Source: Clostridiaceae bacterium (lineage in GTDB: Bacteria > Cyanobacteriota > Vampirovibrionia > Gastranaerophilales > Gastranaerophilaceae). Taken from it: 64,000 nucleotides of DNA. Below the pieces are notes generated by a model, which had not been told where the DNA came from, ran no database searches, and saw only the letters and a program-made list of their open reading frames with translations. Every line of letters begins with the position of its first letter. Positions within the stretch are counted from its first letter, which is position 1. Positions 1-64,000 of this stretch are shown here, piece after piece. The stretch is from contig JALCDS010000005.1 in NCBI GenBank assembly GCA_022641775.1, forward strand, positions 22,299 through 86,298, in the 5' to 3' direction. A program made the position numbers and the translations under genes.

Positions 1-593
1 AGGTAGTTTGATGAATTGTTAACTGAAACTTTTTTACTCAAAACCTTTGTATAACGCATAGCCTTTGGCAATGTTTGAGAAAAAAAGTCTTCTTTATAAT
101 TATATTTTTCTAATTTAGTATTTTTAACAACATTTTTTTCCACAGTTGTCGCAACACCTTCAAATTTTTTATGAGAAACCCTTATAGGACTGAATTTAGG
201 AGCTTTTTTAAACACAACATGCACAGGATTCAACATGTCTTCAATAAAATGAAGAGCATAACCCAAATACATATCACGCTTTTCATAATTTTTATTTTTG
301 TTTTCCTTTAACATTTTTTGCGTGTACAATTTTGCTAAAGCGTAAGCATCAGGAGGTTCTGTAGATAAGTTATCAATATCCGCGAAATGCCCATTTATAT
401 AGGACTTTATATACTTTCTTGAGTAATCCGGCTCAACACAACTGTAATCAAGAATTGTTTTATTAAATCTCAATCTTTCAGGCATAGTTCTATTTATACG
501 TTTTACAATAGTCCTCGTTATAAGTCTATGAGTCTGATGTCTCCAACCAAAATTCACATTGTTTTCATAATTTTGTATTTTTTGAACAACCAT
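1..593 (-). CDS. Zn-dependent phospholipase C family protein (C-terminus lies beyond window edge)
   Basis: Not in the ORF track because it is open at the edge. Hand translation from ATG 593..591, behind AAGGAG, gives MVVQKIQNYENNVNFGWRHQTHRLITRTIV... with no stop down to position 1. W17, HRLI, EPDY, GHFAD, LGYALHFIEDMLNPVH and HKKFE line up with the Zn ligands W1/H14/D55/H69/H118/D122/H128/H142/E146 of B. cereus PC-PLC and the alpha-toxin N-domain. Confidence 0.7.
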   Translation of the reverse strand, partial: MVVQKIQNYENNVNFGWRHQTHRLITRTIVKRINRTMPERLRFNKTILDYSCVEPDYSRKYIKSYINGHFADIDNLSTEPPDAYALAKLYTQKMLKENKNKNYEKRDMYLGYALHFIEDMLNPVHVVFKKAPKFSPIRVSHKKFEGVATTVEKNVVKNTKLEKYNYKEDFFSQTLPKAMRYTKVLSKKVSVNNSSNY

Positions 594-760
594 TACTACT
601 CCTTACAAAATCATTATAACTTTTTTACTTATTTTCTTAAATATTTAAAGGTTCTTAACATTATGTTATTGTAAACTTTCTTTCATAAGTTGTCATTTAT
701 TACAAAAAGTGTAGAATAAACATTAATTGCAATAGTTGAGGCATCAGATTGGGGGATTTT

Positions 761-1048
761 ATGAAAGTTGGTGCAATAAACAGATCTACTGGATTGACAA
801 AATCGATAATAAAATCAGTCGAACACAAAATTTCTGTAGAACCGGCATTTTTTGAACGCGGAACCGACATAATTAAATTATCCAACGGCAAAACTCTTGA
901 AATAAAAACAGATTATTTTTTAAATAAAAAACAAACAAAAATATTTACACTTAAAGATGAACAGGGCTCAACTGAAAAAACTCTAAAAAGATTTTTTATT
1001 GACGGCAAACGATTAAATCTACCAAAGTACATAAATGAGGTTATTTAA
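761..1048 (+). CDS. hypothetical small protein (95 aa)
   Basis: ORF track 749..1048. ATG at 761 lies behind GGGGGA. No recognisable domain. Confidence 0.45.
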   Translation: MKVGAINRSTGLTKSIIKSVEHKISVEPAFFERGTDIIKLSNGKTLEIKTDYFLNKKQTKIFTLKDEQGSTEKTLKRFFIDGKRLNLPKYINEVI

Positions 1049-1053
1049 AAAAT

Positions 1054-1629
1054 ATGACTAAAAACATTCAAGGTTATGCCATATTAGAAAATTTGCTCAA
1101 CGGTAATAAAGATTTTGTAAACGGAGAATTATCTATACTTAATCATCAAGTTGATACGTTAAAACAGCTCAAAAATCAGCAACATCCAAATGCAATGATT
1201 TTTACCTGTTCTGATTCAAGAATATCTCCTGAAATAATTTTTAATTGCGGATTAGGGGAATTATTTACAATAAAAACAGCAGGCTTGGCTATAGACAACA
1301 ACGTCATAGAAACTATTGAGTATGGAATTGAAAAATTAAAAATAGAACTTTTAATTTTATTGGGTCACGACAACTGCGGCGCAATAGAAACGGCAAAAAA
1401 ATATTATCCTCAAAAAGGACATTTTGATTCTCTAGTCAATGGCATATATACGGTTATGACATCAGCTACAATATCGACAGATGACCTTGCGAAAACATAT
1501 ACAAAAAGTCTTGAAAATACCCTCATAAGCAAATCTGACATTATTAAAGCCGCTATTAAAGACAAAAATTTGTTACTTATAAAGGCACATCTGCATCACG
1601 ATACGGGCATTGTCGAGATATTAGAATAG
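1054..1629 (+). CDS. beta-class carbonic anhydrase
   Basis: The CSDSR motif and GHDNCGA motif are the Cys/His/Cys zinc site of beta-CA. Length 191 aa. Confidence 0.85.
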   Translation: MTKNIQGYAILENLLNGNKDFVNGELSILNHQVDTLKQLKNQQHPNAMIFTCSDSRISPEIIFNCGLGELFTIKTAGLAIDNNVIETIEYGIEKLKIELLILLGHDNCGAIETAKKYYPQKGHFDSLVNGIYTVMTSATISTDDLAKTYTKSLENTLISKSDIIKAAIKDKNLLLIKAHLHHDTGIVEILE

Positions 1630-1650
1630 ATATATCAAAAATTTTTTTCT

Positions 1651-2199
1651 TTGGGTTTTAATTCTAACATGATTTCTTTAATGCAAAAAGTTGATAATTT
1701 TAAAAGCATATATAATAAGACTCATATACTTCAAGCTCCGAGAACGTATAAAATGCCTGAAAGATTTGTGTTCAAATATAATAAAAACGGATATTCAAAT
1801 TATAGAATGTTTGATAGAAAAGGCACACTTTTAGGGACGATGCAGGCTATTTCTGAACGCGTTGATACCCCCGAATATTATCCCGCAACGAATTATTATT
1901 ATTCATTTTACATAAAAGGTCTAAACGCCATTAAAAGAAGAATCGGCGTTGGAAAAGCGTTTATCAAATTAGCTCGTCACGAAAGTTATGAAAATTGTTG
2001 TGAGGGACGTATCCATCTAATTGCTCAAAATTTAAAAGATATAAAAGATAAACCCGACATCTTTTATAGAAAATGCGGGTTCACCTCTAGTAATAAATAT
2101 CATATTGAAAAAATTGATGAGTGTATAAAAGAAAACAAACCTCTGGCAAATTTATGGTATCAAACCCTGATGTATTTGCCGCTGGATGTTAAACTTTAA
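1651..2199 (+). CDS. GNAT-fold acetyltransferase-like protein
   Basis: RIGVGKAFIKLARHE...IHLIAQN...FYRKCGF resembles GNAT motifs A and B. The start is uncertain (TTG 1651 or ATG 1669). Confidence 0.45.
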   Translation: MGFNSNMISLMQKVDNFKSIYNKTHILQAPRTYKMPERFVFKYNKNGYSNYRMFDRKGTLLGTMQAISERVDTPEYYPATNYYYSFYIKGLNAIKRRIGVGKAFIKLARHESYENCCEGRIHLIAQNLKDIKDKPDIFYRKCGFTSSNKYHIEKIDECIKENKPLANLWYQTLMYLPLDVKL

Positions 2200-2500
2200 A
2201 TAATGCCATCTTGAATTTTGATTTGGCAGTCAAGCCATGCGGTTCACCTTTTGGCATAAGAATTATTTCACCTTCTTTTAAAGTATAATTTTCGCCTGAA
2301 ATCATCACTTCGACTTCACCTTCAACTGCTTGCACAACCGCATCAACAGGGGCTGAGTGTGGCGCAATTGATTGTCCCTTATCAAAGGCAAAAAGGGTAA
2401 GCGAACTATCTGTATTATCAGTAATGGTTTTACTTACAATTGAATTTTCCTGATAATCTATACTGTTTTTTAAATTTAAAACTTTTTTGGCAAATGTCAT
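2189..2500 (-). CDS. cupin domain protein
   Basis: 103 aa. G-x5-H-x-H-like APHSAPVD...GE...MPKGEPHGL pattern of a small single-domain cupin. Confidence 0.6.
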   Translation of the reverse strand: MTFAKKVLNLKNSIDYQENSIVSKTITDNTDSSLTLFAFDKGQSIAPHSAPVDAVVQAVEGEVEVMISGENYTLKEGEIILMPKGEPHGLTAKSKFKMALFKV

Positions 2501-2515
2501 AATTGACCTCCTTAT

Positions 2516-3481
2516 CTATATTTCGTTTTGTTCTAAGATTTCTTTTAAAATTGTTGCAGATTTTTGAAGTCTGGTAATTTCATCTTGACTTAATTCAATC
2601 GGGACTTGTTTTTCAGCGCCATCTTTACCGAGTATCGTCGGCATACTAAGGGCAATCTCATCAATACCATATTCACCTTTCATTTTTGAAGAAATAGGTA
2701 AAATTGATTTTTCATCACGGACAATAGCCTCACAAATTCGTTTTACAGACATTGCAATCCCGTAATATGTGGCTTTTTTCTTAGAAATAATCTCATAAGC
2801 GCTATTTTTAACCTTTTCTGCAATTTCTTCGGTTGCTTCTTTATGGTTAAAATGACCTCTCATCTCACAGAATTTGTCGAGTTTGATACCTGAAACATTA
2901 GCTGATGAAAAGGCTGCAATTTCACTATCCCCGTGTTCTCCAATAATAAACGCGTGGACACTTCTTGAATCAACATTCAAATGTTCTCCGATTGCATATT
3001 TTAATCTTGCAGTATCAAGAACAGTTCCTGAACCGATTACTCTATTTTCAGGCAATCCGCTGAGTTTTAAGGTAACTGACGTTAATATATCAACAGGGTT
3101 TGAAACAATTAACAAAATTCCTTTAAAATCACGTTTTTTAATCTCAGGAATTATTGATTTAAAGATTGAAATATTTTTTTTGACTAAATCCAACCTTGTT
3201 TCGCCGGGTTTTTGATTAGCACCGGCTGTAACTATAACAATTGAAGCATCTTCAACATCATCGTAGGTACCTGCATAAATTTTCATAGGTTTGGCAAAAG
3301 GAACACCATGGCTAATATCGAGAGCTTCACCCTCGGCTTTATCAGGATTGGCATCAATCAATGCCATTTCTGTAAACAATCCGCTTTGCATAAGGCTGAA
3401 TGCTGATGCTGAACCAACAAATCCACAGCCTACAATTACAACTTTTCTAAAGTTTATACAATTTAAACAATCTCGTTTCAT
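2516..3481 (-). CDS. ldh: L-lactate dehydrogenase
   Basis: Rossmann motif VVIVGCGFVGSA. Also ITAGANQKPGETRLDL, SNPVDIL and the catalytic IGEHGDS motif. Confidence 0.9.
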   Translation of the reverse strand: MKRDCLNCINFRKVVIVGCGFVGSASAFSLMQSGLFTEMALIDANPDKAEGEALDISHGVPFAKPMKIYAGTYDDVEDASIVIVTAGANQKPGETRLDLVKKNISIFKSIIPEIKKRDFKGILLIVSNPVDILTSVTLKLSGLPENRVIGSGTVLDTARLKYAIGEHLNVDSRSVHAFIIGEHGDSEIAAFSSANVSGIKLDKFCEMRGHFNHKEATEEIAEKVKNSAYEIISKKKATYYGIAMSVKRICEAIVRDEKSILPISSKMKGEYGIDEIALSMPTILGKDGAEKQVPIELSQDEITRLQKSATILKEILEQNEI

Positions 3482-3509
3482 AGTGTCTCCTTTCGTTTTT
3501 AAGGTTGAT

Positions 3510-5042
3510 TTACCCTAAAATTTCTTTTAAATCTTCCTCAGGTGTTTTGATTGGTGCTATTTTAAACTTGTCAACCAAAATTTGCAATACATTTGGCGAA
3601 ACAAATGCAGGCAAAGTCGGTCCAAGTTTTATATTTTCTATTCCTAAATATAAAAGTGTCAACAAAATACAAACAGCTTTCTGCTCATACCAAGATAGAA
3701 CAAGTGACAATGGAAGTTCATTCACAGAACAATTAAATGCTTTAGATAGTTCCACTGCAACCTTTATAGCTGAATACGCATCATTACATTGTCCCATATC
3801 AAGGATTCTCGGTATCCCATTGATATCACCTAAATCTAAATCATTAAATCTGAATTTTCCACAAGCAAGCGTCAAGATTAAAGTATCAGAAGGTGTTTGT
3901 TTTACAAATTCTGTATAGTAGTTTCTTCCAGGTTTTGCTCCGTCACAACCACCTACAAGGAAAATATGTTTCAAATCACCTGATTTTACAGAATTAATAA
4001 CTTTATCTGCAACGCTCATTACAGTATGATGTCCGAAACCTACCGTCAAAACATCACCACCGTTTATTCCTGTCATTTTTACATCTTTATCATATCCACC
4101 CAATTCCAACGCTTTATTGATAACAGGCGTAAAATCTTTGTCATTGCCTATATGTTTGCAATCAGGGAATTCGACAACAGACGTTGTGAACACTCTATCT
4201 TTGTAACTATCTTTTACTGGCATAATACAATTTGTTGTAAATAATATTGCTCCCGGTAAATTGTCAAATTCTTTTTGTTGGTTTTGCCAAGCTGTACCGA
4301 AATTCCCTTTAAGTTGAGGATATTTTTTCAATTCAGGATAAGCATGACAAGGTAACATTTCGCCATGTGTATAAATATTTATACCTTTACCTTTTGTTTG
4401 TTCTAAAAGTAAAGCTAAATCATGCAAATCATGACCTGTAACAACAATAAACGGACCTTTTTCAATATTTGTCGTAACTTTAGTCGGCACAGGGTTACCA
4501 TAAGTTTCAGTATTAGCCTTATCCAACAATTCCATACATTTTAAATTAATTTCACCTGTTTTCAAAACAAGTGGTAACAATTCTGATGTCGGTAAATCTT
4601 TTGAAATAGCTTGTAATGCTTCATAGAAAAATTTATCAACAGCTTCATCTTTATAACCTAAAATCCTTGCGTGGTGAGCGTAAGCCGCAATCCCTTTAAG
4701 CCCAAAAAGAATCAATGATTTTAAACTTCTTATATCTTCATCACAATCCCAAACAGATTGGATATTAAAATCAGGGTTACCTGCATTTTCTATCACATCA
4801 TCAACCATTTTTTGAATTGTTTCGCCGTCAAAATTAACATTCGTAATTGTTGTAAACAACCCGTCAATTAAAATTTTTGTATTTTTATCATTTACAGGTG
4901 CAACATTTGCAAGCTTTATCAATGAACTTGTTAATTTGTCTTGTAAATTTGCAATATCCGCAGTTTTTCCACACACCCCACCGAACGTACAACCTTGGCA
5001 CTTTGCAGTTTGTTCACATTGAAAGCAAAACATTTTATTCAT
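3510..5042 (-). CDS. hcp: hybrid cluster protein / hydroxylamine reductase
   Basis: N-terminal CFQCEQT...CxxGxCGK cluster motif. 510 aa, with full-length Hcp-like sequence. Confidence 0.93.
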   Translation of the reverse strand: MNKMFCFQCEQTAKCQGCTFGGVCGKTADIANLQDKLTSSLIKLANVAPVNDKNTKILIDGLFTTITNVNFDGETIQKMVDDVIENAGNPDFNIQSVWDCDEDIRSLKSLILFGLKGIAAYAHHARILGYKDEAVDKFFYEALQAISKDLPTSELLPLVLKTGEINLKCMELLDKANTETYGNPVPTKVTTNIEKGPFIVVTGHDLHDLALLLEQTKGKGINIYTHGEMLPCHAYPELKKYPQLKGNFGTAWQNQQKEFDNLPGAILFTTNCIMPVKDSYKDRVFTTSVVEFPDCKHIGNDKDFTPVINKALELGGYDKDVKMTGINGGDVLTVGFGHHTVMSVADKVINSVKSGDLKHIFLVGGCDGAKPGRNYYTEFVKQTPSDTLILTLACGKFRFNDLDLGDINGIPRILDMGQCNDAYSAIKVAVELSKAFNCSVNELPLSLVLSWYEQKAVCILLTLLYLGIENIKLGPTLPAFVSPNVLQILVDKFKIAPIKTPEEDLKEILG

Positions 5043-5066
5043 AATTTTATTCTCCTTTTTCTTTTC

Positions 5067-5095
5067 TTGACATTTTTAGTGTAACGTGTTATTCT
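5067..5095 (+). promoter_or_regulatory. sigma70-like promoter for the Crp/Fnr gene
   Basis: TTGACA (5067..5072), 17-nt spacer, TATTCT (5090..5095), about 45 nt upstream of ATG 5139. Confidence 0.4.
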
Positions 5096-5105
5096 ACAAA
5101 AATCC

Positions 5106-5119
5106 GTTGCAGTTGCAAC
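5106..5119. promoter_or_regulatory. 14-bp palindrome GTTGCAGTTGCAAC, candidate Crp/Fnr(HcpR)-type operator
   Basis: Perfect inverted repeat GTTGCA/TGCAAC in the hcp to regulator intergenic region. Confidence 0.35.
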
Positions 5120-5138
5120 AAAAATTGAAGGGCATTTT

Positions 5139-5771
5139 ATGGATATATTTTACGGGATATCAGATAGTGATAAATCAGCCATGTTGAACTGTTTGAGAGC
5201 AGTTAAAAAGACTTATCTGAAAGATGAAATTGTTTTTGATGAAACAAAAGCCTTGACAGCTGTAGGTTATTTAGAAAAAGGACATTTAAGACTTTTAAAA
5301 GATGATTATGAAGGGAATAAATTGATTATTTCTGATATAAAAGAAGGTGAAACATTCGGCGAAGCTATAGTTTCACAAGATGTGCCTCAAAATCAAATAT
5401 ATGGACAAGTAACAGAAGATTCTGAAATCCTTTTTATGGATTTTTCGAGAATTCTGTCAATGTGTCAAAATACATGTCCTTTTCATAAAAAATTGATAGA
5501 AAATTTAATCAAAAATATCACAAGTAAAAACGTTATTCTGCAACAACGGATTGAACTTTTATCTAAAAAGACATTACGAGAGAGAATTTTGAGTTTCTTA
5601 TATGAAATCAAGAATAAACAAAAATCAATTATATTTGAAATTCCTTATTCAAGAGAACAAATGGCAGAATTTTTGGGAGCTGACAGAAGCGCATTATCTC
5701 GAGAACTTTCTAAAATGAAAGCTGAAAACTTAATTGATTACCATAAAAATTCATTCAAAATCTTAAAATAA
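5139..5771 (+). CDS. Crp/Fnr family transcriptional regulator (HcpR-like by position)
   Basis: cNMP-binding-like N-domain (GExFGE). C-terminal HTH: REQMAEFLGADRSALSRELSKM. Divergent from hcp. Confidence 0.8.
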   Translation: MDIFYGISDSDKSAMLNCLRAVKKTYLKDEIVFDETKALTAVGYLEKGHLRLLKDDYEGNKLIISDIKEGETFGEAIVSQDVPQNQIYGQVTEDSEILFMDFSRILSMCQNTCPFHKKLIENLIKNITSKNVILQQRIELLSKKTLRERILSFLYEIKNKQKSIIFEIPYSREQMAEFLGADRSALSRELSKMKAENLIDYHKNSFKILK

Positions 5772-5773
5772 AT

Positions 5774-6049
5774 TTATTCACAAATTTTCAAATTTATGTT
5801 TTGCAAAAGTTGTTTTGCCAATTTATTTTCAAAAGTGTACCAAATCAAATTACCTTCCCTACAACCTTTTATAATCCCAGCATTCTTTAATATATTAATA
5901 TGTTGCGAGACCAATGATTGCGAAACATGCAACCTTTCAACCATTGTATTCACATTACATTTTCCTTTATGTAAAAGCCCACATGCTATATTGAGTCTAA
6001 TTGGGTGCGATAACGCTTTAAATATTTTTGCATATTCTTCTGCTTGCAT
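5774..6049 (-). CDS. ArsR/SmtB family transcriptional repressor
   Basis: FKALSHPIRLNI...LVSQHINILKNAGII winged-HTH signature. Cys residues lie at the alpha3 position (GKCNV) and at the C-terminus (KICE). Confidence 0.8.
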   Translation of the reverse strand: MQAEEYAKIFKALSHPIRLNIACGLLHKGKCNVNTMVERLHVSQSLVSQHINILKNAGIIKGCREGNLIWYTFENKLAKQLLQNINLKICE

Positions 6050-6064
6050 AATTTGAGTCTCCTC

Positions 6065-6104
6065 TTGACAATATTAGAATATTATAATATTCTAATATTG
6101 TCAA
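6065..6104. promoter_or_regulatory. perfect 40-bp palindrome holding two overlapping divergent promoters / operator
   Basis: TTGACAATATTAGAATATTA|TAATATTCTAATATTGTCAA. On each strand it reads TTGACA-N17-TATTCT. Confidence 0.55.
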
Positions 6105-6111
6105 GTAGTTA

Positions 6112-8496
6112 ATGAAGGATAAATTTATGAGAACAATTATTATAGGTGGTGGCGCAAGCGGAGCAAGCTGTGCTGCAAGATTAAGAAGATTAGATGAAAA
6201 AGCTGAAATTCTTATATTAGAAAAAACAAATGAAATTTCTATTGCAAATTGCGGATTGCCATATTATACCTCAGGCGTAATTTCCGACAGGGAAAAGATG
6301 CTCGTTTCAACTCCTGAAAAATTCAAAACATGGTTCAATATAGATGTAAAATTGAATTCTGAAGTGAAAGAAATTTTGCCGGATAAAAAAATAGTTGTTT
6401 TAGCTTCAAACGAAGAAATCGCTTATGACAAACTTGTTTTAACAACAGGTGCAAGGCCTATTGTTCCTCCATTTGAGGGCATGGACAGGTCAAAGATTTT
6501 TACGGTAAGAAATTTGTTTGATGCCGATAATATCAAAGGTTTCATCAAAAATAATCCTGTAAAACGTGCAGTTGTAATTGGCGGCGGATTTATCGGAGTT
6601 GAGATGGCTGAAAATTTAATCGAAATGGGATTAAACACAACTTTGATTGAAATGCAATCTCAAATTCTGGCTCCTGTAGATACAGAAATTGCTGCTGTTG
6701 TACAAAATGAGATGCGTGATAACGGAGTAAACTTAATTTTATCCGACGGAGTAAAAAGTTTTGACAAAAATAAAATCATTTTGAACTCAGGAAAATCCGT
6801 TGATTTTGATATTGTTATTATGGCAATAGGCGTAAAACCGGAAATTGAATTGGCAAAAAATGCAGGATTGGAAGTCAACCGTGGGATAAAAGTTAATGAA
6901 TTTATGCAAACCTCTGACAGTAACATTTATGCTGCAGGCGATAGCGTTGAAATCAAAGATTTCGTAACAAATACAGATACAATGATTCCGCTTGCAGGGC
7001 CGGCAAACAGACAAGGTAGAATTATTGCAGACAATATTGCAGGTTTGAATTCAACTTATAAAAAATCTCAAGGAACTTCTGTTATAAAGGTGTTTAACTT
7101 GACTGGATCAAGTGTCGGAAATAATGAAAAACAATTAAAGCAAAAAGAAATTCCTTATTTAAAGACTATTATATACAGCCGTTCACATGCCGGATATTAT
7201 CCTAATTCAACTCAAACTTTGTACAAATTATTATTTAACAAAGATGGAAAGATTTTGGGAGCGCAAGCCGTAGGAGAAGACGGGGTTGAAAAAAGAATAG
7301 ATGTTATTTCAACTATTATGAGGATGAATGGAACAGTTCAAGATATGTTAGATAGTGAACTTTCTTATGCACCACCTTATTCTTCAGCAAAAGACGGAGT
7401 AAATATTTTGGGAATGAATGCCGTAAACATTTTAAAAGGGCTTGTAAAACCGGCATTTTATGAAGATTTGAAAGACAGTTATCTGATTGATATCCGTCCT
7501 GAAATTTCATTTAAAACAAGAACAATTGAAGGCGCCGTTAATATTCCTATTACAGAACTCAGAAAAAGATTAAATGAAATTCCTACTGATAAAAAGGTCA
7601 TTATGTTTTGTAATACAGGACACACAAGTTATATAACTTCCAGAATTGTAATTCAAAACGGTTTTGACAATGTTTATTCTTTTTGCGGTGGCATTGAATT
7701 ATATAAAGAAATCGTCAAAGATAAACAAGGAATTTTAATCTCTAACTGTGAAAAAGCACCTATAATGCAATCAATAAATACTACGTCTGTTAAAAAAATT
7801 GATGCAACAGGACTTCAATGTCCCGGCCCGATTATGAAAATAGCATCGGCAATTTCAGAATTGACTGACGGGGAAGTTGTTGAAGTTGTATCAAACGACA
7901 GAGGCTTCAAATCTGATATCGGAGCGTGGTGCAATTCAACTGGCAACACCTTAGTCAATTTGACAACAGAAAATAAAAATATAATTGCGACAATCCAAAA
8001 GGGGAATAAAATACCTGAGATTCAAACTGCAAACGGACAAACAATAGTTGTATTTTCAAATGATTTAGATAAAGCTCTTGCTTCTTTTATAATAGCAAAC
8101 GGGGCTAAAGCGAGCGGAAAAGACGTAACTATGTTTTTCACATTTTGGGGTTTAAATATCCTTAGAAAATCAAATGTAAATGTAAAAAAAGGCTTTATTG
8201 ATTCAATGTTTGGACTTATGATGCCCAAAGGTCCTGATAAACTTACGCTATCTAAAATGAATATGGGTGGAATGGGTTCAGCTATGATGAAATGGGTTAT
8301 GAAAAATAAAAATATTTCGACCTTAAACGAACTTATCAAACAAGCTCAGGATAGTGGCATCAAGTTTATAGCTTGTAATATGTCAATGGACGTTATGGGT
8401 ATAAAACCGGAAGAGCTTATTGACGGTGTTGAAATAGGTGGCGTTGCAAAATACATTTCAGAAAGCAATACTGCAAATTCAAATTTGTTTATATAA
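6112..8496 (+). CDS. CoA-disulfide reductase-type flavoprotein fused to rhodanese, TusA-like and DsrE-like domains
   Basis: GGGASGASCAARL FAD motif and SIANCGLPYY redox Cys. Rhodanese loop MFCNTGHTS. TusA motif GLQCPGPIM. C-terminal DsrE/F-like VVFSNDLDKA...FIACNMS. The start may instead be ATG 6127. Confidence 0.85.
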   Translation: MKDKFMRTIIIGGGASGASCAARLRRLDEKAEILILEKTNEISIANCGLPYYTSGVISDREKMLVSTPEKFKTWFNIDVKLNSEVKEILPDKKIVVLASNEEIAYDKLVLTTGARPIVPPFEGMDRSKIFTVRNLFDADNIKGFIKNNPVKRAVVIGGGFIGVEMAENLIEMGLNTTLIEMQSQILAPVDTEIAAVVQNEMRDNGVNLILSDGVKSFDKNKIILNSGKSVDFDIVIMAIGVKPEIELAKNAGLEVNRGIKVNEFMQTSDSNIYAAGDSVEIKDFVTNTDTMIPLAGPANRQGRIIADNIAGLNSTYKKSQGTSVIKVFNLTGSSVGNNEKQLKQKEIPYLKTIIYSRSHAGYYPNSTQTLYKLLFNKDGKILGAQAVGEDGVEKRIDVISTIMRMNGTVQDMLDSELSYAPPYSSAKDGVNILGMNAVNILKGLVKPAFYEDLKDSYLIDIRPEISFKTRTIEGAVNIPITELRKRLNEIPTDKKVIMFCNTGHTSYITSRIVIQNGFDNVYSFCGGIELYKEIVKDKQGILISNCEKAPIMQSINTTSVKKIDATGLQCPGPIMKIASAISELTDGEVVEVVSNDRGFKSDIGAWCNSTGNTLVNLTTENKNIIATIQKGNKIPEIQTANGQTIVVFSNDLDKALASFIIANGAKASGKDVTMFFTFWGLNILRKSNVNVKKGFIDSMFGLMMPKGPDKLTLSKMNMGGMGSAMMKWVMKNKNISTLNELIKQAQDSGIKFIACNMSMDVMGIKPEELIDGVEIGGVAKYISESNTANSNLFI

Positions 8497-8764
8497 TTCC
8501 GTTCAAACAGTTGAAAAAGTCTTTCATACAATCACAATTTAAACTATAATACACATTTAATCCGTCTTTCCTGTCTTTTATCAGGTGGACGGATTTTAAT
8601 TTTACAAGTCCTTTTGAAATATGCGATTGTTCGTAATTTAATTCCTTAACTATTTCGCAAACACATTTTTCACCATTCAATAAAAGATCAATAATTTGTA
8701 ATCGCATAGGATTTGCCAAGGCTTTGAATATTTCAGTTTTTTTATCATAAAAATTCTTATCCAT
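8489..8764 (-). CDS. arsR: arsenic-responsive ArsR repressor
   Basis: [28 protein letters not shown]...GEKCVCEI, the canonical CVC As(III) site. The ATG at 8764 is chosen over the longer track ORF. Confidence 0.85.
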
Positions 8765-8773
8765 CTTACCCCC

Positions 8774-8844
8774 TTGACAATATGCCAAATATGTCATATA
8801 GTAATATATATGCCAATTATGGCATATGGCTATTATTTTGTCAA
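8774..8844. promoter_or_regulatory. divergent arsR/acr3 promoters with repeated ATGCCAA(A/T)T half-sites
   Basis: Plus strand: TTGACA 8774..8779, N17, TATAGT 8797..8802. Minus strand: TTGACA 8844..8839, N17, CATAAT 8821..8816. Palindrome ATGCCAATTATGGCAT at 8810..8825. Confidence 0.5.
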
Positions 8845-8854
8845 GGAGGGGTAC

Positions 8855-9910
8855 ATGCCACAAAAATTAATTGATAAATTGAGCTTTTTAGACAAATATT
8901 TAACCGTATGGATATTTGCTGCAATGTTTCTAGGAGTATGCTTAGGCTTTTTTATTCCCGAAACAAAGGATATTATAAATAAATTTCAAATTGGAACAAC
9001 TAATATTCCAATTGCAATAGGATTGATTCTAATGATGTTTCCCCCTCTTGCCAGAGTGAAATATGAAAAATTAAAAGAAGTATTTAAAGATAAAAAAATC
9101 CTGACACTCTCTTTGTTTTTAAATTGGATAGTAGGTCCAATATTGATGTTTAGTTTAGCTGTTATATTTTTACATAATTATCCACAATACATGATAGGAC
9201 TGATTATGATTGGATTAGCAAGATGTATTGCAATGGTATTAGTTTGGAATAGACTGGCTCAAGGCAGTTCTGAATATGGCGCAGGTTTGGTGGCTTTTAA
9301 CAGTATTTTTCAAGTATTATTTTTCAGCGCATACGCTTGGTTTTTTATAACATTATTACCTCCTGTACTTGGTCTAAAAGGGGCTATAGTTGATGTAAGT
9401 ATAAAAACAATAGCAGAAAGTGTATTTATTTATCTTGGAATACCATTTATATTAGGATTTTTAACTCAAAAAGTTTTAATAAAAATAAAAGGTTATAATT
9501 GGTTCCATGAAATATTTGTACCGAAAATAAGTCCTATAACCTTAATTGCATTACTTTTTACGATTATAGTAATGTTTAGTTTAAAAGGCAATTTGATAGT
9601 TCAAATACCTTTAGATGTAATAAGAATCGCAATACCGCTTGTTTTATATTTTATAATAATGTTTATAATGTCATTTTTATTAGCGTATAAACTCAATGCA
9701 GGTTATGAAAAGTCTGCAACTATTTCATTTACTGCAGCCGGAAACAATTTTGAACTTGCAATAGCTGTTGCGATAGCTGTTTTTGGGTTAAATTCCGGGG
9801 TAGCGTTTGCCTGTGTAATTGGACCTTTGATTGAAGTACCGGCACTGATATCACTTGTAAATTTATCATTTTGGATTAGAAACAAATTTTATAAAGGAGA
9901 TATAAATTAA
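8855..9910 (+). CDS. acr3: ACR3 family arsenite efflux transporter
   Basis: ATG 8855 behind GGAGGGG. Multi-TM protein with ACR3-like sequence ([20 protein letters not shown]). Confidence 0.88.
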
Positions 9911-10881
9911 TGTTTTTAAACTTTGCCAACTGGCTTATTTATGGAATTTTAGGTTTTTCAGCAAACACAAAAATTGGAAGTGCTCTACACTTTTTTGTAT
10001 ATGATGTTATAAAAATATTATTTTTACTTTTTACAATAATAACTTTGATTGCATTTTTGCGATCATACAGCAACAATGCAAAGTTCAAAGCATATATTGA
10101 AAAACAGCCGAGACTTTTGGCACACTTTATGGCCGCAATTTTTGGAGCAATAACGCCATTTTGTTCATGCTCATCAATTCCTGTATTTATAGGATTTGTA
10201 GAATCAGGATTACCTTTTGGCGTTGCGATGAGTTTCTTAATAACTTCACCTATGATAAATGAAATTGCAATCGTTGTACTCGCCGGTGTTGTAGGATTAA
10301 AAATAACAACAATTTATCTTGTTACAGGAATTTTAGTCGGAACTTTAGGCGGATATATTATGGAAAAATTAGGGTTTAAAAAGTATTTACAAGATTATTT
10401 GTTTAAACTTGAAGGTCACAGCGCTGGGACAACTTGTTCTTGTGCTAAAGATATGACAAATTATACCGTAAAAGAAAGGTTAGCCAATTCAATTAATTAT
10501 GCAATTGATTTATTTAGAAAAATATTTTTGTTTGTAATTCTTGGTGTTGCTGTAGGTGCATTTTTACATGGATACGTCCCTCAAGAATTCTTCATGAAAT
10601 ATATGCAAAGTAATAACTTGCTTGCTGTACCGCTTGCAGTAATCTGTGGAATTCCATTGTATTCCGATGCCACAACAATAATCCCTATTGCACAGGTTTT
10701 AATTCAAAAAGGTTGTGCAACAGGGACAGTATTAGTTTTTATGATGGCAGTTGTAGGGTTGAGTTTGCCTGAGATGATTATCCTATCTCGTGTTATGAAA
10801 AAAGAATTGATAATAAGATATTGTATCTTTATGGCGATAACCTTTACACTTGTAGGATATTTTTATAATATTATTTTTTAA
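9910..10881 (+). CDS. arsP: ArsP-like permease (DUF318 family)
   Basis: Multi-TM permease with the vicinal Cys motif TPFCSCSS described for the ArsP methylarsenite efflux permease. Translationally coupled to acr3. Confidence 0.6.
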   Translation: MFLNFANWLIYGILGFSANTKIGSALHFFVYDVIKILFLLFTIITLIAFLRSYSNNAKFKAYIEKQPRLLAHFMAAIFGAITPFCSCSSIPVFIGFVESGLPFGVAMSFLITSPMINEIAIVVLAGVVGLKITTIYLVTGILVGTLGGYIMEKLGFKKYLQDYLFKLEGHSAGTTCSCAKDMTNYTVKERLANSINYAIDLFRKIFLFVILGVAVGAFLHGYVPQEFFMKYMQSNNLLAVPLAVICGIPLYSDATTIIPIAQVLIQKGCATGTVLVFMMAVVGLSLPEMIILSRVMKKELIIRYCIFMAITFTLVGYFYNIIF

Positions 10882-11431
10882 TTAGCCATTCAAATTCTTT
10901 TTTAGCACTTAAAAGTACATCTTCTCTTTTTAAGACATCACCAGGCGTTCTCAAATTCTCGGTAATAAACAATCTATTTTCGCCAAACCCGATAAAGTTC
11001 ATCAAACTTGCATTATTTTCTAAAATAGACTTAAATCTATTTTTATCGATATTACCTTGTGTAATTAGCCACAAAACTTTTTTATCAGGTGCGATTTTAC
11101 TTGAATAATCTTCCTTCAAAAAGCAGAATAATCTATCAATAAGCCTTTTTAACTGTGCTGTGATATCAAACATATAAACAGGTGTTGCAATAATCACTCT
11201 ATCAGCTTTTGTCAATTCTTCAATAATTTCTGTGGCATCATCTTTTAAGACGCAAAGTCTATCAGATTTTTTGCAAGCATAACAAGCTTGGCACCCTCTA
11301 ATATTCAATCCGTTCAGATAATAGGATTTTACTTCAATATTTTCATCTTTAATTTCTTTTAATACTTCATTTAATAAAAGTGAAGTATTGCCGTTTTTTC
11401 TCGGACTTGCAAGCAACGTAACTATTTTCAT
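10871..11431 (-). CDS. NADPH-dependent FMN reductase / flavodoxin-like fold protein
   Basis: MKIVTLLASPRKNGNTS N-terminus and a CQACYAC motif, as in iron-sulfur flavoproteins. Confidence 0.65.
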   Translation of the reverse strand: MKIVTLLASPRKNGNTSLLLNEVLKEIKDENIEVKSYYLNGLNIRGCQACYACKKSDRLCVLKDDATEIIEELTKADRVIIATPVYMFDITAQLKRLIDRLFCFLKEDYSSKIAPDKKVLWLITQGNIDKNRFKSILENNASLMNFIGFGENRLFITENLRTPGDVLKREDVLLSAKKEFEWLIKK

Positions 11432-11447
11432 AACAATTCCCTTTCTT

Positions 11448-11735
11448 TTAAATCAATTTATTATAAACATTCATATCAGATTCTTTTATGGAAAACTCGC
11501 TAATTTTTGGGATTAAAGTTTTAAAATGTGGTGAATTTATATGTGAATTTAGGCTAACTTCATCTTGCCACTCTTCAACAAATGTCAAAATACTTTTATC
11601 TTTTATATCTTGAAAAACCTCATAAGATATATTTCCACTCTCATGTCTTGTTTTTTCAACAAGTTGTTTTGCAATATCTATTACTTCATCCAACTTTTCT
11701 TCTTTAAAAAAATTTTTCGCTATAACTTTTATCAT
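11448..11735 (-). CDS. antibiotic biosynthesis monooxygenase (ABM) domain protein
   Basis: About 95 aa ferredoxin-like ABM pattern (E.GN..Y.......F...E.W......H..S.HF). ATG 11735 lies behind AAGGAA. Confidence 0.7.
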   Translation of the reverse strand: MIKVIAKNFFKEEKLDEVIDIAKQLVEKTRHESGNISYEVFQDIKDKSILTFVEEWQDEVSLNSHINSPHFKTLIPKISEFSIKESDMNVYNKLI

Positions 11736-11817
11736 TAAAACCGTTTCCTTTCTTGTATTCATTATATTACTCAAAGATATATATTTGTATGTACAATCAA
11801 ATAAAATATAAAATTTT

Positions 11818-12243
11818 TTATTTTCCTTCTAATTTTAAAGCTGCTTCTCCTACTTGTCGTGTCAAATCTTCGCCCTTTTTATCACCTAATATTTTTGAAT
11901 ATCTGTCATGCAATCTTTTCCAAGCAGCTTTTATTTCTTTTAAAAGTTTTTTCCCATCATCTGTCGGAATTAATAGTACGGATTTACCGTCAATAAGACG
12001 TTTTACAAAACCCTTTTGTTCTATTTTATCAACAAATCGTGTAATTGTAGAAGGTGTTAATTGCAAATATTCACCGACTTCTTTTTGTGAAATTTTTGGA
12101 TTTTCACATACAAGCATAACAATAAAGGCATAATTTGGAGATAATCCTGTTTTTTTGAATTCATCTTCAGCAAAAGATGTCATTATTCTGGCAAGCGAAT
12201 TAGCCGTAAAATATAAACAACATTTGAACAAATCTTTTATCAT
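11818..12243 (-). CDS. MarR family transcriptional regulator
   Basis: Winged-HTH ISQKEVGEYLQLTPSTITRFVDKIEQKGFVKR. ATG 12243 is chosen because a promoter and RBS lie inside the longer track ORF. Confidence 0.8.
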   Translation of the reverse strand: MIKDLFKCCLYFTANSLARIMTSFAEDEFKKTGLSPNYAFIVMLVCENPKISQKEVGEYLQLTPSTITRFVDKIEQKGFVKRLIDGKSVLLIPTDDGKKLLKEIKAAWKRLHDRYSKILGDKKGEDLTRQVGEAALKLEGK

Positions 12244-12268
12244 TAATTTTCCTTTGTTTGTACATACA

Positions 12269-12297
12269 AGTATAATACCTTTTACATATTTTGTCAA
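12269..12297 (-). promoter_or_regulatory. sigma70-like promoter of marR
   Basis: Minus strand: TTGACA (12297..12292), N17, TATACT (12274..12269), followed by AGGAAA and ATG 12243. Confidence 0.45.
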
Positions 12298-12301
12298 CCA
12301 T

Positions 12302-12330
12302 AAAAAAGCCTGAACAAATCAGGCTTTTTT
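12302..12330. terminator. bidirectional rho-independent terminator
   Basis: AGCCTGA-acaaa-TCAGGCT, flanked by an A-run and a T-run. It lies just downstream of the NifX-like gene. Confidence 0.7.
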
Positions 12331-12352
12331 AAATATTCTATTTATGTCAAAT

Positions 12353-12748
12353 TTATTCGTGATGATGTCCGCAGCCTTCTCCGGAATGATGTCCATGACA
12401 ATGATGATGTTCTCCGTTACAAGTGTTTTCACCAAGCGTCAATGTATCATTCATATAAGAAGTTACAACTTCCTTAATCGGAAGTTCCGGACAACCGGCA
12501 ACAACCTTTACGCCATTTTGAGCAAATATCATTTGTGGACGCATTCCCATACCACCGGCAAGTACAATACTTGCACCTTGTTCTGAAATCCAACTTGCAG
12601 ATTGACAAGAAATACCATCTTCAGGTACTTTTGATTCTGTATTCAAAATTTCTTTAGTTTCAGGATTAATTTCCACAAACGTAAAAGATTCACAATTTCC
12701 AAAGTGTGCACACAATTTTTCGTCTTTTGACGGAATAGCAATTTTCAT
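12353..12748 (-). CDS. NifB/NifX/NifY-type (dinitrogenase FeMo-cofactor binding fold) protein with His-rich tail
   Basis: MKIAIPS...CAHFGNCESF...LAGGMG pattern. C-terminal GEHHHCHGHHSGEGCGHHHE. ATG 12748 lies behind AAAGGAG. The ORF stays open upstream to 12994 (see findings). Confidence 0.7.
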   Translation of the reverse strand: MKIAIPSKDEKLCAHFGNCESFTFVEINPETKEILNTESKVPEDGISCQSASWISEQGASIVLAGGMGMRPQMIFAQNGVKVVAGCPELPIKEVVTSYMNDTLTLGENTCNGEHHHCHGHHSGEGCGHHHE

Positions 12749-13107
12749 AATTTTATCTCCTTTTAATTTATCAATATTTGCCTGTAGCAATATCGCACTT
12801 TCTAAAGCTTCTGTTTCAGTCAACTCATATTCTTTTGCATAAGCTTTTAAAATATTCAAAATATTTTCGTTGAGTCTCCTATTAAACGGGATTTTGTTCA
12901 TACATGTTCTTTTTCTACCGGCACAAGCACGTTTCCCGCCCCATCTGCCTTTTTTTTGATATTCATCATTCATTTGGTTATTACAACAATGCATTTGATT
13001 TCCCTCACAAAATTATTATATATTGCAATCTTGATTTTGTCAATACATTTTCAAGTTAATTCTCAACATTTTTATTTTTAAGTTAATATTAAATAAAGGA
13101 CAGTTGA

Positions 13108-13449
13108 ATGATAAAATATTTTGCACCAATAGTATTATTAACAATATCCAATATTTTTATGACATTTGCATGGTATGGACATTTAAAATACAAAAATACC
13201 GCGTTATGGACAGTCATATTAATTAGTTGGGGAATCGCATTTTTTGAATATTGTTTTCAAGTTCCTGCAAACAGAATCGGGCATGAAGTATATGATGCAG
13301 CACATTTAAAAACGATACAAGAAGTAATAACCCTTGTAGTATTTTGTTTTTTCTCTGTTTTTTACTTAAAAGAAGACTTAAAGTGGAACTATATCGTAGG
13401 CTTTGTTTTAATCATTTTGGCAGCATTTTTTGTATTTAAGAAGTGGTAA
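13108..13449 (+). CDS. DMT-superfamily small membrane protein (DUF486-like)
   Basis: 113 aa with 4 TM segments and the FMTFAWYGHLKY motif. Confidence 0.6.
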   Translation: MIKYFAPIVLLTISNIFMTFAWYGHLKYKNTALWTVILISWGIAFFEYCFQVPANRIGHEVYDAAHLKTIQEVITLVVFCFFSVFYLKEDLKWNYIVGFVLIILAAFFVFKKW

Positions 13450-14825
13450 TTATGGTAAAAGATTTTAAAATTGAAAATGTTTTTGTGTTTATAGCTCTAA
13501 TTTTCGGGCTATTGTACGTTTTAATATTGCCCCCTTTCCAATCCGTTGATGAAGGCATGCATTTTTTCAGAACTTATCAAATTTCAATGGGTCACTTAAT
13601 GGCAAAAAACACCAACGGCAAAATCGGAGATATACTACCTAAAGATTTAGCAAGTTTTTATAATAGATACACTCCTCTTATAAAACATATAGACAAAAAA
13701 AGCAGTATAACAAATATAAAAAACGAATTACGCTTAAAGTTAAACAAAGATAATACAACTTATATTGAATTCACAAATACAGCGCTATATTCACCAACCT
13801 GCTATATAAGCCAGCTTCCGGGAGTAATACTTGCAAAAGCATTGAATCTTCCTCTGGGTATAATTTTTTATTTGGGAAGAATTAGCAACCTTATTTTTTA
13901 CTGTTTGATGATATATTGTGCACTCAAAATAACTCCGTTTTTCAAAACTCCGATGATGTTACTTGCGCTAATGCCAATGTCACTTTCACTAGCAGGGGCA
14001 TATACGAGTGATGTAATGGTATTTGGACTGAATTTTATTTTCTTTGCAATGATATTGAAACTTTTAGTAAATAATGACAAATACATACAAAATCTTTTAA
14101 TAATGGCTATTTTAGGATTTTTAATAGCACTTACAAAATCATATATTTTGCTTTTACCTTTGATTTTTTTAATTCCAAGTCGAAATTTCAAAAATCTAAA
14201 ACGTTATTGGATATTCATTACAAGCTTTTTATTATCAGCTATAGCAGGCGCAATGATTTGGTCTATGACATCAAAAGGTCTTAATCTGAATATGAACACT
14301 TATGTTACTAATGTTGATGCTCAAAAAATGTTTATACTAACTCATCCGTTCAACTATATTTGGATAATGATTAAAACGTTTTTTGTCAAAATGCCAAGAT
14401 TGTATGTAACTATGATTGGTGTATTAGGTTGGCAAGATACCCCACTTGATTGGATTACGTATATGATTTATCCTATTTTAATATATTTTGGAATAAATAA
14501 TGAAGCTTTTAATTTTAAATTACAAAATTGGCAAAAGTGGGTTATTATTGCAACTATTATATTAGGAATAGTTTTAACTTATACAAGTTTATATATTATG
14601 TGGTCACCGGTTAAAAACCCAATTATTTTAGGCTTAAACGGGAAATATTTTATACCTTTGATGCTACCATTTCTGTTATTATTCAAAAACAGTTCTACAA
14701 AATTTAACAACCATAAATTACAATTGATAATAATAATCGCAACAATTTTCATATTAATTTCAAGCGATTTATCACTTATTCATCGTTTTTACGATATGAC
14801 ACCTCAGCTTTATTACAATATATAA
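13443..14825 (+). CDS. polytopic membrane protein, DUF2142 / glycosyltransferase-C-like
   Basis: More than 10 TM segments. The first loop, SVDEGMHFFRTYQ, resembles the DUF2142 D-E-x-x-H loop. Confidence 0.45.
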   Translation: MVIMVKDFKIENVFVFIALIFGLLYVLILPPFQSVDEGMHFFRTYQISMGHLMAKNTNGKIGDILPKDLASFYNRYTPLIKHIDKKSSITNIKNELRLKLNKDNTTYIEFTNTALYSPTCYISQLPGVILAKALNLPLGIIFYLGRISNLIFYCLMIYCALKITPFFKTPMMLLALMPMSLSLAGAYTSDVMVFGLNFIFFAMILKLLVNNDKYIQNLLIMAILGFLIALTKSYILLLPLIFLIPSRNFKNLKRYWIFITSFLLSAIAGAMIWSMTSKGLNLNMNTYVTNVDAQKMFILTHPFNYIWIMIKTFFVKMPRLYVTMIGVLGWQDTPLDWITYMIYPILIYFGINNEAFNFKLQNWQKWVIIATIILGIVLTYTSLYIMWSPVKNPIILGLNGKYFIPLMLPFLLLFKNSSTKFNNHKLQLIIIIATIFILISSDLSLIHRFYDMTPQLYYNI

Positions 14826-14902
14826 CGGATGAAAGACACTTTTCAGCAAATTATTTTTTTTACAGATTTTATATGACATATAAAAAAAGAGGATATTATT
14901 TT

Positions 14903-16585
14903 ATGCAAGTAGATTTAATCAGAAATATGTCTTATAATAATTATGCAGACAAAAGACAAAATAGAAGTGTTTCATTTATGGGAAAAAATAAAGATCTATC
15001 GAAAAACGAACAAGAATTTTTAAGATATAAAATACAATTAGCAAGAAAAGATCACGAAATTTCAACCAAATCGGGGATTGCTCAATGGGATTATTATATA
15101 AATTCCAGTAATGAGAATATGAAAACTTATGAAAAAGAGTACGATAAAAGTTTGAAGTTTTGGAGTGATAAAAAGACTTACAAAAAGCTGCTTCAATTTG
15201 AGAAAAAAGGTATTTCTGATAAAACTCTAAAACGCACAATTACAGATTTAATCCATGATTTTGAAGAAAATGTAAAAGATACTCAATTACAAAAAAAATT
15301 ACAAACTATGCAAAATAAAATTGAACAAACCGTCAATTCTTATAAGGGCAATTTTGATGGCAAGGAATATCCAAATGCAGAATTAACGACAATTTTAGAA
15401 ACCGAAAAGAATCCGGGAATAAGAGAAAAAGCTTACAATGCAAGGTATGTTACAATCGGTGAAAAAATAGAAAAAGATTTGATTAATTTAGTAAAAGAGC
15501 GTAACAAATTTGCAAAGAAAAAAGGTTATGACAACTACTTCAGCTATGTATTGAAAGAAAGCTACAAGGTTGATGAAAAACAATTATTCAACACCTTAGA
15601 TATTATTGCTAAAAAAACTCGTCCTATCTACAAACAGATACAAGAAGAAGGAGATATAAAACTTGCAAAAGTATTTAACATCAGTCCAAAAGAACTTCAG
15701 CCATGGCATTACGGACTTTTGCTAGAAGGTAATCCTAAAAAAGAAGCTAACAAATATCTCAAAGATAACAAGATGATGGAAAATACCGTCTATGATATGT
15801 ATAAGGCTATGGGTTGGAATGTCAAAGAAATGCCGATAATGCTTGATTTGTATCCTAAAACAAACAAAAATCAACACGGTTTCTGTTTTGATTTGAACCC
15901 AAATAAAGATGCAAGGATTTTGGCTAATCTAAAAAATGACACTAATAGTGTAGAAACTTTGCTACATGAAATGGGACATTCTGTTTACGCACTTTCTTAT
16001 TCTCCAAAACTTCAATATTTTGACAAAAATACACATTATGCAACTACAGAAGCGGTGGCAATGATGATGGAAACTGTACCGGCCAGAGAAGGTTTCTATT
16101 CTAAAGAACTGAATTTACCAACAAAACTTTCAAAGAAATTAGAAACATACAGACTTAAAACTTCCATAAAATTCGTAAATTATTATGAAGTATTAATAAA
16201 TTTTGAAAAAATGATGTATGAAAATCCTGATCAAGATTTATCAAAATTATGGTTTGAACTGAGTCACAAATACGAATTGAGACCTATGCCGAAAAAGATT
16301 GTAAATGAATGGGCTAACATTCCACACCTATTAGTTTGTCCGGGATATTTACAAAATTATTTCAGAGCTGAAATTATGCAAGACCAAATGTATAATGCAG
16401 CAAGCAAAAAACTCGGCAAACTCACCGAAAATTCTAAAACAAGAAAATTTTTCGAGAAAAATCTGTTCAAATACGGCAAATCATTACCGGAAGACGAACT
16501 ACTTGAAAAATTCACCGGTTCTAAATTGAATGTAGAAGCTTTATGCAAAAGCTATGAAAAACTTTTAAAAGTAATAAAAAAATAA
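14903..16585 (+). CDS. M3-like zinc metallopeptidase (HEMGH) with N/Q-rich VSFMG leader
   Basis: LLHEMGHSVY...TTEAVAMMMETV has HExxH-(about 25 aa)-E spacing as in M3 oligoendopeptidases. ATG 14903 lies behind AGAGGA. No Sec signal peptide. Confidence 0.55.
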   Translation: MQVDLIRNMSYNNYADKRQNRSVSFMGKNKDLSKNEQEFLRYKIQLARKDHEISTKSGIAQWDYYINSSNENMKTYEKEYDKSLKFWSDKKTYKKLLQFEKKGISDKTLKRTITDLIHDFEENVKDTQLQKKLQTMQNKIEQTVNSYKGNFDGKEYPNAELTTILETEKNPGIREKAYNARYVTIGEKIEKDLINLVKERNKFAKKKGYDNYFSYVLKESYKVDEKQLFNTLDIIAKKTRPIYKQIQEEGDIKLAKVFNISPKELQPWHYGLLLEGNPKKEANKYLKDNKMMENTVYDMYKAMGWNVKEMPIMLDLYPKTNKNQHGFCFDLNPNKDARILANLKNDTNSVETLLHEMGHSVYALSYSPKLQYFDKNTHYATTEAVAMMMETVPAREGFYSKELNLPTKLSKKLETYRLKTSIKFVNYYEVLINFEKMMYENPDQDLSKLWFELSHKYELRPMPKKIVNEWANIPHLLVCPGYLQNYFRAEIMQDQMYNAASKKLGKLTENSKTRKFFEKNLFKYGKSLPEDELLEKFTGSKLNVEALCKSYEKLLKVIKK

Positions 16586-16605
16586 TTTTATAATATAATT
16601 CATCT

Positions 16606-17376
16606 ATGGAAATAATAAAATTAAACCTGGCAAGAAACTGCCTCAGATACCTTATTCAAACGTATAAGATAGAAGAAATATACTTGCCTTATTATATATG
16701 CCCAAGTTTGCGCCAAGCCGTGCAAAAAGAAAATTGCAAAATACATTTTTATCATATCGATATGAATTTTTATCCGATGGAAGACTTTGGGGAAAGTGAT
16801 TTTATTGTTTATCCAAATTATTTTGGTATTTGCTCTAAAAATGTTTTAAAATTGGCTGATAAATACAAACACCTTATTGTAGATAATGCTCAGAGCTTTT
16901 TTATGCCACATAAAGGTTTTGCTTCTTTTAATTCTTTAAGAAAATTCTTCCCTGTTGCAGATGGAGCATATCTTTATATTGATAAAAAATTAGAAAATAA
17001 TTTTATTCACGAAAAAAATTACAATTACAACTTTGATAATTTTGAAGAATTTGTAAAAAATGAACTTCGGCTTGATAAAACAGAAATCAAATACATGTCT
17101 TTGGATACAGAACTTTTTATGCAAACTGTAGATTTTGAAAAAATTAAAGAACAAAAGCTGAAAAAATTTTATGAATATGAGGAAAAGTTTTCAAATAAAA
17201 ACATTTTAAAAATAAATTTGAGTACGAACGACATACCATACTGCTATCCACTATTGACGGAAGAACAACTTGATATACAAAAGTTATCACCCAATCCCAT
17301 TTTGCGTTTTTGGTCTCCGCTACCTAAAGAGTTTAGCGAATATAAGTTTTATAAAAACTTAATTCCATTGTTATAA
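16606..17376 (+). CDS. DegT/DnrJ/EryC1/StrS-like (short) PLP-enzyme homologue
   Basis: LIVDNAQSF...ASFNSLRKFFPVADGAYL resembles the ...EDaAqa...fSF...K...geGG block. The protein is only 256 aa. Confidence 0.4.
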   Translation: MEIIKLNLARNCLRYLIQTYKIEEIYLPYYICPSLRQAVQKENCKIHFYHIDMNFYPMEDFGESDFIVYPNYFGICSKNVLKLADKYKHLIVDNAQSFFMPHKGFASFNSLRKFFPVADGAYLYIDKKLENNFIHEKNYNYNFDNFEEFVKNELRLDKTEIKYMSLDTELFMQTVDFEKIKEQKLKKFYEYEEKFSNKNILKINLSTNDIPYCYPLLTEEQLDIQKLSPNPILRFWSPLPKEFSEYKFYKNLIPLL

Positions 17377-17877
17377 ATCAATGGAAACACCTGCATTTAT
17401 ACTTGTTGTAGATTTATCAATTTTGCTGACATCATAAATTTGACCTTCAACAAAAACATTTGTCTTACCGAATTTTGCACTAACACCTGCAAATCCGCCA
17501 ACATTATTAGTTACCTTTGAGGTTTTATAATCCAATTTTGATGCAAAATAAGGCGTTGCATAAAGCTTAATATCCTTACTTACTGGAACTGATACAGTCG
17601 CCGGCTGAATTCTAAATTGAACGGTTTTTGACTTGTCATTAATATTATTTCTAACTCTGAAACCACCACTAAAACAACTGTTACCATATGGCAAAGAACC
17701 TTTGGCATCAAAAATCAATCCTGTTGAACCTTTTGTAAAACAACTACCCATACCTGCATAGGTAGAAAGTTTGCCACTGCCAACATTTATACTGCAATCA
17801 ACGCCTGCAGTTGAAAAGTTTGAACCGTCACATTGCTGAAATGTTGACATAGAAGCTTTTGTATTGATTTTTGGCAT
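17371..17877 (-). CDS. hypothetical beta-rich protein
   Basis: 168 aa, G/S/T-rich with an alternating pattern. No signal peptide and no recognisable family. Confidence 0.4.
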   Translation of the reverse strand: MPKINTKASMSTFQQCDGSNFSTAGVDCSINVGSGKLSTYAGMGSCFTKGSTGLIFDAKGSLPYGNSCFSGGFRVRNNINDKSKTVQFRIQPATVSVPVSKDIKLYATPYFASKLDYKTSKVTNNVGGFAGVSAKFGKTNVFVEGQIYDVSKIDKSTTSINAGVSIDL

Positions 17878-17979
17878 TAAAATTTCCTCAATTAATATTT
17901 CCTCTACTTATATAAACACATTTGAGAAAAAATAATTGACTTTTTATGGTTATAACCGGCTACTAAATGTAAACTGGCT

Positions 17980-18426
17980 TTACAACGGGCACTTTATAAC
18001 AACTTTTTTAACTTCATTACAAGTTCCATCAGGTGAAATCTGAGGTGCATGAGCCTCTTTAGGATACAACATAACAAAATTTGTTCCAGTCAAATAAACG
18101 CTATTTAAAAATCTTTTTGGAGTTTTAAAAAACATAATATCTCTGTCTTCATCATATTTTTCTGAAATTTCTAATCCATCAGTTTTTGTATAATCAAGCT
18201 TTTCAACCCCGGTCAGCAAAAGCTGTATATCAATATATTTTTCATGCGCTTCTAATTTAGAATTTTGTTGAAGCTTGGTATTATAAATTTCAACATTTGC
18301 ATAAATGCCCTCTTTTAAAATATGTTTACCAAGTTCTATATCGGGAGTTAAATTTTTTAAAAAATCAATGGCGACTTGAGGAATCTCTGCATACTTTGAA
18401 ATATTTTTCAATTCATCCGATATCAT
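17980..18426 (-). CDS. YhcH/YjgK/YiaL family (DUF386) protein
   Basis: 148 aa. EAHEKYIDIQLLL.G.E and PKEAHAP motifs typical of the family. Confidence 0.7.
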   Translation of the reverse strand: MISDELKNISKYAEIPQVAIDFLKNLTPDIELGKHILKEGIYANVEIYNTKLQQNSKLEAHEKYIDIQLLLTGVEKLDYTKTDGLEISEKYDEDRDIMFFKTPKRFLNSVYLTGTNFVMLYPKEAHAPQISPDGTCNEVKKVVIKCPL

Positions 18427-19268
18427 AAAGCTTCAAGTTCCTTCATTGCACGCTCAAATTCTTCTTGTTTAGGGGCTTTACCATGCCAGCCGGCCTGATT
18501 TTCCATAAAGCTTACGCCTTTGCCTTTGATTGTATTGGCAATTATTGCGGTAGGTTTATCAGTTGATTTTTTAGAAAGTTCAATGGCATCATATATTTGG
18601 TTATAATCATGTCCATCAATTACAATAACATTCCAATTAAAAGCTTTGATTTTTTCTTCCAAATTATCCAAACCCTTAACAGTTTCCGTTCCACCATCGA
18701 TTTGCAATCTGTTTCTATCAATTATTGCAGTAAGATTGTTCAATTTATGATGAGCACCATTCATAAAACCTTCCCAACAACTGCCTTCTTGGAGTTCTCC
18801 ATCACCCATAAGGGTAAATACATGGGCAGGATTTTTGTCCAATTTCAAAGACAACGCAATCCCACAAGACAAAGACAAGCCTTGTCCCAAAGAACCTGTC
18901 GCGACTTCAACCCCCAGACACATCGGGAAAGGATGACCTTGTAACATTGTACCTAATTTTCTAAACGTCATCAATTCTGATTCTTTGAAATAACCACATT
19001 GAGCTAAAACCGAATAAAGAATTGTTGATGCATGTCCTTTTGACAAAACAAATCTGTCACGAGATTCATAATTCTTGTCTTTAGTCCATTTTGGTACAAG
19101 TTTCATGCACTTGTGATACAAAACAGTCATAATGTCGCACGAAGATAAAGCACCTCCGATGTGGCCTGATTGCGCATTATATACCATTTTTACAATATTT
19201 ATTCTGGATTCTTTTGCAAACTTTTTCAATTCTTTTATATCTTTGTCGTTTAGCATTTTATACCCCAT
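18423..19268 (-). CDS. transketolase, N-terminal (TPP-binding) subunit
   Basis: SGHIGGALS, GSLGQGLS and GDGELQEG motifs. 281 aa, split-type transketolase. Confidence 0.9.
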   Translation of the reverse strand: MGYKMLNDKDIKELKKFAKESRINIVKMVYNAQSGHIGGALSSCDIMTVLYHKCMKLVPKWTKDKNYESRDRFVLSKGHASTILYSVLAQCGYFKESELMTFRKLGTMLQGHPFPMCLGVEVATGSLGQGLSLSCGIALSLKLDKNPAHVFTLMGDGELQEGSCWEGFMNGAHHKLNNLTAIIDRNRLQIDGGTETVKGLDNLEEKIKAFNWNVIVIDGHDYNQIYDAIELSKKSTDKPTAIIANTIKGKGVSFMENQAGWHGKAPKQEEFERAMKELEAL

Positions 19269-19969
19269 TTTTCTTTTAAAACATTTATTACAAATAATGG
19301 CAAGGTTGGAAAAATACGTTTGAACCTTTTGGGTTCTTTTACAGTTCTATATAGCCATTCCAAGCCTATCTTTTGGTAAATTTCAGGCGCTCTTTCAACA
19401 CAACCCGACCATACATCAAAACTCCCACCAACACCAATCATAATAGCATTTGGCAAAAGTTTTTTTGCATTATAAATAAATTCTTCTTGTTTTGGGGAAC
19501 CTAACGCTGCAAGAATAACCTCAGGCTGCATCTCTTTTATTTCACTCAAAACCTTATCATCATCCTTAAAATATCCGTCTCTAACATAAATAATATTTAT
19601 CCCCGGAATTTCTGCTTTTAAATTTTCAACTGCTTTTGTAATAACCTCAGGCTTACTCCCAATCAAAGCTACTCTTTGACAGTTCTTTACTGAAGCTTCT
19701 AACAATTTGTGAGCAAAAGCAATACCTGCAATCCTTCTTACGTTATAGCCTAATATTTTTAAACCTATTTCAACTCCAATACCATCAGGAATAACCAATT
19801 CCGCATTTTCAATAATATTTTTCAAACTTTCATTTGTTTTTGCACAAGAAATCATTTCCGGATTAATCGTTACAACTTGTCCATGCGTTGATTCAATATA
19901 TTCAAAAGCCTGAGAATCCGTAAACGTATCAACAGGTAAATCTTGGAGTTTTACAGTTTTTCTTTCCAT
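19250..19969 (-). CDS. WecB/TagA/CpsF family glycosyltransferase
   Basis: VTINPEM...PDGIGV...LGSPKQE...GVGGSFD...P..EWLYR pattern. Confidence 0.85.
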   Translation of the reverse strand: MERKTVKLQDLPVDTFTDSQAFEYIESTHGQVVTINPEMISCAKTNESLKNIIENAELVIPDGIGVEIGLKILGYNVRRIAGIAFAHKLLEASVKNCQRVALIGSKPEVITKAVENLKAEIPGINIIYVRDGYFKDDDKVLSEIKEMQPEVILAALGSPKQEEFIYNAKKLLPNAIMIGVGGSFDVWSGCVERAPEIYQKIGLEWLYRTVKEPKRFKRIFPTLPLFVINVLKEKWGIKC

Positions 19970-19996
19970 ACGCTAATTATACCTGACATTTGAAAT

Positions 19997-21016
19997 TTAA
20001 TCAATTATTTTAGCCAGCTTAAACAAAAAATCTTCTTTTGCACCAAGATGCAATCCAACAGGAATAAAATGCTCCTTGTATTTTTCAACGGCAAATCTAT
20101 CAGTCATTCCTGAAATATAATCCGTTACAATACGCTCAATTTTTTCTTCAGGGCAAACATTTTTCAACATATCTTTATATAAATAGAACAATTCTTTAAT
20201 CACGTGACGAGCCTTTTCTTCTTCCAATTTGGCAGGAGAATCAACATATACCGTCTGGAACATATATTCACGAAGTTTAGTTGTATAATGCCAACCTTCT
20301 TCACTCATAGTAACATTCGGTTTTCCTTGTGAATTATAAACAACTTCGTTAATCATTTTTGTCAGTCGCTCGTTTTGAACAGATGAAAAATATTCAATAC
20401 ATTCTTTTGGCAAATCATCTTCTGCAATAATTCCTGCACGAATCGAATCTTCTATATCATGATTTATATATGCAATTTTATCAGCAAGCTGAACTGCTTG
20501 AGCTTCTGGGGTCTTAGGTTTATACCCCCAAGAATGGGTTAAAATACCATCCACTGTTTCACGACACAAGTTCAAATCTTCCAAAACCTCTACAACTCTG
20601 ACACTTTGTATATTATGATAAAATCCACCTTTTACAAGCTCATTCAAAACTCCTTCGCCACAATGTCCGAAAGGAGTATGTCCCAAATCATGACCAAGCG
20701 CAATAGCTTCAGTTAAATCTTCATTCAAAAATAAAGATCGAGATATTGTTCTTGCAATCTGAGCAACTTCCAAAGTATGAGTTAAACGCGTTCTAAAATG
20801 GTCATCATAAGGTGACAAAAACACTTGTGTTTTATGCTTTAGACGTCGAAAAGCCTTTGAATGTAGAATTCTATCTCTGTCACGCTGAAAATCAGTACGC
20901 ATATCATCTGATGTAACAGGTCTTTTGCGGCCTTTTGTTTCACGACTTTTAGTAGCATATTCAGCCAATGTCTGATATTCTCTATCTTCAATTTTTTCTT
21001 TTATAGTTCTATCCAT
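19997..21016 (-). CDS. dGTP triphosphohydrolase-like HD-domain protein
   Basis: FQRDRDRILHSKAFRRLKHKTQVF...RTRLTHTLEVAQIAR...GHDLGHTPFGH. Confidence 0.85.
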   Translation of the reverse strand: MDRTIKEKIEDREYQTLAEYATKSRETKGRKRPVTSDDMRTDFQRDRDRILHSKAFRRLKHKTQVFLSPYDDHFRTRLTHTLEVAQIARTISRSLFLNEDLTEAIALGHDLGHTPFGHCGEGVLNELVKGGFYHNIQSVRVVEVLEDLNLCRETVDGILTHSWGYKPKTPEAQAVQLADKIAYINHDIEDSIRAGIIAEDDLPKECIEYFSSVQNERLTKMINEVVYNSQGKPNVTMSEEGWHYTTKLREYMFQTVYVDSPAKLEEEKARHVIKELFYLYKDMLKNVCPEEKIERIVTDYISGMTDRFAVEKYKEHFIPVGLHLGAKEDFLFKLAKIID

Positions 21017-21067
21017 ACAAACAGTATAGCAAAAACAGAAATTCTATCCATACAGAGTTTAGAGGAA

Positions 21068-22756
21068 CTAAGCCGCTGTACTTGAAGGAGTCTTTTTATG
21101 TTCTAATCTGTATTTATCAGCAAATTTGCCGATTTTATGAGTCAAATAACCTGTGATAATACCAAAGGCCATTGCTTTGCCACCGGACAAAAGACTCGTT
21201 GTACAATAAACAATTGTACCAAGAGATGTAAGTGCCGGAATTCCGTACTTCAAGGATATAGATTTACGTTTATCATTATCTTTTGCTCTAATCAAAAAAT
21301 AACTCAATGGAACGACACCAAATAAAATATCTGAAACTTCAAGTGGTGCAGAACCCATAGCCAAATCTCTCATCTTGTCAAAGAATTGGGCACATTCAAG
21401 ATTTATTGACTTATGCAAAGACTTGTTGAATGAACAAATTTTGTTTCGCATTTTTATATAATCTTTTCTTGGTAAAATCTCCTTATAAATAGTCAAAATC
21501 TCTTGGATTTCACCCTTTTTGGTATCTTCAAGCAACGCTGACGTATCACCTAATTTTGTAATAATTCTATCCGGAACATCAGAGTCATAGAGCCCTGAAT
21601 TTTCACTTATTCTATCTTGTAAAGCTTTGAAGTCATCTTTCAAGGTATCAGCCAATTTTGCTCTGTTTGTAACTTCATTATTACCGCTGAGATTTGCATA
21701 TTCTTTTAAATGCGCTTTTAAAATAGTAATTTGTTCAATAGATTTTGAGTCTTTTGGATTTATTGCATTTTCAACTTCAGACAAAGAAGATTTAATTCCG
21801 GTTGTTATATCAGTAATATCATTAGTAATTCCGCGTCTGAATTGTGAAACTTCATTTATTAATTTTGTTCTATCTTCAACTACAAGGTTGTGTGCCAAGA
21901 AAGACTGGTACATCTCTCTTGATGTAAAGTTTCGTCTAAATCCTTTAGGATTGAGGCTTGCATCCCAAAAACGAACATCCAAATCTGACATAACATTATG
22001 CATTCTATTATACCTGTCATCTAAAGCTGAACCTTTAAAATTAGATTTATAACCGGTTTTTACGCTCGCCAAATGACGTTCAATTTCTTTTACCCATTCT
22101 TCCTTTGTTTTAGTAACTCCATTTATCGTAAATTGTTGTGATGGATTTGTGATATTTAATTTTGAATTTATTTTTTCTGTATATTTCAACATTTTGTTTA
22201 AAGTTTTGTCAGATTTCTTGTATGAAGAAAGAACCGTTCTTCTGCTAATTTTTTCAAAGAAGTTTGTAATCCCTTCATAAACTTTCCTAGCACCACGGCC
22301 AAATGCATTTTTAGGCGTACTGTTAGAAAAAGCACACATGGATTTTTTCATTGAAATAATTTTCAATGAATGGAAGTTATTCAATGATTCTGCCTTCTCC
22401 AAGAAATGGTTAACCCCACTCAAGATAACTCGATAAAACTGTTTCGCCTGTTCTGATTTTTCTCTGGCACCTTTAGTAGACATTTTTTGATTCAAATGTC
22501 CCCTCAATTTTTCCAACCACTTGTAAGCACCCTTATGCAATCCACTTACAAAGCCTAAAACAACAAGCACTGTACCGGCAACAGTTGAGGCTATAATTAA
22601 AGCTTTTTTACTCTTCTTTTTTCCCTTCTTATCTTCCGACAGCGTGAATTCATCGCCGCTTTGAGGCGATGTAAAAAGAAACTGATTTTTATTATTGGAA
22701 AAATCAGCATAAGCAGATTTACTGTTTACTTTTGCTATCGGAACTTGATTAATCAT
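21068..22756 (-). CDS. hypothetical membrane-anchored protein (562 aa)
   Basis: RBS AAGGGAAA. N/Q/S-rich N-terminus, K-rich stretch, one TM segment (ALIIASTVAGTVLVVLGFV), a long helical region, and two C-terminal TM segments. Confidence 0.6.
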   Translation of the reverse strand: MINQVPIAKVNSKSAYADFSNNKNQFLFTSPQSGDEFTLSEDKKGKKKSKKALIIASTVAGTVLVVLGFVSGLHKGAYKWLEKLRGHLNQKMSTKGAREKSEQAKQFYRVILSGVNHFLEKAESLNNFHSLKIISMKKSMCAFSNSTPKNAFGRGARKVYEGITNFFEKISRRTVLSSYKKSDKTLNKMLKYTEKINSKLNITNPSQQFTINGVTKTKEEWVKEIERHLASVKTGYKSNFKGSALDDRYNRMHNVMSDLDVRFWDASLNPKGFRRNFTSREMYQSFLAHNLVVEDRTKLINEVSQFRRGITNDITDITTGIKSSLSEVENAINPKDSKSIEQITILKAHLKEYANLSGNNEVTNRAKLADTLKDDFKALQDRISENSGLYDSDVPDRIITKLGDTSALLEDTKKGEIQEILTIYKEILPRKDYIKMRNKICSFNKSLHKSINLECAQFFDKMRDLAMGSAPLEVSDILFGVVPLSYFLIRAKDNDKRKSISLKYGIPALTSLGTIVYCTTSLLSGGKAMAFGIITGYLTHKIGKFADKYRLEHKKTPSSTAA

Positions 22757-22830
22757 AATTTCCCTTACTCATATATAAAAACCTTAAAATGGTATTATTT
22801 GATTAAACGCAAGTCCCATGTTACAAAATA

Positions 22831-23955
22831 TTAAGAAGATAAATTGTTTGATATTTCAATAGCAGCTTCTTTTGATGAAATTTTATCGGATAATTTGGCT
22901 TTCACTTCTGATAACATTTGGATATTTTCACTTCTATACTTTGCGTCATACAATAACTTTTCAATATTTGATGCAATATTTTCTATACTTACCTGTTTTT
23001 CCAAAATTTCAGGGACAACAAATTTGTTCAATATAATATTCGGTAACGAAACCATATTTATACACCTTACCAATAAATAAATTAAATAAAATAAATATGG
23101 GCCACGATAAGCAATAATCATTGGAGTTGAATATAGAGCAGCTTCTAAAGCAACCGTCCCCGATGCCAAAATCAATGCATCAGAAGCACTCAAAAGAGCC
23201 TGATTATCTCCTTTGATAACTTTAAAATCAGTATCTTTTAAATATTTATGGAACACTTCATCCGATAAATTTGGAGCTTGAGAAATACAAAATTGTAAGT
23301 CCGGATGGCGTCTTTGAAGTTCTTTTGCCGTTTTTACAAAAACTGTCATCAAATTTTTTAATTCAAATTTTCTCGACCCAGGGAAAACCGAAACGAGAAG
23401 TTTATTTTTATCAAGATTATATTTTTCAAAAAACTGTGCTTTATCAACTTTTGGAGGCAATTGAGAAACCAAAGGATGTCCGCAATAATGGCATTTTATA
23501 CCTTCTTTTTCATACATTTCTTTTTCAAAAGGGAAAATGCAAAGGACTTCGTCGATATTTTTCTTTATTGTGTTTAACCGCCATTTTCTACTTGCCCATA
23601 CTTGCGGAGGAATATAATAAAAAGTTTTTATCCCGGCTTTTTTGAAAAATTTTGAAACGCTCAAATTAAATGCACCATAATCAATCAGCAATACAGCATC
23701 TGGTTTAAATTCTTTTATAACATAATCAACAACCCGTTTCCCGAGCATTATATGATTATAAATAATTGCCGGAGAGATTCCCATTGCAGACATTTTATCT
23801 TGATTTGAAAAAAGTTTTACACCTTCCTTTTCAAGATTTATACCGCCAACGCCTTCAATTTCAAGTTCTGAATTTATTTTCCTTAATTCTCTTACTACAC
23901 GAGAAGCGTGGATGTCACCAGAATATTCACCGGTTATTATAAAAAGTTTTTTCAT
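22831..23955 (-). CDS. lpxB: lipid-A-disaccharide synthase
   Basis: KLFIITGEYSGDIHASRV N-terminus. Full-length LpxB-like, 374 aa. Confidence 0.9.
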   Translation of the reverse strand: MKKLFIITGEYSGDIHASRVVRELRKINSELEIEGVGGINLEKEGVKLFSNQDKMSAMGISPAIIYNHIMLGKRVVDYVIKEFKPDAVLLIDYGAFNLSVSKFFKKAGIKTFYYIPPQVWASRKWRLNTIKKNIDEVLCIFPFEKEMYEKEGIKCHYCGHPLVSQLPPKVDKAQFFEKYNLDKNKLLVSVFPGSRKFELKNLMTVFVKTAKELQRRHPDLQFCISQAPNLSDEVFHKYLKDTDFKVIKGDNQALLSASDALILASGTVALEAALYSTPMIIAYRGPYLFYLIYLLVRCINMVSLPNIILNKFVVPEILEKQVSIENIASNIEKLLYDAKYRSENIQMLSEVKAKLSDKISSKEAAIEISNNLSS

Positions 23956-23958
23956 AAA

Positions 23959-24780
23959 TTACACAGCCATTATTACAATATTGTTATCATTTGCATACTT
24001 AATAACTTGCTCAGGGTTGACAATAATTGTTTCATTCGCCTCTACTGCAATCAAATTTGCATGATGCCTATGCATTGTTTTCAAAGTTTTAAGACCGATA
24101 GCAGGAATATCAAAACGTTTGTCTTGCGCAGGCTTTGACACCTTGACTACAACTGCATCTTTTTTCGCGAATTTTGCTCCTCGAACAATACACTTGTCAG
24201 TGCCCTCAATAGCTTCAACAGCCATAACCATCTTATCTTTAATTACAACAGATTGCCCAACATCAACTTTTCCCATTTCTTTGGCCAACCAAAATCCATA
24301 ATTCACATCTTCCAACTGAGCTTTTGTAGGTTTAATTTTACCCAAAACTCCGGCAGGAACCATAAGATTTTTTATAAATATTGTCTGATCTAAGACCGTA
24401 ACACCAATTTTTTCAAATTCTTTTACGATAAGCAGCATTACTTCGTCATCATTTAATCTTGCAGATGCTTTAATAAGCTCAATTGCGCGCTTATCAAACT
24501 TGTGCAATTGAAGAAGAACTCGTTTGTGAACTTTACCTAAAAAGGTCAACTGCTTTATTTCTTCTTCTTTAAATATTTTTTCAATTCTATTAACTTCTCC
24601 TGGATGACAAGAATAAACTTTTGAACAATATTTTTTCAAATCTCTAACATTGTCACGAGAAAGCGATATACAAACTACTTCAAACCCGTTTTCTTTGGCA
24701 TACTGAGCCATTTGTACCGGCAAACATCCATCTCCTGCAATCAATCCTTGTTTATGTTCCAACATTATAGACAATTTCAA
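23959..24780 (-). CDS. lpxI: UDP-2,3-diacylglucosamine pyrophosphatase LpxI (DUF1009)
   Basis: GLIAGDGCLP N-terminus and DVGQSVV...AVEAIEGTD block. Adjacent to lpxB. Confidence 0.75.
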   Translation of the reverse strand: MKLSIMLEHKQGLIAGDGCLPVQMAQYAKENGFEVVCISLSRDNVRDLKKYCSKVYSCHPGEVNRIEKIFKEEEIKQLTFLGKVHKRVLLQLHKFDKRAIELIKASARLNDDEVMLLIVKEFEKIGVTVLDQTIFIKNLMVPAGVLGKIKPTKAQLEDVNYGFWLAKEMGKVDVGQSVVIKDKMVMAVEAIEGTDKCIVRGAKFAKKDAVVVKVSKPAQDKRFDIPAIGLKTLKTMHRHHANLIAVEANETIIVNPEQVIKYANDNNIVIMAV

Positions 24781-24823
24781 ATTCCCCTTTTATCTCTTTT
24801 CGTATTAATATTGTACCACAATA

Positions 24824-25447
24824 TTACTTTAATGAATAAATCTCTTCAACCTGTTCCTTGTTCAATAAAACTTCTTTACCCAACACTCTGGTATTAATAA
24901 CAGTTTTTGCATAAGCTTCCGCCAATTCCAACTGCAAATAGGTTTCTTTAAGTTCTTTTCCGCCTATTATAAATCCATGGTTCGCCATCAAAACAGCATT
25001 ATAATCCTTGAAATACTTAGAAGTTTTTTCTACCAAATCTTTTGATGATGGTAATCCGTATTCGGCCAAAGGAATTTGCCCAAAATAAAACACAATTTCT
25101 GCCATCAAAGGTTTATCCAACGGAATATGAGCAGCTGCAAAAGAACTCAAATATGGAGCATGAACATGCATAATATATCTGATGTCAGGTCGCATTTTAT
25201 AAAACGCCACATGTAACATTTTTTCACTTGAAGCTTTTTTATCAGAATCCAAAACCTTACCGTCAAAATCCATCAAAACTAAATCATTTTCAGATAAATA
25301 ACCGTTAGCAGAACCCGATGTCGTGATTAAAATCCTATTATCATCAACTCTGGCAGACAAATTACCGGAAATTCCAGGAGTAAAGTCTTTTTCGCCACAA
25401 AGTTTCCCATATTTTATCAACTCATCTTTTAATAATTTTATATCCAT
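24824..25447 (-). CDS. class II aldolase/adducin family protein
   Basis: GNLSAR...TSGS...HVHAPY...ANHG motifs. Confidence 0.8.
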   Translation of the reverse strand: MDIKLLKDELIKYGKLCGEKDFTPGISGNLSARVDDNRILITTSGSANGYLSENDLVLMDFDGKVLDSDKKASSEKMLHVAFYKMRPDIRYIMHVHAPYLSSFAAAHIPLDKPLMAEIVFYFGQIPLAEYGLPSSKDLVEKTSKYFKDYNAVLMANHGFIIGGKELKETYLQLELAEAYAKTVINTRVLGKEVLLNKEQVEEIYSLK

Positions 25448-27699
25448 TATTGAACATACTCCCTTTCAGGATCTTGAATATCTATAACTTGAGCATACTG
25501 CTTTGGAACAGTAACTTTGTTCTGTTCTGATGGCTGGAAATCCTCAGGTTTTGGTAACAATGTAAGTTCCGGCTTTTTATCTCCGGTTAACCTATCAGGA
25601 TTTTTTATAACCATTTTTTCAAAATGAACATTTGAATTTTTAACATTCATTGCCATTGTTATATTAAAATATGTAGCTTCACGAATAAAGTCATACCCTA
25701 AATTAACTTTTAAATCATCCGGACCTATTGAGAAAATAAAGCCATTTTCTTGTAACAATTTGCCGTTAGGAGCTTCTTTCAACAAGTTTGCTGATATTGT
25801 CCAACCTACAGCAAGCCACTTGTTTATTCTCAACGCTTCATTTAAATATACGTTTGAATGACCGTAACGGTATGTATCATATCTTAAAAGTGGAGTTTGA
25901 TCTTGATATGCAGATGCAAAATATCCGACATTCTGCATCCAATATTTGTACTGTGTATGTAACATCGGTCCTACTCTGCCGATAAATTGGGTATCACCTG
26001 TACCATATACAGCTGCACTGCCTTGCATTACCATTGAAAGGTCTAAAATTTTACGATTAGGTATATCTTCATAGTGATATAAAGATTGGCTCATTTCAGC
26101 CATATACCTCAAACGAGTAGTAGCATCTTTACCTTGTGCCAAATTTTCATCTTTTAATTGATATTTTGTATCTCCAAAATAACCGGCACTAAATCTATTT
26201 TTGAATTGTAAGCCTAAACCTTTTCCTATAGTATTCGGAATATATTTTCCATCCTCATATACAGCTTCAATTGCATATTTTGGCATTCTGGCACCCAAAA
26301 ACCACTCATCCAAAAAGGCATTCATACCATATTGCAAATATAATTTATCATCCAGATATTGTTTACCTTTCAATACAAATACATCATTTGCAGAACCATA
26401 CATAAAATCAGTCATGTTAGTAGCACTTTTATATTTCAATGCGCCACCAATACCAAACTTGCTCTTATAATTTACAAGAGGGACAGCTTTTAATGTAGAA
26501 CCATTCGGCAAATCAAATACATATCCTGGTCCAAAATACATTCCCATAGGGTTTCTTGACCCTAATTCAGGATAATCACCTTCAAAATAATTGTGATCTT
26601 TATTTGTATGAGCTTGGAATGAAGGTAAATCAAACAAATGTTTTTTCCCGTTATAAACTTCAATTTCTTTAAATGTTGTTACATTATGCTGTTTTTTCGC
26701 ATCAAGAGTAATGTCTTTCACTTCAACATGGATATCTTTTGAGCCTGAAATGTCTGAAATATATGATTTGTCACTTTCATCAATTATCATTTGTTTGTAG
26801 TCAAAGCCACCAACCATTGACGTTTCCATTCTGAAAACAAAATCCTTGCTTGCTGATAAGGTACCGTCATTTAGTACAATAACTTTATCATCTGCAGTTG
26901 CATGTTTTGCATGGATTTCTAATTCGCCTTTTGTAGTCTTCATATTATCGGCCAAAGCATTTTCTTCATTCATATTTATTTGCATAAAATCGCCATAAAT
27001 ACTTGAACCGTCTTTTATCAATTCTACATTATCATATGCTTTCAAAATATTTGTAACATTGTTATAAACTATTTTATCAGCTTTTATAATCGTATTTTGC
27101 GGAGGAAAATTTAAAACAGGATGACCGGTTGCAACAACATCCATAGTCTTGTCATTAAAATCAACATTATCGGCATCTAATATAACATCATTAGTTGTTA
27201 CATGTTCTTTTACTCCGCCTGCCAATTGCAAATTACTTTTTGTGTCAGCAGACGTAGAATCAGCAGCTGCAACAGCATTAACCATTTCTTCCGAATTATC
27301 ATCTGTCAAAGTTACGCTGTTATCTTTAAAAAGTTTGGATAATTTATTATGTTTTTTGACAGTTCCATCTTGTTCTGCTTTCATCTTGTTAAGACTTTTT
27401 TGCCTAAAGAAATTTGTTATCCTAATTCTTGCTTGTTTAAACATAGGCATATTTTTACCATAAGGTGGCTTGTTAGCAATACTAACCTCTCCTGTATTTT
27501 GAGCATCATAATCCTGATTTTTTGTCTCATCAACAGACATACCGGGCATTTGTGTCAACGGTGATTCGTATATCTGTCTTTGAACATCCAAGTCTGGCTG
27601 CGCTGTAATAGATTTTATAGTCTTTGCAGACTCCTCATCTGCAAATGCCGGAGTCATAATCATACAAATTAAAGCTGTTATAATCAATTGTTTTTTCAC
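25447..27699 (-). CDS. large outer-membrane protein, LptD/OstA-like
   Basis: Sec signal MKKQLIITALICMIMTPAFA. 750 aa, beta-rich and aromatic-rich C-terminal half. In an operon with lpx genes. Confidence 0.5.
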   Translation of the reverse strand: MKKQLIITALICMIMTPAFADEESAKTIKSITAQPDLDVQRQIYESPLTQMPGMSVDETKNQDYDAQNTGEVSIANKPPYGKNMPMFKQARIRITNFFRQKSLNKMKAEQDGTVKKHNKLSKLFKDNSVTLTDDNSEEMVNAVAAADSTSADTKSNLQLAGGVKEHVTTNDVILDADNVDFNDKTMDVVATGHPVLNFPPQNTIIKADKIVYNNVTNILKAYDNVELIKDGSSIYGDFMQINMNEENALADNMKTTKGELEIHAKHATADDKVIVLNDGTLSASKDFVFRMETSMVGGFDYKQMIIDESDKSYISDISGSKDIHVEVKDITLDAKKQHNVTTFKEIEVYNGKKHLFDLPSFQAHTNKDHNYFEGDYPELGSRNPMGMYFGPGYVFDLPNGSTLKAVPLVNYKSKFGIGGALKYKSATNMTDFMYGSANDVFVLKGKQYLDDKLYLQYGMNAFLDEWFLGARMPKYAIEAVYEDGKYIPNTIGKGLGLQFKNRFSAGYFGDTKYQLKDENLAQGKDATTRLRYMAEMSQSLYHYEDIPNRKILDLSMVMQGSAAVYGTGDTQFIGRVGPMLHTQYKYWMQNVGYFASAYQDQTPLLRYDTYRYGHSNVYLNEALRINKWLAVGWTISANLLKEAPNGKLLQENGFIFSIGPDDLKVNLGYDFIREATYFNITMAMNVKNSNVHFEKMVIKNPDRLTGDKKPELTLLPKPEDFQPSEQNKVTVPKQYAQVIDIQDPEREYVQ

Positions 27700-27713
27700 A
27701 ATTATTTCCTTTA

Positions 27714-28847
27714 TTAAATAAATCTCAACGGATTTTGCGGAACACCGTTAATTCTAACTTCAAAGTGGCAATGTGGTCCGGTACTGTAACCAGTCGAACC
27801 TTCTCTACCGATTGTTTGACCTCTGGAAACTGATTGTCCGGTTCCTACATTAATTGATGACATATGTCCATACAAAGTTGTAGTCGGACGACCATTTACT
27901 CTGCCATGATCAATGATAACTACTTTTCCGTAACCGCCTTGCCAGCCTGCATATATTACTCGACCCGAATTAGCCGCATGAATTGCGCCACCATAAGGGC
28001 CTGCAATATCTATACCGGAATGGAATATTCTACTATGAAATATAGGGTGAACTCTCCATCCGAATGGAGAAGTTATTCCGCCACCAATAGGCTTCATAAA
28101 AGCTCCGGTTGTTATAAAAGTAGATTTATTATGACGTTGCATTCTTGCAATCATACTCTGGATATACTCCGATTGTCTTGCCAATTCTCGTTCAGAACGT
28201 TCATAAGCTGAACGGCTGCTTTGAAGTTTACTAATCATATTATGATTTTGAGCAATTGCACCTTGTATATAACGTTGTTGCGAATTTATATCACTGATGG
28301 TTTGAGCTAAAGCAAGCTTTTTCTGCTGAATTTCTGATTTTAGGGCCATGATGGCTTCAGCTTTTCTCTTTACCATCAAAATTCTCTGATAATCTTTTTT
28401 TAATACAATTTTTTCAAAATAAATTGCATCTAACATTGAATTCAAATCTTTTACAGACAAAAGCATCTCAAGCATTCCTCTGCGTTGAGATTTATAAACA
28501 TGTCTGAGCCTACGGCGCATATTAATATTAGATTGATTGTAATCAGCAACAGAATAAGCCAATTGAGAGCTCAAACCATTTAATTGACCTGTCAATGTTG
28601 AATATCTATTTTGCGAAGCTTCCAAATTATCTTGAGTATCCTCAAGTTGTTGCTGATTTCTGACAAGCTTACTCTTCTCTTGTCTTTCCAATTTCTTTAA
28701 GTGGAAAATTTTAATTCTTGCAATTCGTCTTTTATGCTCAATTTGTCTCAATGAAATAGCATTAGAAGGTGGCACGCAAACAGAAAATAGCATTGCCAGC
28801 GACATGAATGTTATAAATATTTTTTGTATAAATTTATTCTTTTCCAC
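27714..28847 (-). CDS. M23 (LytM) peptidase with N-terminal coiled coil (EnvC-like architecture)
   Basis: Signal peptide, long Q/E/R-rich coiled coil, then HSGIDIAG...HCHFEV catalytic motifs. GTG start. Confidence 0.85.
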   Translation of the reverse strand: MEKNKFIQKIFITFMSLAMLFSVCVPPSNAISLRQIEHKRRIARIKIFHLKKLERQEKSKLVRNQQQLEDTQDNLEASQNRYSTLTGQLNGLSSQLAYSVADYNQSNINMRRRLRHVYKSQRRGMLEMLLSVKDLNSMLDAIYFEKIVLKKDYQRILMVKRKAEAIMALKSEIQQKKLALAQTISDINSQQRYIQGAIAQNHNMISKLQSSRSAYERSERELARQSEYIQSMIARMQRHNKSTFITTGAFMKPIGGGITSPFGWRVHPIFHSRIFHSGIDIAGPYGGAIHAANSGRVIYAGWQGGYGKVVIIDHGRVNGRPTTTLYGHMSSINVGTGQSVSRGQTIGREGSTGYSTGPHCHFEVRINGVPQNPLRFI

Positions 28848-29063
28848 TTTTTGCCTATTTTACTAATATCGGTAACAACATTAAGCCTACAGTCCAAGCT
28901 AAAAATGTAACAGATATAATAGCAATTATTATTTTTTGGTGTTGTCTGAAAAATTCCATTGTATTCCCCTTGTTCGTCAATAATATCATACTATTAAAAT
29001 AAATAAAGTGCAATTTTTTGAGATATATTTGCAAAAATTTGTAAAATCAATTAATATAAGGCT

Positions 29064-31487
29064 ATGAGTAATAAGTTTATTGAAAATAATCTGGATTTAA
29101 AAACTTTAATAAAACAAGAAAACGATAGCAAAGTTTTTCTTTATGAAAATAATTTCAAACAAATTGATGAAATTTATGATTTTTTGCAAAGTAATGATAA
29201 AATGTTGCTCGTTTCAGGATTCTTAGGAACCGGGAAACGCTCTGTTGTAGACAAAGTTCTTTCATACTTGAATCAGGATGCTATTGTTCTTGAATATACA
29301 TGTTTTGAAACCACGATTCTTGAAGATATTTTATTAACATTTTTTGATAATTTTAAAAAACTTATTGCACTTCAACAAATTGAAGCTCCAAAAGTAAAAT
29401 CCGAAAATTTTATTCAAAAAATAACATCATACTTTCAAGCCGTAGAAAAGCCTATAATTATTAGGCTCAACTCATGCCAAAATATTTTAAAGGATAATAA
29501 AAATGATATTTTGAACTTTTTATTCAATTTAACAAGTTTTGGCGGAATAAAAATAATTCTATCCTCCAGAAGGTTTGATTTAACTCAATTTGAAGGAAAA
29601 ATTAAATATAAGAAAATTTCCATTCTTGCCTTTGAAAAAAACATTTTTGAAAAATATTTAAAAGCCGAAAATATCAAAATTATCGGTCCAATTTCAGATG
29701 AGTTATACAAGTACACAAAAGGTTATTACCTATATACGACAATGACAATTAAAATAATGAAGTTACGAAATCTTCAATTAATTGATTTTTTATCCGGTTA
29801 TACAAAAAGCATGTTATCATTTAACGATTTTATATTCAGAGAAGGTCTTGCTCTTGTAGACCCTGTCAGCGGGCACTTATTCAGGTTTTTAACACTTATG
29901 CGACACCCTGTAAGCATTAACCTTTTGATGACATTGAATTTATATGATGAAGCAAAAATAAACTATTTTATAGAAAATTTAATTTTATACAGGCTTGGAA
30001 ACCTGATATGCTTACCTGAGCACTACAAAATAATTGCACAGAATTCAATTGCTGAAAATATCGCGATAAAAATACACAAATCATGTGTCGAATTATATGA
30101 AACACAGTTACCGTTAAAACCGCTCGAAAGAGATATGTTGTTATCACGTGCAACTATGAGAAAAGAAATTGAATACCATAACAATTTCATACCGCAAAGA
30201 CCAAAATTTGTAAGAGAACCGATAACAGGTGTTCAGTTTGCAGAATTTCCTAAGCCTAAAATAAAACCTTTAACTCAAGAAAAAGCTCCTGTTACAACAG
30301 AGGAAACATTAGAAAATTCAAAAAAAGCTATCAAAAATGTATCATTCATTTTTGATGATAACGCATTGGAAGACATTGCAGATACAATCAACACATTTGT
30401 TGAGAGTTCACATGAAAATGCAGTCAATGAAGAAGAAATCCGCGGGCTGTCAGTAGTCGAATTATTGAATCTTGCAAAAACTGCAGAAAGTGAATTTAAT
30501 TACAAAAAAGTCGTTGCAATATATCAAAAAGCCTTAACCTTAAAGAAAGATGAGGATTTTTATACTTTCTTATCCACAATGTACACAAAACTCGGAGAAA
30601 CTTACCAAAAACTTTCTGATTGGTTTAGTGCAATAAAATATTATGAAATGGGCGTTGATTTTTACTTAACAACCGGAGATTTAATAAAAGCTGCAGAACT
30701 CAAATATGAAGTTGCAAATATTTATTATATGACATTTAAACTGGAAGAATCAAAAGCTTTAATTTCTGAAATTTTGAATACATCAAGCATTTCAAACAAT
30801 CTATTTGTGAAAACATTACTATTACTCATAAATATTTCTGAAACTAAAAAAGAAAACCCTGAACAGTATTACACAAAAGCACTTGAAATATCTCAAACAG
30901 GAGTAAGCACAGAAATTTTATCTGAATTGTATTACAAATATGCAATCAATAATGATGCAAACGGTAAAATAGATAATGCATTAATATATTATAAAAAATG
31001 TATAAGTCTTGGTTCTGATTATAGAAAAAATCCTTATCTATCGTCAGCATATTCAAATGTTTCTTCGATTTGTGACGATGCAGGTCAAAGTGAACTTGCT
31101 ATTAAATATGCATTAGAAAGTTTAAATATTGATGAAATGTCCAAAAATTATAACGGGATTTATACATCAAGCATAAAATTAGCTCAACTTCATCAAAAAT
31201 TAGATATAAATAAAGCTCTCGATTTTTATAAAAAGGCAAAAATGGCTGCACTCAACTTGAATGAACCATTCTATATCGCATCAGTAAATGTAGCAATTGG
31301 AGATTTTGTCATTCACCATAAAATGTTTGAAGAAGCATTGCATTGCTATTTGGAAGCACTAAAAATAGCTAAAAATAATTTCAAACCAGATAATATTGTA
31401 AAAATCGAAATGAGAATAAACGATATCAGACAAAAACTTGGAGATACCGCCTTTGAAAAGCTAAAGAATGGACTAAAAAATGGCTAA
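29064..31487 (+). CDS. AAA/STAND-like NTPase domain fused to TPR repeats
   Basis: P-loop-like GFLGTGKRS (aa 52-60). Degenerate Walker B PIIIRLN. The C-terminal 330 aa or so form repeated TPR-like helices. Confidence 0.6.
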   Translation: MSNKFIENNLDLKTLIKQENDSKVFLYENNFKQIDEIYDFLQSNDKMLLVSGFLGTGKRSVVDKVLSYLNQDAIVLEYTCFETTILEDILLTFFDNFKKLIALQQIEAPKVKSENFIQKITSYFQAVEKPIIIRLNSCQNILKDNKNDILNFLFNLTSFGGIKIILSSRRFDLTQFEGKIKYKKISILAFEKNIFEKYLKAENIKIIGPISDELYKYTKGYYLYTTMTIKIMKLRNLQLIDFLSGYTKSMLSFNDFIFREGLALVDPVSGHLFRFLTLMRHPVSINLLMTLNLYDEAKINYFIENLILYRLGNLICLPEHYKIIAQNSIAENIAIKIHKSCVELYETQLPLKPLERDMLLSRATMRKEIEYHNNFIPQRPKFVREPITGVQFAEFPKPKIKPLTQEKAPVTTEETLENSKKAIKNVSFIFDDNALEDIADTINTFVESSHENAVNEEEIRGLSVVELLNLAKTAESEFNYKKVVAIYQKALTLKKDEDFYTFLSTMYTKLGETYQKLSDWFSAIKYYEMGVDFYLTTGDLIKAAELKYEVANIYYMTFKLEESKALISEILNTSSISNNLFVKTLLLLINISETKKENPEQYYTKALEISQTGVSTEILSELYYKYAINNDANGKIDNALIYYKKCISLGSDYRKNPYLSSAYSNVSSICDDAGQSELAIKYALESLNIDEMSKNYNGIYTSSIKLAQLHQKLDINKALDFYKKAKMAALNLNEPFYIASVNVAIGDFVIHHKMFEEALHCYLEALKIAKNNFKPDNIVKIEMRINDIRQKLGDTAFEKLKNGLKNG

Positions 31488-32076
31488 CAGAGATTTATTC
31501 AATGAGTACATAAAGTTTTTTTTAGAAGAAAATTCTAAATTGAATCTCATATCTAAAAATGATGAAAAATTTCTTTGGGAAAAACACATTATAGACAGTC
31601 TTGCTTTAAAATACTTTTTTGAGAAATTCTCTATTGTTCCTGACGGATTAAAGCTTTTGGATATAGGTACCGGAGGAGGATTCCCATCTGTTCCACTGGC
31701 AATACAATATCCAAAACTAAAAATAACAGGACTTGACAGCATAAAGAAAAAGATTAATGCCGTCAATGAAATTACAGAATATTTAAAATTAAAGAATATT
31801 AAAACAGTTTGTGACAGAGCTGAAAAAATAAAGGATAAATATGATATAATAACTTCTCGCGCTGTTGCATCTTTAGACAAAATTGCGAACTATGCACTCC
31901 CGCTTTTGAAAAAAGGAGGATATTTTGTTGCATACAAAGCCTTAAAAACAAACGATGAAATTAAAAATTCCGAAAAGGTTTTGAAAAAATATAAGGCCAA
32001 GGTCGTTGATATCATTCCGTATGATTTGCCTTTAGAAGAAAACCACACCAGAAATTTAGTTATTATAAAAATTTAG
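31480..32076 (+). CDS. rsmG: 16S rRNA (guanine527-N7)-methyltransferase
   Basis: LLDIGTGGGFP SAM motif and the ...ITSRAV... block. 198 aa. Confidence 0.9.
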   Translation: MANRDLFNEYIKFFLEENSKLNLISKNDEKFLWEKHIIDSLALKYFFEKFSIVPDGLKLLDIGTGGGFPSVPLAIQYPKLKITGLDSIKKKINAVNEITEYLKLKNIKTVCDRAEKIKDKYDIITSRAVASLDKIANYALPLLKKGGYFVAYKALKTNDEIKNSEKVLKKYKAKVVDIIPYDLPLEENHTRNLVIIKI

Positions 32077-32087
32077 GCATAAAAAAA

Positions 32088-32112
32088 GACGGTATTTTCT
32101 ACCGCCTTTTTT
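32088..32112. terminator. bidirectional terminator between rsmG and hydA
   Basis: GACGGTA-ttttc-TACCGCC hairpin with one mismatch, flanked by an A-run and a T-run. Confidence 0.55.
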
Positions 32113-32130
32113 ATTATTATGATGCAGAAA

Positions 32131-33900
32131 CTACTGATTCATATTCTTATAAGAATATTGGAATCTATCAATATATGTTGTGTGCAACAATTCATGCGCC
32201 TTATGAGAGCCAGGACATTCAAGATATTCATCATACAATTTTTGTAATGACTTATTATCATGAGATCTACGCTCTGCAAGCTCTTTATCTTCTTTATAAA
32301 GACCTTGTGCACGTTCACATTTAATATTTGAATTGTCATAACTTAACGGTTGACCGCCACCATTGATACATCCGCCAGGACATGCCATAACTTCTAACAT
32401 TTGGAAGTTTGCCGTACCATCTTTGATTTCTTTGATAGCCTTTTCAGCTTCTTTCAAAGTTGAAACAACTCTTACTATAACTTTAGTTCCTTTTATATCA
32501 AGTTGAACACTCTTAGAACGATTTGTTGTTCCACGAAGTTCCTTAATATCCATATCTTTAAGTTCTTCACCTGTTGCATATTTGTAAGCTGTTCTAACAG
32601 CAGCTTCAGCAACACCGCCTGAGGCACCAAAGATTGTTCCTGCACCTGTATATTCAGCATAAGGGCTATCAGGTTGTTCAGGTTCAAGCTTATCAAAATC
32701 AATACCGGCAGCTCTAATCATTCTACCAAGTTCTTGAGTTGTCAAAACATGGTCAGTATCTTGGTGACCGTCTCTTGAATGTTCTGAACGGATAATTTCA
32801 AATTTCTTTGCTGTACAAGGCATAATCGCAATAACAGAAATATCATCACGAGTACAACCAAGTTTTTCAGGAACCAATTTACCCATTACAGGTGACTGCA
32901 TTGACATTGGAGAACTACAAGTTGACAAATGGCTTAACATATCAGGATGTTGGTCTTCCAAGTATTTTACCCAAGCAGGACAGCATGAAGTAAACAACGG
33001 CAAATTTTCGCCTTTTGTTAATCTTTCAACAAATTCATGTGCTTCTTCCAAAATTGTCATATCAGCACCGAAGTTTGTATCATAGATAAAATCAAATCCG
33101 ATTCTTCTCAAAGCTGCATAGATTTTACCAATTGTATTTTCACCAGGTTTTAATCCGAACATTTCGCCCAAGGCTACACGAACAGATGGTGCAATTTGAA
33201 CTACTGTCTTCTTTTCAGGATTGTTAATTTCAGACCAAACGTCATCAATACAAGTTTTAATTGTTAAAGCGCCTGTTGGGCAAACTGCAGCACATTGTCC
33301 ACAATTTACACAATCAACTTGTCCGAGAGGTTTGCCTGCCATCGGTTGGATAACAGTTTTTGAGCCTCTGTTTGCAAAGCCTAAAACAGAATGACCTTGG
33401 AATTCAGTACAAGCTCTAACGCATGCACCACACAAGATACATTTGTTTGGATCACGAACAATTGAAGGTGATGAATCATCTATCGGTAAATATTCTTCAA
33501 TTGGTTTTTCAGGATATCTTATTTTTTTAATACCATATTCTTCAGAATATTTTTGAAGTTCGCAAGAACCTGATTTTTCACAAGTTAAACATTCCTTGTC
33601 ATGATTTGCAAGCAATAGTTCCAAAACTGTTTTTCTTATTCTACGAACTCTTTGAGTATTAAGTTTTACGTTAATACCACATTCCGGAGGCATCGTACAA
33701 GATGAATTAATCATTGTTCTGCCATTCGGATATTCAACTTCAACAACGCACATTCTACATGCGCCGAATTGAGTTAAATCGGGACGGTAACAAAAAGTTG
33801 GGACATTCAGTCCGGCATGCCTTATAACTTCAAGAAGGTTAGGTTCATCAGTAAATTCAACTTCTTTCCCGTCTATCATTAATGTTTTTTTATCAGTCAT
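32131..33900 (-). CDS. hydA: [FeFe] hydrogenase catalytic subunit
   Basis: N-terminal 2Fe-2S domain and two CxxCxxCxxxCP clusters. H-cluster motifs FTSCCPAW, MPCTAKKFE and EVMACPGGCINGGGQP. Confidence 0.93.
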   Translation of the reverse strand: MTDKKTLMIDGKEVEFTDEPNLLEVIRHAGLNVPTFCYRPDLTQFGACRMCVVEVEYPNGRTMINSSCTMPPECGINVKLNTQRVRRIRKTVLELLLANHDKECLTCEKSGSCELQKYSEEYGIKKIRYPEKPIEEYLPIDDSSPSIVRDPNKCILCGACVRACTEFQGHSVLGFANRGSKTVIQPMAGKPLGQVDCVNCGQCAAVCPTGALTIKTCIDDVWSEINNPEKKTVVQIAPSVRVALGEMFGLKPGENTIGKIYAALRRIGFDFIYDTNFGADMTILEEAHEFVERLTKGENLPLFTSCCPAWVKYLEDQHPDMLSHLSTCSSPMSMQSPVMGKLVPEKLGCTRDDISVIAIMPCTAKKFEIIRSEHSRDGHQDTDHVLTTQELGRMIRAAGIDFDKLEPEQPDSPYAEYTGAGTIFGASGGVAEAAVRTAYKYATGEELKDMDIKELRGTTNRSKSVQLDIKGTKVIVRVVSTLKEAEKAIKEIKDGTANFQMLEVMACPGGCINGGGQPLSYDNSNIKCERAQGLYKEDKELAERRSHDNKSLQKLYDEYLECPGSHKAHELLHTTYIDRFQYSYKNMNQ

Positions 33901-33924
33901 TTTTTTATTTCCTTATTATTAAAT

Positions 33925-35781
33925 TTATTCCAAAACGATAGCCTTGAAAGGACAACCCTTCAAGCAAGCCTCACACTTGATACATTTAGATTGATCGATT
34001 ACGTGAGGTTGTTTTACTGTACCTGAAATTGCTCCGACAGGACAAGTTCTTGCACATTTTGTACATCCCTTACATAAATCAGGTTGAATAACAACCTTCT
34101 TCATTGCGGTACAAACACCGGCAGGACATTTTTTGTCACGGATGTGCGCAATATATTCATCCTTGAAGTATTTCAATGTTGATAATACAGGGTTTGGAGC
34201 TGTTTTACCTAACCCGCAAAGTGAACCGTCTTTAACTGCATGAGCAAGTTCTTCAAGCTTATCAATATCAGACATCTCACCTTTTCCTGCAACAATTTTT
34301 TGCAAGATTTTTAATAGTTGTTTTGTACCTTCACGGCATGGAACACACTTTCCGCAAGATTCGTGTTGAGTAAAGTTCATAAAGAATCTTGCAACTTCAA
34401 CGATACAAGTATCTTCAGCCATAACAACAAGTCCGCCTGAACCTACCATTGCACCTGCTTTAGTCAAGTTTTCATAATCCATTGGTAAATCTAAGTGTTC
34501 TTCTGTCAAACATCCGCCTGACGGACCACCGATTTGAACAGCTTTAAATTTCTTACCGTTTCTGATACCACCACCGATATCAAATACAATTTCTCTTAAA
34601 GTTGTACCCATTGGAACTTCAATCAATCCGGTATTCTTAACTTCACCTGTTAAAGCGAATGTTTTTGTACCTTTTGATGTCTCAGTACCCATTGAAGAGA
34701 ACCATTTTGCACCCTTCAACATAATAACAGGGACATTTGCCAATGTTTCAACGTTATTAATCAATGTAGGACGTCCAAACAAACCTTTATTAGCCGGGAA
34801 CGGTGGTTTTGGACGAGGCATTCCACGTTCACCTTCAATAGATGCCATCAAAGCTGTTTCTTCACCACAAACAAATGCACCGGCACCTTCTTTAATATGA
34901 ATAGTCAGATTAAAATCAGTACCCATAATGTGTTCGCCTAAGAAATGTCTTTCTTCAGCATCTTTAATCGCACGTCTCAAACGTTTGATAGCAAGAGGAT
35001 ATTCTGCTCTTACATAAATGTAAGCTTCATCAGCTCCAATTGCAAATGCTGCAATTGCTATACCTTCAAGTAGTTTATGAGGGTCGCCTTCCATAACGGA
35101 TCTATCCATAAATGCACCAGGGTCACCTTCATCACCGTTACATACAACGTAAGACTTTCCGCCACGGTTTGCTGCAGTAAACTGCCATTTACGACCTGTA
35201 GGGAATCCGCCGCCGCCACGACCACGAAGTCCTGAATCCAAAATTTCTTTTATAACAGCATCAGGATCATTTTGAGCTAAAATATTTGCTAATGCCTCAT
35301 AACCTCTTACGGCAATTGCTTCATCAATGTTTTCTGCGTTTATATGTCCGCAATTTGCAAGCGCTGTACGAGTTTGTTTTGCGTAGAAATTAATATCTTC
35401 ACTTCTTTGAACCTTTTGATTTGTCTTTGGATCGGTATATAAAAGCCTTTCAACAGGTTTTCCACCTTTAATATGGCTTTCAAAAATTTCTTCAACATCT
35501 TCAGGTTTAACTTTAACGTAAACTGTATGTGTTTGAGGAATTAAAACCAAAACACCTTGTTCACAAAATCCATGGCAACCTGTCGGAACAATAGTCATTT
35601 TTTCATATTGACCTAATGTTGTAACATTTGCACCCAAAGCTTCAAATTTTTTGATAACTTCCGGTGAACCGTTTGCCATACAACCTGTACCACAACAAAC
35701 AAGAACTCTCAATCCCTGTTTTTTAACTTCTTCCTGAGCTTTAAGCTGCTCTTGCTTTATATCTATTTTTAATGTTGCCAT
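33925..35781 (-). CDS. hydB: NuoF-like NADH-binding flavoprotein subunit of bifurcating-type hydrogenase
   Basis: GRGGGGFPTGRKW FMN/NADH site. SLBB/4Fe-4S motif ESCGKCVPCREG. Two C-terminal ferredoxin-type clusters. Confidence 0.92.
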   Translation of the reverse strand: MATLKIDIKQEQLKAQEEVKKQGLRVLVCCGTGCMANGSPEVIKKFEALGANVTTLGQYEKMTIVPTGCHGFCEQGVLVLIPQTHTVYVKVKPEDVEEIFESHIKGGKPVERLLYTDPKTNQKVQRSEDINFYAKQTRTALANCGHINAENIDEAIAVRGYEALANILAQNDPDAVIKEILDSGLRGRGGGGFPTGRKWQFTAANRGGKSYVVCNGDEGDPGAFMDRSVMEGDPHKLLEGIAIAAFAIGADEAYIYVRAEYPLAIKRLRRAIKDAEERHFLGEHIMGTDFNLTIHIKEGAGAFVCGEETALMASIEGERGMPRPKPPFPANKGLFGRPTLINNVETLANVPVIMLKGAKWFSSMGTETSKGTKTFALTGEVKNTGLIEVPMGTTLREIVFDIGGGIRNGKKFKAVQIGGPSGGCLTEEHLDLPMDYENLTKAGAMVGSGGLVVMAEDTCIVEVARFFMNFTQHESCGKCVPCREGTKQLLKILQKIVAGKGEMSDIDKLEELAHAVKDGSLCGLGKTAPNPVLSTLKYFKDEYIAHIRDKKCPAGVCTAMKKVVIQPDLCKGCTKCARTCPVGAISGTVKQPHVIDQSKCIKCEACLKGCPFKAIVLE

Positions 35782-35783
35782 AA

Positions 35784-36278
35784 TTAATTGCCCTCACTCA
35801 ATATAGTATCTAACACAATTTTAACGGCATCAGATGTCATTTGAGGATAAACCTTACCGTTAATAACAACGACAGGAGCAAGCCCGCAAGCACCCAAACA
35901 ACTAACTGTTTCAACAGAAAATAATCCATCATCAGTTGTCATTTGACCGTCTTTAAGTTTTAATCTGGCTTTAACAGCATTGAGTACCGGCATTGAACCT
36001 CTAACGTGGCATGCTGTTCCATCGCAACATTTCATTTCATATTTACCTTTCGGTTCCAACGAAAATTGTGCATAAAATGTTGCAACGCCATAAACCGTTG
36101 CAGGTGACAAACCTTCCATTTTTGTACCAATATAAGTCATTGCATTTTCAGGCAAATATTTGAATTCTTCCTGAACTTTTTGTAAAATTGCAATCAAATT
36201 AGATTTATCATAGTTATATTCTGCCATAATTTTATCTAACTTTGATGTGTCAATTTTTTGAGGGCTTTCTACACTCAT
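35784..36278 (-). CDS. hydC: NuoE-like [2Fe-2S] subunit of hydrogenase
   Basis: CDGTACHVRG...CLGACGLAP thioredoxin-like 2Fe-2S motif. Confidence 0.9.
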   Translation of the reverse strand: MSVESPQKIDTSKLDKIMAEYNYDKSNLIAILQKVQEEFKYLPENAMTYIGTKMEGLSPATVYGVATFYAQFSLEPKGKYEMKCCDGTACHVRGSMPVLNAVKARLKLKDGQMTTDDGLFSVETVSCLGACGLAPVVVINGKVYPQMTSDAVKIVLDTILSEGN

Positions 36279-36386
36279 CTCTCACACTCCTGTTATTTTG
36301 TAAATTTACATTTCCATAAAAGATTATATCTGATAATCTTTACTAAAATTATCCCACAACAATGTTAAAAATCAAGTTTATACATC

Positions 36387-36418
36387 AAAAAATAAGCTTT
36401 ACAGATATTTTGTAAAGC
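36387..36418 (-). terminator. rho-independent terminator of the 61-aa ORF
   Basis: GCTTTACA / TGTAAAGC 8-bp stem (36396..36403 and 36411..36418), followed on the minus strand by TTATTTTTT. Confidence 0.6.
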
Positions 36419-36447
36419 CTATTTTCTCAATATCAATCGTATTTATT

Positions 36448-36633
36448 TTATTTAATTTTTCCGAATAAACTTTTTAAAAATTCTTTTACACTTTTAAAAA
36501 ACGACTTGTGCGGAGTAATATAATGGCTATTCAAGTCTGTTATTTGGTTTCTTCGGTATGAATCGTTTTTAAAGACCTTAGTAGATCTGTTATAATCGCC
36601 TTGAAATGAAATTTTATTAACTGTCAGACTCAT
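36448..36633 (-). CDS. small basic protein with ISFQG leader and cationic amphipathic C-terminus
   Basis: Strong RBS AAGGAG 7 nt upstream of the ATG. Has its own terminator. 61 aa, ending in SFFKSVKEFLKSLFGKIK. Confidence 0.5.
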   Translation of the reverse strand: MSLTVNKISFQGDYNRSTKVFKNDSYRRNQITDLNSHYITPHKSFFKSVKEFLKSLFGKIK

Positions 36634-36685
36634 GAAATATTCTCCTTTTGAGATATGTAAACCTGTAAAAATATTTTTTGCTATT

Positions 36686-37312
36686 TTATATAATTTTATT
36701 ACAAAAATCAGTTATCGGGCATTTGTCACAAAGAGGTTTTATGGGTTTACAAATATTTTGGCCATGAGTCACAAGTAAAGTATTTATATCCAGCCAATAT
36801 TTTTTGGGTAAAATTTTACGAAGTGCAAATTCTGTTTCTTCCGGATTTTTAGTCTTTACATAACCCAAACGATTTGAAATTCGATGAACATGGACATCCA
36901 CACAAATTGCAGGGATTTGAAAGCCCTTTGCTAAAACTAAATTCGCAGTTTTTCTGCCAACGCCGTTGAATTTTATAAGTTCATCAATTGTATCAGGTAC
37001 TTTTCCCATTTCAACAATTTCTTTTGAAAGTTGAATAATCTGCTTTGCTTTATTTGCATAAAATCCTACAGGATAAATTGCCTTAGATAATTCTTCAGTG
37101 GAACATCTTGAAATCTCATCAGGAGTTTTCCCGAGTTTCAGCATTCTTAATGTTGCAGGATAAGTTGTTCTGTCATTAGTACGTAAACTCAAGATACAGG
37201 CAATCAAAACAAGGTACGGATTTTTAAACTCTTCCATCAGGTTTACAAATTCGCTTCTAGGTTCATCTGACTTTTTCAAAATTTCAACAATTTTATCTAT
37301 ATCGACTTTCAT
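36686..37312 (-). CDS. nth: endonuclease III
   Basis: HhH-GPD (GVGRKTANLVL, catalytic K and D) and a C-terminal Cx6Cx2Cx5C cluster. Confidence 0.9.
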   Translation of the reverse strand: MKVDIDKIVEILKKSDEPRSEFVNLMEEFKNPYLVLIACILSLRTNDRTTYPATLRMLKLGKTPDEISRCSTEELSKAIYPVGFYANKAKQIIQLSKEIVEMGKVPDTIDELIKFNGVGRKTANLVLAKGFQIPAICVDVHVHRISNRLGYVKTKNPEETEFALRKILPKKYWLDINTLLVTHGQNICKPIKPLCDKCPITDFCNKII

Positions 37313-38328
37313 TTCAAAAGTGCCTCGACATCAACCACAGTTCTAAGTTTAAGTGCGTAAATATTATCTAAATCAAATTCTTTTAATTTTACGGCATCCT
37401 TTTCAGTCGTAATAATTTTAGACTTGATTCTTTCAATTTCTTTTTTTGTATATTGATGATGATCATCAAAATCAATTGTTTTTACAACCTTATAATTTGA
37501 TAAAAAATCATAAAACTGCTTTGGTTGACCGATTGCTGAAATCGCCGTAACGGTTTCACCTTCCACAAGTTTTTCACCTGTTTTTATATTGTAGACAAAA
37601 TCAGGTTCGGTTTTACATACAAAAGTTTCCAATTTCAATTTTTTGCCCATTATTTTGGCTAGTTTTTCTGCTCTTGTATGATCAATATTTTTACTTACTA
37701 CAACGAACTTATCCACTCTTTTAAATGCATCCATTCCTTCTCTTAATGGCCCCGCAGGTAGCAAATTTTCATTACCGAATCCCATTACAGAATCCATTAA
37801 AACAATATCAACATCTCGATAAAGTTTGCGATGCTGAAACCCATCATCAAGAAGGATAACTTCAGTTTGGAAGTTTTCTATAGCATACTTGGCAGCTTCA
37901 AACCTGTTTTTTGATGTTATAACCGGGCATTTTGTTTCATTTGCCAACCAAAAAGGCTCATCCCCTGACATTTCAGCATCATAATATATTTTCTCGCCAT
38001 CAGATATTAAATTAATATTCTTATTTGAAAGTTTTCCACCATAACCGCGAGATACAATTGCAACTTTTGTGCCTTTTGATTTCAGATACCTTGCAATTTC
38101 AGCCACTACAGGAGTTTTGCCGACTCCACCTGTTGTGACATTTCCGATTGAAATTACTTTTGCAGATATTTTTTTGGGTTTCAAAATATTTTTATCATAC
38201 AAAACATTTTTCAATCCACTACCCATTGCATAAAACAATGAAGCAAATTTCAAAACGTTAAACAAAAATCCTTTTGCATTTTTATCGTAATGAAGCTTGG
38301 TAATATTTGTTTTAAAAGTTGAACTCAT
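37309..38328 (-). CDS. lpxK: tetraacyldisaccharide 4'-kinase
   Basis: P-loop GNVTTGGVGKTP and DDGFQH motif. Confidence 0.9.
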   Translation of the reverse strand: MSSTFKTNITKLHYDKNAKGFLFNVLKFASLFYAMGSGLKNVLYDKNILKPKKISAKVISIGNVTTGGVGKTPVVAEIARYLKSKGTKVAIVSRGYGGKLSNKNINLISDGEKIYYDAEMSGDEPFWLANETKCPVITSKNRFEAAKYAIENFQTEVILLDDGFQHRKLYRDVDIVLMDSVMGFGNENLLPAGPLREGMDAFKRVDKFVVVSKNIDHTRAEKLAKIMGKKLKLETFVCKTEPDFVYNIKTGEKLVEGETVTAISAIGQPKQFYDFLSNYKVVKTIDFDDHHQYTKKEIERIKSKIITTEKDAVKLKEFDLDNIYALKLRTVVDVEALLK

Positions 38329-38342
38329 AAACCAGCCTCACA

Positions 38343-39704
38343 CTAGAACATCAATCTGAATAATAAGAATCTCTTATTCAATTTTTCAGAGAATTTTCTC
38401 AAATTGGCTGTTGTAACACAAGCATCTTCCATTGTTTTTGCCAATTCGGTCTTTTTGTCCGGAGTAAGTTTGTTTACAGATTCCAAAGCCGTAGAAACTT
38501 GCATCATCGCAGTATTTGCATTTGTTACTGCAGATTTTAATTCAGATTTAAGTTTTTCATCTCCTGTCATTGAATTTACAGAGGCACTAATTTCATTCAA
38601 ATTATGAATAGATTCTCTCAAATCTTTTGCTAATTGTTCAGACTGCTGTTCGTTACCTATTATTTTGTTAACATTTTTTGCCAACTGATCAACCGAAACA
38701 GAAGTTGAAACTATAGACTTTTTGAATTGAGGATCACCCAAGATATCATTTATATTTGTTGAAACGGCATTGAAATCAGTTGTAGCTTTATCAACCATAG
38801 TCATCAATTTGTCCAAATCAACTTTGGATGCATCCAACAAATTATCAACTTTCAACATTGTTCTTGTTGTTTGAGCCGTCAAATTGTTTACGTTATAAAC
38901 CGACTGTTTCAATTGTGCAATAACGTCATCTGATAACAAATCATTAACCTTTTTGTTTGTTTCTGTCAGAGATTCTGCAGCCTTATATTGCCAATCCATA
39001 AAGTCAGATATTCTCATAGGTTCAACAATTGTATAAGGTGAAGTTTGCTTAGGATAAGGCAAAACCACATCATCCAAAGTTGCAATTCTCAATTTTGCAG
39101 TACCACCTGAATATACAATTTTCCCCTTCAGGAAATTAGGTACAATCAAACCAGGTAAATCTATTATATAATCAACTTTATAAGCATATTTTGTGTTAAC
39201 TTTCTCTTTTAATTCGGCAGGGACAACGTCTTTTGCGACAACTTGAACCCCTCTGATTTTACCGACAGAGTAATATTTATCATCCAATTTCATTTGGACA
39301 TCATCATCTTTATATAAAATTCCCCTGTGATTCATCGGAATATACACCGTTCTAACTTTTGGAGGAGTAATTTCCAAGAATAATTCACCAATCAAGCCTG
39401 ATTGCTGAATAGAAAACATAGATGCTTTCGGAATAGAAACTGTAGGATCTGTAATTACAAATTTCAATTTTACATAACTGTCCGCACCTTTTATGACCGG
39501 AGTAATTTCTTCAACCTGACCAACTCGCAAACCCATCATTTGAACACCGGCACCGGGTCTCATTCCATTAACATCCTTAAAATGAATTTCCATACGTTCT
39601 GCAGAAGAAAAGGCACGCCCTTTAACTTTTAGGATAACTCCCATTAATAATACAAGTGCAATTATCGCCAAAAGACCAACTTTAAATGATGATGAAAATT
39701 TCAT
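38343..39704 (-). CDS. MlaD/MCE-domain protein with long C-terminal helical extension
   Basis: N-terminal TM segment, then an MCE fold (F....GL..G..V...G..VG.V) and about 250 aa of repetitive helical tail. Confidence 0.7.
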   Translation of the reverse strand: MKFSSSFKVGLLAIIALVLLMGVILKVKGRAFSSAERMEIHFKDVNGMRPGAGVQMMGLRVGQVEEITPVIKGADSYVKLKFVITDPTVSIPKASMFSIQQSGLIGELFLEITPPKVRTVYIPMNHRGILYKDDDVQMKLDDKYYSVGKIRGVQVVAKDVVPAELKEKVNTKYAYKVDYIIDLPGLIVPNFLKGKIVYSGGTAKLRIATLDDVVLPYPKQTSPYTIVEPMRISDFMDWQYKAAESLTETNKKVNDLLSDDVIAQLKQSVYNVNNLTAQTTRTMLKVDNLLDASKVDLDKLMTMVDKATTDFNAVSTNINDILGDPQFKKSIVSTSVSVDQLAKNVNKIIGNEQQSEQLAKDLRESIHNLNEISASVNSMTGDEKLKSELKSAVTNANTAMMQVSTALESVNKLTPDKKTELAKTMEDACVTTANLRKFSEKLNKRFLLFRLMF

Positions 39705-39867
39705 TCTGAACCCTTCTCATATTTTAATAACAACTTTATATTATCAAAAAATTTTCAATAATGCAAAATTTTCAAGTAAAAATCATTATTTTAAACGGTT
39801 AAGAAATTTTCTAGCAATTTTTTATTTTTTTATGTTTTATAATAGAGTAGGCAATTTAGGAAAAATA

Positions 39868-41190
39868 ATGATAAAACCAATTTCATCAACAGATTTTAAC
39901 ACAAGTTTTGCTAACGGAATACAACAAAATACAACCTTAAATCATACGGCACCGTTGCCTAATGATACTGTTACGATTCAAAATGCAAATCAAAAAGATT
40001 CAACTAAAAAGAAAAAAAGAAATAAAATTATTGCCGTTACGGCAGGAATACTTGCAACAGCAGGATTGGTTGCTACAGCAATATTTTCAAGAGGACGTAG
40101 CTTAAAACCGGCGAAGTTTGAAGCAAATATAGATTTTACACGTGCAACTTCAATGGAAGATGCAGTTGCATATGCTAAGAAAAATTTTGGAATCAAAAAT
40201 TTTGAACTCGGCGAAGATTTGGACTTAGCAAACTGGGTAAATGAAGGGCTTACAAACATTAATAATCGTTTTAAAGGTAAAGCCCATATGCCGAAAAAAG
40301 TATTCTTAGATGATGCTTATTTTGCAGAGAATCCACATGCTGCAGCATATTGTAATATGTCAAAAGATTTTATCGCCATAAATAAGAAATTAATTGATAC
40401 CGCAGATAACAGATTGGGTGACTATATAAACCAAGGCGAAAAAGCATATGAAAAATATAAAAATACTCAAGCTGGAAGCCTTTATAGTTTTGCATTAGGA
40501 ACGCTCCATCTTTCAAAAAATAATAATGGTGAATGGCTTCAACATTCAGTAAAATTTTTGGATGAAAGTGTTCAAAATGAAATTTTTAGTATGCTTGTAA
40601 AACGAACAGAAAAGCCAAATGAATTCACTAAATTTGATGCTTTACATACAAATCAACTTATTGACGATTTAATAGGTTCTGCAAGAACAATACAGGAAAA
40701 GCCATTAAGTTGTATTGAACAAATGTTTAAAAAACCTACTGTCAGGGAATTTTTGGAAAAACAACCTTCCCATAAAACTATTGAAGAATATAGACAGCTT
40801 AAACCCGAAAACCAACTACAAGCTTGTGTTGATTTGATGGAACTGTTAAATAAGAACAATATTCATGTATATTCAAAAGCTACATGTCGTGCAAACAGTC
40901 AATTCGACTTTTTATATCATGAAATGGGACACTTGTTACATCGTAAAAATACTTCATTATGGGACGATATAAAAGGTGTATTGAGTAAAAAAACAGAAAA
41001 AGAATTTCTTGCAAATGAAGAATATCAAAAAATTGCAAGTCAAATTTCATGGTATGCAAAAAAAGACCCTAAAGAATACGTCGCAGAATGTTTCAATGCA
41101 ATAGTTTCAGGTAGAAAATTATCTGACAAACAAATGGAATTATACAGAAAATTCCGTGGACCTGAAATTGATCAGTTTATAAATAATTAG
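39868..41190 (+). CDS. membrane-anchored HExxH zinc metallopeptidase-like protein
   Basis: ATG 39868 behind AGGAAA. N/Q/T-rich N-terminus, KKKKRNK, and one TM segment. YHEMGHLLH ... PKEYVAECFNA resembles the HExxH...E(Y/F)FAE layout of M34 (anthrax LF / PPEP-like) zincins. Confidence 0.55.
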   Translation: MIKPISSTDFNTSFANGIQQNTTLNHTAPLPNDTVTIQNANQKDSTKKKKRNKIIAVTAGILATAGLVATAIFSRGRSLKPAKFEANIDFTRATSMEDAVAYAKKNFGIKNFELGEDLDLANWVNEGLTNINNRFKGKAHMPKKVFLDDAYFAENPHAAAYCNMSKDFIAINKKLIDTADNRLGDYINQGEKAYEKYKNTQAGSLYSFALGTLHLSKNNNGEWLQHSVKFLDESVQNEIFSMLVKRTEKPNEFTKFDALHTNQLIDDLIGSARTIQEKPLSCIEQMFKKPTVREFLEKQPSHKTIEEYRQLKPENQLQACVDLMELLNKNNIHVYSKATCRANSQFDFLYHEMGHLLHRKNTSLWDDIKGVLSKKTEKEFLANEEYQKIASQISWYAKKDPKEYVAECFNAIVSGRKLSDKQMELYRKFRGPEIDQFINN

Positions 41191-41890
41191 CCAAAATATT
41201 TTTTACATAATTTTGAGTTTCTGCATATGGAGGAACTCCGTCATATTTGTCGACAGCACCGGAACCGGCATTATATGCAGCCAATGCTAAAATAACATTG
41301 CCATGATATTTGTTTAGCATAGATTTTAGATATTTAACCCCACCTTCAACATTCTGTACAGGATTAAAAGGATCTTTTACCCCCAAATGTTTTGCCGTAG
41401 CAGGCATCAATTGCATTAATCCCATAGCTCCAGCCTTTGAACGAGCTTTTGAATTAAATCCTGATTCTTGTTTTATTACAGCTTGAATAAGCTTTTCATC
41501 AACATCATATTTTTTTGAAACTTGAGATACAATATTCAAAATTTGAGATTTTGGAGCTTTTGCATCGTTTACGTTTCCGACAGGCATAGAACTTTCTGCT
41601 TGCAAAGCTTGATTAAGTTCACTTACATTAGCTCCGTTTTGCAAAAGTTCAGCACTAACTTTTCTTAAATTAGGGTTTGTTAAAAGAGAACCGAAATTTA
41701 CACCGGAAGATGCAGCCATAACTTTTTCAAAACTTGGCGTATTATTAACTTTTGAATTCGGATACAAAGTATCTAACGGATTTTGAGCCGTATTGTTGGA
41801 ATTAACCTTTTGAGATAACTGCGCATATCTTTGCATCGCAGTACTTTGTCCACTTGTATTTAACAGATTTTGAATAAATTCTGAAAACAT
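41177..41890 (-). CDS. lytic transglycosylase (SLT domain) without Sec signal
   Basis: QESGFN...GAMGLMQLMP...AYNAG SLT catalytic block. The N-terminal 70 aa or so are N/Q/S-rich and contain TPSFEKV and GVNFGS. Confidence 0.8.
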   Translation of the reverse strand: MFSEFIQNLLNTSGQSTAMQRYAQLSQKVNSNNTAQNPLDTLYPNSKVNNTPSFEKVMAASSGVNFGSLLTNPNLRKVSAELLQNGANVSELNQALQAESSMPVGNVNDAKAPKSQILNIVSQVSKKYDVDEKLIQAVIKQESGFNSKARSKAGAMGLMQLMPATAKHLGVKDPFNPVQNVEGGVKYLKSMLNKYHGNVILALAAYNAGSGAVDKYDGVPPYAETQNYVKNILANYL

Positions 41891-41989
41891 TACCTACCCT
41901 TATCTTGATACTAAAATATTACAACGATATAAAGTATCTGTTATCCTCTATTTGTATTAATGATTTTCAGAGCAATGTCAAACCGAATT

Positions 41990-42724
41990 TTAATATGATT
42001 TTAAAATTAAAGAATTATGAGTTTCATTTTCCAATTTGTCATCAAGTTTTGACAAAGTAAAATGTTCACCATATTTTTTTTCTAAGGCGAGTTCAATCAA
42101 ATAATCTGCAAAATGTGGATTTTTAGGCAAAAGTGAACCATGAAGATATGTGCCAAAAACATTTTTATATCTGCCACCGGCAGTTTTATCAACACCGTTA
42201 TTTCCTGCCCCGACTTTCACAATCCCGATAGGTTTTGTTTCACCCTGTAAATATGTTAATCCGCTATGATTTTCAAATCCTACAAGTGTTTTAGGATTCA
42301 AAAAATCAGTTTCAACAGTAACATTTCCGATAAACCGTTTTTTACCTGCGACAGTATAAGCATCCATCAAAGAAATTCCTAAAAGTTTTTCTTTATCATG
42401 GGGCTGGTAATAATGTCCAAACAACTGATATCCACCACAAATTCCCAAAAACACAGCACCTTTATCACGTTCTATTGTTAGTTTGTCCTTATTTGAATAA
42501 AGTTCAGATGCAACTTCTTCCTGTTGCTTATCTTGTCCGCCGCCAATAAAATACAAATCATAACCGGAAACATCATCACCGATATTAATTTGAGAGACTG
42601 ACACGGAAATACCTCTCCATTCACAACGATTTTTAAGCGTAATGATATTTCCCATATCGCCATATAAATTCAGCAATTTGGGATATAAATGAGCTATTGA
42701 TAAACTTAAATCTCTCTCCTGCAT
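41990..42724 (-). CDS. gatD: GatD-type (CobQ-like) glutamine amidotransferase
   Basis: HLYPKLLNLYGDMGNI N-terminus, nucleophile GICGGYQ, and YLHG His. Confidence 0.75.
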   Translation of the reverse strand: MQERDLSLSIAHLYPKLLNLYGDMGNIITLKNRCEWRGISVSVSQINIGDDVSGYDLYFIGGGQDKQQEEVASELYSNKDKLTIERDKGAVFLGICGGYQLFGHYYQPHDKEKLLGISLMDAYTVAGKKRFIGNVTVETDFLNPKTLVGFENHSGLTYLQGETKPIGIVKVGAGNNGVDKTAGGRYKNVFGTYLHGSLLPKNPHFADYLIELALEKKYGEHFTLSKLDDKLENETHNSLILKSY

Positions 42725-42792
42725 AAAAGAATTATATAATAAAAGTACGAATTTGAAAAAACTTTATACTTATGTAATAATAAAAAAGTTAT

Positions 42793-42864
42793 GCGGAAGT
42801 AATTTAGTGGTAGAATGCTTCCTTCCCAAGGAAGATGTCGCGGGTTCGAGTCCCGTCTTCCGCT
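42793..42864 (+). tRNA. tRNA-Gly (anticodon CCC)
   Basis: Manual cloverleaf. Acceptor GCGGAAG/CTTCCGC. Anticodon arm CTTCC-TTCCCAA-GGAAG. T arm GCGGG-TTCGAGT-CCCGT. Discriminator U. CCA is not encoded. Confidence 0.95.
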
Positions 42865-42889
42865 TTTTAGATTTTGAGGTAATTAAAAA

Positions 42890-43048
42890 TTACGGGAGGA
42901 GAACCCACAAAGCGTGGCTTTGTCTGTGGTTCGAACGCAAACGAGCTGAGGGCGAAGACTTGACTGTGTAATAAACGAAGTTTATGTAACAGACAATCGT
43001 AGTCCCGTTAATAGCGAGTGAGCAAGACAGTCCCCGTCTTCCGCTCCA
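42890..43048 (+). ncRNA. candidate structured RNA co-transcribed with tRNA-Gly, ending in a tRNA-acceptor-like helix plus CCA
   Basis: G+C-rich relative to its flanks. Pairings: GGGCGAAGAC (42950..42959) with GTCTTCCGCTC (43036..43046); GACTGT (42962..42967) with ACAGTC (43027..43032); ATAAAC-GAA-GTTTAT hairpin (42971..42985). No terminator occurs before 43076. Confidence 0.3.
43029..43048 (+). repeat. direct repeat of the tRNA-Gly 3' end (one extra C) followed by CCA
   Basis: AGTCCCCGTCTTCCGCT+CCA here, compared with AGTCCCGTCTTCCGCT at 42849..42864. Confidence 0.9.
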
Positions 43049-43075
43049 TTTTGTTTTTGATTTTATAATAAAAAA

Positions 43076-43102
43076 AGCACAAGAATAAATCTTGTGCTTT
43101 TT
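43076..43102. terminator. bidirectional rho-independent terminator
   Basis: AGCACAAGA-ataaa-TCTTGTGCT, flanked by an A-run and a T-run. It lies between the tRNA/ncRNA unit (+) and the 144-aa ORF (-). Confidence 0.75.
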
Positions 43103-43123
43103 ATTTATAATTATTATTGAATT

Positions 43124-43558
43124 TTAAACATCAATGTCTCTTGCGCTACAGCATTTTGATACAATCCAAGAAATTACACCTACACCGAAAATTGAACCCG
43201 GCAATGTCCATACTGTTTGAGTATGTTTTATTTGTTGAACTAATTCTTTATCTTTTTTTGGATCTAAACCATATTTTTCTGCAACTGTATTATTTGAACG
43301 ACATGCATAATATAAGGTTGAGAAAACTCCTCCAAATATTGTCCATCCTGCTGCTTTATTTCTTGCAGATTTAATTAAATCTTGTTTTTCTTCCGTTGTC
43401 ATATTTGCGGATCTTCCGCATTCATTATCAGTTCTTTCAAAAGCATCACAAGAGTCACAATGTTTGCTGTGACCTGTAAATGGAGTACTGCGTCTTACAC
43501 TTGATAATTGTGATATATTTGGCATTGAATTAACGTTTGAAACCATTAAATTTGACAT
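43124..43558 (-). CDS. hypothetical membrane protein with TPFTG leader
   Basis: 144 aa. S/N-rich N-terminus, CDSCD motif, and two predicted TM segments. Confidence 0.5.
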   Translation of the reverse strand: MSNLMVSNVNSMPNISQLSSVRRSTPFTGHSKHCDSCDAFERTDNECGRSANMTTEEKQDLIKSARNKAAGWTIFGGVFSTLYYACRSNNTVAEKYGLDPKKDKELVQQIKHTQTVWTLPGSIFGVGVISWIVSKCCSARDIDV

Positions 43559-43656
43559 ATTAGTAATAACCTTTCTACTTGTAACTACATAAATACAAAA
43601 GTCAAAACATATAAAAAATTGTCATTACAAACAAAATAGCTTAACAAAATATTACA

Positions 43657-43695
43657 AAGAGAGAGTCAGAAAAATTCCTGACTCTCTCTTTTTTT
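43657..43695. terminator. strong hairpin downstream of PFOR
   Basis: 13-bp stem AAGAGAGAGTCAG / CTGACTCTCTCTT with an 8-nt loop. The T-run is on the plus strand and a weaker T-rich tract is on the minus strand. Confidence 0.55.
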
Positions 43696-43715
43696 GTATT
43701 TATAACAATATATTG

Positions 43716-46700
43716 TTATTTAACCAGTTCGCCGACAGCTTTGTAAACGTTCATTCTAGCTTGAGCGTCTTTTTCAGCTTGTGCATAAAGTTCTTCAGCA
43801 GCAGCCGGGTTCGTCTTCATCAATGATTTATAACGACCTTCACTTCTGATAAAGTCTTGATAGCTTCCGTTAACAGCTTTAACATCCCAGCTAAATGGAG
43901 TTTCATTTGCCGGATTGTATCTGTATAATGGGAAGTAACCAGCATCAACTGCACGTTTTTGTTCAGTTTGTGTTTTACCCATATCAATACCGTGAGCAAT
44001 ACATGGAGCATATGCAAATATGATTGATGGTCCATCATAGCTTTCAGCTTCTTGGAATGCTTTTAGAGTTTGACCTCTATCAGCACCCAATGCAACTGAT
44101 GCAACATAAACATAACCATAAGACATACTCATCAAGCCCATGTTTTTCTTGTAAGTTTTCTTACCGCCTGTAGCGAATTTTGCAACAGCACCGGTTGGAG
44201 TTGACTTAGAAGCTTGACCGCCTGTATTTGAATATACTTCTGTATCAAGAACCAAAACATTAACGTTTTTGCCTTGAGCCAAAACGTGGTCAATTCCGCC
44301 GTAACCGATATCGTTAGCCCATCCGTCACCACCGATTATCCATACTGATTTATCAGTGAAGTAATCTTCAAGTTCACGAACTTTAGCCATATCAGGACAT
44401 CCGCAATCTGCATATTTTGCTAATGCAGCTTTTGCAGCATCTTGAGCTTTTACAGCTTCGTCAGTCTTTGAATTATCCCAATTTGCCATTGCAGCATTTA
44501 GGGCATCTTTCAAATCACTTGGAGTTTTTTCATTATTCAAAACTTTTTCAACAAAAGTTTTCAAAGTTGCTCTGTTTTGGTCTACTGCTAATCTCATACC
44601 GAAACCAAATTCAGCGTTATCTTCAAATAATGAGTTAGCCCAAGCCGGACCTCTGCCATCTTTTCCTTTTGTATAAGGAATTGTTGGGAATGTTCCTGAA
44701 TAAATTGAAGAACAACCTGTTGCGTTAGCAACGATTGCATTTTCACCGAACAATTGTGAAACCAATTTAACGTAAGGAGTTTCACCACAACCTGCGCAAG
44801 CGCCTGAGAATTCAAATAAAGGTTTTCTAAGCATTGCACCTTTAATTGTCTTAGTTGTGTTTTTGCCCATAACGTTATCAGGTAATTCATCAAAGAACTT
44901 AGCATTTTCTTTTTCGCCTAATGATTCTTCTTCTTCAATAGATGACCAAGTTAATGCCTTTTTACCTTCTTGCTTCATAGGACATTGATCCAAGCAAACT
45001 CCGCAACCTGTACAATCTTCGCAATAAACTTGAACTTTGAACTTTTCATCAGCCAAAGCAGGTTTTGCAGGAACTGTTTTGAATGAAGCAGGAGCATTTT
45101 TCAAATCCTTTTCTTCAACCAATTTAGTTCTTATTGCAGCGTGAGGACATGCTGAAGCACAAATTCCGCATTGAATACAGAATTCAGAGTTCCAATGAGG
45201 AACACGAGGAGCAATTCCACGTTTTTCTAAACATGCTGTACCTGTAGGAATTACGCCATCACAAGACATAGCTGAAACAGGAATGTCGTCGCCTTTTTGT
45301 CTCATTGAAGGTTCAATGATTTTCTTAGCAAATTCATCTGCATCATCAGGAATCATCTTAACTTCAGGAGCACAATCAACACCATCTAATGATGATGGAA
45401 CAACAACTTCTTCACAAGCATTAATAGCTGCATCAATCAAAGCTAAGTTCATATTAACAACATCGTCACCCTTTTTCTTGAATGTCTTAGTTGTCATAGC
45501 CTTCATACCTTCATAAGCTTGTTCAAACGGAATAATTCCTGAAACTTTGAAGTATGCAACCATCATAACTGTGTTAGCACCCTTGCCACGAAGACCAGGT
45601 TGTTGTTTAATCAATTCTTCAGCATTAACATTGTAGAATTTGATTTTCTTTTCAATGATAGTTTTTTGCATTGCGCGAGTAAGGTGAGAGAAAGCTTCTC
45701 CTTTTGAATATGGTGAATTCAACAAGAATGTACCGCCTTCTTTGATACCTTTTAACATATCATATCTGCCGATATAAGCATGAGCAGAACAAGATACAAA
45801 ATCAGGTGCAGTAATCAAATATGTAGATTTAATCGGTTTGTCCCCAAAACGTAAGTGAGAAACAGTTACACCGAAAGACTTTTTAGAGTCATAAGCAAAA
45901 TATGCTTGAGCATCTTTTTCAGTGTATTGACCGATAATTTTAATTGAGTTTTTGTTAGCACCAACAGTACCATCTGAACCCAAGCCCCAGAACATACAGT
46001 TTGTAGTACCTTTTGGTTCTGTAACGATGTGTTCTGAATAATCAAGAGATTTATTTGTAACATCATCATTGATACCAACTGTAAATCCGTGGAATCCGTT
46101 GTTGGCTAAGTGTTTGTAAACAGCCAAAACCATTGACGGTGTAAATTCTTTAGAAGATAAACCGTAACGACCACCGATAATTGTTAAACCTTTGTTTTCC
46201 AAAGCTGCAACAACATCTAAGTATAAAGGTTCACCGATTGAACCAGGTTCTTTAGTTCTATCAAGAACTGCAATACGTTTAACAGATGATGGCAAAGTAG
46301 CCTTAAATCTTTCAACGTCGAACGGTCTGTACAATCTAACTTTAACCAAGCCGTATTTAGTTCCGCGAGTTTCATTTAAGTATTCGATTGTTTCTTCAAT
46401 AGTTTCACAACCAGAACCCATAGCAACGATTACGTCTGTAGCGTCAGGAGCTCCAACATAATCAAACGGATGATATTGACGACCTGTAACTTTTGCAACT
46501 TTGTCCATATATTCTTGAACGATATCAGGAACAGCATTATAATACTTGTTAACTGTTTCACGTCCTTGGAAATATACATCGGTATTTTGAGCACCAACTT
46601 TGGAAACAGGAGCTTCCGGACGAAGTGCACGTTTTTTGAATTCTTCAATATATTTTGGTTCTACAAGTGAAGCGATATCTTCATATGAAATTTCTTCAAT

Positions 46701-47246
46701 TTTATGAACTTCATGAGATGTTCTAAATCCATCAAAGAATTGCAAGAAAGGAACTTTAGCTTTGTAAGTAGAAAGGTGAGCAACAAGTGCCATATCCATT
46801 TCTTCTTGAACAGAGTTAGCTGCTAACATTGCATATCCTGTATTTCTGCAACCCATAACGTCTGAATGATCGCCGAAGATTGCTAATGATTGAGCTGCAA
46901 TTGCACGAGCTGCAACGTGAATAACGTGAGGAAGCATTTCCCCTGCTACTTTATGCATTACAGGAATCATTAATAATAAACCTTGAGAGGCTGTGTAAGT
47001 TGATGTCAAACAACCTGCAGCAAGAGAACCATGAACAGCACCTGCTGCACCTGCTTCTGATTGCATTTCGGCAACTGAAACTTCTTTGCCCCAAATATTT
47101 TGTTTGTGTTGTGAAGCCCATTCATCAATCCACTCACCCATTGTAGATGATGGAGTGATCGGGTAAATTGCGGATACTTCGCTCAATGCATACGCAACGT
47201 GCGCTGCGGCGTAGTTTCCGTCAACTGTTATTGTTTTTTTTGGCAT
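43716..47246 (-). CDS. nifJ: pyruvate:ferredoxin (flavodoxin) oxidoreductase
   Basis: 1176-aa single-chain PFOR. Two CxxCxxCxxxCP motifs and the TPP motif GGDGWANDIGYGG. Confidence 0.95.
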   Translation of the reverse strand: MPKKTITVDGNYAAAHVAYALSEVSAIYPITPSSTMGEWIDEWASQHKQNIWGKEVSVAEMQSEAGAAGAVHGSLAAGCLTSTYTASQGLLLMIPVMHKVAGEMLPHVIHVAARAIAAQSLAIFGDHSDVMGCRNTGYAMLAANSVQEEMDMALVAHLSTYKAKVPFLQFFDGFRTSHEVHKIEEISYEDIASLVEPKYIEEFKKRALRPEAPVSKVGAQNTDVYFQGRETVNKYYNAVPDIVQEYMDKVAKVTGRQYHPFDYVGAPDATDVIVAMGSGCETIEETIEYLNETRGTKYGLVKVRLYRPFDVERFKATLPSSVKRIAVLDRTKEPGSIGEPLYLDVVAALENKGLTIIGGRYGLSSKEFTPSMVLAVYKHLANNGFHGFTVGINDDVTNKSLDYSEHIVTEPKGTTNCMFWGLGSDGTVGANKNSIKIIGQYTEKDAQAYFAYDSKKSFGVTVSHLRFGDKPIKSTYLITAPDFVSCSAHAYIGRYDMLKGIKEGGTFLLNSPYSKGEAFSHLTRAMQKTIIEKKIKFYNVNAEELIKQQPGLRGKGANTVMMVAYFKVSGIIPFEQAYEGMKAMTTKTFKKKGDDVVNMNLALIDAAINACEEVVVPSSLDGVDCAPEVKMIPDDADEFAKKIIEPSMRQKGDDIPVSAMSCDGVIPTGTACLEKRGIAPRVPHWNSEFCIQCGICASACPHAAIRTKLVEEKDLKNAPASFKTVPAKPALADEKFKVQVYCEDCTGCGVCLDQCPMKQEGKKALTWSSIEEEESLGEKENAKFFDELPDNVMGKNTTKTIKGAMLRKPLFEFSGACAGCGETPYVKLVSQLFGENAIVANATGCSSIYSGTFPTIPYTKGKDGRGPAWANSLFEDNAEFGFGMRLAVDQNRATLKTFVEKVLNNEKTPSDLKDALNAAMANWDNSKTDEAVKAQDAAKAALAKYADCGCPDMAKVRELEDYFTDKSVWIIGGDGWANDIGYGGIDHVLAQGKNVNVLVLDTEVYSNTGGQASKSTPTGAVAKFATGGKKTYKKNMGLMSMSYGYVYVASVALGADRGQTLKAFQEAESYDGPSIIFAYAPCIAHGIDMGKTQTEQKRAVDAGYFPLYRYNPANETPFSWDVKAVNGSYQDFIRSEGRYKSLMKTNPAAAEELYAQAEKDAQARMNVYKAVGELVK

Positions 47247-47456
47247 AATTTTTAAATACCCTCCTTATTTAATTCCATTCTAATAACAAGTTACTATATT
47301 AAAAAACATACCGCAAAGATGATTAGATTACAACTTTTTTTATCTTAAATTCTTATTAATATTTTACGTTTTTGTAATGATTTGTTAAATTATAGCAATT
47401 TTTTATATTGATTGTTTTACTATAGTGCAAGTGCACAAAATAAAGGTTTTAATCTT

Positions 47457-48707
47457 ATGAATTTAACAATTACCCCGAAACTTAACGCTATCAATAACAG
47501 AAATATTTATAATTACAATCAGCAATCAACTATGCCCAACAATTTTAATACCCTGAATAAGGATACTGTTTCTTTTTCTGGGAAGGAAAGAATTTTAAAA
47601 TACTCAAAATATACAATGCAAGATGTAACACTTTCACAATATGAAAGAAACAAACCGCTTTATACCGCATTGGCAAACAGACTGATGGATACTTTGGAAA
47701 GTATTGCAAATGAATTAAAATCATCCGGTGTTATTTTTGATAGAGATTACTGTGAAAAAAATGCGATTAAAAAATCAGATTCTTTTATTTCAAAATTCAT
47801 CAGAAGCGGAGAAACACCTCAAGACAGAGTTCGTTCAACATTATTTTTACAAAATATATATGATTTATCAATAATGAACGATAAAATACTTCCCGCTTTA
47901 AAAAAACGTGGTTACGAAGTTGCGATTATCCCTGACAAAACCGCAGGAAAAAGAGTTCTTTCAACAAAAGCAGATTTTGATGTAAGATTAACCGGGCTTT
48001 CCGATAAAGATAAAAAATCTCTTGCTCCCGCATTGAGGAATGCTGCATCTTTCAAACCTCAATCTTCAGGATATGAAGATATTCAATTCAGAATTGTTGA
48101 TACGCTGGCAGGAAGCAAAGGAAAACAAATTCCTATAGAAGTTATTACTGTTTTCGGAAAGAAAACTTCTGAGGCTAAACATAATGAGTCTTATTATGTT
48201 TATGATATAAAAAAACTTTTCAAGCTGTTCCATCTTTCATCAGTAAAAGATCCGGAAATACACTCTCCGGCAAAACGTATTCAAACCAATATCAGTACAA
48301 TATCACAACAATTAACTGATAATATTTCAAAGCCATTATTTTTCAATGCTAAAAACTTGGATTTTTATAATGATAAAACTCAATTACCTGTTGGCATAAG
48401 CAAAGCCACTTCACAGGTTCTAATAGGTCTGGCTGAAGGAATAAAAAACAAAATTCCTTTACATTATAAAGAAGAATTTGCTAAAGTTAATTCTGAAAAA
48501 TATCAACCCGCAATCGAAAAACTAATTAAAAATTCTGATGAATATAAAACAAGAGAAGATAAAACAATCTACGTTGACGATATTAAAGAAATGCGTAAAA
48601 CTCTTGTTAATCAATTAAAGCAAGAAAGACGTGAAGATTTGCAAATTATTAATGAAGCAATTATGCGTTTAAAAGAAACGATTAACAAGTTTGGTAAAAA
48701 AAATTAG
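47457..48707 (+). CDS. hypothetical protein with VSFSG leader and divergent RelA/SpoT-like (RSH) nucleotidyltransferase-like core
   Basis: AIKKSDSFISKFIRSG, SGYEDIQFRIV and IEVITVF...AKHNESYYVY align by eye with the small alarmone synthetase blocks RVKSFESIVNKLMRKG, NGYRSLHLII and EIQIRT...EHKIYYK. Several catalytic positions are substituted. Confidence 0.35.
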   Translation: MNLTITPKLNAINNRNIYNYNQQSTMPNNFNTLNKDTVSFSGKERILKYSKYTMQDVTLSQYERNKPLYTALANRLMDTLESIANELKSSGVIFDRDYCEKNAIKKSDSFISKFIRSGETPQDRVRSTLFLQNIYDLSIMNDKILPALKKRGYEVAIIPDKTAGKRVLSTKADFDVRLTGLSDKDKKSLAPALRNAASFKPQSSGYEDIQFRIVDTLAGSKGKQIPIEVITVFGKKTSEAKHNESYYVYDIKKLFKLFHLSSVKDPEIHSPAKRIQTNISTISQQLTDNISKPLFFNAKNLDFYNDKTQLPVGISKATSQVLIGLAEGIKNKIPLHYKEEFAKVNSEKYQPAIEKLIKNSDEYKTREDKTIYVDDIKEMRKTLVNQLKQERREDLQIINEAIMRLKETINKFGKKN

Positions 48708-51094
48708 TATTGTTTAATCAATTCAAATCGCTTTGATTGTCTATTATAACCGTTAACATTGTACATCTTGCCATCAGAAGTTATTTTGATTGCATTAATT
48801 TTATCGGTTCTATAAATATCGGTATGTCGTAATATATCTAAAGTTCCTGCTGTAGGATGCCCATATCTGTTTATTCCTGTTGAAATAATTGAGGTTTTTA
48901 CCCCTAAAGTTTTCAACATACTCTCACTTACAACATTATTTGCGCCATGATGTCCTACTTTTAAAACTTCTATACCTGAAGGTAAATCTTTCTTTATCTT
49001 CTGATAAGTATCAATTGTTCCATCTCCCATAAATAACATATCAAAATTTTTATAACTAAGAAGTGTTACAACTGAATTTATATTATCGGAATGTTTGCCA
49101 GACACATTTGCTTCAAATGTTTTTATTTTAAAATTAGGTTCGTTATAAATCACATCATTATTTTTAACCAATTTAGTATTAACATTTTTCCTTTTTATTT
49201 CATTATAAATGTTTTTTGACGTTGAAGATTTGTTATCAAAACTATTCACTATCAGGCGTTTAATTCTCAAATTATCAATAACCTCAACTGTCCCACCCGA
49301 ATGGTCATTATCAAAGTGCGTAATAATTACATCTTCAAAATTTTTAATACCTCTATCTTTTAAATATTTAAGTAAAATTATTTTTGCTTGCGAAAATCCT
49401 CTCTTATACGAAGCTTTGCCGGTATCAATTATAAAATATTTATTTTCAGGAGATTTTATCAAAAAACAATCCGCATTCTGGACATCAAATGCTATAATTT
49501 CAAGATTATTTGAGGGAATATTTATTGTTGAAATGCCAAGTACAAATGTTGCAATAGCTAACACAATCAAACTTTTCTTATCCCAACCAAATTTTATTAA
49601 CATAGTTACAAAAATTACTATTGCATAATATATTACCAACTGAATAAGTGACGGATGCGTTGTAGAAACCAATGAATGTGGCAACTGCGCAAAAAAGGCT
49701 GATAAATTAACCAACATAGTGGTTAAGAAATTCATAAGAAAGTCTAGCCATTTACACAAAATACTTGTATATGGCGCAAAAATAGCAAGAATTGAAGAGA
49801 AAAAACCGCCACAACTGATTACACTTATAAACGGAACGGATAAAATATTAGCAAAAATAGAATACAAACTAAATGTATTAAAATAAAACATTTGTATAGG
49901 GGCAATCCACAATTGAGCCACAATAGGGACCAAAATAGAGCCTGATACAAAATTCATTAAAGCAGATTCTGTTTTGAATTTTTCAAACAAAACATTTCCT
50001 GTTGTCAACAATCCCAAAGTCACTAAAAATGACAGTTGAAAACTTACGTTATTGATATAAGCAGGATTGTATATAAGCATCAAAAGTGCAACCAAAGATA
50101 ATAACGACACAGAATGAGTATCCCTATCAATAAGTTTACCCGCCAATACAAACAATAACATCAACGCTGCCCTTATAACCGAAGCGCCTAATCCCGTCAT
50201 AAGCGTATATAAAATTATCAAAAGCATGCCACTCACAACCGTTGGCTTGTATGGAGCTTTAAACAATTTGAATAACAAAAAGAACCAAAATCCAAAAATA
50301 AAGGCAACATTCATTCCGGAAGCCGCAAGTATATGAAGTAACCCCGAATGAACAAAATTAGATTTTATATCATCCGGCGGGGCAACAGCATCATCGCCAA
50401 AGACAACCCCACCTATTATCTCATTATTAGGACTTTTTAAATATTTTGAATGTTCCGAGAGTATTTTTTCTCTGACAAAATCCAAATTCTGCATAAACTT
50501 CCACTTCAAATCAGATGGTCGCGACAACAATTTAGAATCGTTCTCTACATATAACACAGTATATGTATGGAAATTCCTTAAATATTTTGCATAATCAAAT
50601 TGAGAAGGATTTGTTGCCCTAAAGGGTTCTCTCAATTTGCCATAAAACTTATAAGTATTCCCTATTTTATATAAGGAAGAATTTTGATAATCATCAAATG
50701 AACTCACCAAAAGTTTACCTTCAACAGAAGTATCACCAACTTTAGAAACATTTATAAAAAATTTTATTTTATCATTTGTATTATTCGGAATTGAAACAAT
50801 TTGTCCGATTACAGAGGTTTCTTCAGGTGCTAAGGGCAAAATATTATCAGAAGGTTTTATCTGCATGTATGAATTCAGATATCCAAAATAAAACATAAAT
50901 AATAATAAAAATATGAATTTTAAACCGGAGATTTTCTTTATTATTGCAATTATACAGGCAAATGTAATTAAAAAGGCACAAATAATTCCACTATTATAGA
51001 AAAATGCCAATATACCCATAACATACAATACCGTTGTCAACAGCATTATAAAATTCTTGTTCTGAAAGTATTCTCTAATCTCATCCCTAGTCAT
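48704..51094 (-). CDS. comEC: DNA internalization competence protein ComEC/Rec2 with C-terminal metallo-beta-lactamase domain
   Basis: Polytopic competence domain (SGLLHILAASGMNV). MBL motif THFDNDHSGG. 796 aa. Confidence 0.9.
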   Translation of the reverse strand: MTRDEIREYFQNKNFIMLLTTVLYVMGILAFFYNSGIICAFLITFACIIAIIKKISGLKFIFLLLFMFYFGYLNSYMQIKPSDNILPLAPEETSVIGQIVSIPNNTNDKIKFFINVSKVGDTSVEGKLLVSSFDDYQNSSLYKIGNTYKFYGKLREPFRATNPSQFDYAKYLRNFHTYTVLYVENDSKLLSRPSDLKWKFMQNLDFVREKILSEHSKYLKSPNNEIIGGVVFGDDAVAPPDDIKSNFVHSGLLHILAASGMNVAFIFGFWFFLLFKLFKAPYKPTVVSGMLLIILYTLMTGLGASVIRAALMLLFVLAGKLIDRDTHSVSLLSLVALLMLIYNPAYINNVSFQLSFLVTLGLLTTGNVLFEKFKTESALMNFVSGSILVPIVAQLWIAPIQMFYFNTFSLYSIFANILSVPFISVISCGGFFSSILAIFAPYTSILCKWLDFLMNFLTTMLVNLSAFFAQLPHSLVSTTHPSLIQLVIYYAIVIFVTMLIKFGWDKKSLIVLAIATFVLGISTINIPSNNLEIIAFDVQNADCFLIKSPENKYFIIDTGKASYKRGFSQAKIILLKYLKDRGIKNFEDVIITHFDNDHSGGTVEVIDNLRIKRLIVNSFDNKSSTSKNIYNEIKRKNVNTKLVKNNDVIYNEPNFKIKTFEANVSGKHSDNINSVVTLLSYKNFDMLFMGDGTIDTYQKIKKDLPSGIEVLKVGHHGANNVVSESMLKTLGVKTSIISTGINRYGHPTAGTLDILRHTDIYRTDKINAIKITSDGKMYNVNGYNRQSKRFELIKQY

Positions 51095-51130
51095 TGTTAA
51101 TAATATGATAATAAGATAGGTTCATCTTAC

Positions 51131-51174
51131 TTACTGCCAGTTAGTCACTAAATTTACTGACTACAATGCAGTAA
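51131..51174. promoter_or_regulatory. nested inverted repeat upstream of XRE gene (candidate operator)
   Basis: TTACTGC...TAGTCA-ctaaatttac-TGACTA...GCAGTAA. Confidence 0.3.
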
Positions 51175-51183
51175 ACTACAAAA

Positions 51184-51399
51184 ATGGATACAAAAGACTT
51201 TTATATAAAGCTTTCATCTCGCATAAAATTTTTGAGAGAGAATGCACATTTAACACAAGAACAACTTGCAGAAAAAGCTGACTTAAGTTTAGACTTTTTA
51301 GGGAAGTTAGAAATAAATTATAGAAAACCGAGTTTAAGAACTATAGTCAAATTGGCAAATGCACTTAAAATTGAGCCTTTTGAAATTTTAAAATTTTAA
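51184..51399 (+). CDS. XRE-family helix-turn-helix regulator (71 aa)
   Basis: LRENAHLTQEQLAEKADLSLDFLGKLE HTH_3 pattern. Confidence 0.8.
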   Translation: MDTKDFYIKLSSRIKFLRENAHLTQEQLAEKADLSLDFLGKLEINYRKPSLRTIVKLANALKIEPFEILKF

Positions 51400-51667
51400 A
51401 TAAAAAGTTTAAATTTTAAGTATTTATTTTATTAATAATAAAGTTTATTGCAGTTTTGTAAATTTATTGTTATATTTGTAGTAATAAACTTGCATAAATT
51501 GTTAAAATTAAGTATAATAAATACACTTAATCTTTAAAAATCTATTTACATTTATCAGTATTGTTAAAATTTTTAAAGAACCCGAGTCAAAAAGGCAATT
51601 ATTTGTTGTCCAAATTTTTTAAGTACATGTGTAGTATTTACAGTTATGAAAAGAATAAAGTAGGGAA

Positions 51668-53590
51668 ATGACGATACAACCAATCCAAACGGCACTGAAT
51701 CAACGACAAAATACAAAACAGGGACATCCTAGTTTTACAGGATTTAACCCTGTAATTTCGCTTATGGATTCAATAGAAAGAGGCGGTTATATTGCATCTT
51801 TCGTATCACAAGATTGTGTTGGGATGGTTGCACCACGTATTTATGAAGGTGCGAATCGTAACAAGGACAAAACCGGTAAATACAATTGGGCTTTTGCAAG
51901 AAGAGAAGCTTTAAGAGAATTATTAAGCGGACCTAGCATGTTTGTAATTCCATTGGCATTATTTGGCGCAATGAACAAAAAAGGGTGGACTGCAAACAAA
52001 GTTCCTGTTGACAGAATCAACGTTTTAGGCGAAAAATTTGCACGTTATGCAGAAGATAACAAAGATTTAATCAAATCTGATTCTGCAGCAGCTAAAAAAG
52101 GTTTTTATAATGAAGTATTCAGAGATTTATTAACAAAAACTACTGAACAAAAAGTCAGCGAAACCGATATAGAAAAATTAGCACAAGATTATACAGACAG
52201 ATATATTCAAATAGAGAATTCAAAATCAAAAGGCTTTATCAAAAAGCTTATGGGTAAAGAAGTAAAAGGTTCTTCTGAAGACTTGTTACAAGAATTGGCT
52301 GATGATTTTATGACATTGAAAAAACAAAATTTGTCTCCGTCAAACAATTTGTCTGTAGCCTCAATTTCAGAAGAAGCAAACGACTCCAAAGCTACCGGCG
52401 GATTCAAATCTATGTTGGGCAGTCTTTCAGATTTCACAAATGATGCTATGAGATCTACTAAAAAGGCTCTTGAACATTCAACAGAATTGAATATAGCTGA
52501 CTATGCAAGATCTTTTGCAAAACGCCGTATGGGTTCCAGAATACTTTCAAATGCAGGAATATTCGGTGCAGTTGTATTATTTATGACACAAATCCCTAAA
52601 CTTTATAATATGGGATTAAAAGGCAATCCTGGCTTGGATGGTTTAGATACCCCGGAAGGTCAAAAGAAAGCTCAAGGGAAAAACCAACCAAACTTCACAG
52701 GAAAAGGTTCTGTACTTGAAAAAACTGCAGATATCGTTACTAAAAAGAGTTGGTTAAAACAATTGTCAGATAAGTTTGAATTCAATGGAGCTTCAATGAC
52801 ACCTACACAATGTTTAACATTGTTATTCGGGTTCTGCTTACCTCCTAGATTGATGCATGCTAACGACAAACACGACAGAAAAGAAATTTACGTTCGTGAT
52901 GTTTCAAGTTTCGTTGCAATCTTGTTTGCTGCAAAGGGATTAGCAAGAGGTTTTTCAGACATAATGGCAAAAGCTTCCGGTCTTGCATTAAACATCAAAC
53001 CTGATAATTTTAACAAATCACCATTCCATAAAATATACAGCTACGCAACTTCAGGTGATGGAGTTCATGTATTACAAACAGGTGAAATCGTTTCAAAATA
53101 CAGCCACATTGATAAATTCAAAGGTGGAATAAACGGATTCTTCTCATTCTTAAAAGAAAATGGCGGAAACGTTAGAAAAGCCCTTTCTTTAGACAAAACA
53201 GTAAAAGAAAATGCCGAAAAAATAGTTGGTAAATCTATAAAAGATGCCTCAATTGAAGAAATTGAATATGCTTTCAAAAATAACAAAAATACTGAAGCGT
53301 TAGAAAATATCTACAAGGTATTCAAAGATGCAAATAATACATACGTAAGACGTGCAAAAACAATGAACAGTACCTTCGGATTTTTATCAACACTCGTAAT
53401 TGTTCCGGCATTCATGATTTGGTTAGCTAAATTCTGTGAAAAGATGACAAAAAATGATATAGCTGCTGAAAAAGCTCAAAATGAACAAGATCAAAACGCA
53501 ATTTCAAAAGCTGATAAAGATATGGCTGACAAACAAACAAGAACCTTAATGACAAAACAACCGACTATGGAAGGGTTCTTAGCAAAATAA
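51668..53590 (+). CDS. hypothetical polytopic membrane protein with PSFTG leader and an internal PNFTG copy
   Basis: 640 aa. Q/N-rich N-terminus and 4 or more TM segments. The motif occurs again at aa 341-345 (52688..52702). Confidence 0.6.
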   Translation: MTIQPIQTALNQRQNTKQGHPSFTGFNPVISLMDSIERGGYIASFVSQDCVGMVAPRIYEGANRNKDKTGKYNWAFARREALRELLSGPSMFVIPLALFGAMNKKGWTANKVPVDRINVLGEKFARYAEDNKDLIKSDSAAAKKGFYNEVFRDLLTKTTEQKVSETDIEKLAQDYTDRYIQIENSKSKGFIKKLMGKEVKGSSEDLLQELADDFMTLKKQNLSPSNNLSVASISEEANDSKATGGFKSMLGSLSDFTNDAMRSTKKALEHSTELNIADYARSFAKRRMGSRILSNAGIFGAVVLFMTQIPKLYNMGLKGNPGLDGLDTPEGQKKAQGKNQPNFTGKGSVLEKTADIVTKKSWLKQLSDKFEFNGASMTPTQCLTLLFGFCLPPRLMHANDKHDRKEIYVRDVSSFVAILFAAKGLARGFSDIMAKASGLALNIKPDNFNKSPFHKIYSYATSGDGVHVLQTGEIVSKYSHIDKFKGGINGFFSFLKENGGNVRKALSLDKTVKENAEKIVGKSIKDASIEEIEYAFKNNKNTEALENIYKVFKDANNTYVRRAKTMNSTFGFLSTLVIVPAFMIWLAKFCEKMTKNDIAAEKAQNEQDQNAISKADKDMADKQTRTLMTKQPTMEGFLAK

Positions 53591-53614
53591 ATTTAATTCA
53601 TAACTGATAAATAT

Positions 53615-53653
53615 AAAAGGTTAATACAAACTTGCATTAACCTTTTCCTTTTT
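53615..53653 (+). terminator. rho-independent terminator
   Basis: AAAAGGTTAAT-(10 nt)-ATTAACCTTTT, followed by CCTTTTT. Confidence 0.7.
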
Positions 53654-53673
53654 GTTAAATTTTTAAATTCTGA

Positions 53674-53874
53674 TTAATCTTTGATTAAAGCATTGATATC
53701 AGCAATCATTGCATCCGGATCAAATCCGTGAACTTTTGCACCTGCTTCTAAGTTTTCAAACCTTGCAGCAGCACATCCAATACATCCTAAACCGTATTTT
53801 TGGAATACTTCAATGCTTTCAGGACAGATTTGTACTATATCCATAATATTCATTTCTTTTGAAACTTTTGTCAT
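53674..53874 (-). CDS. DUF1858 / hybrid-cluster-protein-associated redox disulfide protein
   Basis: 66 aa. MNIMDIVQICPESIEVFQKYGLGCIGCAAARFENLEAGAKVHG. Confidence 0.75.
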   Translation of the reverse strand: MTKVSKEMNIMDIVQICPESIEVFQKYGLGCIGCAAARFENLEAGAKVHGFDPDAMIADINALIKD

Positions 53875-53956
53875 AATTTTATCTCCTTATTTTGACTTTT
53901 TTTCTTACACCATTAAAAATATTATACATGAAAAAAAGAAAGTCGGGTGTATAAAA

Positions 53957-54151
53957 ATGGATTTGTTAAAAAAGATTTTTTCTGATGATGATCAAATTGT
54001 AGGATTATGCGCATTCAAGACGAGTTTTACCCCAGCACATAAAGTTTACAATAGCGTAAGCGAATTTTCTGCAGTAAAGCTCGTATATTCATCCTCGTCT
54101 TTACCAAAACAACGTAATGCAAATATATTTGCATATGCAGCTAATGCATAA
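53957..54151 (+). CDS. hypothetical small protein (64 aa)
   Basis: ATG 53957 with a weak RBS. No recognisable family. Confidence 0.3.
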   Translation: MDLLKKIFSDDDQIVGLCAFKTSFTPAHKVYNSVSEFSAVKLVYSSSSLPKQRNANIFAYAANA

Positions 54152-54152
54152 A

Positions 54153-54881
54153 TTATACCATCTCATTAAATTCTTGAATAGAAACCGATTCTAAACCTTT
54201 TATATTCTGAAATTCTTTATATAGGGTTTGTATCGGTTTTTTGTCACTTATATCCAAAATTACAGAAATTTTTGTAATAGTTTCATCACTCTTACTCAAT
54301 TTCTTTGAAATTTCTCTCAAATGAACATATCTATCAACTATATGATCATATATATCATTAGAATTTTCATTTAAACAAGTTATATTAATTTTTAAACGTT
54401 TTGTATTCTTTGTACTGTTTACAAGGATTGTTTTTTCAAAGAATCTGACTGAAACTAAAACAGTCAAAGCTAAAAATGTAGAAACGGTTGCAAGCCCATA
54501 CATTCCGGCACCGCATGCCATCCCGATTGAAGCTGCAATCCAAAGAGTAGCCGCCGTTGTGAGGCCTAAAATTGTTGCACCATGACGTAATACAGCACCG
54601 CCGCCTACAAACCCGATACCAGTTACAACTTGTGCCGCAACTCTGGCAGTATCACGAGTACCAAAATCAGATGTGGTTACATGTATTGCAGGAAATCCGT
54701 ATATTGAAATGATTGTAAATATACAAGCGCCTAAACAAACCAAAATATTTGTTCTTAGCCCAGCATATTTGTTAGTCATTTCACGTTCCAAACCTATAAA
54801 AAAGCCTAAAACTATTGCCATAACAATTCGGATTAAAATATTTATATCAAAAACATTTCCAATAACTGTAGTTAAATCCAT
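54153..54881 (-). CDS. mgtC: MgtC/SapB family membrane protein
   Basis: GLEREMTNKYAGLRTN...VTGIGFVGGGAV motifs plus a C-terminal ACT-like domain. Confidence 0.85.
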   Translation of the reverse strand: MDLTTVIGNVFDINILIRIVMAIVLGFFIGLEREMTNKYAGLRTNILVCLGACIFTIISIYGFPAIHVTTSDFGTRDTARVAAQVVTGIGFVGGGAVLRHGATILGLTTAATLWIAASIGMACGAGMYGLATVSTFLALTVLVSVRFFEKTILVNSTKNTKRLKINITCLNENSNDIYDHIVDRYVHLREISKKLSKSDETITKISVILDISDKKPIQTLYKEFQNIKGLESVSIQEFNEMV

Positions 54882-54919
54882 TATTCCGCCATTTCTCTAT
54901 ACATCTGATATTCTTTAAT

Positions 54920-55987
54920 CTAGCGAACTTTACTTTTCGGATCAAGAATATCCCTTATAGTATCACCTATCAGGTTAAAACACAACACCGCAATAAAAAT
55001 TAAGAACCCCGGAGTCAAAAGCCACGGTCGTGACACGATATTTGTAAATTCCTGAGCCTCTTTTAACATATTTCCCCAACTTGCATCAGGCTGTTGAATA
55101 CCCAATCCTAAAAAGGATAGTCCGGATTCTGAAAGAATGTAAGATGGAACAGATAATGTCATTGCAACGATTACAAAGCTCGTTGTCTGTGGCAAAATAT
55201 GTTTTACGATTATTCTCAAATCACTGGCACCAACCGCTTTTGCAGCCTGAACGAATTCCTGATTTTTGATTGATAACACCATTCCTCTTACAACTCTTGC
55301 AAAACCTGCCCAGCCAATAAGCGCCAAAATAACAACAATTAACATAAACCGTTGAATACTCGTCATTCCGGAAGGTAAAATCGATGCTAAAATTATTAAT
55401 AGGTAAAAACTCGGAATAGACATAACGGCTTCTGCTATTCTCATCATTATCATATCAATTTTGCCGCCAAAATATCCTGAAATCCCGCCATATAAAAGCC
55501 CAATCGGGAACAAAACCAGCAAAGCCAAAAAGCCGATAGTCATTGAAATTCTGCCACCGAAAAGCAATCTTGAAAATACATCACGTCCGTTTATATCAGT
55601 TCCTAAAAGATAAAGCCTGCCTGAATTATCCGTTGTAATTAAGTGACGTTTCATAGGAATTAAGCCTAAAAATTTATAATTCTGACCTTGTGAGAAAAAT
55701 TTTAGATAATGCTTTTTACTTCTATCGAGTTGATACGTTATTTTTAAATTTTTCCCGTCAAAATTTCTTATATAATTATATGTGTAAGGTTTTGAGAATT
55801 TTCCGTTTTCATCTATTGTAAAAATCTTTGATGGCGGGACATAAGCCATTGAACGGTCTGAAAAATCTTTGGTGTAAGGTGCAATAATATCAGCAAAAAG
55901 AAGCGCAAAATAAATTATTCCAAGAACTATAACGGCAATTCTTGCAAATTTATCTTTCATCAATTGATTTAATACGTCTTTTACCAT
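54920..55987 (-). CDS. peptide/nickel ABC transporter permease (OppC/DppC type)
   Basis: N-terminal OppC_N-like segment and the EAA loop AAKAVGASDLRIIVKHILP. Confidence 0.85.
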   Translation of the reverse strand: MVKDVLNQLMKDKFARIAVIVLGIIYFALLFADIIAPYTKDFSDRSMAYVPPSKIFTIDENGKFSKPYTYNYIRNFDGKNLKITYQLDRSKKHYLKFFSQGQNYKFLGLIPMKRHLITTDNSGRLYLLGTDINGRDVFSRLLFGGRISMTIGFLALLVLFPIGLLYGGISGYFGGKIDMIMMRIAEAVMSIPSFYLLIILASILPSGMTSIQRFMLIVVILALIGWAGFARVVRGMVLSIKNQEFVQAAKAVGASDLRIIVKHILPQTTSFVIVAMTLSVPSYILSESGLSFLGLGIQQPDASWGNMLKEAQEFTNIVSRPWLLTPGFLIFIAVLCFNLIGDTIRDILDPKSKVR

Positions 55988-55998
55988 ATCTTACTTGT

Positions 55999-56970
55999 TT
56001 ACCCCTCACCACGTATTCTTGGATCAGTAATAATAAGCAGAATATCTGCAATTAAATTACCTGCAATCAACATTATTGCACCCATCATTAATGATGCCAT
56101 AACGAGATTTATATCCGATTTCAAAACAGCTTCCAATATCAACCGCCCGAGTCCTGGGTATTGGAATACGTATTCAGTAAGCGCTGCCCCACTCAGTAAT
56201 CCTGCAAATTCAAAACCCAAAAGGGTAATCAAAGGATTTATTGCATTTCTAAAAGCATGTTTACATATCACCTGAAACTCACTCAAACCTTTTGCTCTTG
56301 CGAATTTTACATAATCACTATCCAAAACATCCAACAAATTTGCTCTCATTTGACGCTGCAATCCCGCAAGTGAAATTGTAAACAAAACAGTTACAGGCAA
56401 TACCAAATGTCGAGTTAAATCCCAAAATTTTCCAAAAGTATTCATAGATGAAAAGTTTGAACTCGTCAAACCGCCTATCGGAAACCATCCTGTTTTTACC
56501 GCAAAAAGCAACAATAACACCGCAAAGAAAAACGATGGAATTGCCATTCCGATACTTGTCAAAACCGTCAATGCTCTGTCTAATGGAGTTTTCCAATTTA
56601 TTGCAGCAAGAATTCCCAATGGGATTCCGACAATCCACGTTAAAAAGATTACAATTATTGTTAAAAGCAAAGTATTTGGAATACGTTCTTTTAATTTTGT
56701 ACTAACCTGCTCACCGGAAGACGTTACCCCTAAATCACCTTTCACAAATGATTTTGCCCACAGTCCATATTGAACAATTATAGGTTTGTCCAGTCCCAAC
56801 CTTATTTTTTCTTTATTGATAGTCTCTTGTGAAATTGCAGGATTCAATCTCAATTCTGCCAACGGATCAACAGGACTTAAACGAATTATAAAAAAGCTTA
56901 TTAACGACACTATGACCAACAACGGTATCGTCTGCAAAATTCTTTTTAGTATGTATTTTAATATATCCAT
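55999..56970 (-). CDS. peptide/nickel ABC transporter permease (OppB/DppB type)
   Basis: MDILKYILKRILQTIPLL N-terminus and the EAA loop ARAKGLSEFQVICKHAFRNA. Confidence 0.85.
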   Translation of the reverse strand: MDILKYILKRILQTIPLLVIVSLISFFIIRLSPVDPLAELRLNPAISQETINKEKIRLGLDKPIIVQYGLWAKSFVKGDLGVTSSGEQVSTKLKERIPNTLLLTIIVIFLTWIVGIPLGILAAINWKTPLDRALTVLTSIGMAIPSFFFAVLLLLFAVKTGWFPIGGLTSSNFSSMNTFGKFWDLTRHLVLPVTVLFTISLAGLQRQMRANLLDVLDSDYVKFARAKGLSEFQVICKHAFRNAINPLITLLGFEFAGLLSGAALTEYVFQYPGLGRLILEAVLKSDINLVMASLMMGAIMLIAGNLIADILLIITDPRIRGEG

Positions 56971-58817
56971 TAGCGTTTTGCCTGTTCTTTTACATAGATT
57001 TCTTCTATATTATATGTGATTCCTTCCAATTCCGAAGGATAGATGTTTCCGAATTTTTTTCTAATTGCGGTAATTCTTATCGGTGAATAAAGATAAATAA
57101 ACGGTTTTTCATCATAAACTATCTTTTGATATTCATCATAATATTTTTTTCTTGCCTTAAAGTCAATAACAAGAGCACCTTCATTCATCAAATAGTCGAG
57201 TCGCTTTTCAAAAGTGAGTTTTGGAGAATTGTATTCGCTCGGTTGACGTTGGTTAAACAAATGCAAAGTGCCCGTAGACATCCAAACATTTTTACCGAGA
57301 TTAGGTTCAATCGGAGAACCTGTAAAACCCATTATTACCATATCCCAATCGGGTGTTGAGACAAGTTTATTGACAAGCGAATTAAATTCAATAGGTTTGA
57401 AATTGACTTTCATTCCTAAATCTTCAAGGTCTTGTTTAACCATAACACCTATTGCTTCACGTTCTGTATTTCCGGCATTTGTTAACAGGTCAAATTCAAC
57501 TCTATGCCCATTTTTATCAAACAATCGTCCTTTTTGCCAATAGAATCCGGATTTTTTTAACAATTCACGAGATTTGTTCAAATCTCTGTTATAAGGTTTT
57601 AAGGTTTTATTCAAATATATCGAATTCAATGGTTCCGGGGTAAATAACGGAGTTCCCAAACCGTTTGCCACATTTAATACCATATTTTTTCTATCAATTG
57701 CAAGGTCAACTGCACGACGGAAATTCAAATCTTGAAACCATTTTTGTTTTATCGGATTTACGTAATACTTACCTTTTGAATCCTTCCTCGTATTCAAATT
57801 CATTGAAAGGTACATTGTACCAGTGTCTGGACCAAGATTGTAGATTTTGTAATCAGAATGTTTTTCGCGATCTTTGAAACGTGCCACATTAGCACCTTGA
57901 AGACCTATAACATCAAGTTCTCCGCCTTCAAACTTCAAAACTTCATTATTAATATCTCCTACTATCAAATAAACCAGCCTATCCAAGTATGGTAATCTTT
58001 TATCTTTTTTATTTATTTCATAATAGTTAGGATTACGAACAAAAACCACGCGTTGTGCCGGAATATACTCTTTTAATTTAAAAGCACCTGATACTACAAA
58101 TTTATCGGGATTTGTATTCGTCGAGAAAAATGTATCAAAATATGGTTTGCCACGTCTTACTGCAGGCAAAAATACATGTTTAGGCGCAATCGGAGTTGAT
58201 AACATTCTCAAAAATGGTGCAAAAGGCTTTGGTGTCGTAAATTCTACCGTATATTTATCGATTTTTTTTACAGTAGGAAGTTGTCCATCAATTACCATAG
58301 AATCACGAGTTGAAGTATTACCAAAACCTGCAAAAATAATGTCCCGCCAAGTAAAAACCACATCATCAGCCGTAATTGGTGTGCCATCAGACCATTTTAT
58401 GCCGTGTCTTAAATGAATTATATAATTGTTTCCATTTATTTCGTATGATTTCGCTAATTTGGGAATAACTTCACCTGTAAAAGGATGAGTTGTCAAAAGT
58501 CCATCATACATTGCTTCTGTCATAGTACCGGAAATATTATCATTCACATTAAAAGGGTTAAAAGTTTTAGGACCTTCCCCAATAGTAGAAGCAACAATTT
58601 CACCACCGAATTTGCCAATCGGACTTTGAGTTTGCAGAAAATCAACTCCATCAATAGTAACGGTTTTTTGATTGTCAGGATAGTCAACGTTATCAGCATC
58701 AGATATTTCGGTTGATGTTTTGACATAAGGTATCGGAACATCGCGTCTTATACAAGCCTTTGCTAAAATAAGACAACCAATTATTGCTAATATTAAATAA
58801 CCTACCCCTTTTTTCAT
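56970..58817 (-). CDS. ABC transporter substrate-binding lipoprotein, family 5 (OppA-like)
   Basis: Lipobox LILAKAC. 615 aa, with an SBP_bac_5-like sequence. Confidence 0.85.
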   Translation of the reverse strand: MKKGVGYLILAIIGCLILAKACIRRDVPIPYVKTSTEISDADNVDYPDNQKTVTIDGVDFLQTQSPIGKFGGEIVASTIGEGPKTFNPFNVNDNISGTMTEAMYDGLLTTHPFTGEVIPKLAKSYEINGNNYIIHLRHGIKWSDGTPITADDVVFTWRDIIFAGFGNTSTRDSMVIDGQLPTVKKIDKYTVEFTTPKPFAPFLRMLSTPIAPKHVFLPAVRRGKPYFDTFFSTNTNPDKFVVSGAFKLKEYIPAQRVVFVRNPNYYEINKKDKRLPYLDRLVYLIVGDINNEVLKFEGGELDVIGLQGANVARFKDREKHSDYKIYNLGPDTGTMYLSMNLNTRKDSKGKYYVNPIKQKWFQDLNFRRAVDLAIDRKNMVLNVANGLGTPLFTPEPLNSIYLNKTLKPYNRDLNKSRELLKKSGFYWQKGRLFDKNGHRVEFDLLTNAGNTEREAIGVMVKQDLEDLGMKVNFKPIEFNSLVNKLVSTPDWDMVIMGFTGSPIEPNLGKNVWMSTGTLHLFNQRQPSEYNSPKLTFEKRLDYLMNEGALVIDFKARKKYYDEYQKIVYDEKPFIYLYSPIRITAIRKKFGNIYPSELEGITYNIEEIYVKEQAKR

Positions 58818-58871
58818 AGAATTAGTTTAACATAGAAAAAAAAATTTAGTTATAGGAAGTAAGGTAAAATT

Positions 58872-59660
58872 TTATTCAAAACTTTCAGCAACATAGCGTT
58901 TAATATCTTTTATCAAATTTGAACGTTTATGTTCATATATGTATTTTCCGAGTGGATGTTTGTCGTAAAAATATTTACGGTTACGTTCAAATATTTCATT
59001 TTTATTCTTCAAAGCATTGCATGAAGTACTGTGATTGTGAAATACAAAAGTTCTATTATCATAAATGCATTTGTATCCTAAATACAAACATCTGAAGGAC
59101 AAATCGTTATCCTCAAAATATGCAGGAGTATAATTTTCATCAAACAACCCGACCTTGTTTAAAACTTCTGTTTTCATAAGAACACAACAAAAATACGGAG
59201 TGACTACTTCTCTAATATTATTTTTAAATTTTGATAAGAATTTTTTGTAACCATCAAGATAATTTTCAACCGTTAACTTACACTTATCATTAATTCTCGG
59301 TGAAACCATTCCTATTTTATTGTCAGAATCCAGTGTTCTTTCTAAATCCTCCAGCCAATCTGGAGTAAACAAAATATCATTATTCAAAAGCCCGACAAAT
59401 TCATAATCACCTTTTAATGCCTCTTTTAATCCGATATTGTTCCCTTTTGAATAACCTTCATTTTTGTCATTAAAAATAACTTTTACGTTATCTTTTTCAG
59501 TTTGTAATTGAGTTAAAAATTCCTTTGTTCCATCAGTTGAAGCATTATCAACAATTATCAAATCAAAATCTTTTGTAAAACGGTAAAGAGAATCAATAAA
59601 AGGCTTTGTCGCACTTTCAAGCTGATTAAATGTTAAAGTTATAATAACAGATTTGTTCAT
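58872..59660 (-). CDS. family 2 glycosyltransferase
   Basis: VIITLTFNQ...IIVDNASTDGT...LLNNDI pattern (DxD-type GT-A). Confidence 0.8.
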   Translation of the reverse strand: MNKSVIITLTFNQLESATKPFIDSLYRFTKDFDLIIVDNASTDGTKEFLTQLQTEKDNVKVIFNDKNEGYSKGNNIGLKEALKGDYEFVGLLNNDILFTPDWLEDLERTLDSDNKIGMVSPRINDKCKLTVENYLDGYKKFLSKFKNNIREVVTPYFCCVLMKTEVLNKVGLFDENYTPAYFEDNDLSFRCLYLGYKCIYDNRTFVFHNHSTSCNALKNKNEIFERNRKYFYDKHPLGKYIYEHKRSNLIKDIKRYVAESFE

Positions 59661-59663
59661 AAA

Positions 59664-60563
59664 TCAGTCCTTACTAAAAAATCTTTTTCTAATATCACGG
59701 AAAGTAAATCTCTTTAGTTTTTTGGGAATAGAATCCATACATTGTTTATAATCCCTCGGGATATGATGTCTTCGCCAAGGTTTTCCCATATCTCCTGCAT
59801 AATGAACAAATACAACATCTTTCCTTGCATTTTCTAAATCTTCTACAGAATAAATTCCTTTTAAAAATCCATATTCTGCAGCTTTCGTTACATCTTCATT
59901 GCACATTACACTTTGAAATGTACCATAAGTAAAAGGCAAAGGTTTTATATTGTCTAATGCAATATTCAAAACATCCAAGTCAAAGAAACATAAACGCTTG
60001 TCTATAGTTTTTATAGTATCAAAGAACTTTTGAACAATATTTTCTTTTCTCATTTTTTCTAAATTAAATACAATAAAACTTGAAATATAAATCCACTTAT
60101 TTTTATTTTCCGGAAAATATTTGTGGCAAATAGTATTTGGTGAATTCACCTCAACAGGAACTGCAGCTATTTCATAATCAGTCAAATCTGTATTATATAC
60201 CTCAGTCAAATCACCTTTAAATAAAACATCCACATCAACATAAATAGCTTTATCATAATCCTTCAACAATTCAGGTGCTAAAAGTCTGTAATAAACAATT
60301 TCTGTCCAACTTCCGTTGTTTTTAGGCGCACCTTCAAACCTTTTAGGATCAATATAAATAAAAGAAATTTCATGCCGGCCGGATTTTTCAACCATATTTT
60401 TCAATTCATTCATATCTGAATTGCTCAAATCAGGATAAAAAACGAATATATGATAACTGGTATCAGGATTTGCACAGTCTATCAAACTTTTTATCGCAAC
60501 AGTAGCACCAAGAATAATTCTTTTATCAAATGTAAATATTACAGGGATTTTATTCATTATCAA
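59664..60563 (-). CDS. family 8 glycosyltransferase (LPS glycosyltransferase-like)
   Basis: YYRLLAPELL...KAIYVDVDVLF (DxD) and HYAG..KPW motifs. Confidence 0.8.
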   Translation of the reverse strand: MIMNKIPVIFTFDKRIILGATVAIKSLIDCANPDTSYHIFVFYPDLSNSDMNELKNMVEKSGRHEISFIYIDPKRFEGAPKNNGSWTEIVYYRLLAPELLKDYDKAIYVDVDVLFKGDLTEVYNTDLTDYEIAAVPVEVNSPNTICHKYFPENKNKWIYISSFIVFNLEKMRKENIVQKFFDTIKTIDKRLCFFDLDVLNIALDNIKPLPFTYGTFQSVMCNEDVTKAAEYGFLKGIYSVEDLENARKDVVFVHYAGDMGKPWRRHHIPRDYKQCMDSIPKKLKRFTFRDIRKRFFSKD

Positions 60564-61662
60564 TCAACTTCCTCAAATTCTCTCTTGAACGATTGTACAA
60601 GGATTTAGTGAAATTTGCAAGGTCATCTTGAAGCAAAGTGTATTCTTCTGGAGTCATCTTTATAGCCTTTTGCATAGCCTTTGATAAGTCTTCATTTCCT
60701 TCATATAAAATACTGTTTTTATCTGTAAATCCGTTTACATTCGCAAATTTTTCAGCCATAACTGCAGGTGTTTTAAAACCATAAATCAATTGAAAACTTC
60801 CACTTGTACTTGTGGTAATAGTATTTTCATGTTCTTTATTCTCAACATCCAAAAGCGGAAGGAAAAAATCAGCTTTTTCCATCTCTTTATACATATCAGA
60901 AAAATTCAAACGTCCTTTTATATCAAAATATTTGTGTAAACTTGTCGGAAAATGTTTGATTGATCCTTTTCCAACAACCGTAATTTTAAAATTTTCAAAT
61001 CCTTTTTCTTGTAGTTCTTGAACTGCTGCAACCAACATATCCGTATTACGACGATTTGCTCTTAAAGCTCCGATTACAATAAAATTCGTTATATCAGAAT
61101 TTTTTTGCGTAATTTCTACTTTTCCAAAATAATGAGGATTAACTTCAACAGTTGTAGCACCGTTATAGTTCATTTTACGAAGTGTTATTATTTTTTCACC
61201 ATTCGGAATATAATCAAATACAGTGGCGGAATGTTCAACTTTCAAAACTCTTTGATGGGGGAGTTTTTTGCTCGTAAATTCATACTGCTCATCTCTTTCA
61301 ACTCCACCTGTTGTAATCATTATCCCTTTTGCATTTTCAATCCCGTAATATTTAAAAAACTTTTTAGCTTCTTTTTTAGTCAACTTGTTAACTATCAAAT
61401 TGCTATTATTTTCAAATCTTGAAAACAACCCTTCATTTGATTCTACAGGTGAATACAAAACAGAAACTTTGTAACCCAAATCCAACAAATATTTTGCAAA
61501 CCCCGGAACGACTTCTGCATGGTTTGAACTGCAAGGTTCCCAAACAAAAAATGTATTTTCATCAAATACAGGTTTTTTTACTCTTACCATAAATATCGGT
61601 AAAAATCCAAATAAAAGCCCAGTTTCATAACCATTTTTAAATCTTCTTTTTACAAGTTTCAA
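60550..61662 (-). CDS. GT-B fold (GT1/GT4-like) glycosyltransferase
   Basis: C-terminal half: F.IVGKG...G.....M...ADFFL.PL....E...... pattern. The N-terminal half is divergent. Confidence 0.5.
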   Translation of the reverse strand: MKLVKRRFKNGYETGLLFGFLPIFMVRVKKPVFDENTFFVWEPCSSNHAEVVPGFAKYLLDLGYKVSVLYSPVESNEGLFSRFENNSNLIVNKLTKKEAKKFFKYYGIENAKGIMITTGGVERDEQYEFTSKKLPHQRVLKVEHSATVFDYIPNGEKIITLRKMNYNGATTVEVNPHYFGKVEITQKNSDITNFIVIGALRANRRNTDMLVAAVQELQEKGFENFKITVVGKGSIKHFPTSLHKYFDIKGRLNFSDMYKEMEKADFFLPLLDVENKEHENTITTSTSGSFQLIYGFKTPAVMAEKFANVNGFTDKNSILYEGNEDLSKAMQKAIKMTPEEYTLLQDDLANFTKSLYNRSRENLRKLIDNE

Positions 61663-61664
61663 TA

Positions 61665-62765
61665 TTATTCTCCCATCAAATCCTTTATGTTCTTCAAAAC
61701 ATTATCTACATTTGGAAGTTTTGTGCACAAATTTTGTTCCTTTCCCGCCAAAAAGCATTTCCTTTTATGACAAGGCTGGCAAGGTAAATGCCCGCTCAAA
61801 GCTCTGTATTTCATCTTATCCCCGACAGGTGCATATAATGATTTTGGAGTACAACAAAAAATAGTAATGATTTTAGGAACTTGTGTAGCCCAAGCAAGAT
61901 GAGTACTTCCAGAATCCAATGATAACAACAAATCCGTATGTCTGAATAATTCAATCAGCTCTTTCAAATTTGTTTTACCTGCAAGATTTATATGTCTGTC
62001 ACCACCGATATATTTTATAAGATCATTATCTTTGTCTGTTCCTGTAAAAATCAAATTATATTTATCTTCAATTTTTGCAATTAATTCCCGCCAGTTGTTG
62101 CGTGCCCAATGTTTTGGCGCCCAAGTTGTAGCAGGAGCGACAACAACAATAGGTTTTGTTGTATCAATTTCTTTTAAAATTTCCTGTATTTTTTCTTTTG
62201 CCTCTTGGGATGAATCAGGCAAAGTAACTTCAATATTTGATGTATCCAAGCCCAAATAGTCAGCAAACCTCAAATAATTTTTGATAGCAGAAGTTGTTTT
62301 GTCTTTGTTAATAGCTTCAATCCACTCATTTCCGCCAAACATAGACAATTCCCTTGCATTTTTGGCAACTATTCTTCTTTTTGCACCGGAAAATATATTA
62401 AAATACATACTTTTTATCAACATTTGAGTATCAATTACGATATCAAACTTTTCCGCACGTATTTGTTTCATAATTTCTATATACTCTCGGAAACTTTCGA
62501 GAGAAAATCCTCTTTTTTTCCACAAACCCATAGGTGCAAGAATTGTATTATCAACACACGAATTATCTTTTATGACATCATAACCTTTTTCTGAGACAAG
62601 CCACGTAACTTCATAACCGTTGCGTTTCAAAACGTTTGCAAGCGGAATATTAAAGATGCAATCTCCTAATGAAGACAACCTTATTAATAAAACTTTTTTA
62701 CTCAAAACGACCCCTTTTTCTTCTATTCTATGACATAAAGGGTTTCTGTCAAATTTTTTGAGCAT
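61665..62765 (-). CDS. family 9 glycosyltransferase (LPS heptosyltransferase-like)
   Basis: VLLIRLSSLGDCIFNIPLA N-terminal signature and DSGSTHLAWA block. Confidence 0.85.
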   Translation of the reverse strand: MLKKFDRNPLCHRIEEKGVVLSKKVLLIRLSSLGDCIFNIPLANVLKRNGYEVTWLVSEKGYDVIKDNSCVDNTILAPMGLWKKRGFSLESFREYIEIMKQIRAEKFDIVIDTQMLIKSMYFNIFSGAKRRIVAKNARELSMFGGNEWIEAINKDKTTSAIKNYLRFADYLGLDTSNIEVTLPDSSQEAKEKIQEILKEIDTTKPIVVVAPATTWAPKHWARNNWRELIAKIEDKYNLIFTGTDKDNDLIKYIGGDRHINLAGKTNLKELIELFRHTDLLLSLDSGSTHLAWATQVPKIITIFCCTPKSLYAPVGDKMKYRALSGHLPCQPCHKRKCFLAGKEQNLCTKLPNVDNVLKNIKDLMGE

Positions 62766-63291
62766 ACATCATCTCTTTAATTTTATTAAAATGCTCGATA
62801 TTTCTAAATTTTATAATCTTAGCTGGATTTCCACCAACAATTGAATACGGCCTAACTACACCATGAACCACAGCACCAGCTTGAATAACCGCACCTTCAC
62901 CAATGTGTGTTCCTGGAAGAATAATACAATGGGCTCCCAACCACACAAAATCTTCAATTATTACACCCTTTTTTATATCCTCACCACCATAAGGCAATAA
63001 ATCACCTTCATAATTATGGCTAGAAGAAATAATTAAGCTGCCAAAGCCCCCAACAAAATAATTACCTATAATTACATTTGCATTCCCTACTACTTGTAAA
63101 CCATTAAAAAAAACATTATTACCAATATAAGTAAATTTATTTACGGTTGAAAATTTATTACAGTTAAAATTTTGACCGATTGACATTGCATTAAATGTTA
63201 TTTGGATTGAATAAAAGAATTTCCTGAATTTTACACGTAAACTTCTTATCGGGATTAAACATGATAATAGTTTTATAAGCATAAATATCAA
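62749..63291 (-). CDS. hexapeptide-repeat (LbH) acetyltransferase
   Basis: IGNNVFF..LQVVGNANVIIGN...VWLGAHCIILPGTHIGEGAVIQAGAVV repeats. Confidence 0.75.
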   Translation of the reverse strand: MIFMLIKLLSCLIPIRSLRVKFRKFFYSIQITFNAMSIGQNFNCNKFSTVNKFTYIGNNVFFNGLQVVGNANVIIGNYFVGGFGSLIISSSHNYEGDLLPYGGEDIKKGVIIEDFVWLGAHCIILPGTHIGEGAVIQAGAVVHGVVRPYSIVGGNPAKIIKFRNIEHFNKIKEMMYAQKI

Positions 63292-63473
63292 TATCTCCTA
63301 AATTTACTTATAAACGGTACTACTAAGTTCTATTCATAAGTATTACTCTAATATACACAAATAAGGTAATATAAAATAGGGATATTGTCAATATAAATAT
63401 CAATGTCAAAAGACGTTTGTAAATATGAATGTTACTTGTAATATTCAAAAAGGTACTAAAAAAAGTTAAGGTT

Positions 63474-63797
63474 ATGGATAAACTATATATAGGGAAAAAA
63501 ATAAAATCATTCCGGAAGCAAAGAGGAATTACTCAATGTGAACTTGCAGAATTAGTAGGAATTCATGAGAAACAAATGTCCAGAATTGAAAATGGCGTTA
63601 ATTTCCCTACTTTTGATAATTTTATAAAAATAATTTCAATATTAAAAATGTCTTTTTCTGATTTTGATAATATAAATTCCATAGAAGATAATTCATTAAA
63701 GGCCAAAGCTCACAAAATCATCAACAGAGCAAACGATAAAGAAATCAAGTGCTATGTATCCATTTTAGATGAATTACAAAAAGCATTTAATTCATAG
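63474..63797 (+). CDS. XRE-family helix-turn-helix regulator with C-terminal extension
   Basis: IKSFRKQRGITQCELAELVGIHEKQMSRIENG. ATG 63474 lies behind AAGG. Confidence 0.75.
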   Translation: MDKLYIGKKIKSFRKQRGITQCELAELVGIHEKQMSRIENGVNFPTFDNFIKIISILKMSFSDFDNINSIEDNSLKAKAHKIINRANDKEIKCYVSILDELQKAFNS

Positions 63798-64000
63798 CTA
63801 TTTTCTTACACAAATGCGTTCCAAATGCCTTACAAATCTTGTCGGCAAATTTTCTGTATCTGCGGTGATTGAATCCACAAGGATTGTTTTACAACCCATA
63901 AGTTTTCCACACCAAATATCTGTCAAAGGTCTATCTCCGACCAAAACTGTAGATTTGCAATCATAACCTTGATTTTTCAAAAATTCTTTAGCACGTTTCG
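63798..64000 (-). CDS. YqeG-type HAD-IIIA phosphatase (N-terminus beyond window edge)
   Basis: C-terminal block VLVGDRPLTDIWCGKLMGCKTILV. The ORF is open to the window end. Confidence 0.65.
   Translation of the reverse strand, partial: KRAKEFLKNQGYDCKSTVLVGDRPLTDIWCGKLMGCKTILVDSITADTENLPTRFVRHLERICVRK

Follow-up and report, generated by a model that had tools for sequence, protein, structure and literature searches.

A bipartite N-terminal tag shared by unrelated proteins of Gastranaerophilales, with a tentative link to flagellar-type export

An important question raised by this locus is why several unrelated proteins should begin with the same kind of N-terminus, and whether this resemblance reflects a real signal. 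The Gastranaerophilales belong to the Melainabacteria of the gut, which are non-photosynthetic relatives of cyanobacteria, and the stretch of DNA analysed here (64,000 nucleotides from a Gastranaerophilaceae genome; hereafter, the window) contains seven ORFs in which an initial annotation recognised a polar leader ending in a short Phe-containing motif, as well as two weaker variants. All seven motifs translate as claimed at the positions proposed for them, and the membership of the group is now narrower: five ORFs are strong carriers, the phospholipase C is a variant ending in F-G-W, and the lytic transglycosylase is not a member. The two further ORFs were rightly called weak. The ORFs are as follows:

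3..593, minus strand: Zn-dependent phospholipase C (PLC; Pfam Zn_dep_PLPC), 3′ end beyond the window; variant leader MVVQKIQNYENNVNFG (546-593), abutting W17
14903..16585, plus strand: M3/M2-like zinc peptidase; leader MQVDLIRNMSYNNYADKRQNRSVSFMG (14903-14983), motif VSFMG at 14969-14983
21068..22756, minus strand: 562-aa membrane protein, weak candidate; start MINQVPIAKVNSKS..., leader region 22655-22756
36448..36633, minus strand: 61-aa ORF; minimal 12-aa leader MSLTVNKISFQG (36598-36633), motif ISFQG at 36598-36612
39868..41190, plus strand: zincin (HEMGH), weak divergent candidate; MIKPISSTDFNTSFANG...NDTVTIQN (39868-39984), then a Lys-rich stretch and a TM segment
41177..41890, minus strand: SLT-domain lytic transglycosylase (Pfam SLT 2.8e-33), VNFG at 41690-41701; rejected as carrier
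43124..43558, minus strand: 144-aa ORF; leader MSNLMVSNVNSMPNISQLSSVRRSTPFTG (43472-43558), motif TPFTG at 43472-43486
47457..48707, plus strand: RSH-like (RelA/SpoT-type nucleotidyltransferase-like) protein; leader 47457-47582, MNLTITPKLNAINN...LNKDTVSFSG, motif VSFSG at 47568-47582
51668..53590, plus strand: 640-aa membrane protein; leader MTIQPIQTALNQRQNTKQGHPSFTG (51668-51742), motif PSFTG at 51728-51742

We conclude that these N-termini share a genuine targeting tag of two parts, common to many unrelated proteins of the window and of related species and lying outside the folded domain of each carrier. Its first element is M-x-[IVL]-x-x-[IVL], with small hydrophobic residues at positions 3 and 6, often followed by P-x-F; its last element, short and strand-like, is [D/x]-[T/S/x]-[V/I/P]-[S/N]-F-x-[G/A/S]; and between them lies a disordered spacer of 0 to ~45 residues, in which Gln, Ser, Asn, Pro and Thr are frequent and Glu, Asp and Leu scarce. 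Relative to other N-termini, the leaders are enriched in Q (2.3x), S (1.9x), N (1.8x) and P (1.6x) and depleted in E (0.27x), D (0.46x) and L (0.49x), and N-terminal T3SS signals are typically biased in this way. TM segments are absent from most carriers. As the initial annotation held, the seven motif ORFs all lack a hydrophobic core: over their first 60 aa the 10-aa hydropathy peaks at 1.2 or less, whereas it reaches 2.3-3.6 in the Sec-type proteins that the window also encodes (M23, OppA-like, MlaD and a 750-aa OM-like protein). The data thus support a second class of N-terminus, shared by unrelated proteins and distinct from Sec, lipoprotein, Tat and pilin signals, and maintained by selection. 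We found no published description of the tag in the literature, and it is known so far only from Gastranaerophilales and related Melainabacteria.

The resemblance might be supposed to arise by chance, or as a by-product of composition in an AT-rich genome (32% G+C), in whose N-termini N, K, I, S and F naturally abound; mis-called starts may add to it. The G+C content is indeed low (30-37%), the first element by itself is enriched just 1.7-fold at starts over internal Met residues, and some regex matches are false, including a dTDP-glucose dehydratase, a pilin-like protein and an ABC transporter. Taken by itself, the window shows a modest excess, with 6 strict motif matches within the first 70 aa where 1.95 would be expected, for a pattern that was defined post hoc, but across 80 related species, represented by ~1.5 Mb of loci taken around the PFOR gene, it is decisive. 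The N-terminal enrichment that the initial annotation wished to see checked against shuffled proteins is clear in this set: 62 of 1332 ORFs have the two-part signature, where shuffling the N-termini gives 4.3 and 592 internal windows give none, and it is present in 24 of 657 families (~6 of the 24 judged false positives by eye), against 3.7+/-1.9 in same-composition shuffles and 0 of 217 internally. Sites at or above the 99th background percentile of a position-specific scoring matrix (PSSM) are present in 6.1% of N-termini and 0.7% of internal windows, while control motifs in which F was replaced by Y or L, or which were reversed, gave no N-terminal excess. Furthermore, 3.9% of ORFs bear the tag in this lineage, while for flagellar loci from other lineages the figure is 0.46% (Fisher p=4e-8), and the signature was not seen in AT-rich loci of other lineages. 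Chance or composition is already refuted by these shuffle, motif and lineage controls, and we give it next to no weight.

The strong carriers, as scored with the PSSM, are the M3-like peptidase (17.6), the 61-aa ORF (16.5), the 144-aa ORF (14.7), the RSH-like ORF (18.0) and the 640-aa ORF (18.3). Shine-Dalgarno-like sites set the true starts at 14903 (M3), 47457 (RSH-like) and 39868, and M-x-[IVL]-x-x-[IVL] therefore lies at the real N-terminus of these three ORFs. For instance, the M3-like peptidase starts at M11 of a longer ORF, since AGAGGA precedes 14903 and no Shine-Dalgarno-like site lies ahead of 14873; it matches Pfam Peptidase_M3 (3.6e-18) and M2 (8.4e-18), and NCBIfam M3_not_pepF at 1.5e-30, which is under that model's cut-off. 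The 61-aa ORF has an AAAGGAG Shine-Dalgarno site upstream, and its form of leader recurs in other species (MNISKISFTG, MNISTISFQG). The 144-aa ORF, for which a Pfam search gave no match, is directly downstream of PFOR, and in many related species this position is occupied by another carrier family, with the start MQISAISPNFQG.

Orthologue conservation, another check that the initial annotation had proposed, is best sampled in the RSH-like family, whose ~120 homologues (to 30% identity) retain M-N-[IL]-x-[IL]-T-P-x-F and L-x-x-D-T-V-S-F around a hypervariable spacer. M1, D36, V38 and F40 never vary, and conservation is at least 93% for T37 and S39, so that D-T-V-S-F as a whole stands at 93-100%, whereas spacer columns reach 15-50%; such constancy between scrambled flanks also argues against chance. 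In the AlphaFold2 model, residues 1-49 are disordered (pLDDT <50), with the remainder at about 90+, and a syntenic orthologue (L036) matches Pfam RelA_SpoT at 8.5e-10. For the 640-aa protein 686 homologues were found, and the family conserves M-[SV]-V-K-A-I-N..., an N/Q-rich spacer and N-P-S-F-[QT]-G-x-F-N-P-V-V. The 640-aa protein also contains a second copy of the F-motif (PNFTG, 52688-52702), and an internal [VTP]-[ASN]-F-x-G is found in 101 of the 120 homologues listed.

The PLC, the zincin and the 562-aa ORF score below 6. The PLC is a variant in that no residue separates F from G, while in the 562-aa protein only the first element is present and the F-x-G element is unclear. Both the 562-aa protein, in which the N-side flank of the TM segment is Lys-rich, and the zincin, with 7 K/R on that side implying a cytoplasmic N-terminus, are examples of TM-containing proteins with such a flank, by which the N-terminus and the tag of these carriers would remain cytoplasmic. 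The SLT protein was rejected because SGVNFG is not kept in its orthologues and the M-x-I-x-x-I start is absent; these orthologues instead conserve MFSxxIQxLxN... and F54 (SFE).

What, then, might the tag do? The best explanation, in our view, is a flagellar T3SS export signal resembling that of early substrates, although we hold it tentatively and at somewhat less than even confidence. In early flagellar subunits, a hydrophobic signal at the N-terminus is combined with a gate-recognition motif that binds FlhB-C (PMC8983047), and the layout of the leaders is that of this dual export signal in rod and hook subunits (PMC8983047). In Melainabacteria-type flagellar operons, the FlgC segment in which gate recognition is expected is KKDINFKAIY, KKQVSFKAIY or RKEVSFQAVY. 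A PSSM built from carrier sites only scores FlgC of this lineage at 9.0-14.3, close to or beyond the 99th percentile of 9.2 for 868 ORFs of other lineages, and of 220 ORFs these give the top non-training matches; for rod proteins from other lineages the scores run from -3.2 to 3.1. Among the lineage proteins examined (FlgB, FlgC and FliE), one FlgB satisfies the two-part regex, and FlgB fits the PSSM less well than FlgC. The tag is thus most like a flagellar rod-protein export signal and may mark the cargo of a re-used flagellar export machine. Four non-motile Gastranaerophilales genomes retain genes of the export gate, the ATPase and the rod, namely FlhA, FlhB, FliP, FliR, FliI and FlgB/C/G, with FliJ, FliE and FlgF each retained in some of them, but hook, filament and motor genes are missing, with no FlgD/E/K/L, FliC/D, FliM/N or MotA/B (PMC4040986 Table S5). 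One of the four, Zag_111 (locus L051), encodes an RSH-like protein with an intact leader. Precedents for flagellar export machinery kept without motility exist in Buchnera (PMC8109811) and Lysobacter (PMC7688988).

By analogy with early flagellar subunits, the Phe element would dock the unfolded N-terminus onto the FlhB cytoplasmic domain, as a gate-recognition motif does, and the hydrophobic extreme N-terminus would next engage the FlhAB-FliPQR gate. With hook, FliK, filament and motor lost, the apparatus could stay in early-substrate mode and export peptidases, phospholipase C, hydrolases, the RSH-like nucleotidyltransferase and small or membrane proteins, perhaps a few per cent of the proteome. 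Leader removal would be unnecessary, and plausible just for particular cargo such as the PLC. Several features count against flagellar export. The Salmonella gate-recognition motif is F-x-x-x-hydrophobic, whereas carriers instead keep a small residue at F+2 (G in 15, A in 3 and S in 2 of 20 families), with a hydrophobic F+4 in just 7 of these families and in 29 of 117 RSH-like proteins. In Salmonella the two signals must also be separated by a minimum of 19-30 residues (PMC8983047), and in 7 of 21 leaders examined the Phe lies only 10-14 residues from Met, as in MNISKISFTG. The cytoplasmic-facing tags of TM carriers, the conserved internal motif of the 640-aa family and typically cytoplasmic carrier domains (RelA_SpoT, C-terminal DnaJ, DHH) are further points against it, as is the cleavage suggested by the PLC, since cleavage is not a feature of T3SS substrates.

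The mature N-terminal Trp of alpha-toxin, B. cereus PC-PLC and Listeria PlcB, all secreted enzymes, is a zinc ligand, and these are the closest solved relatives of the PLC (Foldseek probability 1.0). Among 18 PLC homologues, F15, G16, W17, H19, T21 and H22 are nearly invariant, T21-H22 align in the family profile to T10-H11 of alpha-toxin, and the AlphaFold2 model of homologue P0002 is disordered over residues 1-10, with the first helix from 18. A family leader that ends in ...[ST]-F-G immediately before the Trp suggests processing, and would suit a cleavable leader for a dedicated exporter or leader peptidase separate from the flagellar apparatus. P1 would be the small residue that follows F-x, retained in all 20 families, and the mature protein would begin directly behind it, in the manner of double-glycine leaders with their peptidase-containing ABC exporters or of propeptides that a specific protease removes. 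Leaders of 10-14 aa are easier to reconcile with cleavage than with a T3SS dual signal, and a 930-aa M16 carrier probably matches E. coli PqqL, a Sec-exported periplasmic protease, in length and two-unit M16 layout. We nevertheless consider this reading unlikely. P2 is never Gly in the 20 families, and the tag is therefore not a double-glycine leader; cleavage at the internal copy would cut the 640-aa membrane protein in two; and neither the window nor the surroundings of carriers in the 1.5 Mb, which is partly annotated and contains no L27 gene, showed a C39/ABC exporter, a Prp-like protease or another candidate. In RSH-like proteins the Gly is conserved in just 54%, against 93-100% for the preceding five residues, which is unusual for a P1 site, and the general cleavage after Gly that was initially proposed is therefore unsupported; processing is suggested by the PLC family alone.

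A retained cytoplasmic short linear motif, that is, a beta-strand-type docking or regulatory peptide tethering diverse proteins to one partner (a scaffold, chaperone, membrane platform or protease adaptor) with no export, we regard as about equally unlikely. It would account for conserved elements within disordered sequence, for the strongly positive N-side flanks that leave the tag facing the cytoplasm, for the internal copy in the 640-aa family and for carrier domains of normally cytoplasmic types, among them RelA_SpoT, a C-terminal J-domain, DHH and a GAPDH-like domain; the RSH-like carrier also lies beside PFOR in ~25 species, a conserved synteny like that of a housekeeping gene. Such a motif, however, has no known partner, and the tag is strongly N-terminal, with Met+2 and Met+5 themselves conserved, as is typical of export signals and not of docking motifs. 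Several carriers are enzyme types secreted elsewhere (Zn-PLC and, probably, the PqqL-type M16 protease), and carriers evolve fast, with 30-55% identity where PFOR has 87-89%.

Of the functional claims made initially, the argument that carriers must act outside the cytoplasm loses the SLT protein, which is not a member, and several carriers have domains that are usually cytoplasmic. The suggestion of a flagellar-type T3SS route has gained support that is real but circumstantial, coming from the dual-signal layout, the FlgC matches and the retained export genes. It was correctly stated that no processing machinery lies in the window; yet the genes for FliF, FliG, FliH and FliI adjoin PFOR in L037 and four other species, and flagellins are present in L002.

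The initial annotation proposed that several ORFs of the window share an N-terminal leader of a distinct class, and this proved right: the tag is real and lineage-wide. The seven motifs that it listed are all present where it placed them, in a stretch with a G+C content of 30-37% that lies on a 359-kb contig (protein locus tags LKG27_02760 and LKG27_02775), and strict matches within the first 70 residues number 6 against 1.95 expected. As the excess in the window alone is small, the question was settled in related loci. The window PFOR gene (43716-47246, minus strand) has counterparts of 87-89% identity in 80 species-level genomes, nearly all of which bear the name Candidatus Gastranaerophilales or Melainabacteria, and the loci around them (L001-L080, about 1.5 Mb) formed the comparative set. 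A two-part pattern, requiring a hydrophobic start and then [VITP][STN]F.[GAS] within 60 residues, was found in 62 of 1332 ORFs, against 4.3 for shuffled N-termini and none of 592 internal windows. After clustering, it marked 24 of 657 families (shuffles, 3.7±1.9; internal windows, 0/217), about 18 of which are convincing by eye. The N-terminal excess was gone when Phe was replaced by Tyr or Leu or when the motif was reversed, and the pattern rate of 3.9% of ORFs compares with 0.46% among 868 ORFs from the flagellar loci of other lineages, AT-rich ones included (p=4e-8). With a position matrix (PSSM) built from 29 carrier sites and a cut-off at the 99th background percentile, 6.1% of N-termini had a site, compared with 0.7% of internal windows. 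The shuffles, internal windows, Tyr, Leu and reversed controls, and AT-rich loci of other lineages together lead us to reject chance or composition as the source. An RNA-level origin, with F-K/Q-G reflecting a Shine-Dalgarno-like sequence (TTT AAA GG), was rejected by reasoning only: the residue at F+1 varies (K, T, Q, C, S, N), as does that at F+2 (G, A, S), and the frame and the Met-proximal element are kept across spacers of variable length.

Candidate carriers of the tag in the window, with matrix scores
14903..16585, plus strand: M3 peptidase, start at 14903; 17.6, strong
36448..36633, minus strand: 61-aa ORF; 16.5, strong
43124..43558, minus strand: 144-aa membrane ORF; 14.7, strong
47457..48707, plus strand: RSH-like ORF, start at 47457; 18.0, strong
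51668..53590, plus strand: 640-aa membrane ORF; 18.3, strong
3..593, minus strand: Zn-dependent phospholipase C (PLC; PF00882), variant F-G-W; below 6
41177..41890, minus strand: lytic transglycosylase (SLT); below 6
ORFs 39868 and 22756: weak candidates; both below 6

Shine-Dalgarno-like sites back the starts at 14903, 47457 and 39868, from which each protein opens M-x-[IVL]-x-x-[IVL]. The slightly wider form M-x-[IVL]-x-x-[IVL/T], at a start backed in this way, is shared by the five strong window carriers and 18 further families. The SLT protein had also been listed as a carrier, owing to its SGVNFG, but this motif is not conserved in its orthologues and we therefore do not count it. The orthologues conserve another N-terminus (MFSxxIQxLxN...QR) followed by an invariant Phe in S-F-E/Q, common to distant homologues, and the protein has neither a Sec signal nor the leader. 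Three window ORFs without a Pfam match (17371-17877, 749-1048 and 1651-2199) have loosely leader-like polar N-termini (MPKINTKASMSTFQQ...SNFSTAG, MKVGAINRSTG and MQKVDNFKS, respectively) with matrix scores below threshold.

In its shortest form, the tag has about 10 residues (MNISKISFTG, MNISTISFQG, MQISAISPNFQG and MSLTVNKISFQG), and in longer forms a spacer is inserted between the Met-proximal and Phe elements. The distance from Met to Phe is 10-53 residues, being at least 19 in 14 of 21 leaders and 10-14 in the other 7. Q, S, N, P and T are over-represented in the leaders and E, D and L under-represented, and the residues that follow the small F+2 residue are polar (K, R, N, S), with no hydrophobic segment next.

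Residues at positions aligned on the Phe (20 families)
-2: V 7, P 6, I 5, T 2
-1: S 13, N 6, P 1
+1: K 7, T 4, Q 3, C 2, S 2, N 1
+2: G 15, A 3, S 2

The maximum hydropathy over 10 residues is at most 1.2 in the candidates, against 2.3-3.6 in four window proteins with ordinary signal or anchor sequences (M23, OppA-like, MlaD and 750-aa). A Sec or lipoprotein signal was rejected, as the carriers have no hydrophobic h-region (about 7-15 residues) and no lipobox, and so was a Tat signal (S/T-R-R-x-F-L-K, then an h-region), since RR occurs only in the 144-aa ORF (VRRSTPF) and an h-region in none. The class III prepilin leader, in which cleavage after Gly exposes F-T-L-I-E and a hydrophobic segment of about 20 residues, was rejected because polar residues follow the small residue of the tag; true pilin-like genes in the comparative loci look unlike carriers. 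The leaders of C39-peptidase ABC transporters (PCAT) resemble the tag in being N-terminal, about 10-50 aa long and coreless, in having a small last residue and in preceding otherwise unrelated products, but tag cargo reaches 930 aa and its terminal Gly is poorly conserved in the RSH-like family. A double-glycine leader of this kind, with Gly at P2 and Gly, Ala or Ser at P1, was rejected, as P2 is never Gly: all 20 families have K, T, Q, C, S or N there. The spacing of hydrophobic residues differs too, with F at P3 (-3) and V/I/P at P5 (-5) in the tag, against -4, -7 and -12 in double-glycine leaders, and no PCAT was seen near carriers. An NCBIfam search gave no model matching the leader, and literature searches found no description of an N-terminal motif or effector signal in Melainabacteria. 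The tag may also bear some likeness to TonB boxes, to the G-x-V-x-F-x-G donor strands of the chaperone-usher pathway, to the lambda-O ClpX tag and to FGLK motifs of chloroplasts.

Most carriers have no match in a Pfam search. Those that do are an M3/M2-like peptidase, a 930-aa two-unit M16 peptidase, the Zn-PLC, an alpha/beta hydrolase, a DHH phosphoesterase, a 657-aa protein with a GAPDH-like domain, a protein with a C-terminal J-domain and a RelA_SpoT protein, the last an orthologue of the window RSH-like gene. The 657-aa protein (L071, 6372-8345), which starts MNISKISFTG, has a glycolytic-enzyme fold with the leader and a long extension (TIGR01534, 8.4e-63, below cut-off; Pfam Gp_dh_C, 1.5e-29). 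Carriers diverge fast, with 30-55% identity where PFOR has 87-89%. A transmembrane (TM) segment is absent from most of them, and in those that have one the stretch N-terminal to the first segment is Lys-rich, which would leave the tag facing the cytoplasm. The 640-aa membrane protein belongs to a family of 686 homologues, without a Pfam or NCBIfam match, in which both tag elements are conserved at the N-terminus. A second, internal [VTP]-[ASN]-F-x-G lies in a Gly/Lys-rich loop about 340-390 residues in, in 101 of the 120 homologues listed (P0139-P0258), and its Gly is kept in essentially all such copies; in the window the copy is at 52688-52702.

The RSH-like family is the one sampled best. 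Its roughly 120 homologues, down to 30% identity, all start M-N-[IL]-x-[IL]-T-P-x-F and all contain L-x-x-D-T-V-S-F, with D, V and F of the latter invariant and T and S at least 93% conserved, and the 25-40 residues between vary in both sequence and length. In the AlphaFold2 model (mean pLDDT 89.5), residues 50-416 form a high-confidence alpha/beta core with long C-terminal helices and residues 1-49 have pLDDT below 50, which places the conserved elements outside the fold. As residues 1-10 of a PLC homologue are likewise unstructured, we rejected the idea that the motif is a piece of a folded domain. The window protein has no Pfam or NCBIfam match, Foldseek with its model found no PDB match at E<=1e-3, and a sequence-profile search of the PDB gave nothing useful for the family; only its syntenic orthologue in one related locus (L036) matches RelA_SpoT, at 8.5e-10. 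With 144 matches among 5.8 billion proteins, the family appears to be confined to the Gastranaerophilales/Melainabacteria lineage.

It had further been proposed that the leader is cleaved after its Gly. As a general rule this is not supported, because the Gly at the putative site is conserved in only 54% of the RSH-like family. Prp-type cleavage, as for ribosomal protein L27, was rejected on register, the F being at P3 and not P2; the DNA analysed contains neither an L27 nor an L21 gene. For the PLC, and for this one protein only, processing at the leader is suggested. Its family has the leader M-L-V-x-G-[IV]...[ST]-F-G and then at once a nearly invariant W-x-H-[SA]-T-H, with invariant His, Asp and Glu columns. 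The model has the fold of alpha-toxin, PC-PLC and PlcB (Foldseek probability 1.0, TM 0.57-0.66), enzymes whose mature N-terminal Trp binds zinc through its free amino group. Processing is suggested by the Trp (W17) directly after F-G together with the AlphaFold2 model of a homologue, in which residues 1-10 are disordered and the first helix begins at residue 18; in the family profile, only T21-H22 align with alpha-toxin (T10-H11). The arrangement is like that of the propeptides of B. cereus PC-PLC and Listeria PlcB, whose removal exposes Trp1, and W17 may be the equivalent of this residue. Those enzymes, unlike the window PLC, have a Sec signal peptide ahead of the propeptide, and the likeness is limited to one carrier family.

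[quoted passage not shown] Early rod- and hook-type substrates combine an N-terminal hydrophobic signal with a gate-recognition motif (GRM) that binds FlhB-C (Evans 2013; Bryant 2022, PMC8983047). In Salmonella FlgD, the signal 2-SIAV-5 and the GRM 36-FLTLL-40 work one after the other, at FlhB-C and the export gate, and at least 19-30 residues are needed between signal and GRM (PMC8983047). Like these signals, the tag lies at the extreme N-terminus, outside the fold and without a Sec-type core, and it has small hydrophobic residues in the first seven or so positions (M-x-[IVL]-x-x-[IVL], compared with 2-SIAV-5 in FlgD), then a polar disordered spacer and a short Phe-centred element, compared with 36-FLTLL-40. 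Where the Salmonella GRM reads F-x-x-x-hydrophobic, only 7 of 20 carrier families and 29 of 117 RSH-like proteins have a hydrophobic F+4. The Phe itself never varies, and what carriers keep beside it is [S/N] at F-1 and a small residue at F+2. The sites thus fall outside the GRM definition, and we class the tag as a variant of the early-substrate signal and not as a member. The spacer can also be zero, and a third of the leaders are far below the 19-30 residues of Salmonella. In contrast to early flagellar substrates, the tag is borne by non-flagellar enzymes and membrane proteins, and we know of no T3SS cargo in which dozens of unrelated families share a signal that is conserved in sequence.

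Flagellar genes of the lineage offer a direct comparison. In five species (L037, 4888-9738; also L009, L011, L026 and L035), fliF-fliG-fliH-fliI is the immediate upstream neighbour of PFOR, in divergent orientation, at the site that the RSH-like carrier gene has in about 25 other species and in the window. A regex search of the PFOR loci for rod, flagellin and pilin genes came back empty; FliI and flagellin were then detected with tblastn, and L002 has two flagellins, which start MKISVNTN and MAITVNTN. A metagenome search with that FliI gave flgB-flgC-fliE-fliF-fliG-fliH-fliI operons of Melainabacteria type (L081-L101), together with operons of other lineages. At the expected GRM site, Melainabacteria-type FlgC reads KKDINFKAIY, KKQVSFKAIY or RKEVSFQAVY (consensus [KR]K[DEQ][IV][NSV]F[KQE][AT][IV]Y), and FlgB reads RKEVNFESQL. 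A matrix built from carriers only scores these FlgC proteins at 9.0-14.3, within the carrier range and the best matches outside the training set among 220 ORFs, against -3.2 to 3.1 for the rod proteins of other lineages. Four Gastranaerophilales genomes inferred to be non-motile have FlhA, FlhB, FliP, FliR, FliI, FlgB, FlgC and FlgG, with FliJ, FliE and FlgF each in some of them, and are without FlgD, FlgE, FlgK, FlgL, FliC, FliD, FliM, FliN, MotA and MotB (Soo et al., PMC4040986 Table S5). Among them is Zag_111, our locus L051, which has an RSH-like carrier with its leader intact. Obscuribacterales have no flagellar genes (PMC4040986). From the established substrate-switch model one would expect an apparatus that lacks hook or FliK to remain in early-substrate mode.

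Flagellar export also serves non-flagellar cargo, as with the Yersinia YplA phospholipase and Campylobacter Cia and FlaC. Export genes are kept without motility in the basal bodies of Buchnera (PMC8109811) and the FT3SS remnant of Lysobacter enzymogenes (PMC7688988). As points of likeness, the non-motile Gastranaerophilales keep gate, ATPase and rod without hook, filament or motor, and the carriers include a phospholipase and other hydrolases. They differ in that the putative cargo would be a few per cent of the proteome; in the Buchnera, Lysobacter, Yersinia and Campylobacter systems, to our knowledge, no shared sequence motif marks the cargo.

A T3SS-like route, which the initial annotation had named among its options, has circumstantial support: the layout, the FlgC match and the gate genes reported for the order speak for it, and the F+4 hydrophobic residue that is not kept and the third of leaders that are too short speak against it. 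We regard it as the best current explanation of the tag, with a confidence somewhat short of even, because of these two points and three more: some carriers have TM segments, the 640-aa family has its internal copy, and some carriers have cytoplasm-type domains. For these last three, a docking motif that is retained in the cytoplasm would serve about as well as export. Returning to export, we give a little under an even chance to the broader proposal that the tag addresses an unrecognised general secretion route, either a flagellar gate turned secretion system or a new leader-dependent pathway with its own peptidase. In the flagellar-gate version, the cargo would amount to a few per cent of the proteome and its sequence-defined signal would have co-evolved with the GRM of the rod proteins; the version with its own peptidase, if true, would be a wholly new pathway of leader-dependent export and processing.

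Gastranaerophilales are widespread in human and animal guts and uncultured, and most of their lineage-specific proteins are unannotated. A tag on about 3-6% of ORFs would label dozens of unannotated proteins per genome by compartment or route, among them phospholipase C and several peptidases, which could have host or neighbouring cells as their targets. If either version of the secretion route is true, what an uncultured human-gut lineage secretes could be read directly from its genome. It has been a puzzle since 2014 that non-motile members keep an export gate, ATPase and rod without hook, filament and motor, and the tag offers one possible answer that can be tested. If the link to FlhB holds, T3SS-type signals, which are otherwise hard to predict, would gain a rare example whose sequence consensus is strong; if the link fails, the tag still points to an undescribed sorting or docking system.

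Several minor observations concern the arrangement of the genes. In two related loci (L016, 17591-18937 and 18954-20324; L022, 19216-20586), carriers of about 450 aa occur as tandem paralogues. Their leaders are long (MRVQTITASNL...PISFSG and MNILPVSFNSFY...TISLSFQG), they lack a Pfam match, and they show that carrier genes duplicate locally. Flagellated Melainabacteria-type contigs encode membrane-anchored proteins of 120-142 aa (L082, 15653-16015; L100, 15671-16033; L097, 1141-1569) with two copies of the F-motif (MNNVSFCG..., ...TDTVNFRG) ahead of the TM segment. In the window, a tRNA-Gly(CCC) lies at 42793-42864, between the GatD-like gene and the 144-aa carrier, which makes the called 72-aa ORF at 42753-42971 spurious.

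Follow-up and report, generated by a model that had tools for sequence, protein, structure and literature searches.

The 64,000-nt stretch of DNA that we analyzed (the window) contains one tRNA gene only, tRNA-Gly(CCC), according to both ARAGORN and Rfam. The gene is full length, ends without an encoded CCA, and is followed immediately by TTTTAG; a promoter-like site lies upstream (Table 1). The segment behind the tRNA has a G+C content of 45-47%, compared with 32% for the genome, and holds no credible open reading frame (ORF). No terminator separates this segment from the tRNA, the only terminator-like hairpin on the + strand being the bidirectional one that follows the segment. In these respects our analysis agrees with an initial annotation of this DNA, which had described a complete tRNA lacking CCA and, before any terminator, a G+C-rich segment without a credible ORF.

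Table 1. Features of the tRNA-Gly(CCC) locus, in coordinates of the window.
Feature	Position	Strand	Remarks
Promoter-like site	42753..42781	+	TTGAAA-17-AATAAT, TG ahead of second hexamer; consensus match only
tRNA-Gly(CCC)	42793..42864	+	full length; ARAGORN; Rfam RF00005, 68.4 bits
Proximal repeat copy	42849..42864	+	tRNA A58 to discriminator, then TTTTAG
A+T-rich spacer of unit	42865..42891	+	terminator-free in window copy
Inverted T-arm (guide)	42892..42906	+	
Small hairpin	42907..42923	+	ACAAAGC-GTG-GCTTTGT
GGTTCGA	42928..42934	+	T-arm copy, about G52 to A58; left junction of core
Core	42935..43028	+	94 nt, rod-like hairpin; covariance model R1, 71.6 bits, E 4.8e-15
P3	42937-42946 with 43014-43023	+	includes two tandem G.A
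P4	42950-42952 with 43004-43006	+	
Apical hairpin	42971-42985	+	within core
Conserved GTTAATA	43007-43013	+	within core
Distal repeat copy	43029..43048	+	A58 to discriminator with one extra C (43029-43045), then CCA (43046-43048)
Intrinsic terminator	43072..43102	.	bidirectional; common to convergent gene 43124-43558

The last 16 nt of the tRNA (AGTCCCGTCTTCCGCT) recur at the far end of the segment with one C added in the C run and with CCA directly behind them, as the initial annotation had pointed out. By simple counting, a 16-nt match inside 200 nt is expected by chance at about 1e-7. One of the readings originally offered was that of a degenerate tandem tRNA. It is right in that GGTTCGA and the distal 3' end derive from a tRNA; however, the segment has no D arm and no anticodon arm, and neither ARAGORN nor RF00005 sees a second tRNA in 42865-43048, even at E values up to 10. 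Known Rfam families, including tmRNA, HEARO, known ribozymes, and the Bacteroides and Cyano motifs, gave no match at either gathering or permissive thresholds, and the best weak matches in the segment are terminator look-alikes far under threshold.

The 164 nt between the two repeat copies are one unit of a repeat family with a constant order of parts: an intact tRNA, a spacer, an inverted T-arm with the loop GAGAA, a small hairpin, (G)GTTCGA, the core, and finally the tRNA sequence from A58 to the 3' end. Direct repeats of the tRNA 3' end bound the unit in the window (16/17 nt) and likewise in 75 parsed units, over which the junctions read GTTCGA|GCG on the left and CAAGAC|A-N59-T-C on the right. 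The core measures about 75-100 nt across copies, begins GCGNGAGNGAGC, and finishes GCGANCGANCAAGAC (CAAGAC at the 3' end in the window). Without its core, the window copy reads GGTTCGA|GTCCCCGTCTTCCGCTCCA, which corresponds to tRNA-Gly from its T-arm to its 3' end. Excising the core restores the T-arm and 3' end in the same manner at tRNA-Tyr, tRNA-Asn, and tRNA-Arg(CCT) of the same genome and at Gly (three isoacceptors), Leu, Lys, Thr, and His tRNAs of other genera. The GGTTCGA element, which the initial annotation had singled out together with the ATAAAC-GAA-GTTTAT hairpin of the core, is real, as is that hairpin, and it tracks the neighboring tRNA, reading GGGTTCAA beside tRNA-His. The small hairpin differs in sequence between copies; in our alignment (A1) its stem covaries and its loops are GAAA, GAA, or UUCG. 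We found no core-less units, in which GTTCGA would be joined directly to N59-TC, among loci that had mostly been chosen by a core-containing pattern.

The inverted T-arm varies with the tRNA species. Of 17 cases at T-stem positions that are not Watson-Crick paired, 12 agree with the reverse complement of the 3' strand and 2 with the 5' strand read directly. Because it follows the 3'-strand reverse complement, this arm, which we call the guide, can pair with both sides of the core junction. In the window, ACGGGA of the guide complements the T-stem 3' strand, GA faces G57 A58 (42933-42934) as a tandem G.A, and GAACC complements GGTTC. Such pairing is possible on one strand, GAAC joining with G53-C56 and the guide with positions 59-65, and often extends into the acceptor strand over an A or TAT bulge. 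The tandem G.A formed by G57 A58 and the arm's GA is located exactly where the core exits the helix.

Across genomes, the family is abundant, restricted in lineage, and patchy. Covariance model R1 detects 21 core copies in the 1.71-Mb genome to which the window belongs. Paralogs of the window copy in this genome are 77-84% identical over a matching part that spans about 42936-43029. Of the 21 copies, six lie inside tRNA gene pieces, and the rest are solo or in tandem. At least six core arrays start exactly at the TAG stop codon of a long ORF, such that the G of TAG is the first base of the core. The host genes include rplN-like, rplL-like, and dnaB-like ones, and the rplN-like and rplL-like products end at what we take to be their usual C-termini. 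Model searches of 50 sampled genomes from the same family found cores in 45, with 1-27 copies in each; 100 genomes from the phylum's other families yielded none. At least one additional family within the order does carry units. The exact pattern from the inverted arm to the core start occurs in at least 119 stretches among 185,579 species genomes, nearly all of them labelled Gastranaerophilales, Gastranaerophilaceae, or Melainabacteria and of gut and rumen origin. Most units (106 of 136) lie no more than 1.2 kb downstream of a tRNA on the same strand, and at least 22 tRNA species are involved. The unit family is absent from Rfam and from the literature searched, where we found no description of it.

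Several properties of these copies are relevant to how the family spreads. Among relatives, some tRNA-Gly loci are occupied and some are empty. Tandem arrays of 1.5-2 units occur, and many units break off on the right into unrelated sequence. For 44 of 56 cores, the nearest neighbor is at a different tRNA species, with identity of up to 92%, and similarity between units at different tRNAs is limited to the core. When an empty orthologous site was sought among species of one genus, the flanks of a unit locus proved to be only about 75-79% identical, with broken synteny, and in a synteny search the gene downstream of the window's unit is poorly conserved, with a match in 2 of 60 other genomes. 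Most of the loci compared were picked by the core-containing pattern, and the other genomes are species representatives. This distribution, with its tandem and truncated copies, shows the habits of repetitive and probably mobile DNA and is unlike that of a gene kept for one function.

The conserved fold lies in the core. We set the core structure by hand and then tested it, since RNAalifold, run on the raw alignment, did not detect the helix with the G.A pairs. The initial annotation had suggested looking for covariation at homologous loci, and two core helices, P3 and P4, do covary, at a level reached in 0 of 500 column shuffles and lost when the pairing partners are slid. Both helices are paired in 98-100% of copies, with compensatory changes. 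Over 56 aligned cores, one covarying pair of P3 is U-A in 29 copies, C-G in 21, and G-C in 4, another is C-G in 35-36, U-A in 9, G-C in 8, and U-G in 2, and the 3-bp P4 is paired in 56 of 56 with four pair types. Two tandem G.A/A.G motifs, which enclose the covarying pairs of P3, are invariant in the closing helix. The window copy maintains P3 through a compensatory A-T pair, and the minimum free energy fold of the core recovers P3 and P4. When the whole segment is folded alone, it gives an uninformative z-score of -1.8 and pairing unlike the family fold. The acceptor-like helix that had originally been drawn between GGGCGAAGAC (42950-42959) and 43036-43046 conflicts with the covariation-backed fold, in which 42950-42952 pairs with 43004-43006. 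The GAAG within it sits in a conserved purine-rich internal loop, and its 5' strand reads GTGCGAAGGC in other copies, whatever the neighboring tRNA. An inner GACTGT/ACAGTC helix drawn at the same time was not confirmed either.

The + strand out-folds the - strand in 56 of 56 cores, and + strand core folds contain 90 G.U pairs and zero A.C single mismatches. Because the + strand folds better and tolerates G.U pairs while A.C mismatches are absent, the predicted structure is assigned to the tRNA-sense strand, as RNA or as single-stranded DNA.

A structure of this kind could be that of a functional RNA. The unit would be cotranscribed with the tRNA, and solo cores with the upstream mRNA, to serve as a 3'-end stabilizer or as a processing or punctuation signal whose 5' edge is the cleavage site, and the tRNA-derived arms would fold much like a minihelix that terminates in the 3' strand of the acceptor. 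This explanation would account well for the covarying helices, the invariant non-Watson-Crick motifs, and a strand-specific fold that admits G.U and not A.C. It would also suit the invariably sense orientation of units behind tRNAs, the solo cores that begin at the TAG stops of long ORFs, among them the rplN-like and rplL-like genes, and the layout of the window, with no terminator between tRNA and unit and one directly after the unit. Moreover, the conserved GUUNAAN may resemble a T-loop motif. However, the family is patchy among relatives (0-27 copies per genome), tandem and truncated copies are common, the unit is not associated with any single tRNA and has no Rfam match, and a terminator-like hairpin stands between tRNA and unit in 35 of 64 units. 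We therefore regard a conserved RNA function as unlikely. The tRNA-like minihelix RNA suggested at the outset fares similarly: a conserved, strand-specific fold does exist, but the acceptor helix is not conserved, and many units are truncated or lie behind a terminator-like hairpin. Were the unit nonetheless an RNA signal, it would mark a means, peculiar to this lineage, by which tRNA and mRNA transcripts are ended or processed, the latter exactly at stop codons.

The two copies of the tRNA 3' end allowed us to consider which of them is native. In the window they part exactly after the discriminator base, with TTTTAG following the proximal copy and CCATTT the distal one. In four relatives tRNA-Gly(CCC) encodes CCA, at one empty site (L006) and three occupied ones (L007, L017, and L023). 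A distal CCA without a proximal CCA occurs also at five other loci (L019, L029, L050, L071, and L085), where it is accompanied by a differing terminator. Finally, the extra C in the distal window copy would break the T-stem. Because the copies diverge at the tRNA end, relatives encode CCA, the pattern recurs, and the extra C is present, we infer from these sequence comparisons that the distal copy is the displaced native 3' end of the tRNA, now decaying, and that the proximal copy is a replacement 3' end brought by the unit and used by the working tRNA. The end point of the distal repeat varies, from 0 nt beyond the tRNA up to a complete second unit. Few cases are informative on which of the two copies the guide fits better. 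We also considered a retroelement copy of a mature tRNA end and rejected it: most distal copies match the CCA state of their own tRNA, one case is reversed (L134), and an RVT_1 match is absent from the genome of the window (93.7% complete).

Direct repeats of a tRNA 3' end are also what site-specific integration leaves behind. A larger tRNA-integrated island, a prophage or an integrative and conjugative element, could have been deleted here, leaving attL, attR, and bits of both arms, as in a remnant of the cis-mobilizable type; the initial annotation had listed an att scar among its readings. The flanking repeats do behave like attL and attR, and the distal copy, with its CCA and its own terminator, looks native and displaced. 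Integrase fragments lie beside tRNA-Arg(TCT) in the same genome. These fragments account for two of its five tyrosine-recombinase matches, two others of which look like a Xer pair, and none of the five adjoins a unit. The part of the proposal that fails is the later deletion, in that the 164 nt are a complete small unit. Units of 160-260 nt with conserved internal parts recur in dozens of genomes, where they follow at least 22 species of tRNA, and the core stands solo at stop codons as well. No intact island between the repeats came up among the loci read, and a tblastn search within +/-4 kb of about 150 unit-bearing loci of species representatives found no homolog of the five tyrosine recombinases. 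A plain att scar is accordingly the most improbable of the explanations that we weighed.

Searches for other mobilizing enzymes gave little. Y1_Tnp, the TnpB zinc ribbon, RVT_1, and both IS110 domains have no match in the genome of the window, at 93.7% completeness. Y1 genes are present in 36 of 81 relatives, where they are flanked by a different, GTAG-tagged REP (GTAGGTTGGGG...CCCCAAC) and have no cores near them. We found no ORF-bearing copies of the unit and no phage copies, the exact pattern giving only two chance matches in high-G+C coding DNA among viral contigs.

The arrangement of T-arm copies raises the further possibility of local rearrangement. By this account, the T-arm was folded back and then directly recopied by template switching during replication, a REP-like core later landed in the extra T-loop, and no unit ever moved. 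We reason that a direct-inverted-direct order of T-arms is what two template switches at a palindrome would produce, and the restriction of high similarity to the core, with small hairpins that differ from tRNA to tRNA, fits such a history. On the other hand, the GAGAAC with its G.A pair, the position of the small hairpin, and the placement of the core after A58 are identical at all tRNA species and in all genera, and the window copies differ exactly at the tRNA end. Because the parts that do not derive from the tRNA are the same everywhere, an independent origin each time is improbable, and we consider local rearrangement very unlikely.

We favor the explanation, to which we assign a probability of roughly 0.6, that the segment belongs to a nonautonomous mobile repeat, gene-less and lineage specific, and is one unit of it, inserted in the T-loop of tRNA-Gly(CCC). 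The unit would extend from tRNA position 59 to the CAAGAC that ends at 43028 and would comprise, in order, the replacement tRNA 3' end, the spacer, the inverted T-arm, the small hairpin, GGTTCGA, and the REP-like, rod-shaped core. The inverted T-arm may pair with both sides of the junction (53-56 on one side, 59-65 and beyond on the other), leaving G57 A58 in the tandem G.A. The tRNA gene would be kept intact through its imported 3' end, whereas the native one, along with its CCA and terminator, would have been pushed 180 nt downstream, where the extra C suggests that decay has begun. Among the observations that stand against a mobile unit are the lack of any linked transposase or integrase and the placement of solo cores exactly at native stop codons, for which a simple DNA target does not account.

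Integration of the mobile unit could proceed by Campbell-type recombination between the tRNA 3' segment and the same sequence on an intermediate, circular or tandem, in which tRNA positions 59-76 adjoin the end of the core. Because of this proposed mode of integration, the repeat would always start at A58 and end variably: its start would be the joint between core and tRNA, and its end the point at which the imported spacer stops resembling the recipient flank. Unequal exchange between the repeats could then yield tandem units or clean loss, and deletion could yield the truncated copies. The core might be a hairpin module that is exchanged separately and lands also at stop codons, and the folded strand, as single-stranded DNA or RNA, may be what the mobilizing machinery recognizes. 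If the unit is mobile, it would be a very small element that enters an essential gene harmlessly, because it carries the replacement part, and its movement would explain variation at tRNA loci and contig breaks in metagenome-assembled genomes of gut Melainabacteria. In any event, the unit family should be masked or named by annotators of these genomes.

The pairing capacity of the inverted T-arm led us to speculate about how a target could be chosen. It is conceivable, though on balance doubtful, that the arm is a 13-20-nt guide for self-encoded target recognition across the T-loop insertion point, and that guide and 3' end were rewritten together to reach at least 22 tRNA species. The unit appears to carry a readable address of its target, which would make it a compact natural case of guided site-specific insertion. 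If this is true, the system would be a nucleic-acid-guided one, either transposase-less or mobilized in trans, and would employ either a host enzyme or one from a class that has so far had no connection with transposition; the landing of cores on stop codons would then be a second targeting mode.

Four kinds of known systems invite comparison with the unit. Cis-mobilizable elements (CIMEs) and tandem accretion are known at tRNA att sites of integrative elements (PMC5704250, PMC7563491). Like CIMEs, the unit is gene-less and bounded by direct repeats of a tRNA 3' end; as in CIMEs and accretion, the tRNA stays intact via an imported 3' end, and tandem copies gather at one site. The unit differs in its size, 160-260 nt rather than kilobases and thus ten to a hundred times smaller, in having no integrase-bearing relative, in occurring at 22 or more tRNA species, to each of which its arms are adapted, and in carrying an inverted T-arm and a structured core. 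We rejected a CIME remnant, as no related integrase-bearing element with the same att was found within +/-4 kb of the loci in species representatives. Integron attC sites were set aside on other grounds: the GTT that is conserved here occupies an internal loop and is unpaired, no inverse box accompanies it to complete an R''/R' pair (RYYYAAC / GTTRRRY), and housekeeping genes are the neighbors.

The core itself is reminiscent of the REP, REPIN, and BIME repeats that are mobilized by RAYT transposases (PMC3733652, PMC3337134, PMC3479197). It is likewise a short, G+C-rich, strand-specific hairpin, dispersed after genes and often in tandem, lineage specific, and variable in copy number. Unlike REPs, the core starts with GCGNGAGNGAGC, reaches 75-100 nt, shows two tandem G.A motifs, and lacks a GTAG or CGTC tag. 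A cognate Y1 enzyme is absent from the genome of the window, which lacks a RAYT, and the RAYT-like genes of relatives are flanked by a different REP; we therefore rejected REP/REPIN repeats with a RAYT as the identity of the core. We know of no REPs in T-loop copies or exactly on stop codons.

A guide and a hairpin also stand side by side in IS200/IS605 elements. The guide of these elements is 4-5 nt long. At their ends this internal guide, next to a subterminal hairpin, reads the target and cleavage sites (PMC6006769). The layout of the unit, judged by its sequence, is compatible with such subterminal hairpins and with a guide 5' of the left one: the unit guide abuts the 5' side of a hairpin close to the left end, the right end consists of a hairpin and a short tail, insertion is 3' of the recognized sequence with the target kept on the left, and the fold is strand specific. 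In contrast to IS200/IS605, the guide of the unit measures 13-20 nt and pairs with both junction sides, and the unit must bring a replacement tRNA end. The genome of the window (93.7% complete) has neither TnpA (Y1) nor TnpB, which tells against an element derived from IS200/IS605.

Mobile clusters of G+C-rich hairpins are also found in the A+T-rich genomes of organelles, as the GC clusters of yeast mitochondria and the Allomyces double-hairpin elements cited with them (PMC4478555). Yeast mitochondrial GC clusters use a very short target, AG (PMC4478555), and the target here is similarly short, an A, with TA|G at stops. The unit differs from the organelle clusters in its bacterial host, its larger size, its tRNA-specific arms, and the restored tRNA 3' end. 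Nevertheless, both are G+C-rich folded elements in a compact, A+T-rich genome, with no known transposase, with a hairpin under constraint, and with tandem arrays, and by this analogy the organelle GC clusters are the nearest counterpart of the unit in behavior.

We observed a second class of tRNA-linked unit in the genome from which the window comes (G000), which follows the same logic as the units bearing the core (a G+C-rich, rod-like hairpin repeat of ~75 to 100 nt) with a different cargo. In these units, an unmodified inverted T-arm is followed by hairpins and then by a tRNA 3'-end copy beginning at position 59; the cargo (…CTGTA.GGCTCGTGATGCTCGCC.TACAG…) is unlike that of core-bearing units. 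At tRNA-Ser(GCT), CCA is again restricted to the distal repeat, i.e., the second copy of the tRNA 3' end.

The arrangement on the 5' side of tRNA-Leu(TAG) is a mirror image of the 3'-side units. Two partial copies of the 5' part of this tRNA lie upstream of the gene, and the D-loop of both is split by a palindromic insert of ~40 nt; the outer copy additionally contains the core (junctions GGTAGACA/core/CGCT). The T-arm and 3' end of tRNA-Phe recur as a direct copy downstream of the gene, and this copy carries a small palindrome (CCTCTCGTAAAACGAT...ATCGTTTTACTCGGCAGAGT) in place of the T-loop, the same palindrome as in the tRNA-Leu 5' copies.

Solo or tandem cores also start exactly at the TAG stop codons of long open reading frames (126 to 502 codons) at six G000 loci; the first core base is the G of TAG, and all six cores or arrays are in sense orientation.

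In minus-strand orientation, the inverted T-arm of the window's unit becomes a hairpin resembling a T-arm (GGG TTCTCCT CCC) with a T run after it, and was therefore called terminator-like; this reading possibly reflects chance in A+T-rich DNA.

Feature coordinates
Feature	Location	Remark
Minus-strand hairpin and T run	window 42890-42910	minus strand
Partial 5' copies upstream of tRNA-Leu(TAG)	L002:1380-1800 (G000 C33)	palindromic insert ACTCTGCCG...AAACGAT...ATCGTTT...GAGAGG
tRNA-Phe and downstream copy	G000 C26:700-1010	outside window
Second-class unit, tRNA-Pro(CGG)	G000 C10:30074-30300	outside window
Second-class unit, tRNA-Ser(GCT)	G000 C16:24100-24470	outside window
Second-class unit behind tRNA-Gly(GCC)	L018	
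Stop-codon core(s)	L003 (G000 C4:30291-30384)	sense
Stop-codon core(s)	L004 (G000 C10:72976-73172)	sense
Stop-codon core(s)	G000 C31:10497	sense
Stop-codon core(s)	G000 C21:5225	sense
Stop-codon core(s)	G000 C2:68129	sense
Stop-codon core(s)	G000 C13:12280	sense
tRNA-Arg(TCT) recombinase fragments	G000 C20:23348-25946	outside window
Unit-bearing tRNA-Gln locus	L176 (G167 C7:262000-263600)	relative
Y1 (RAYT-like) genes	L168, L170, L171	relatives G086, G015, G077, respectively; ~175-195 aa

One unit-bearing locus in a relative has tRNA-Gln on one side and a gene downstream of the unit. In other species of that genus, these flanks lie on separate contigs or far apart, and the unit may therefore sit at a synteny break.

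Two fragments of tyrosine recombinases, one of them containing an internal stop, lie within 1.5 kb downstream of tRNA-Arg(TCT) and probably remain from a conventional tRNA-integrated element; a distal repeat of this tRNA was not found on its contig. In three relatives, inverted GTAG-type REPs (GTAGGTTGGGGTTTCTACCCCAAC and variants) lie on both sides of Y1 genes, and together these constitute a REP system separate from the core family within the same bacterial family.
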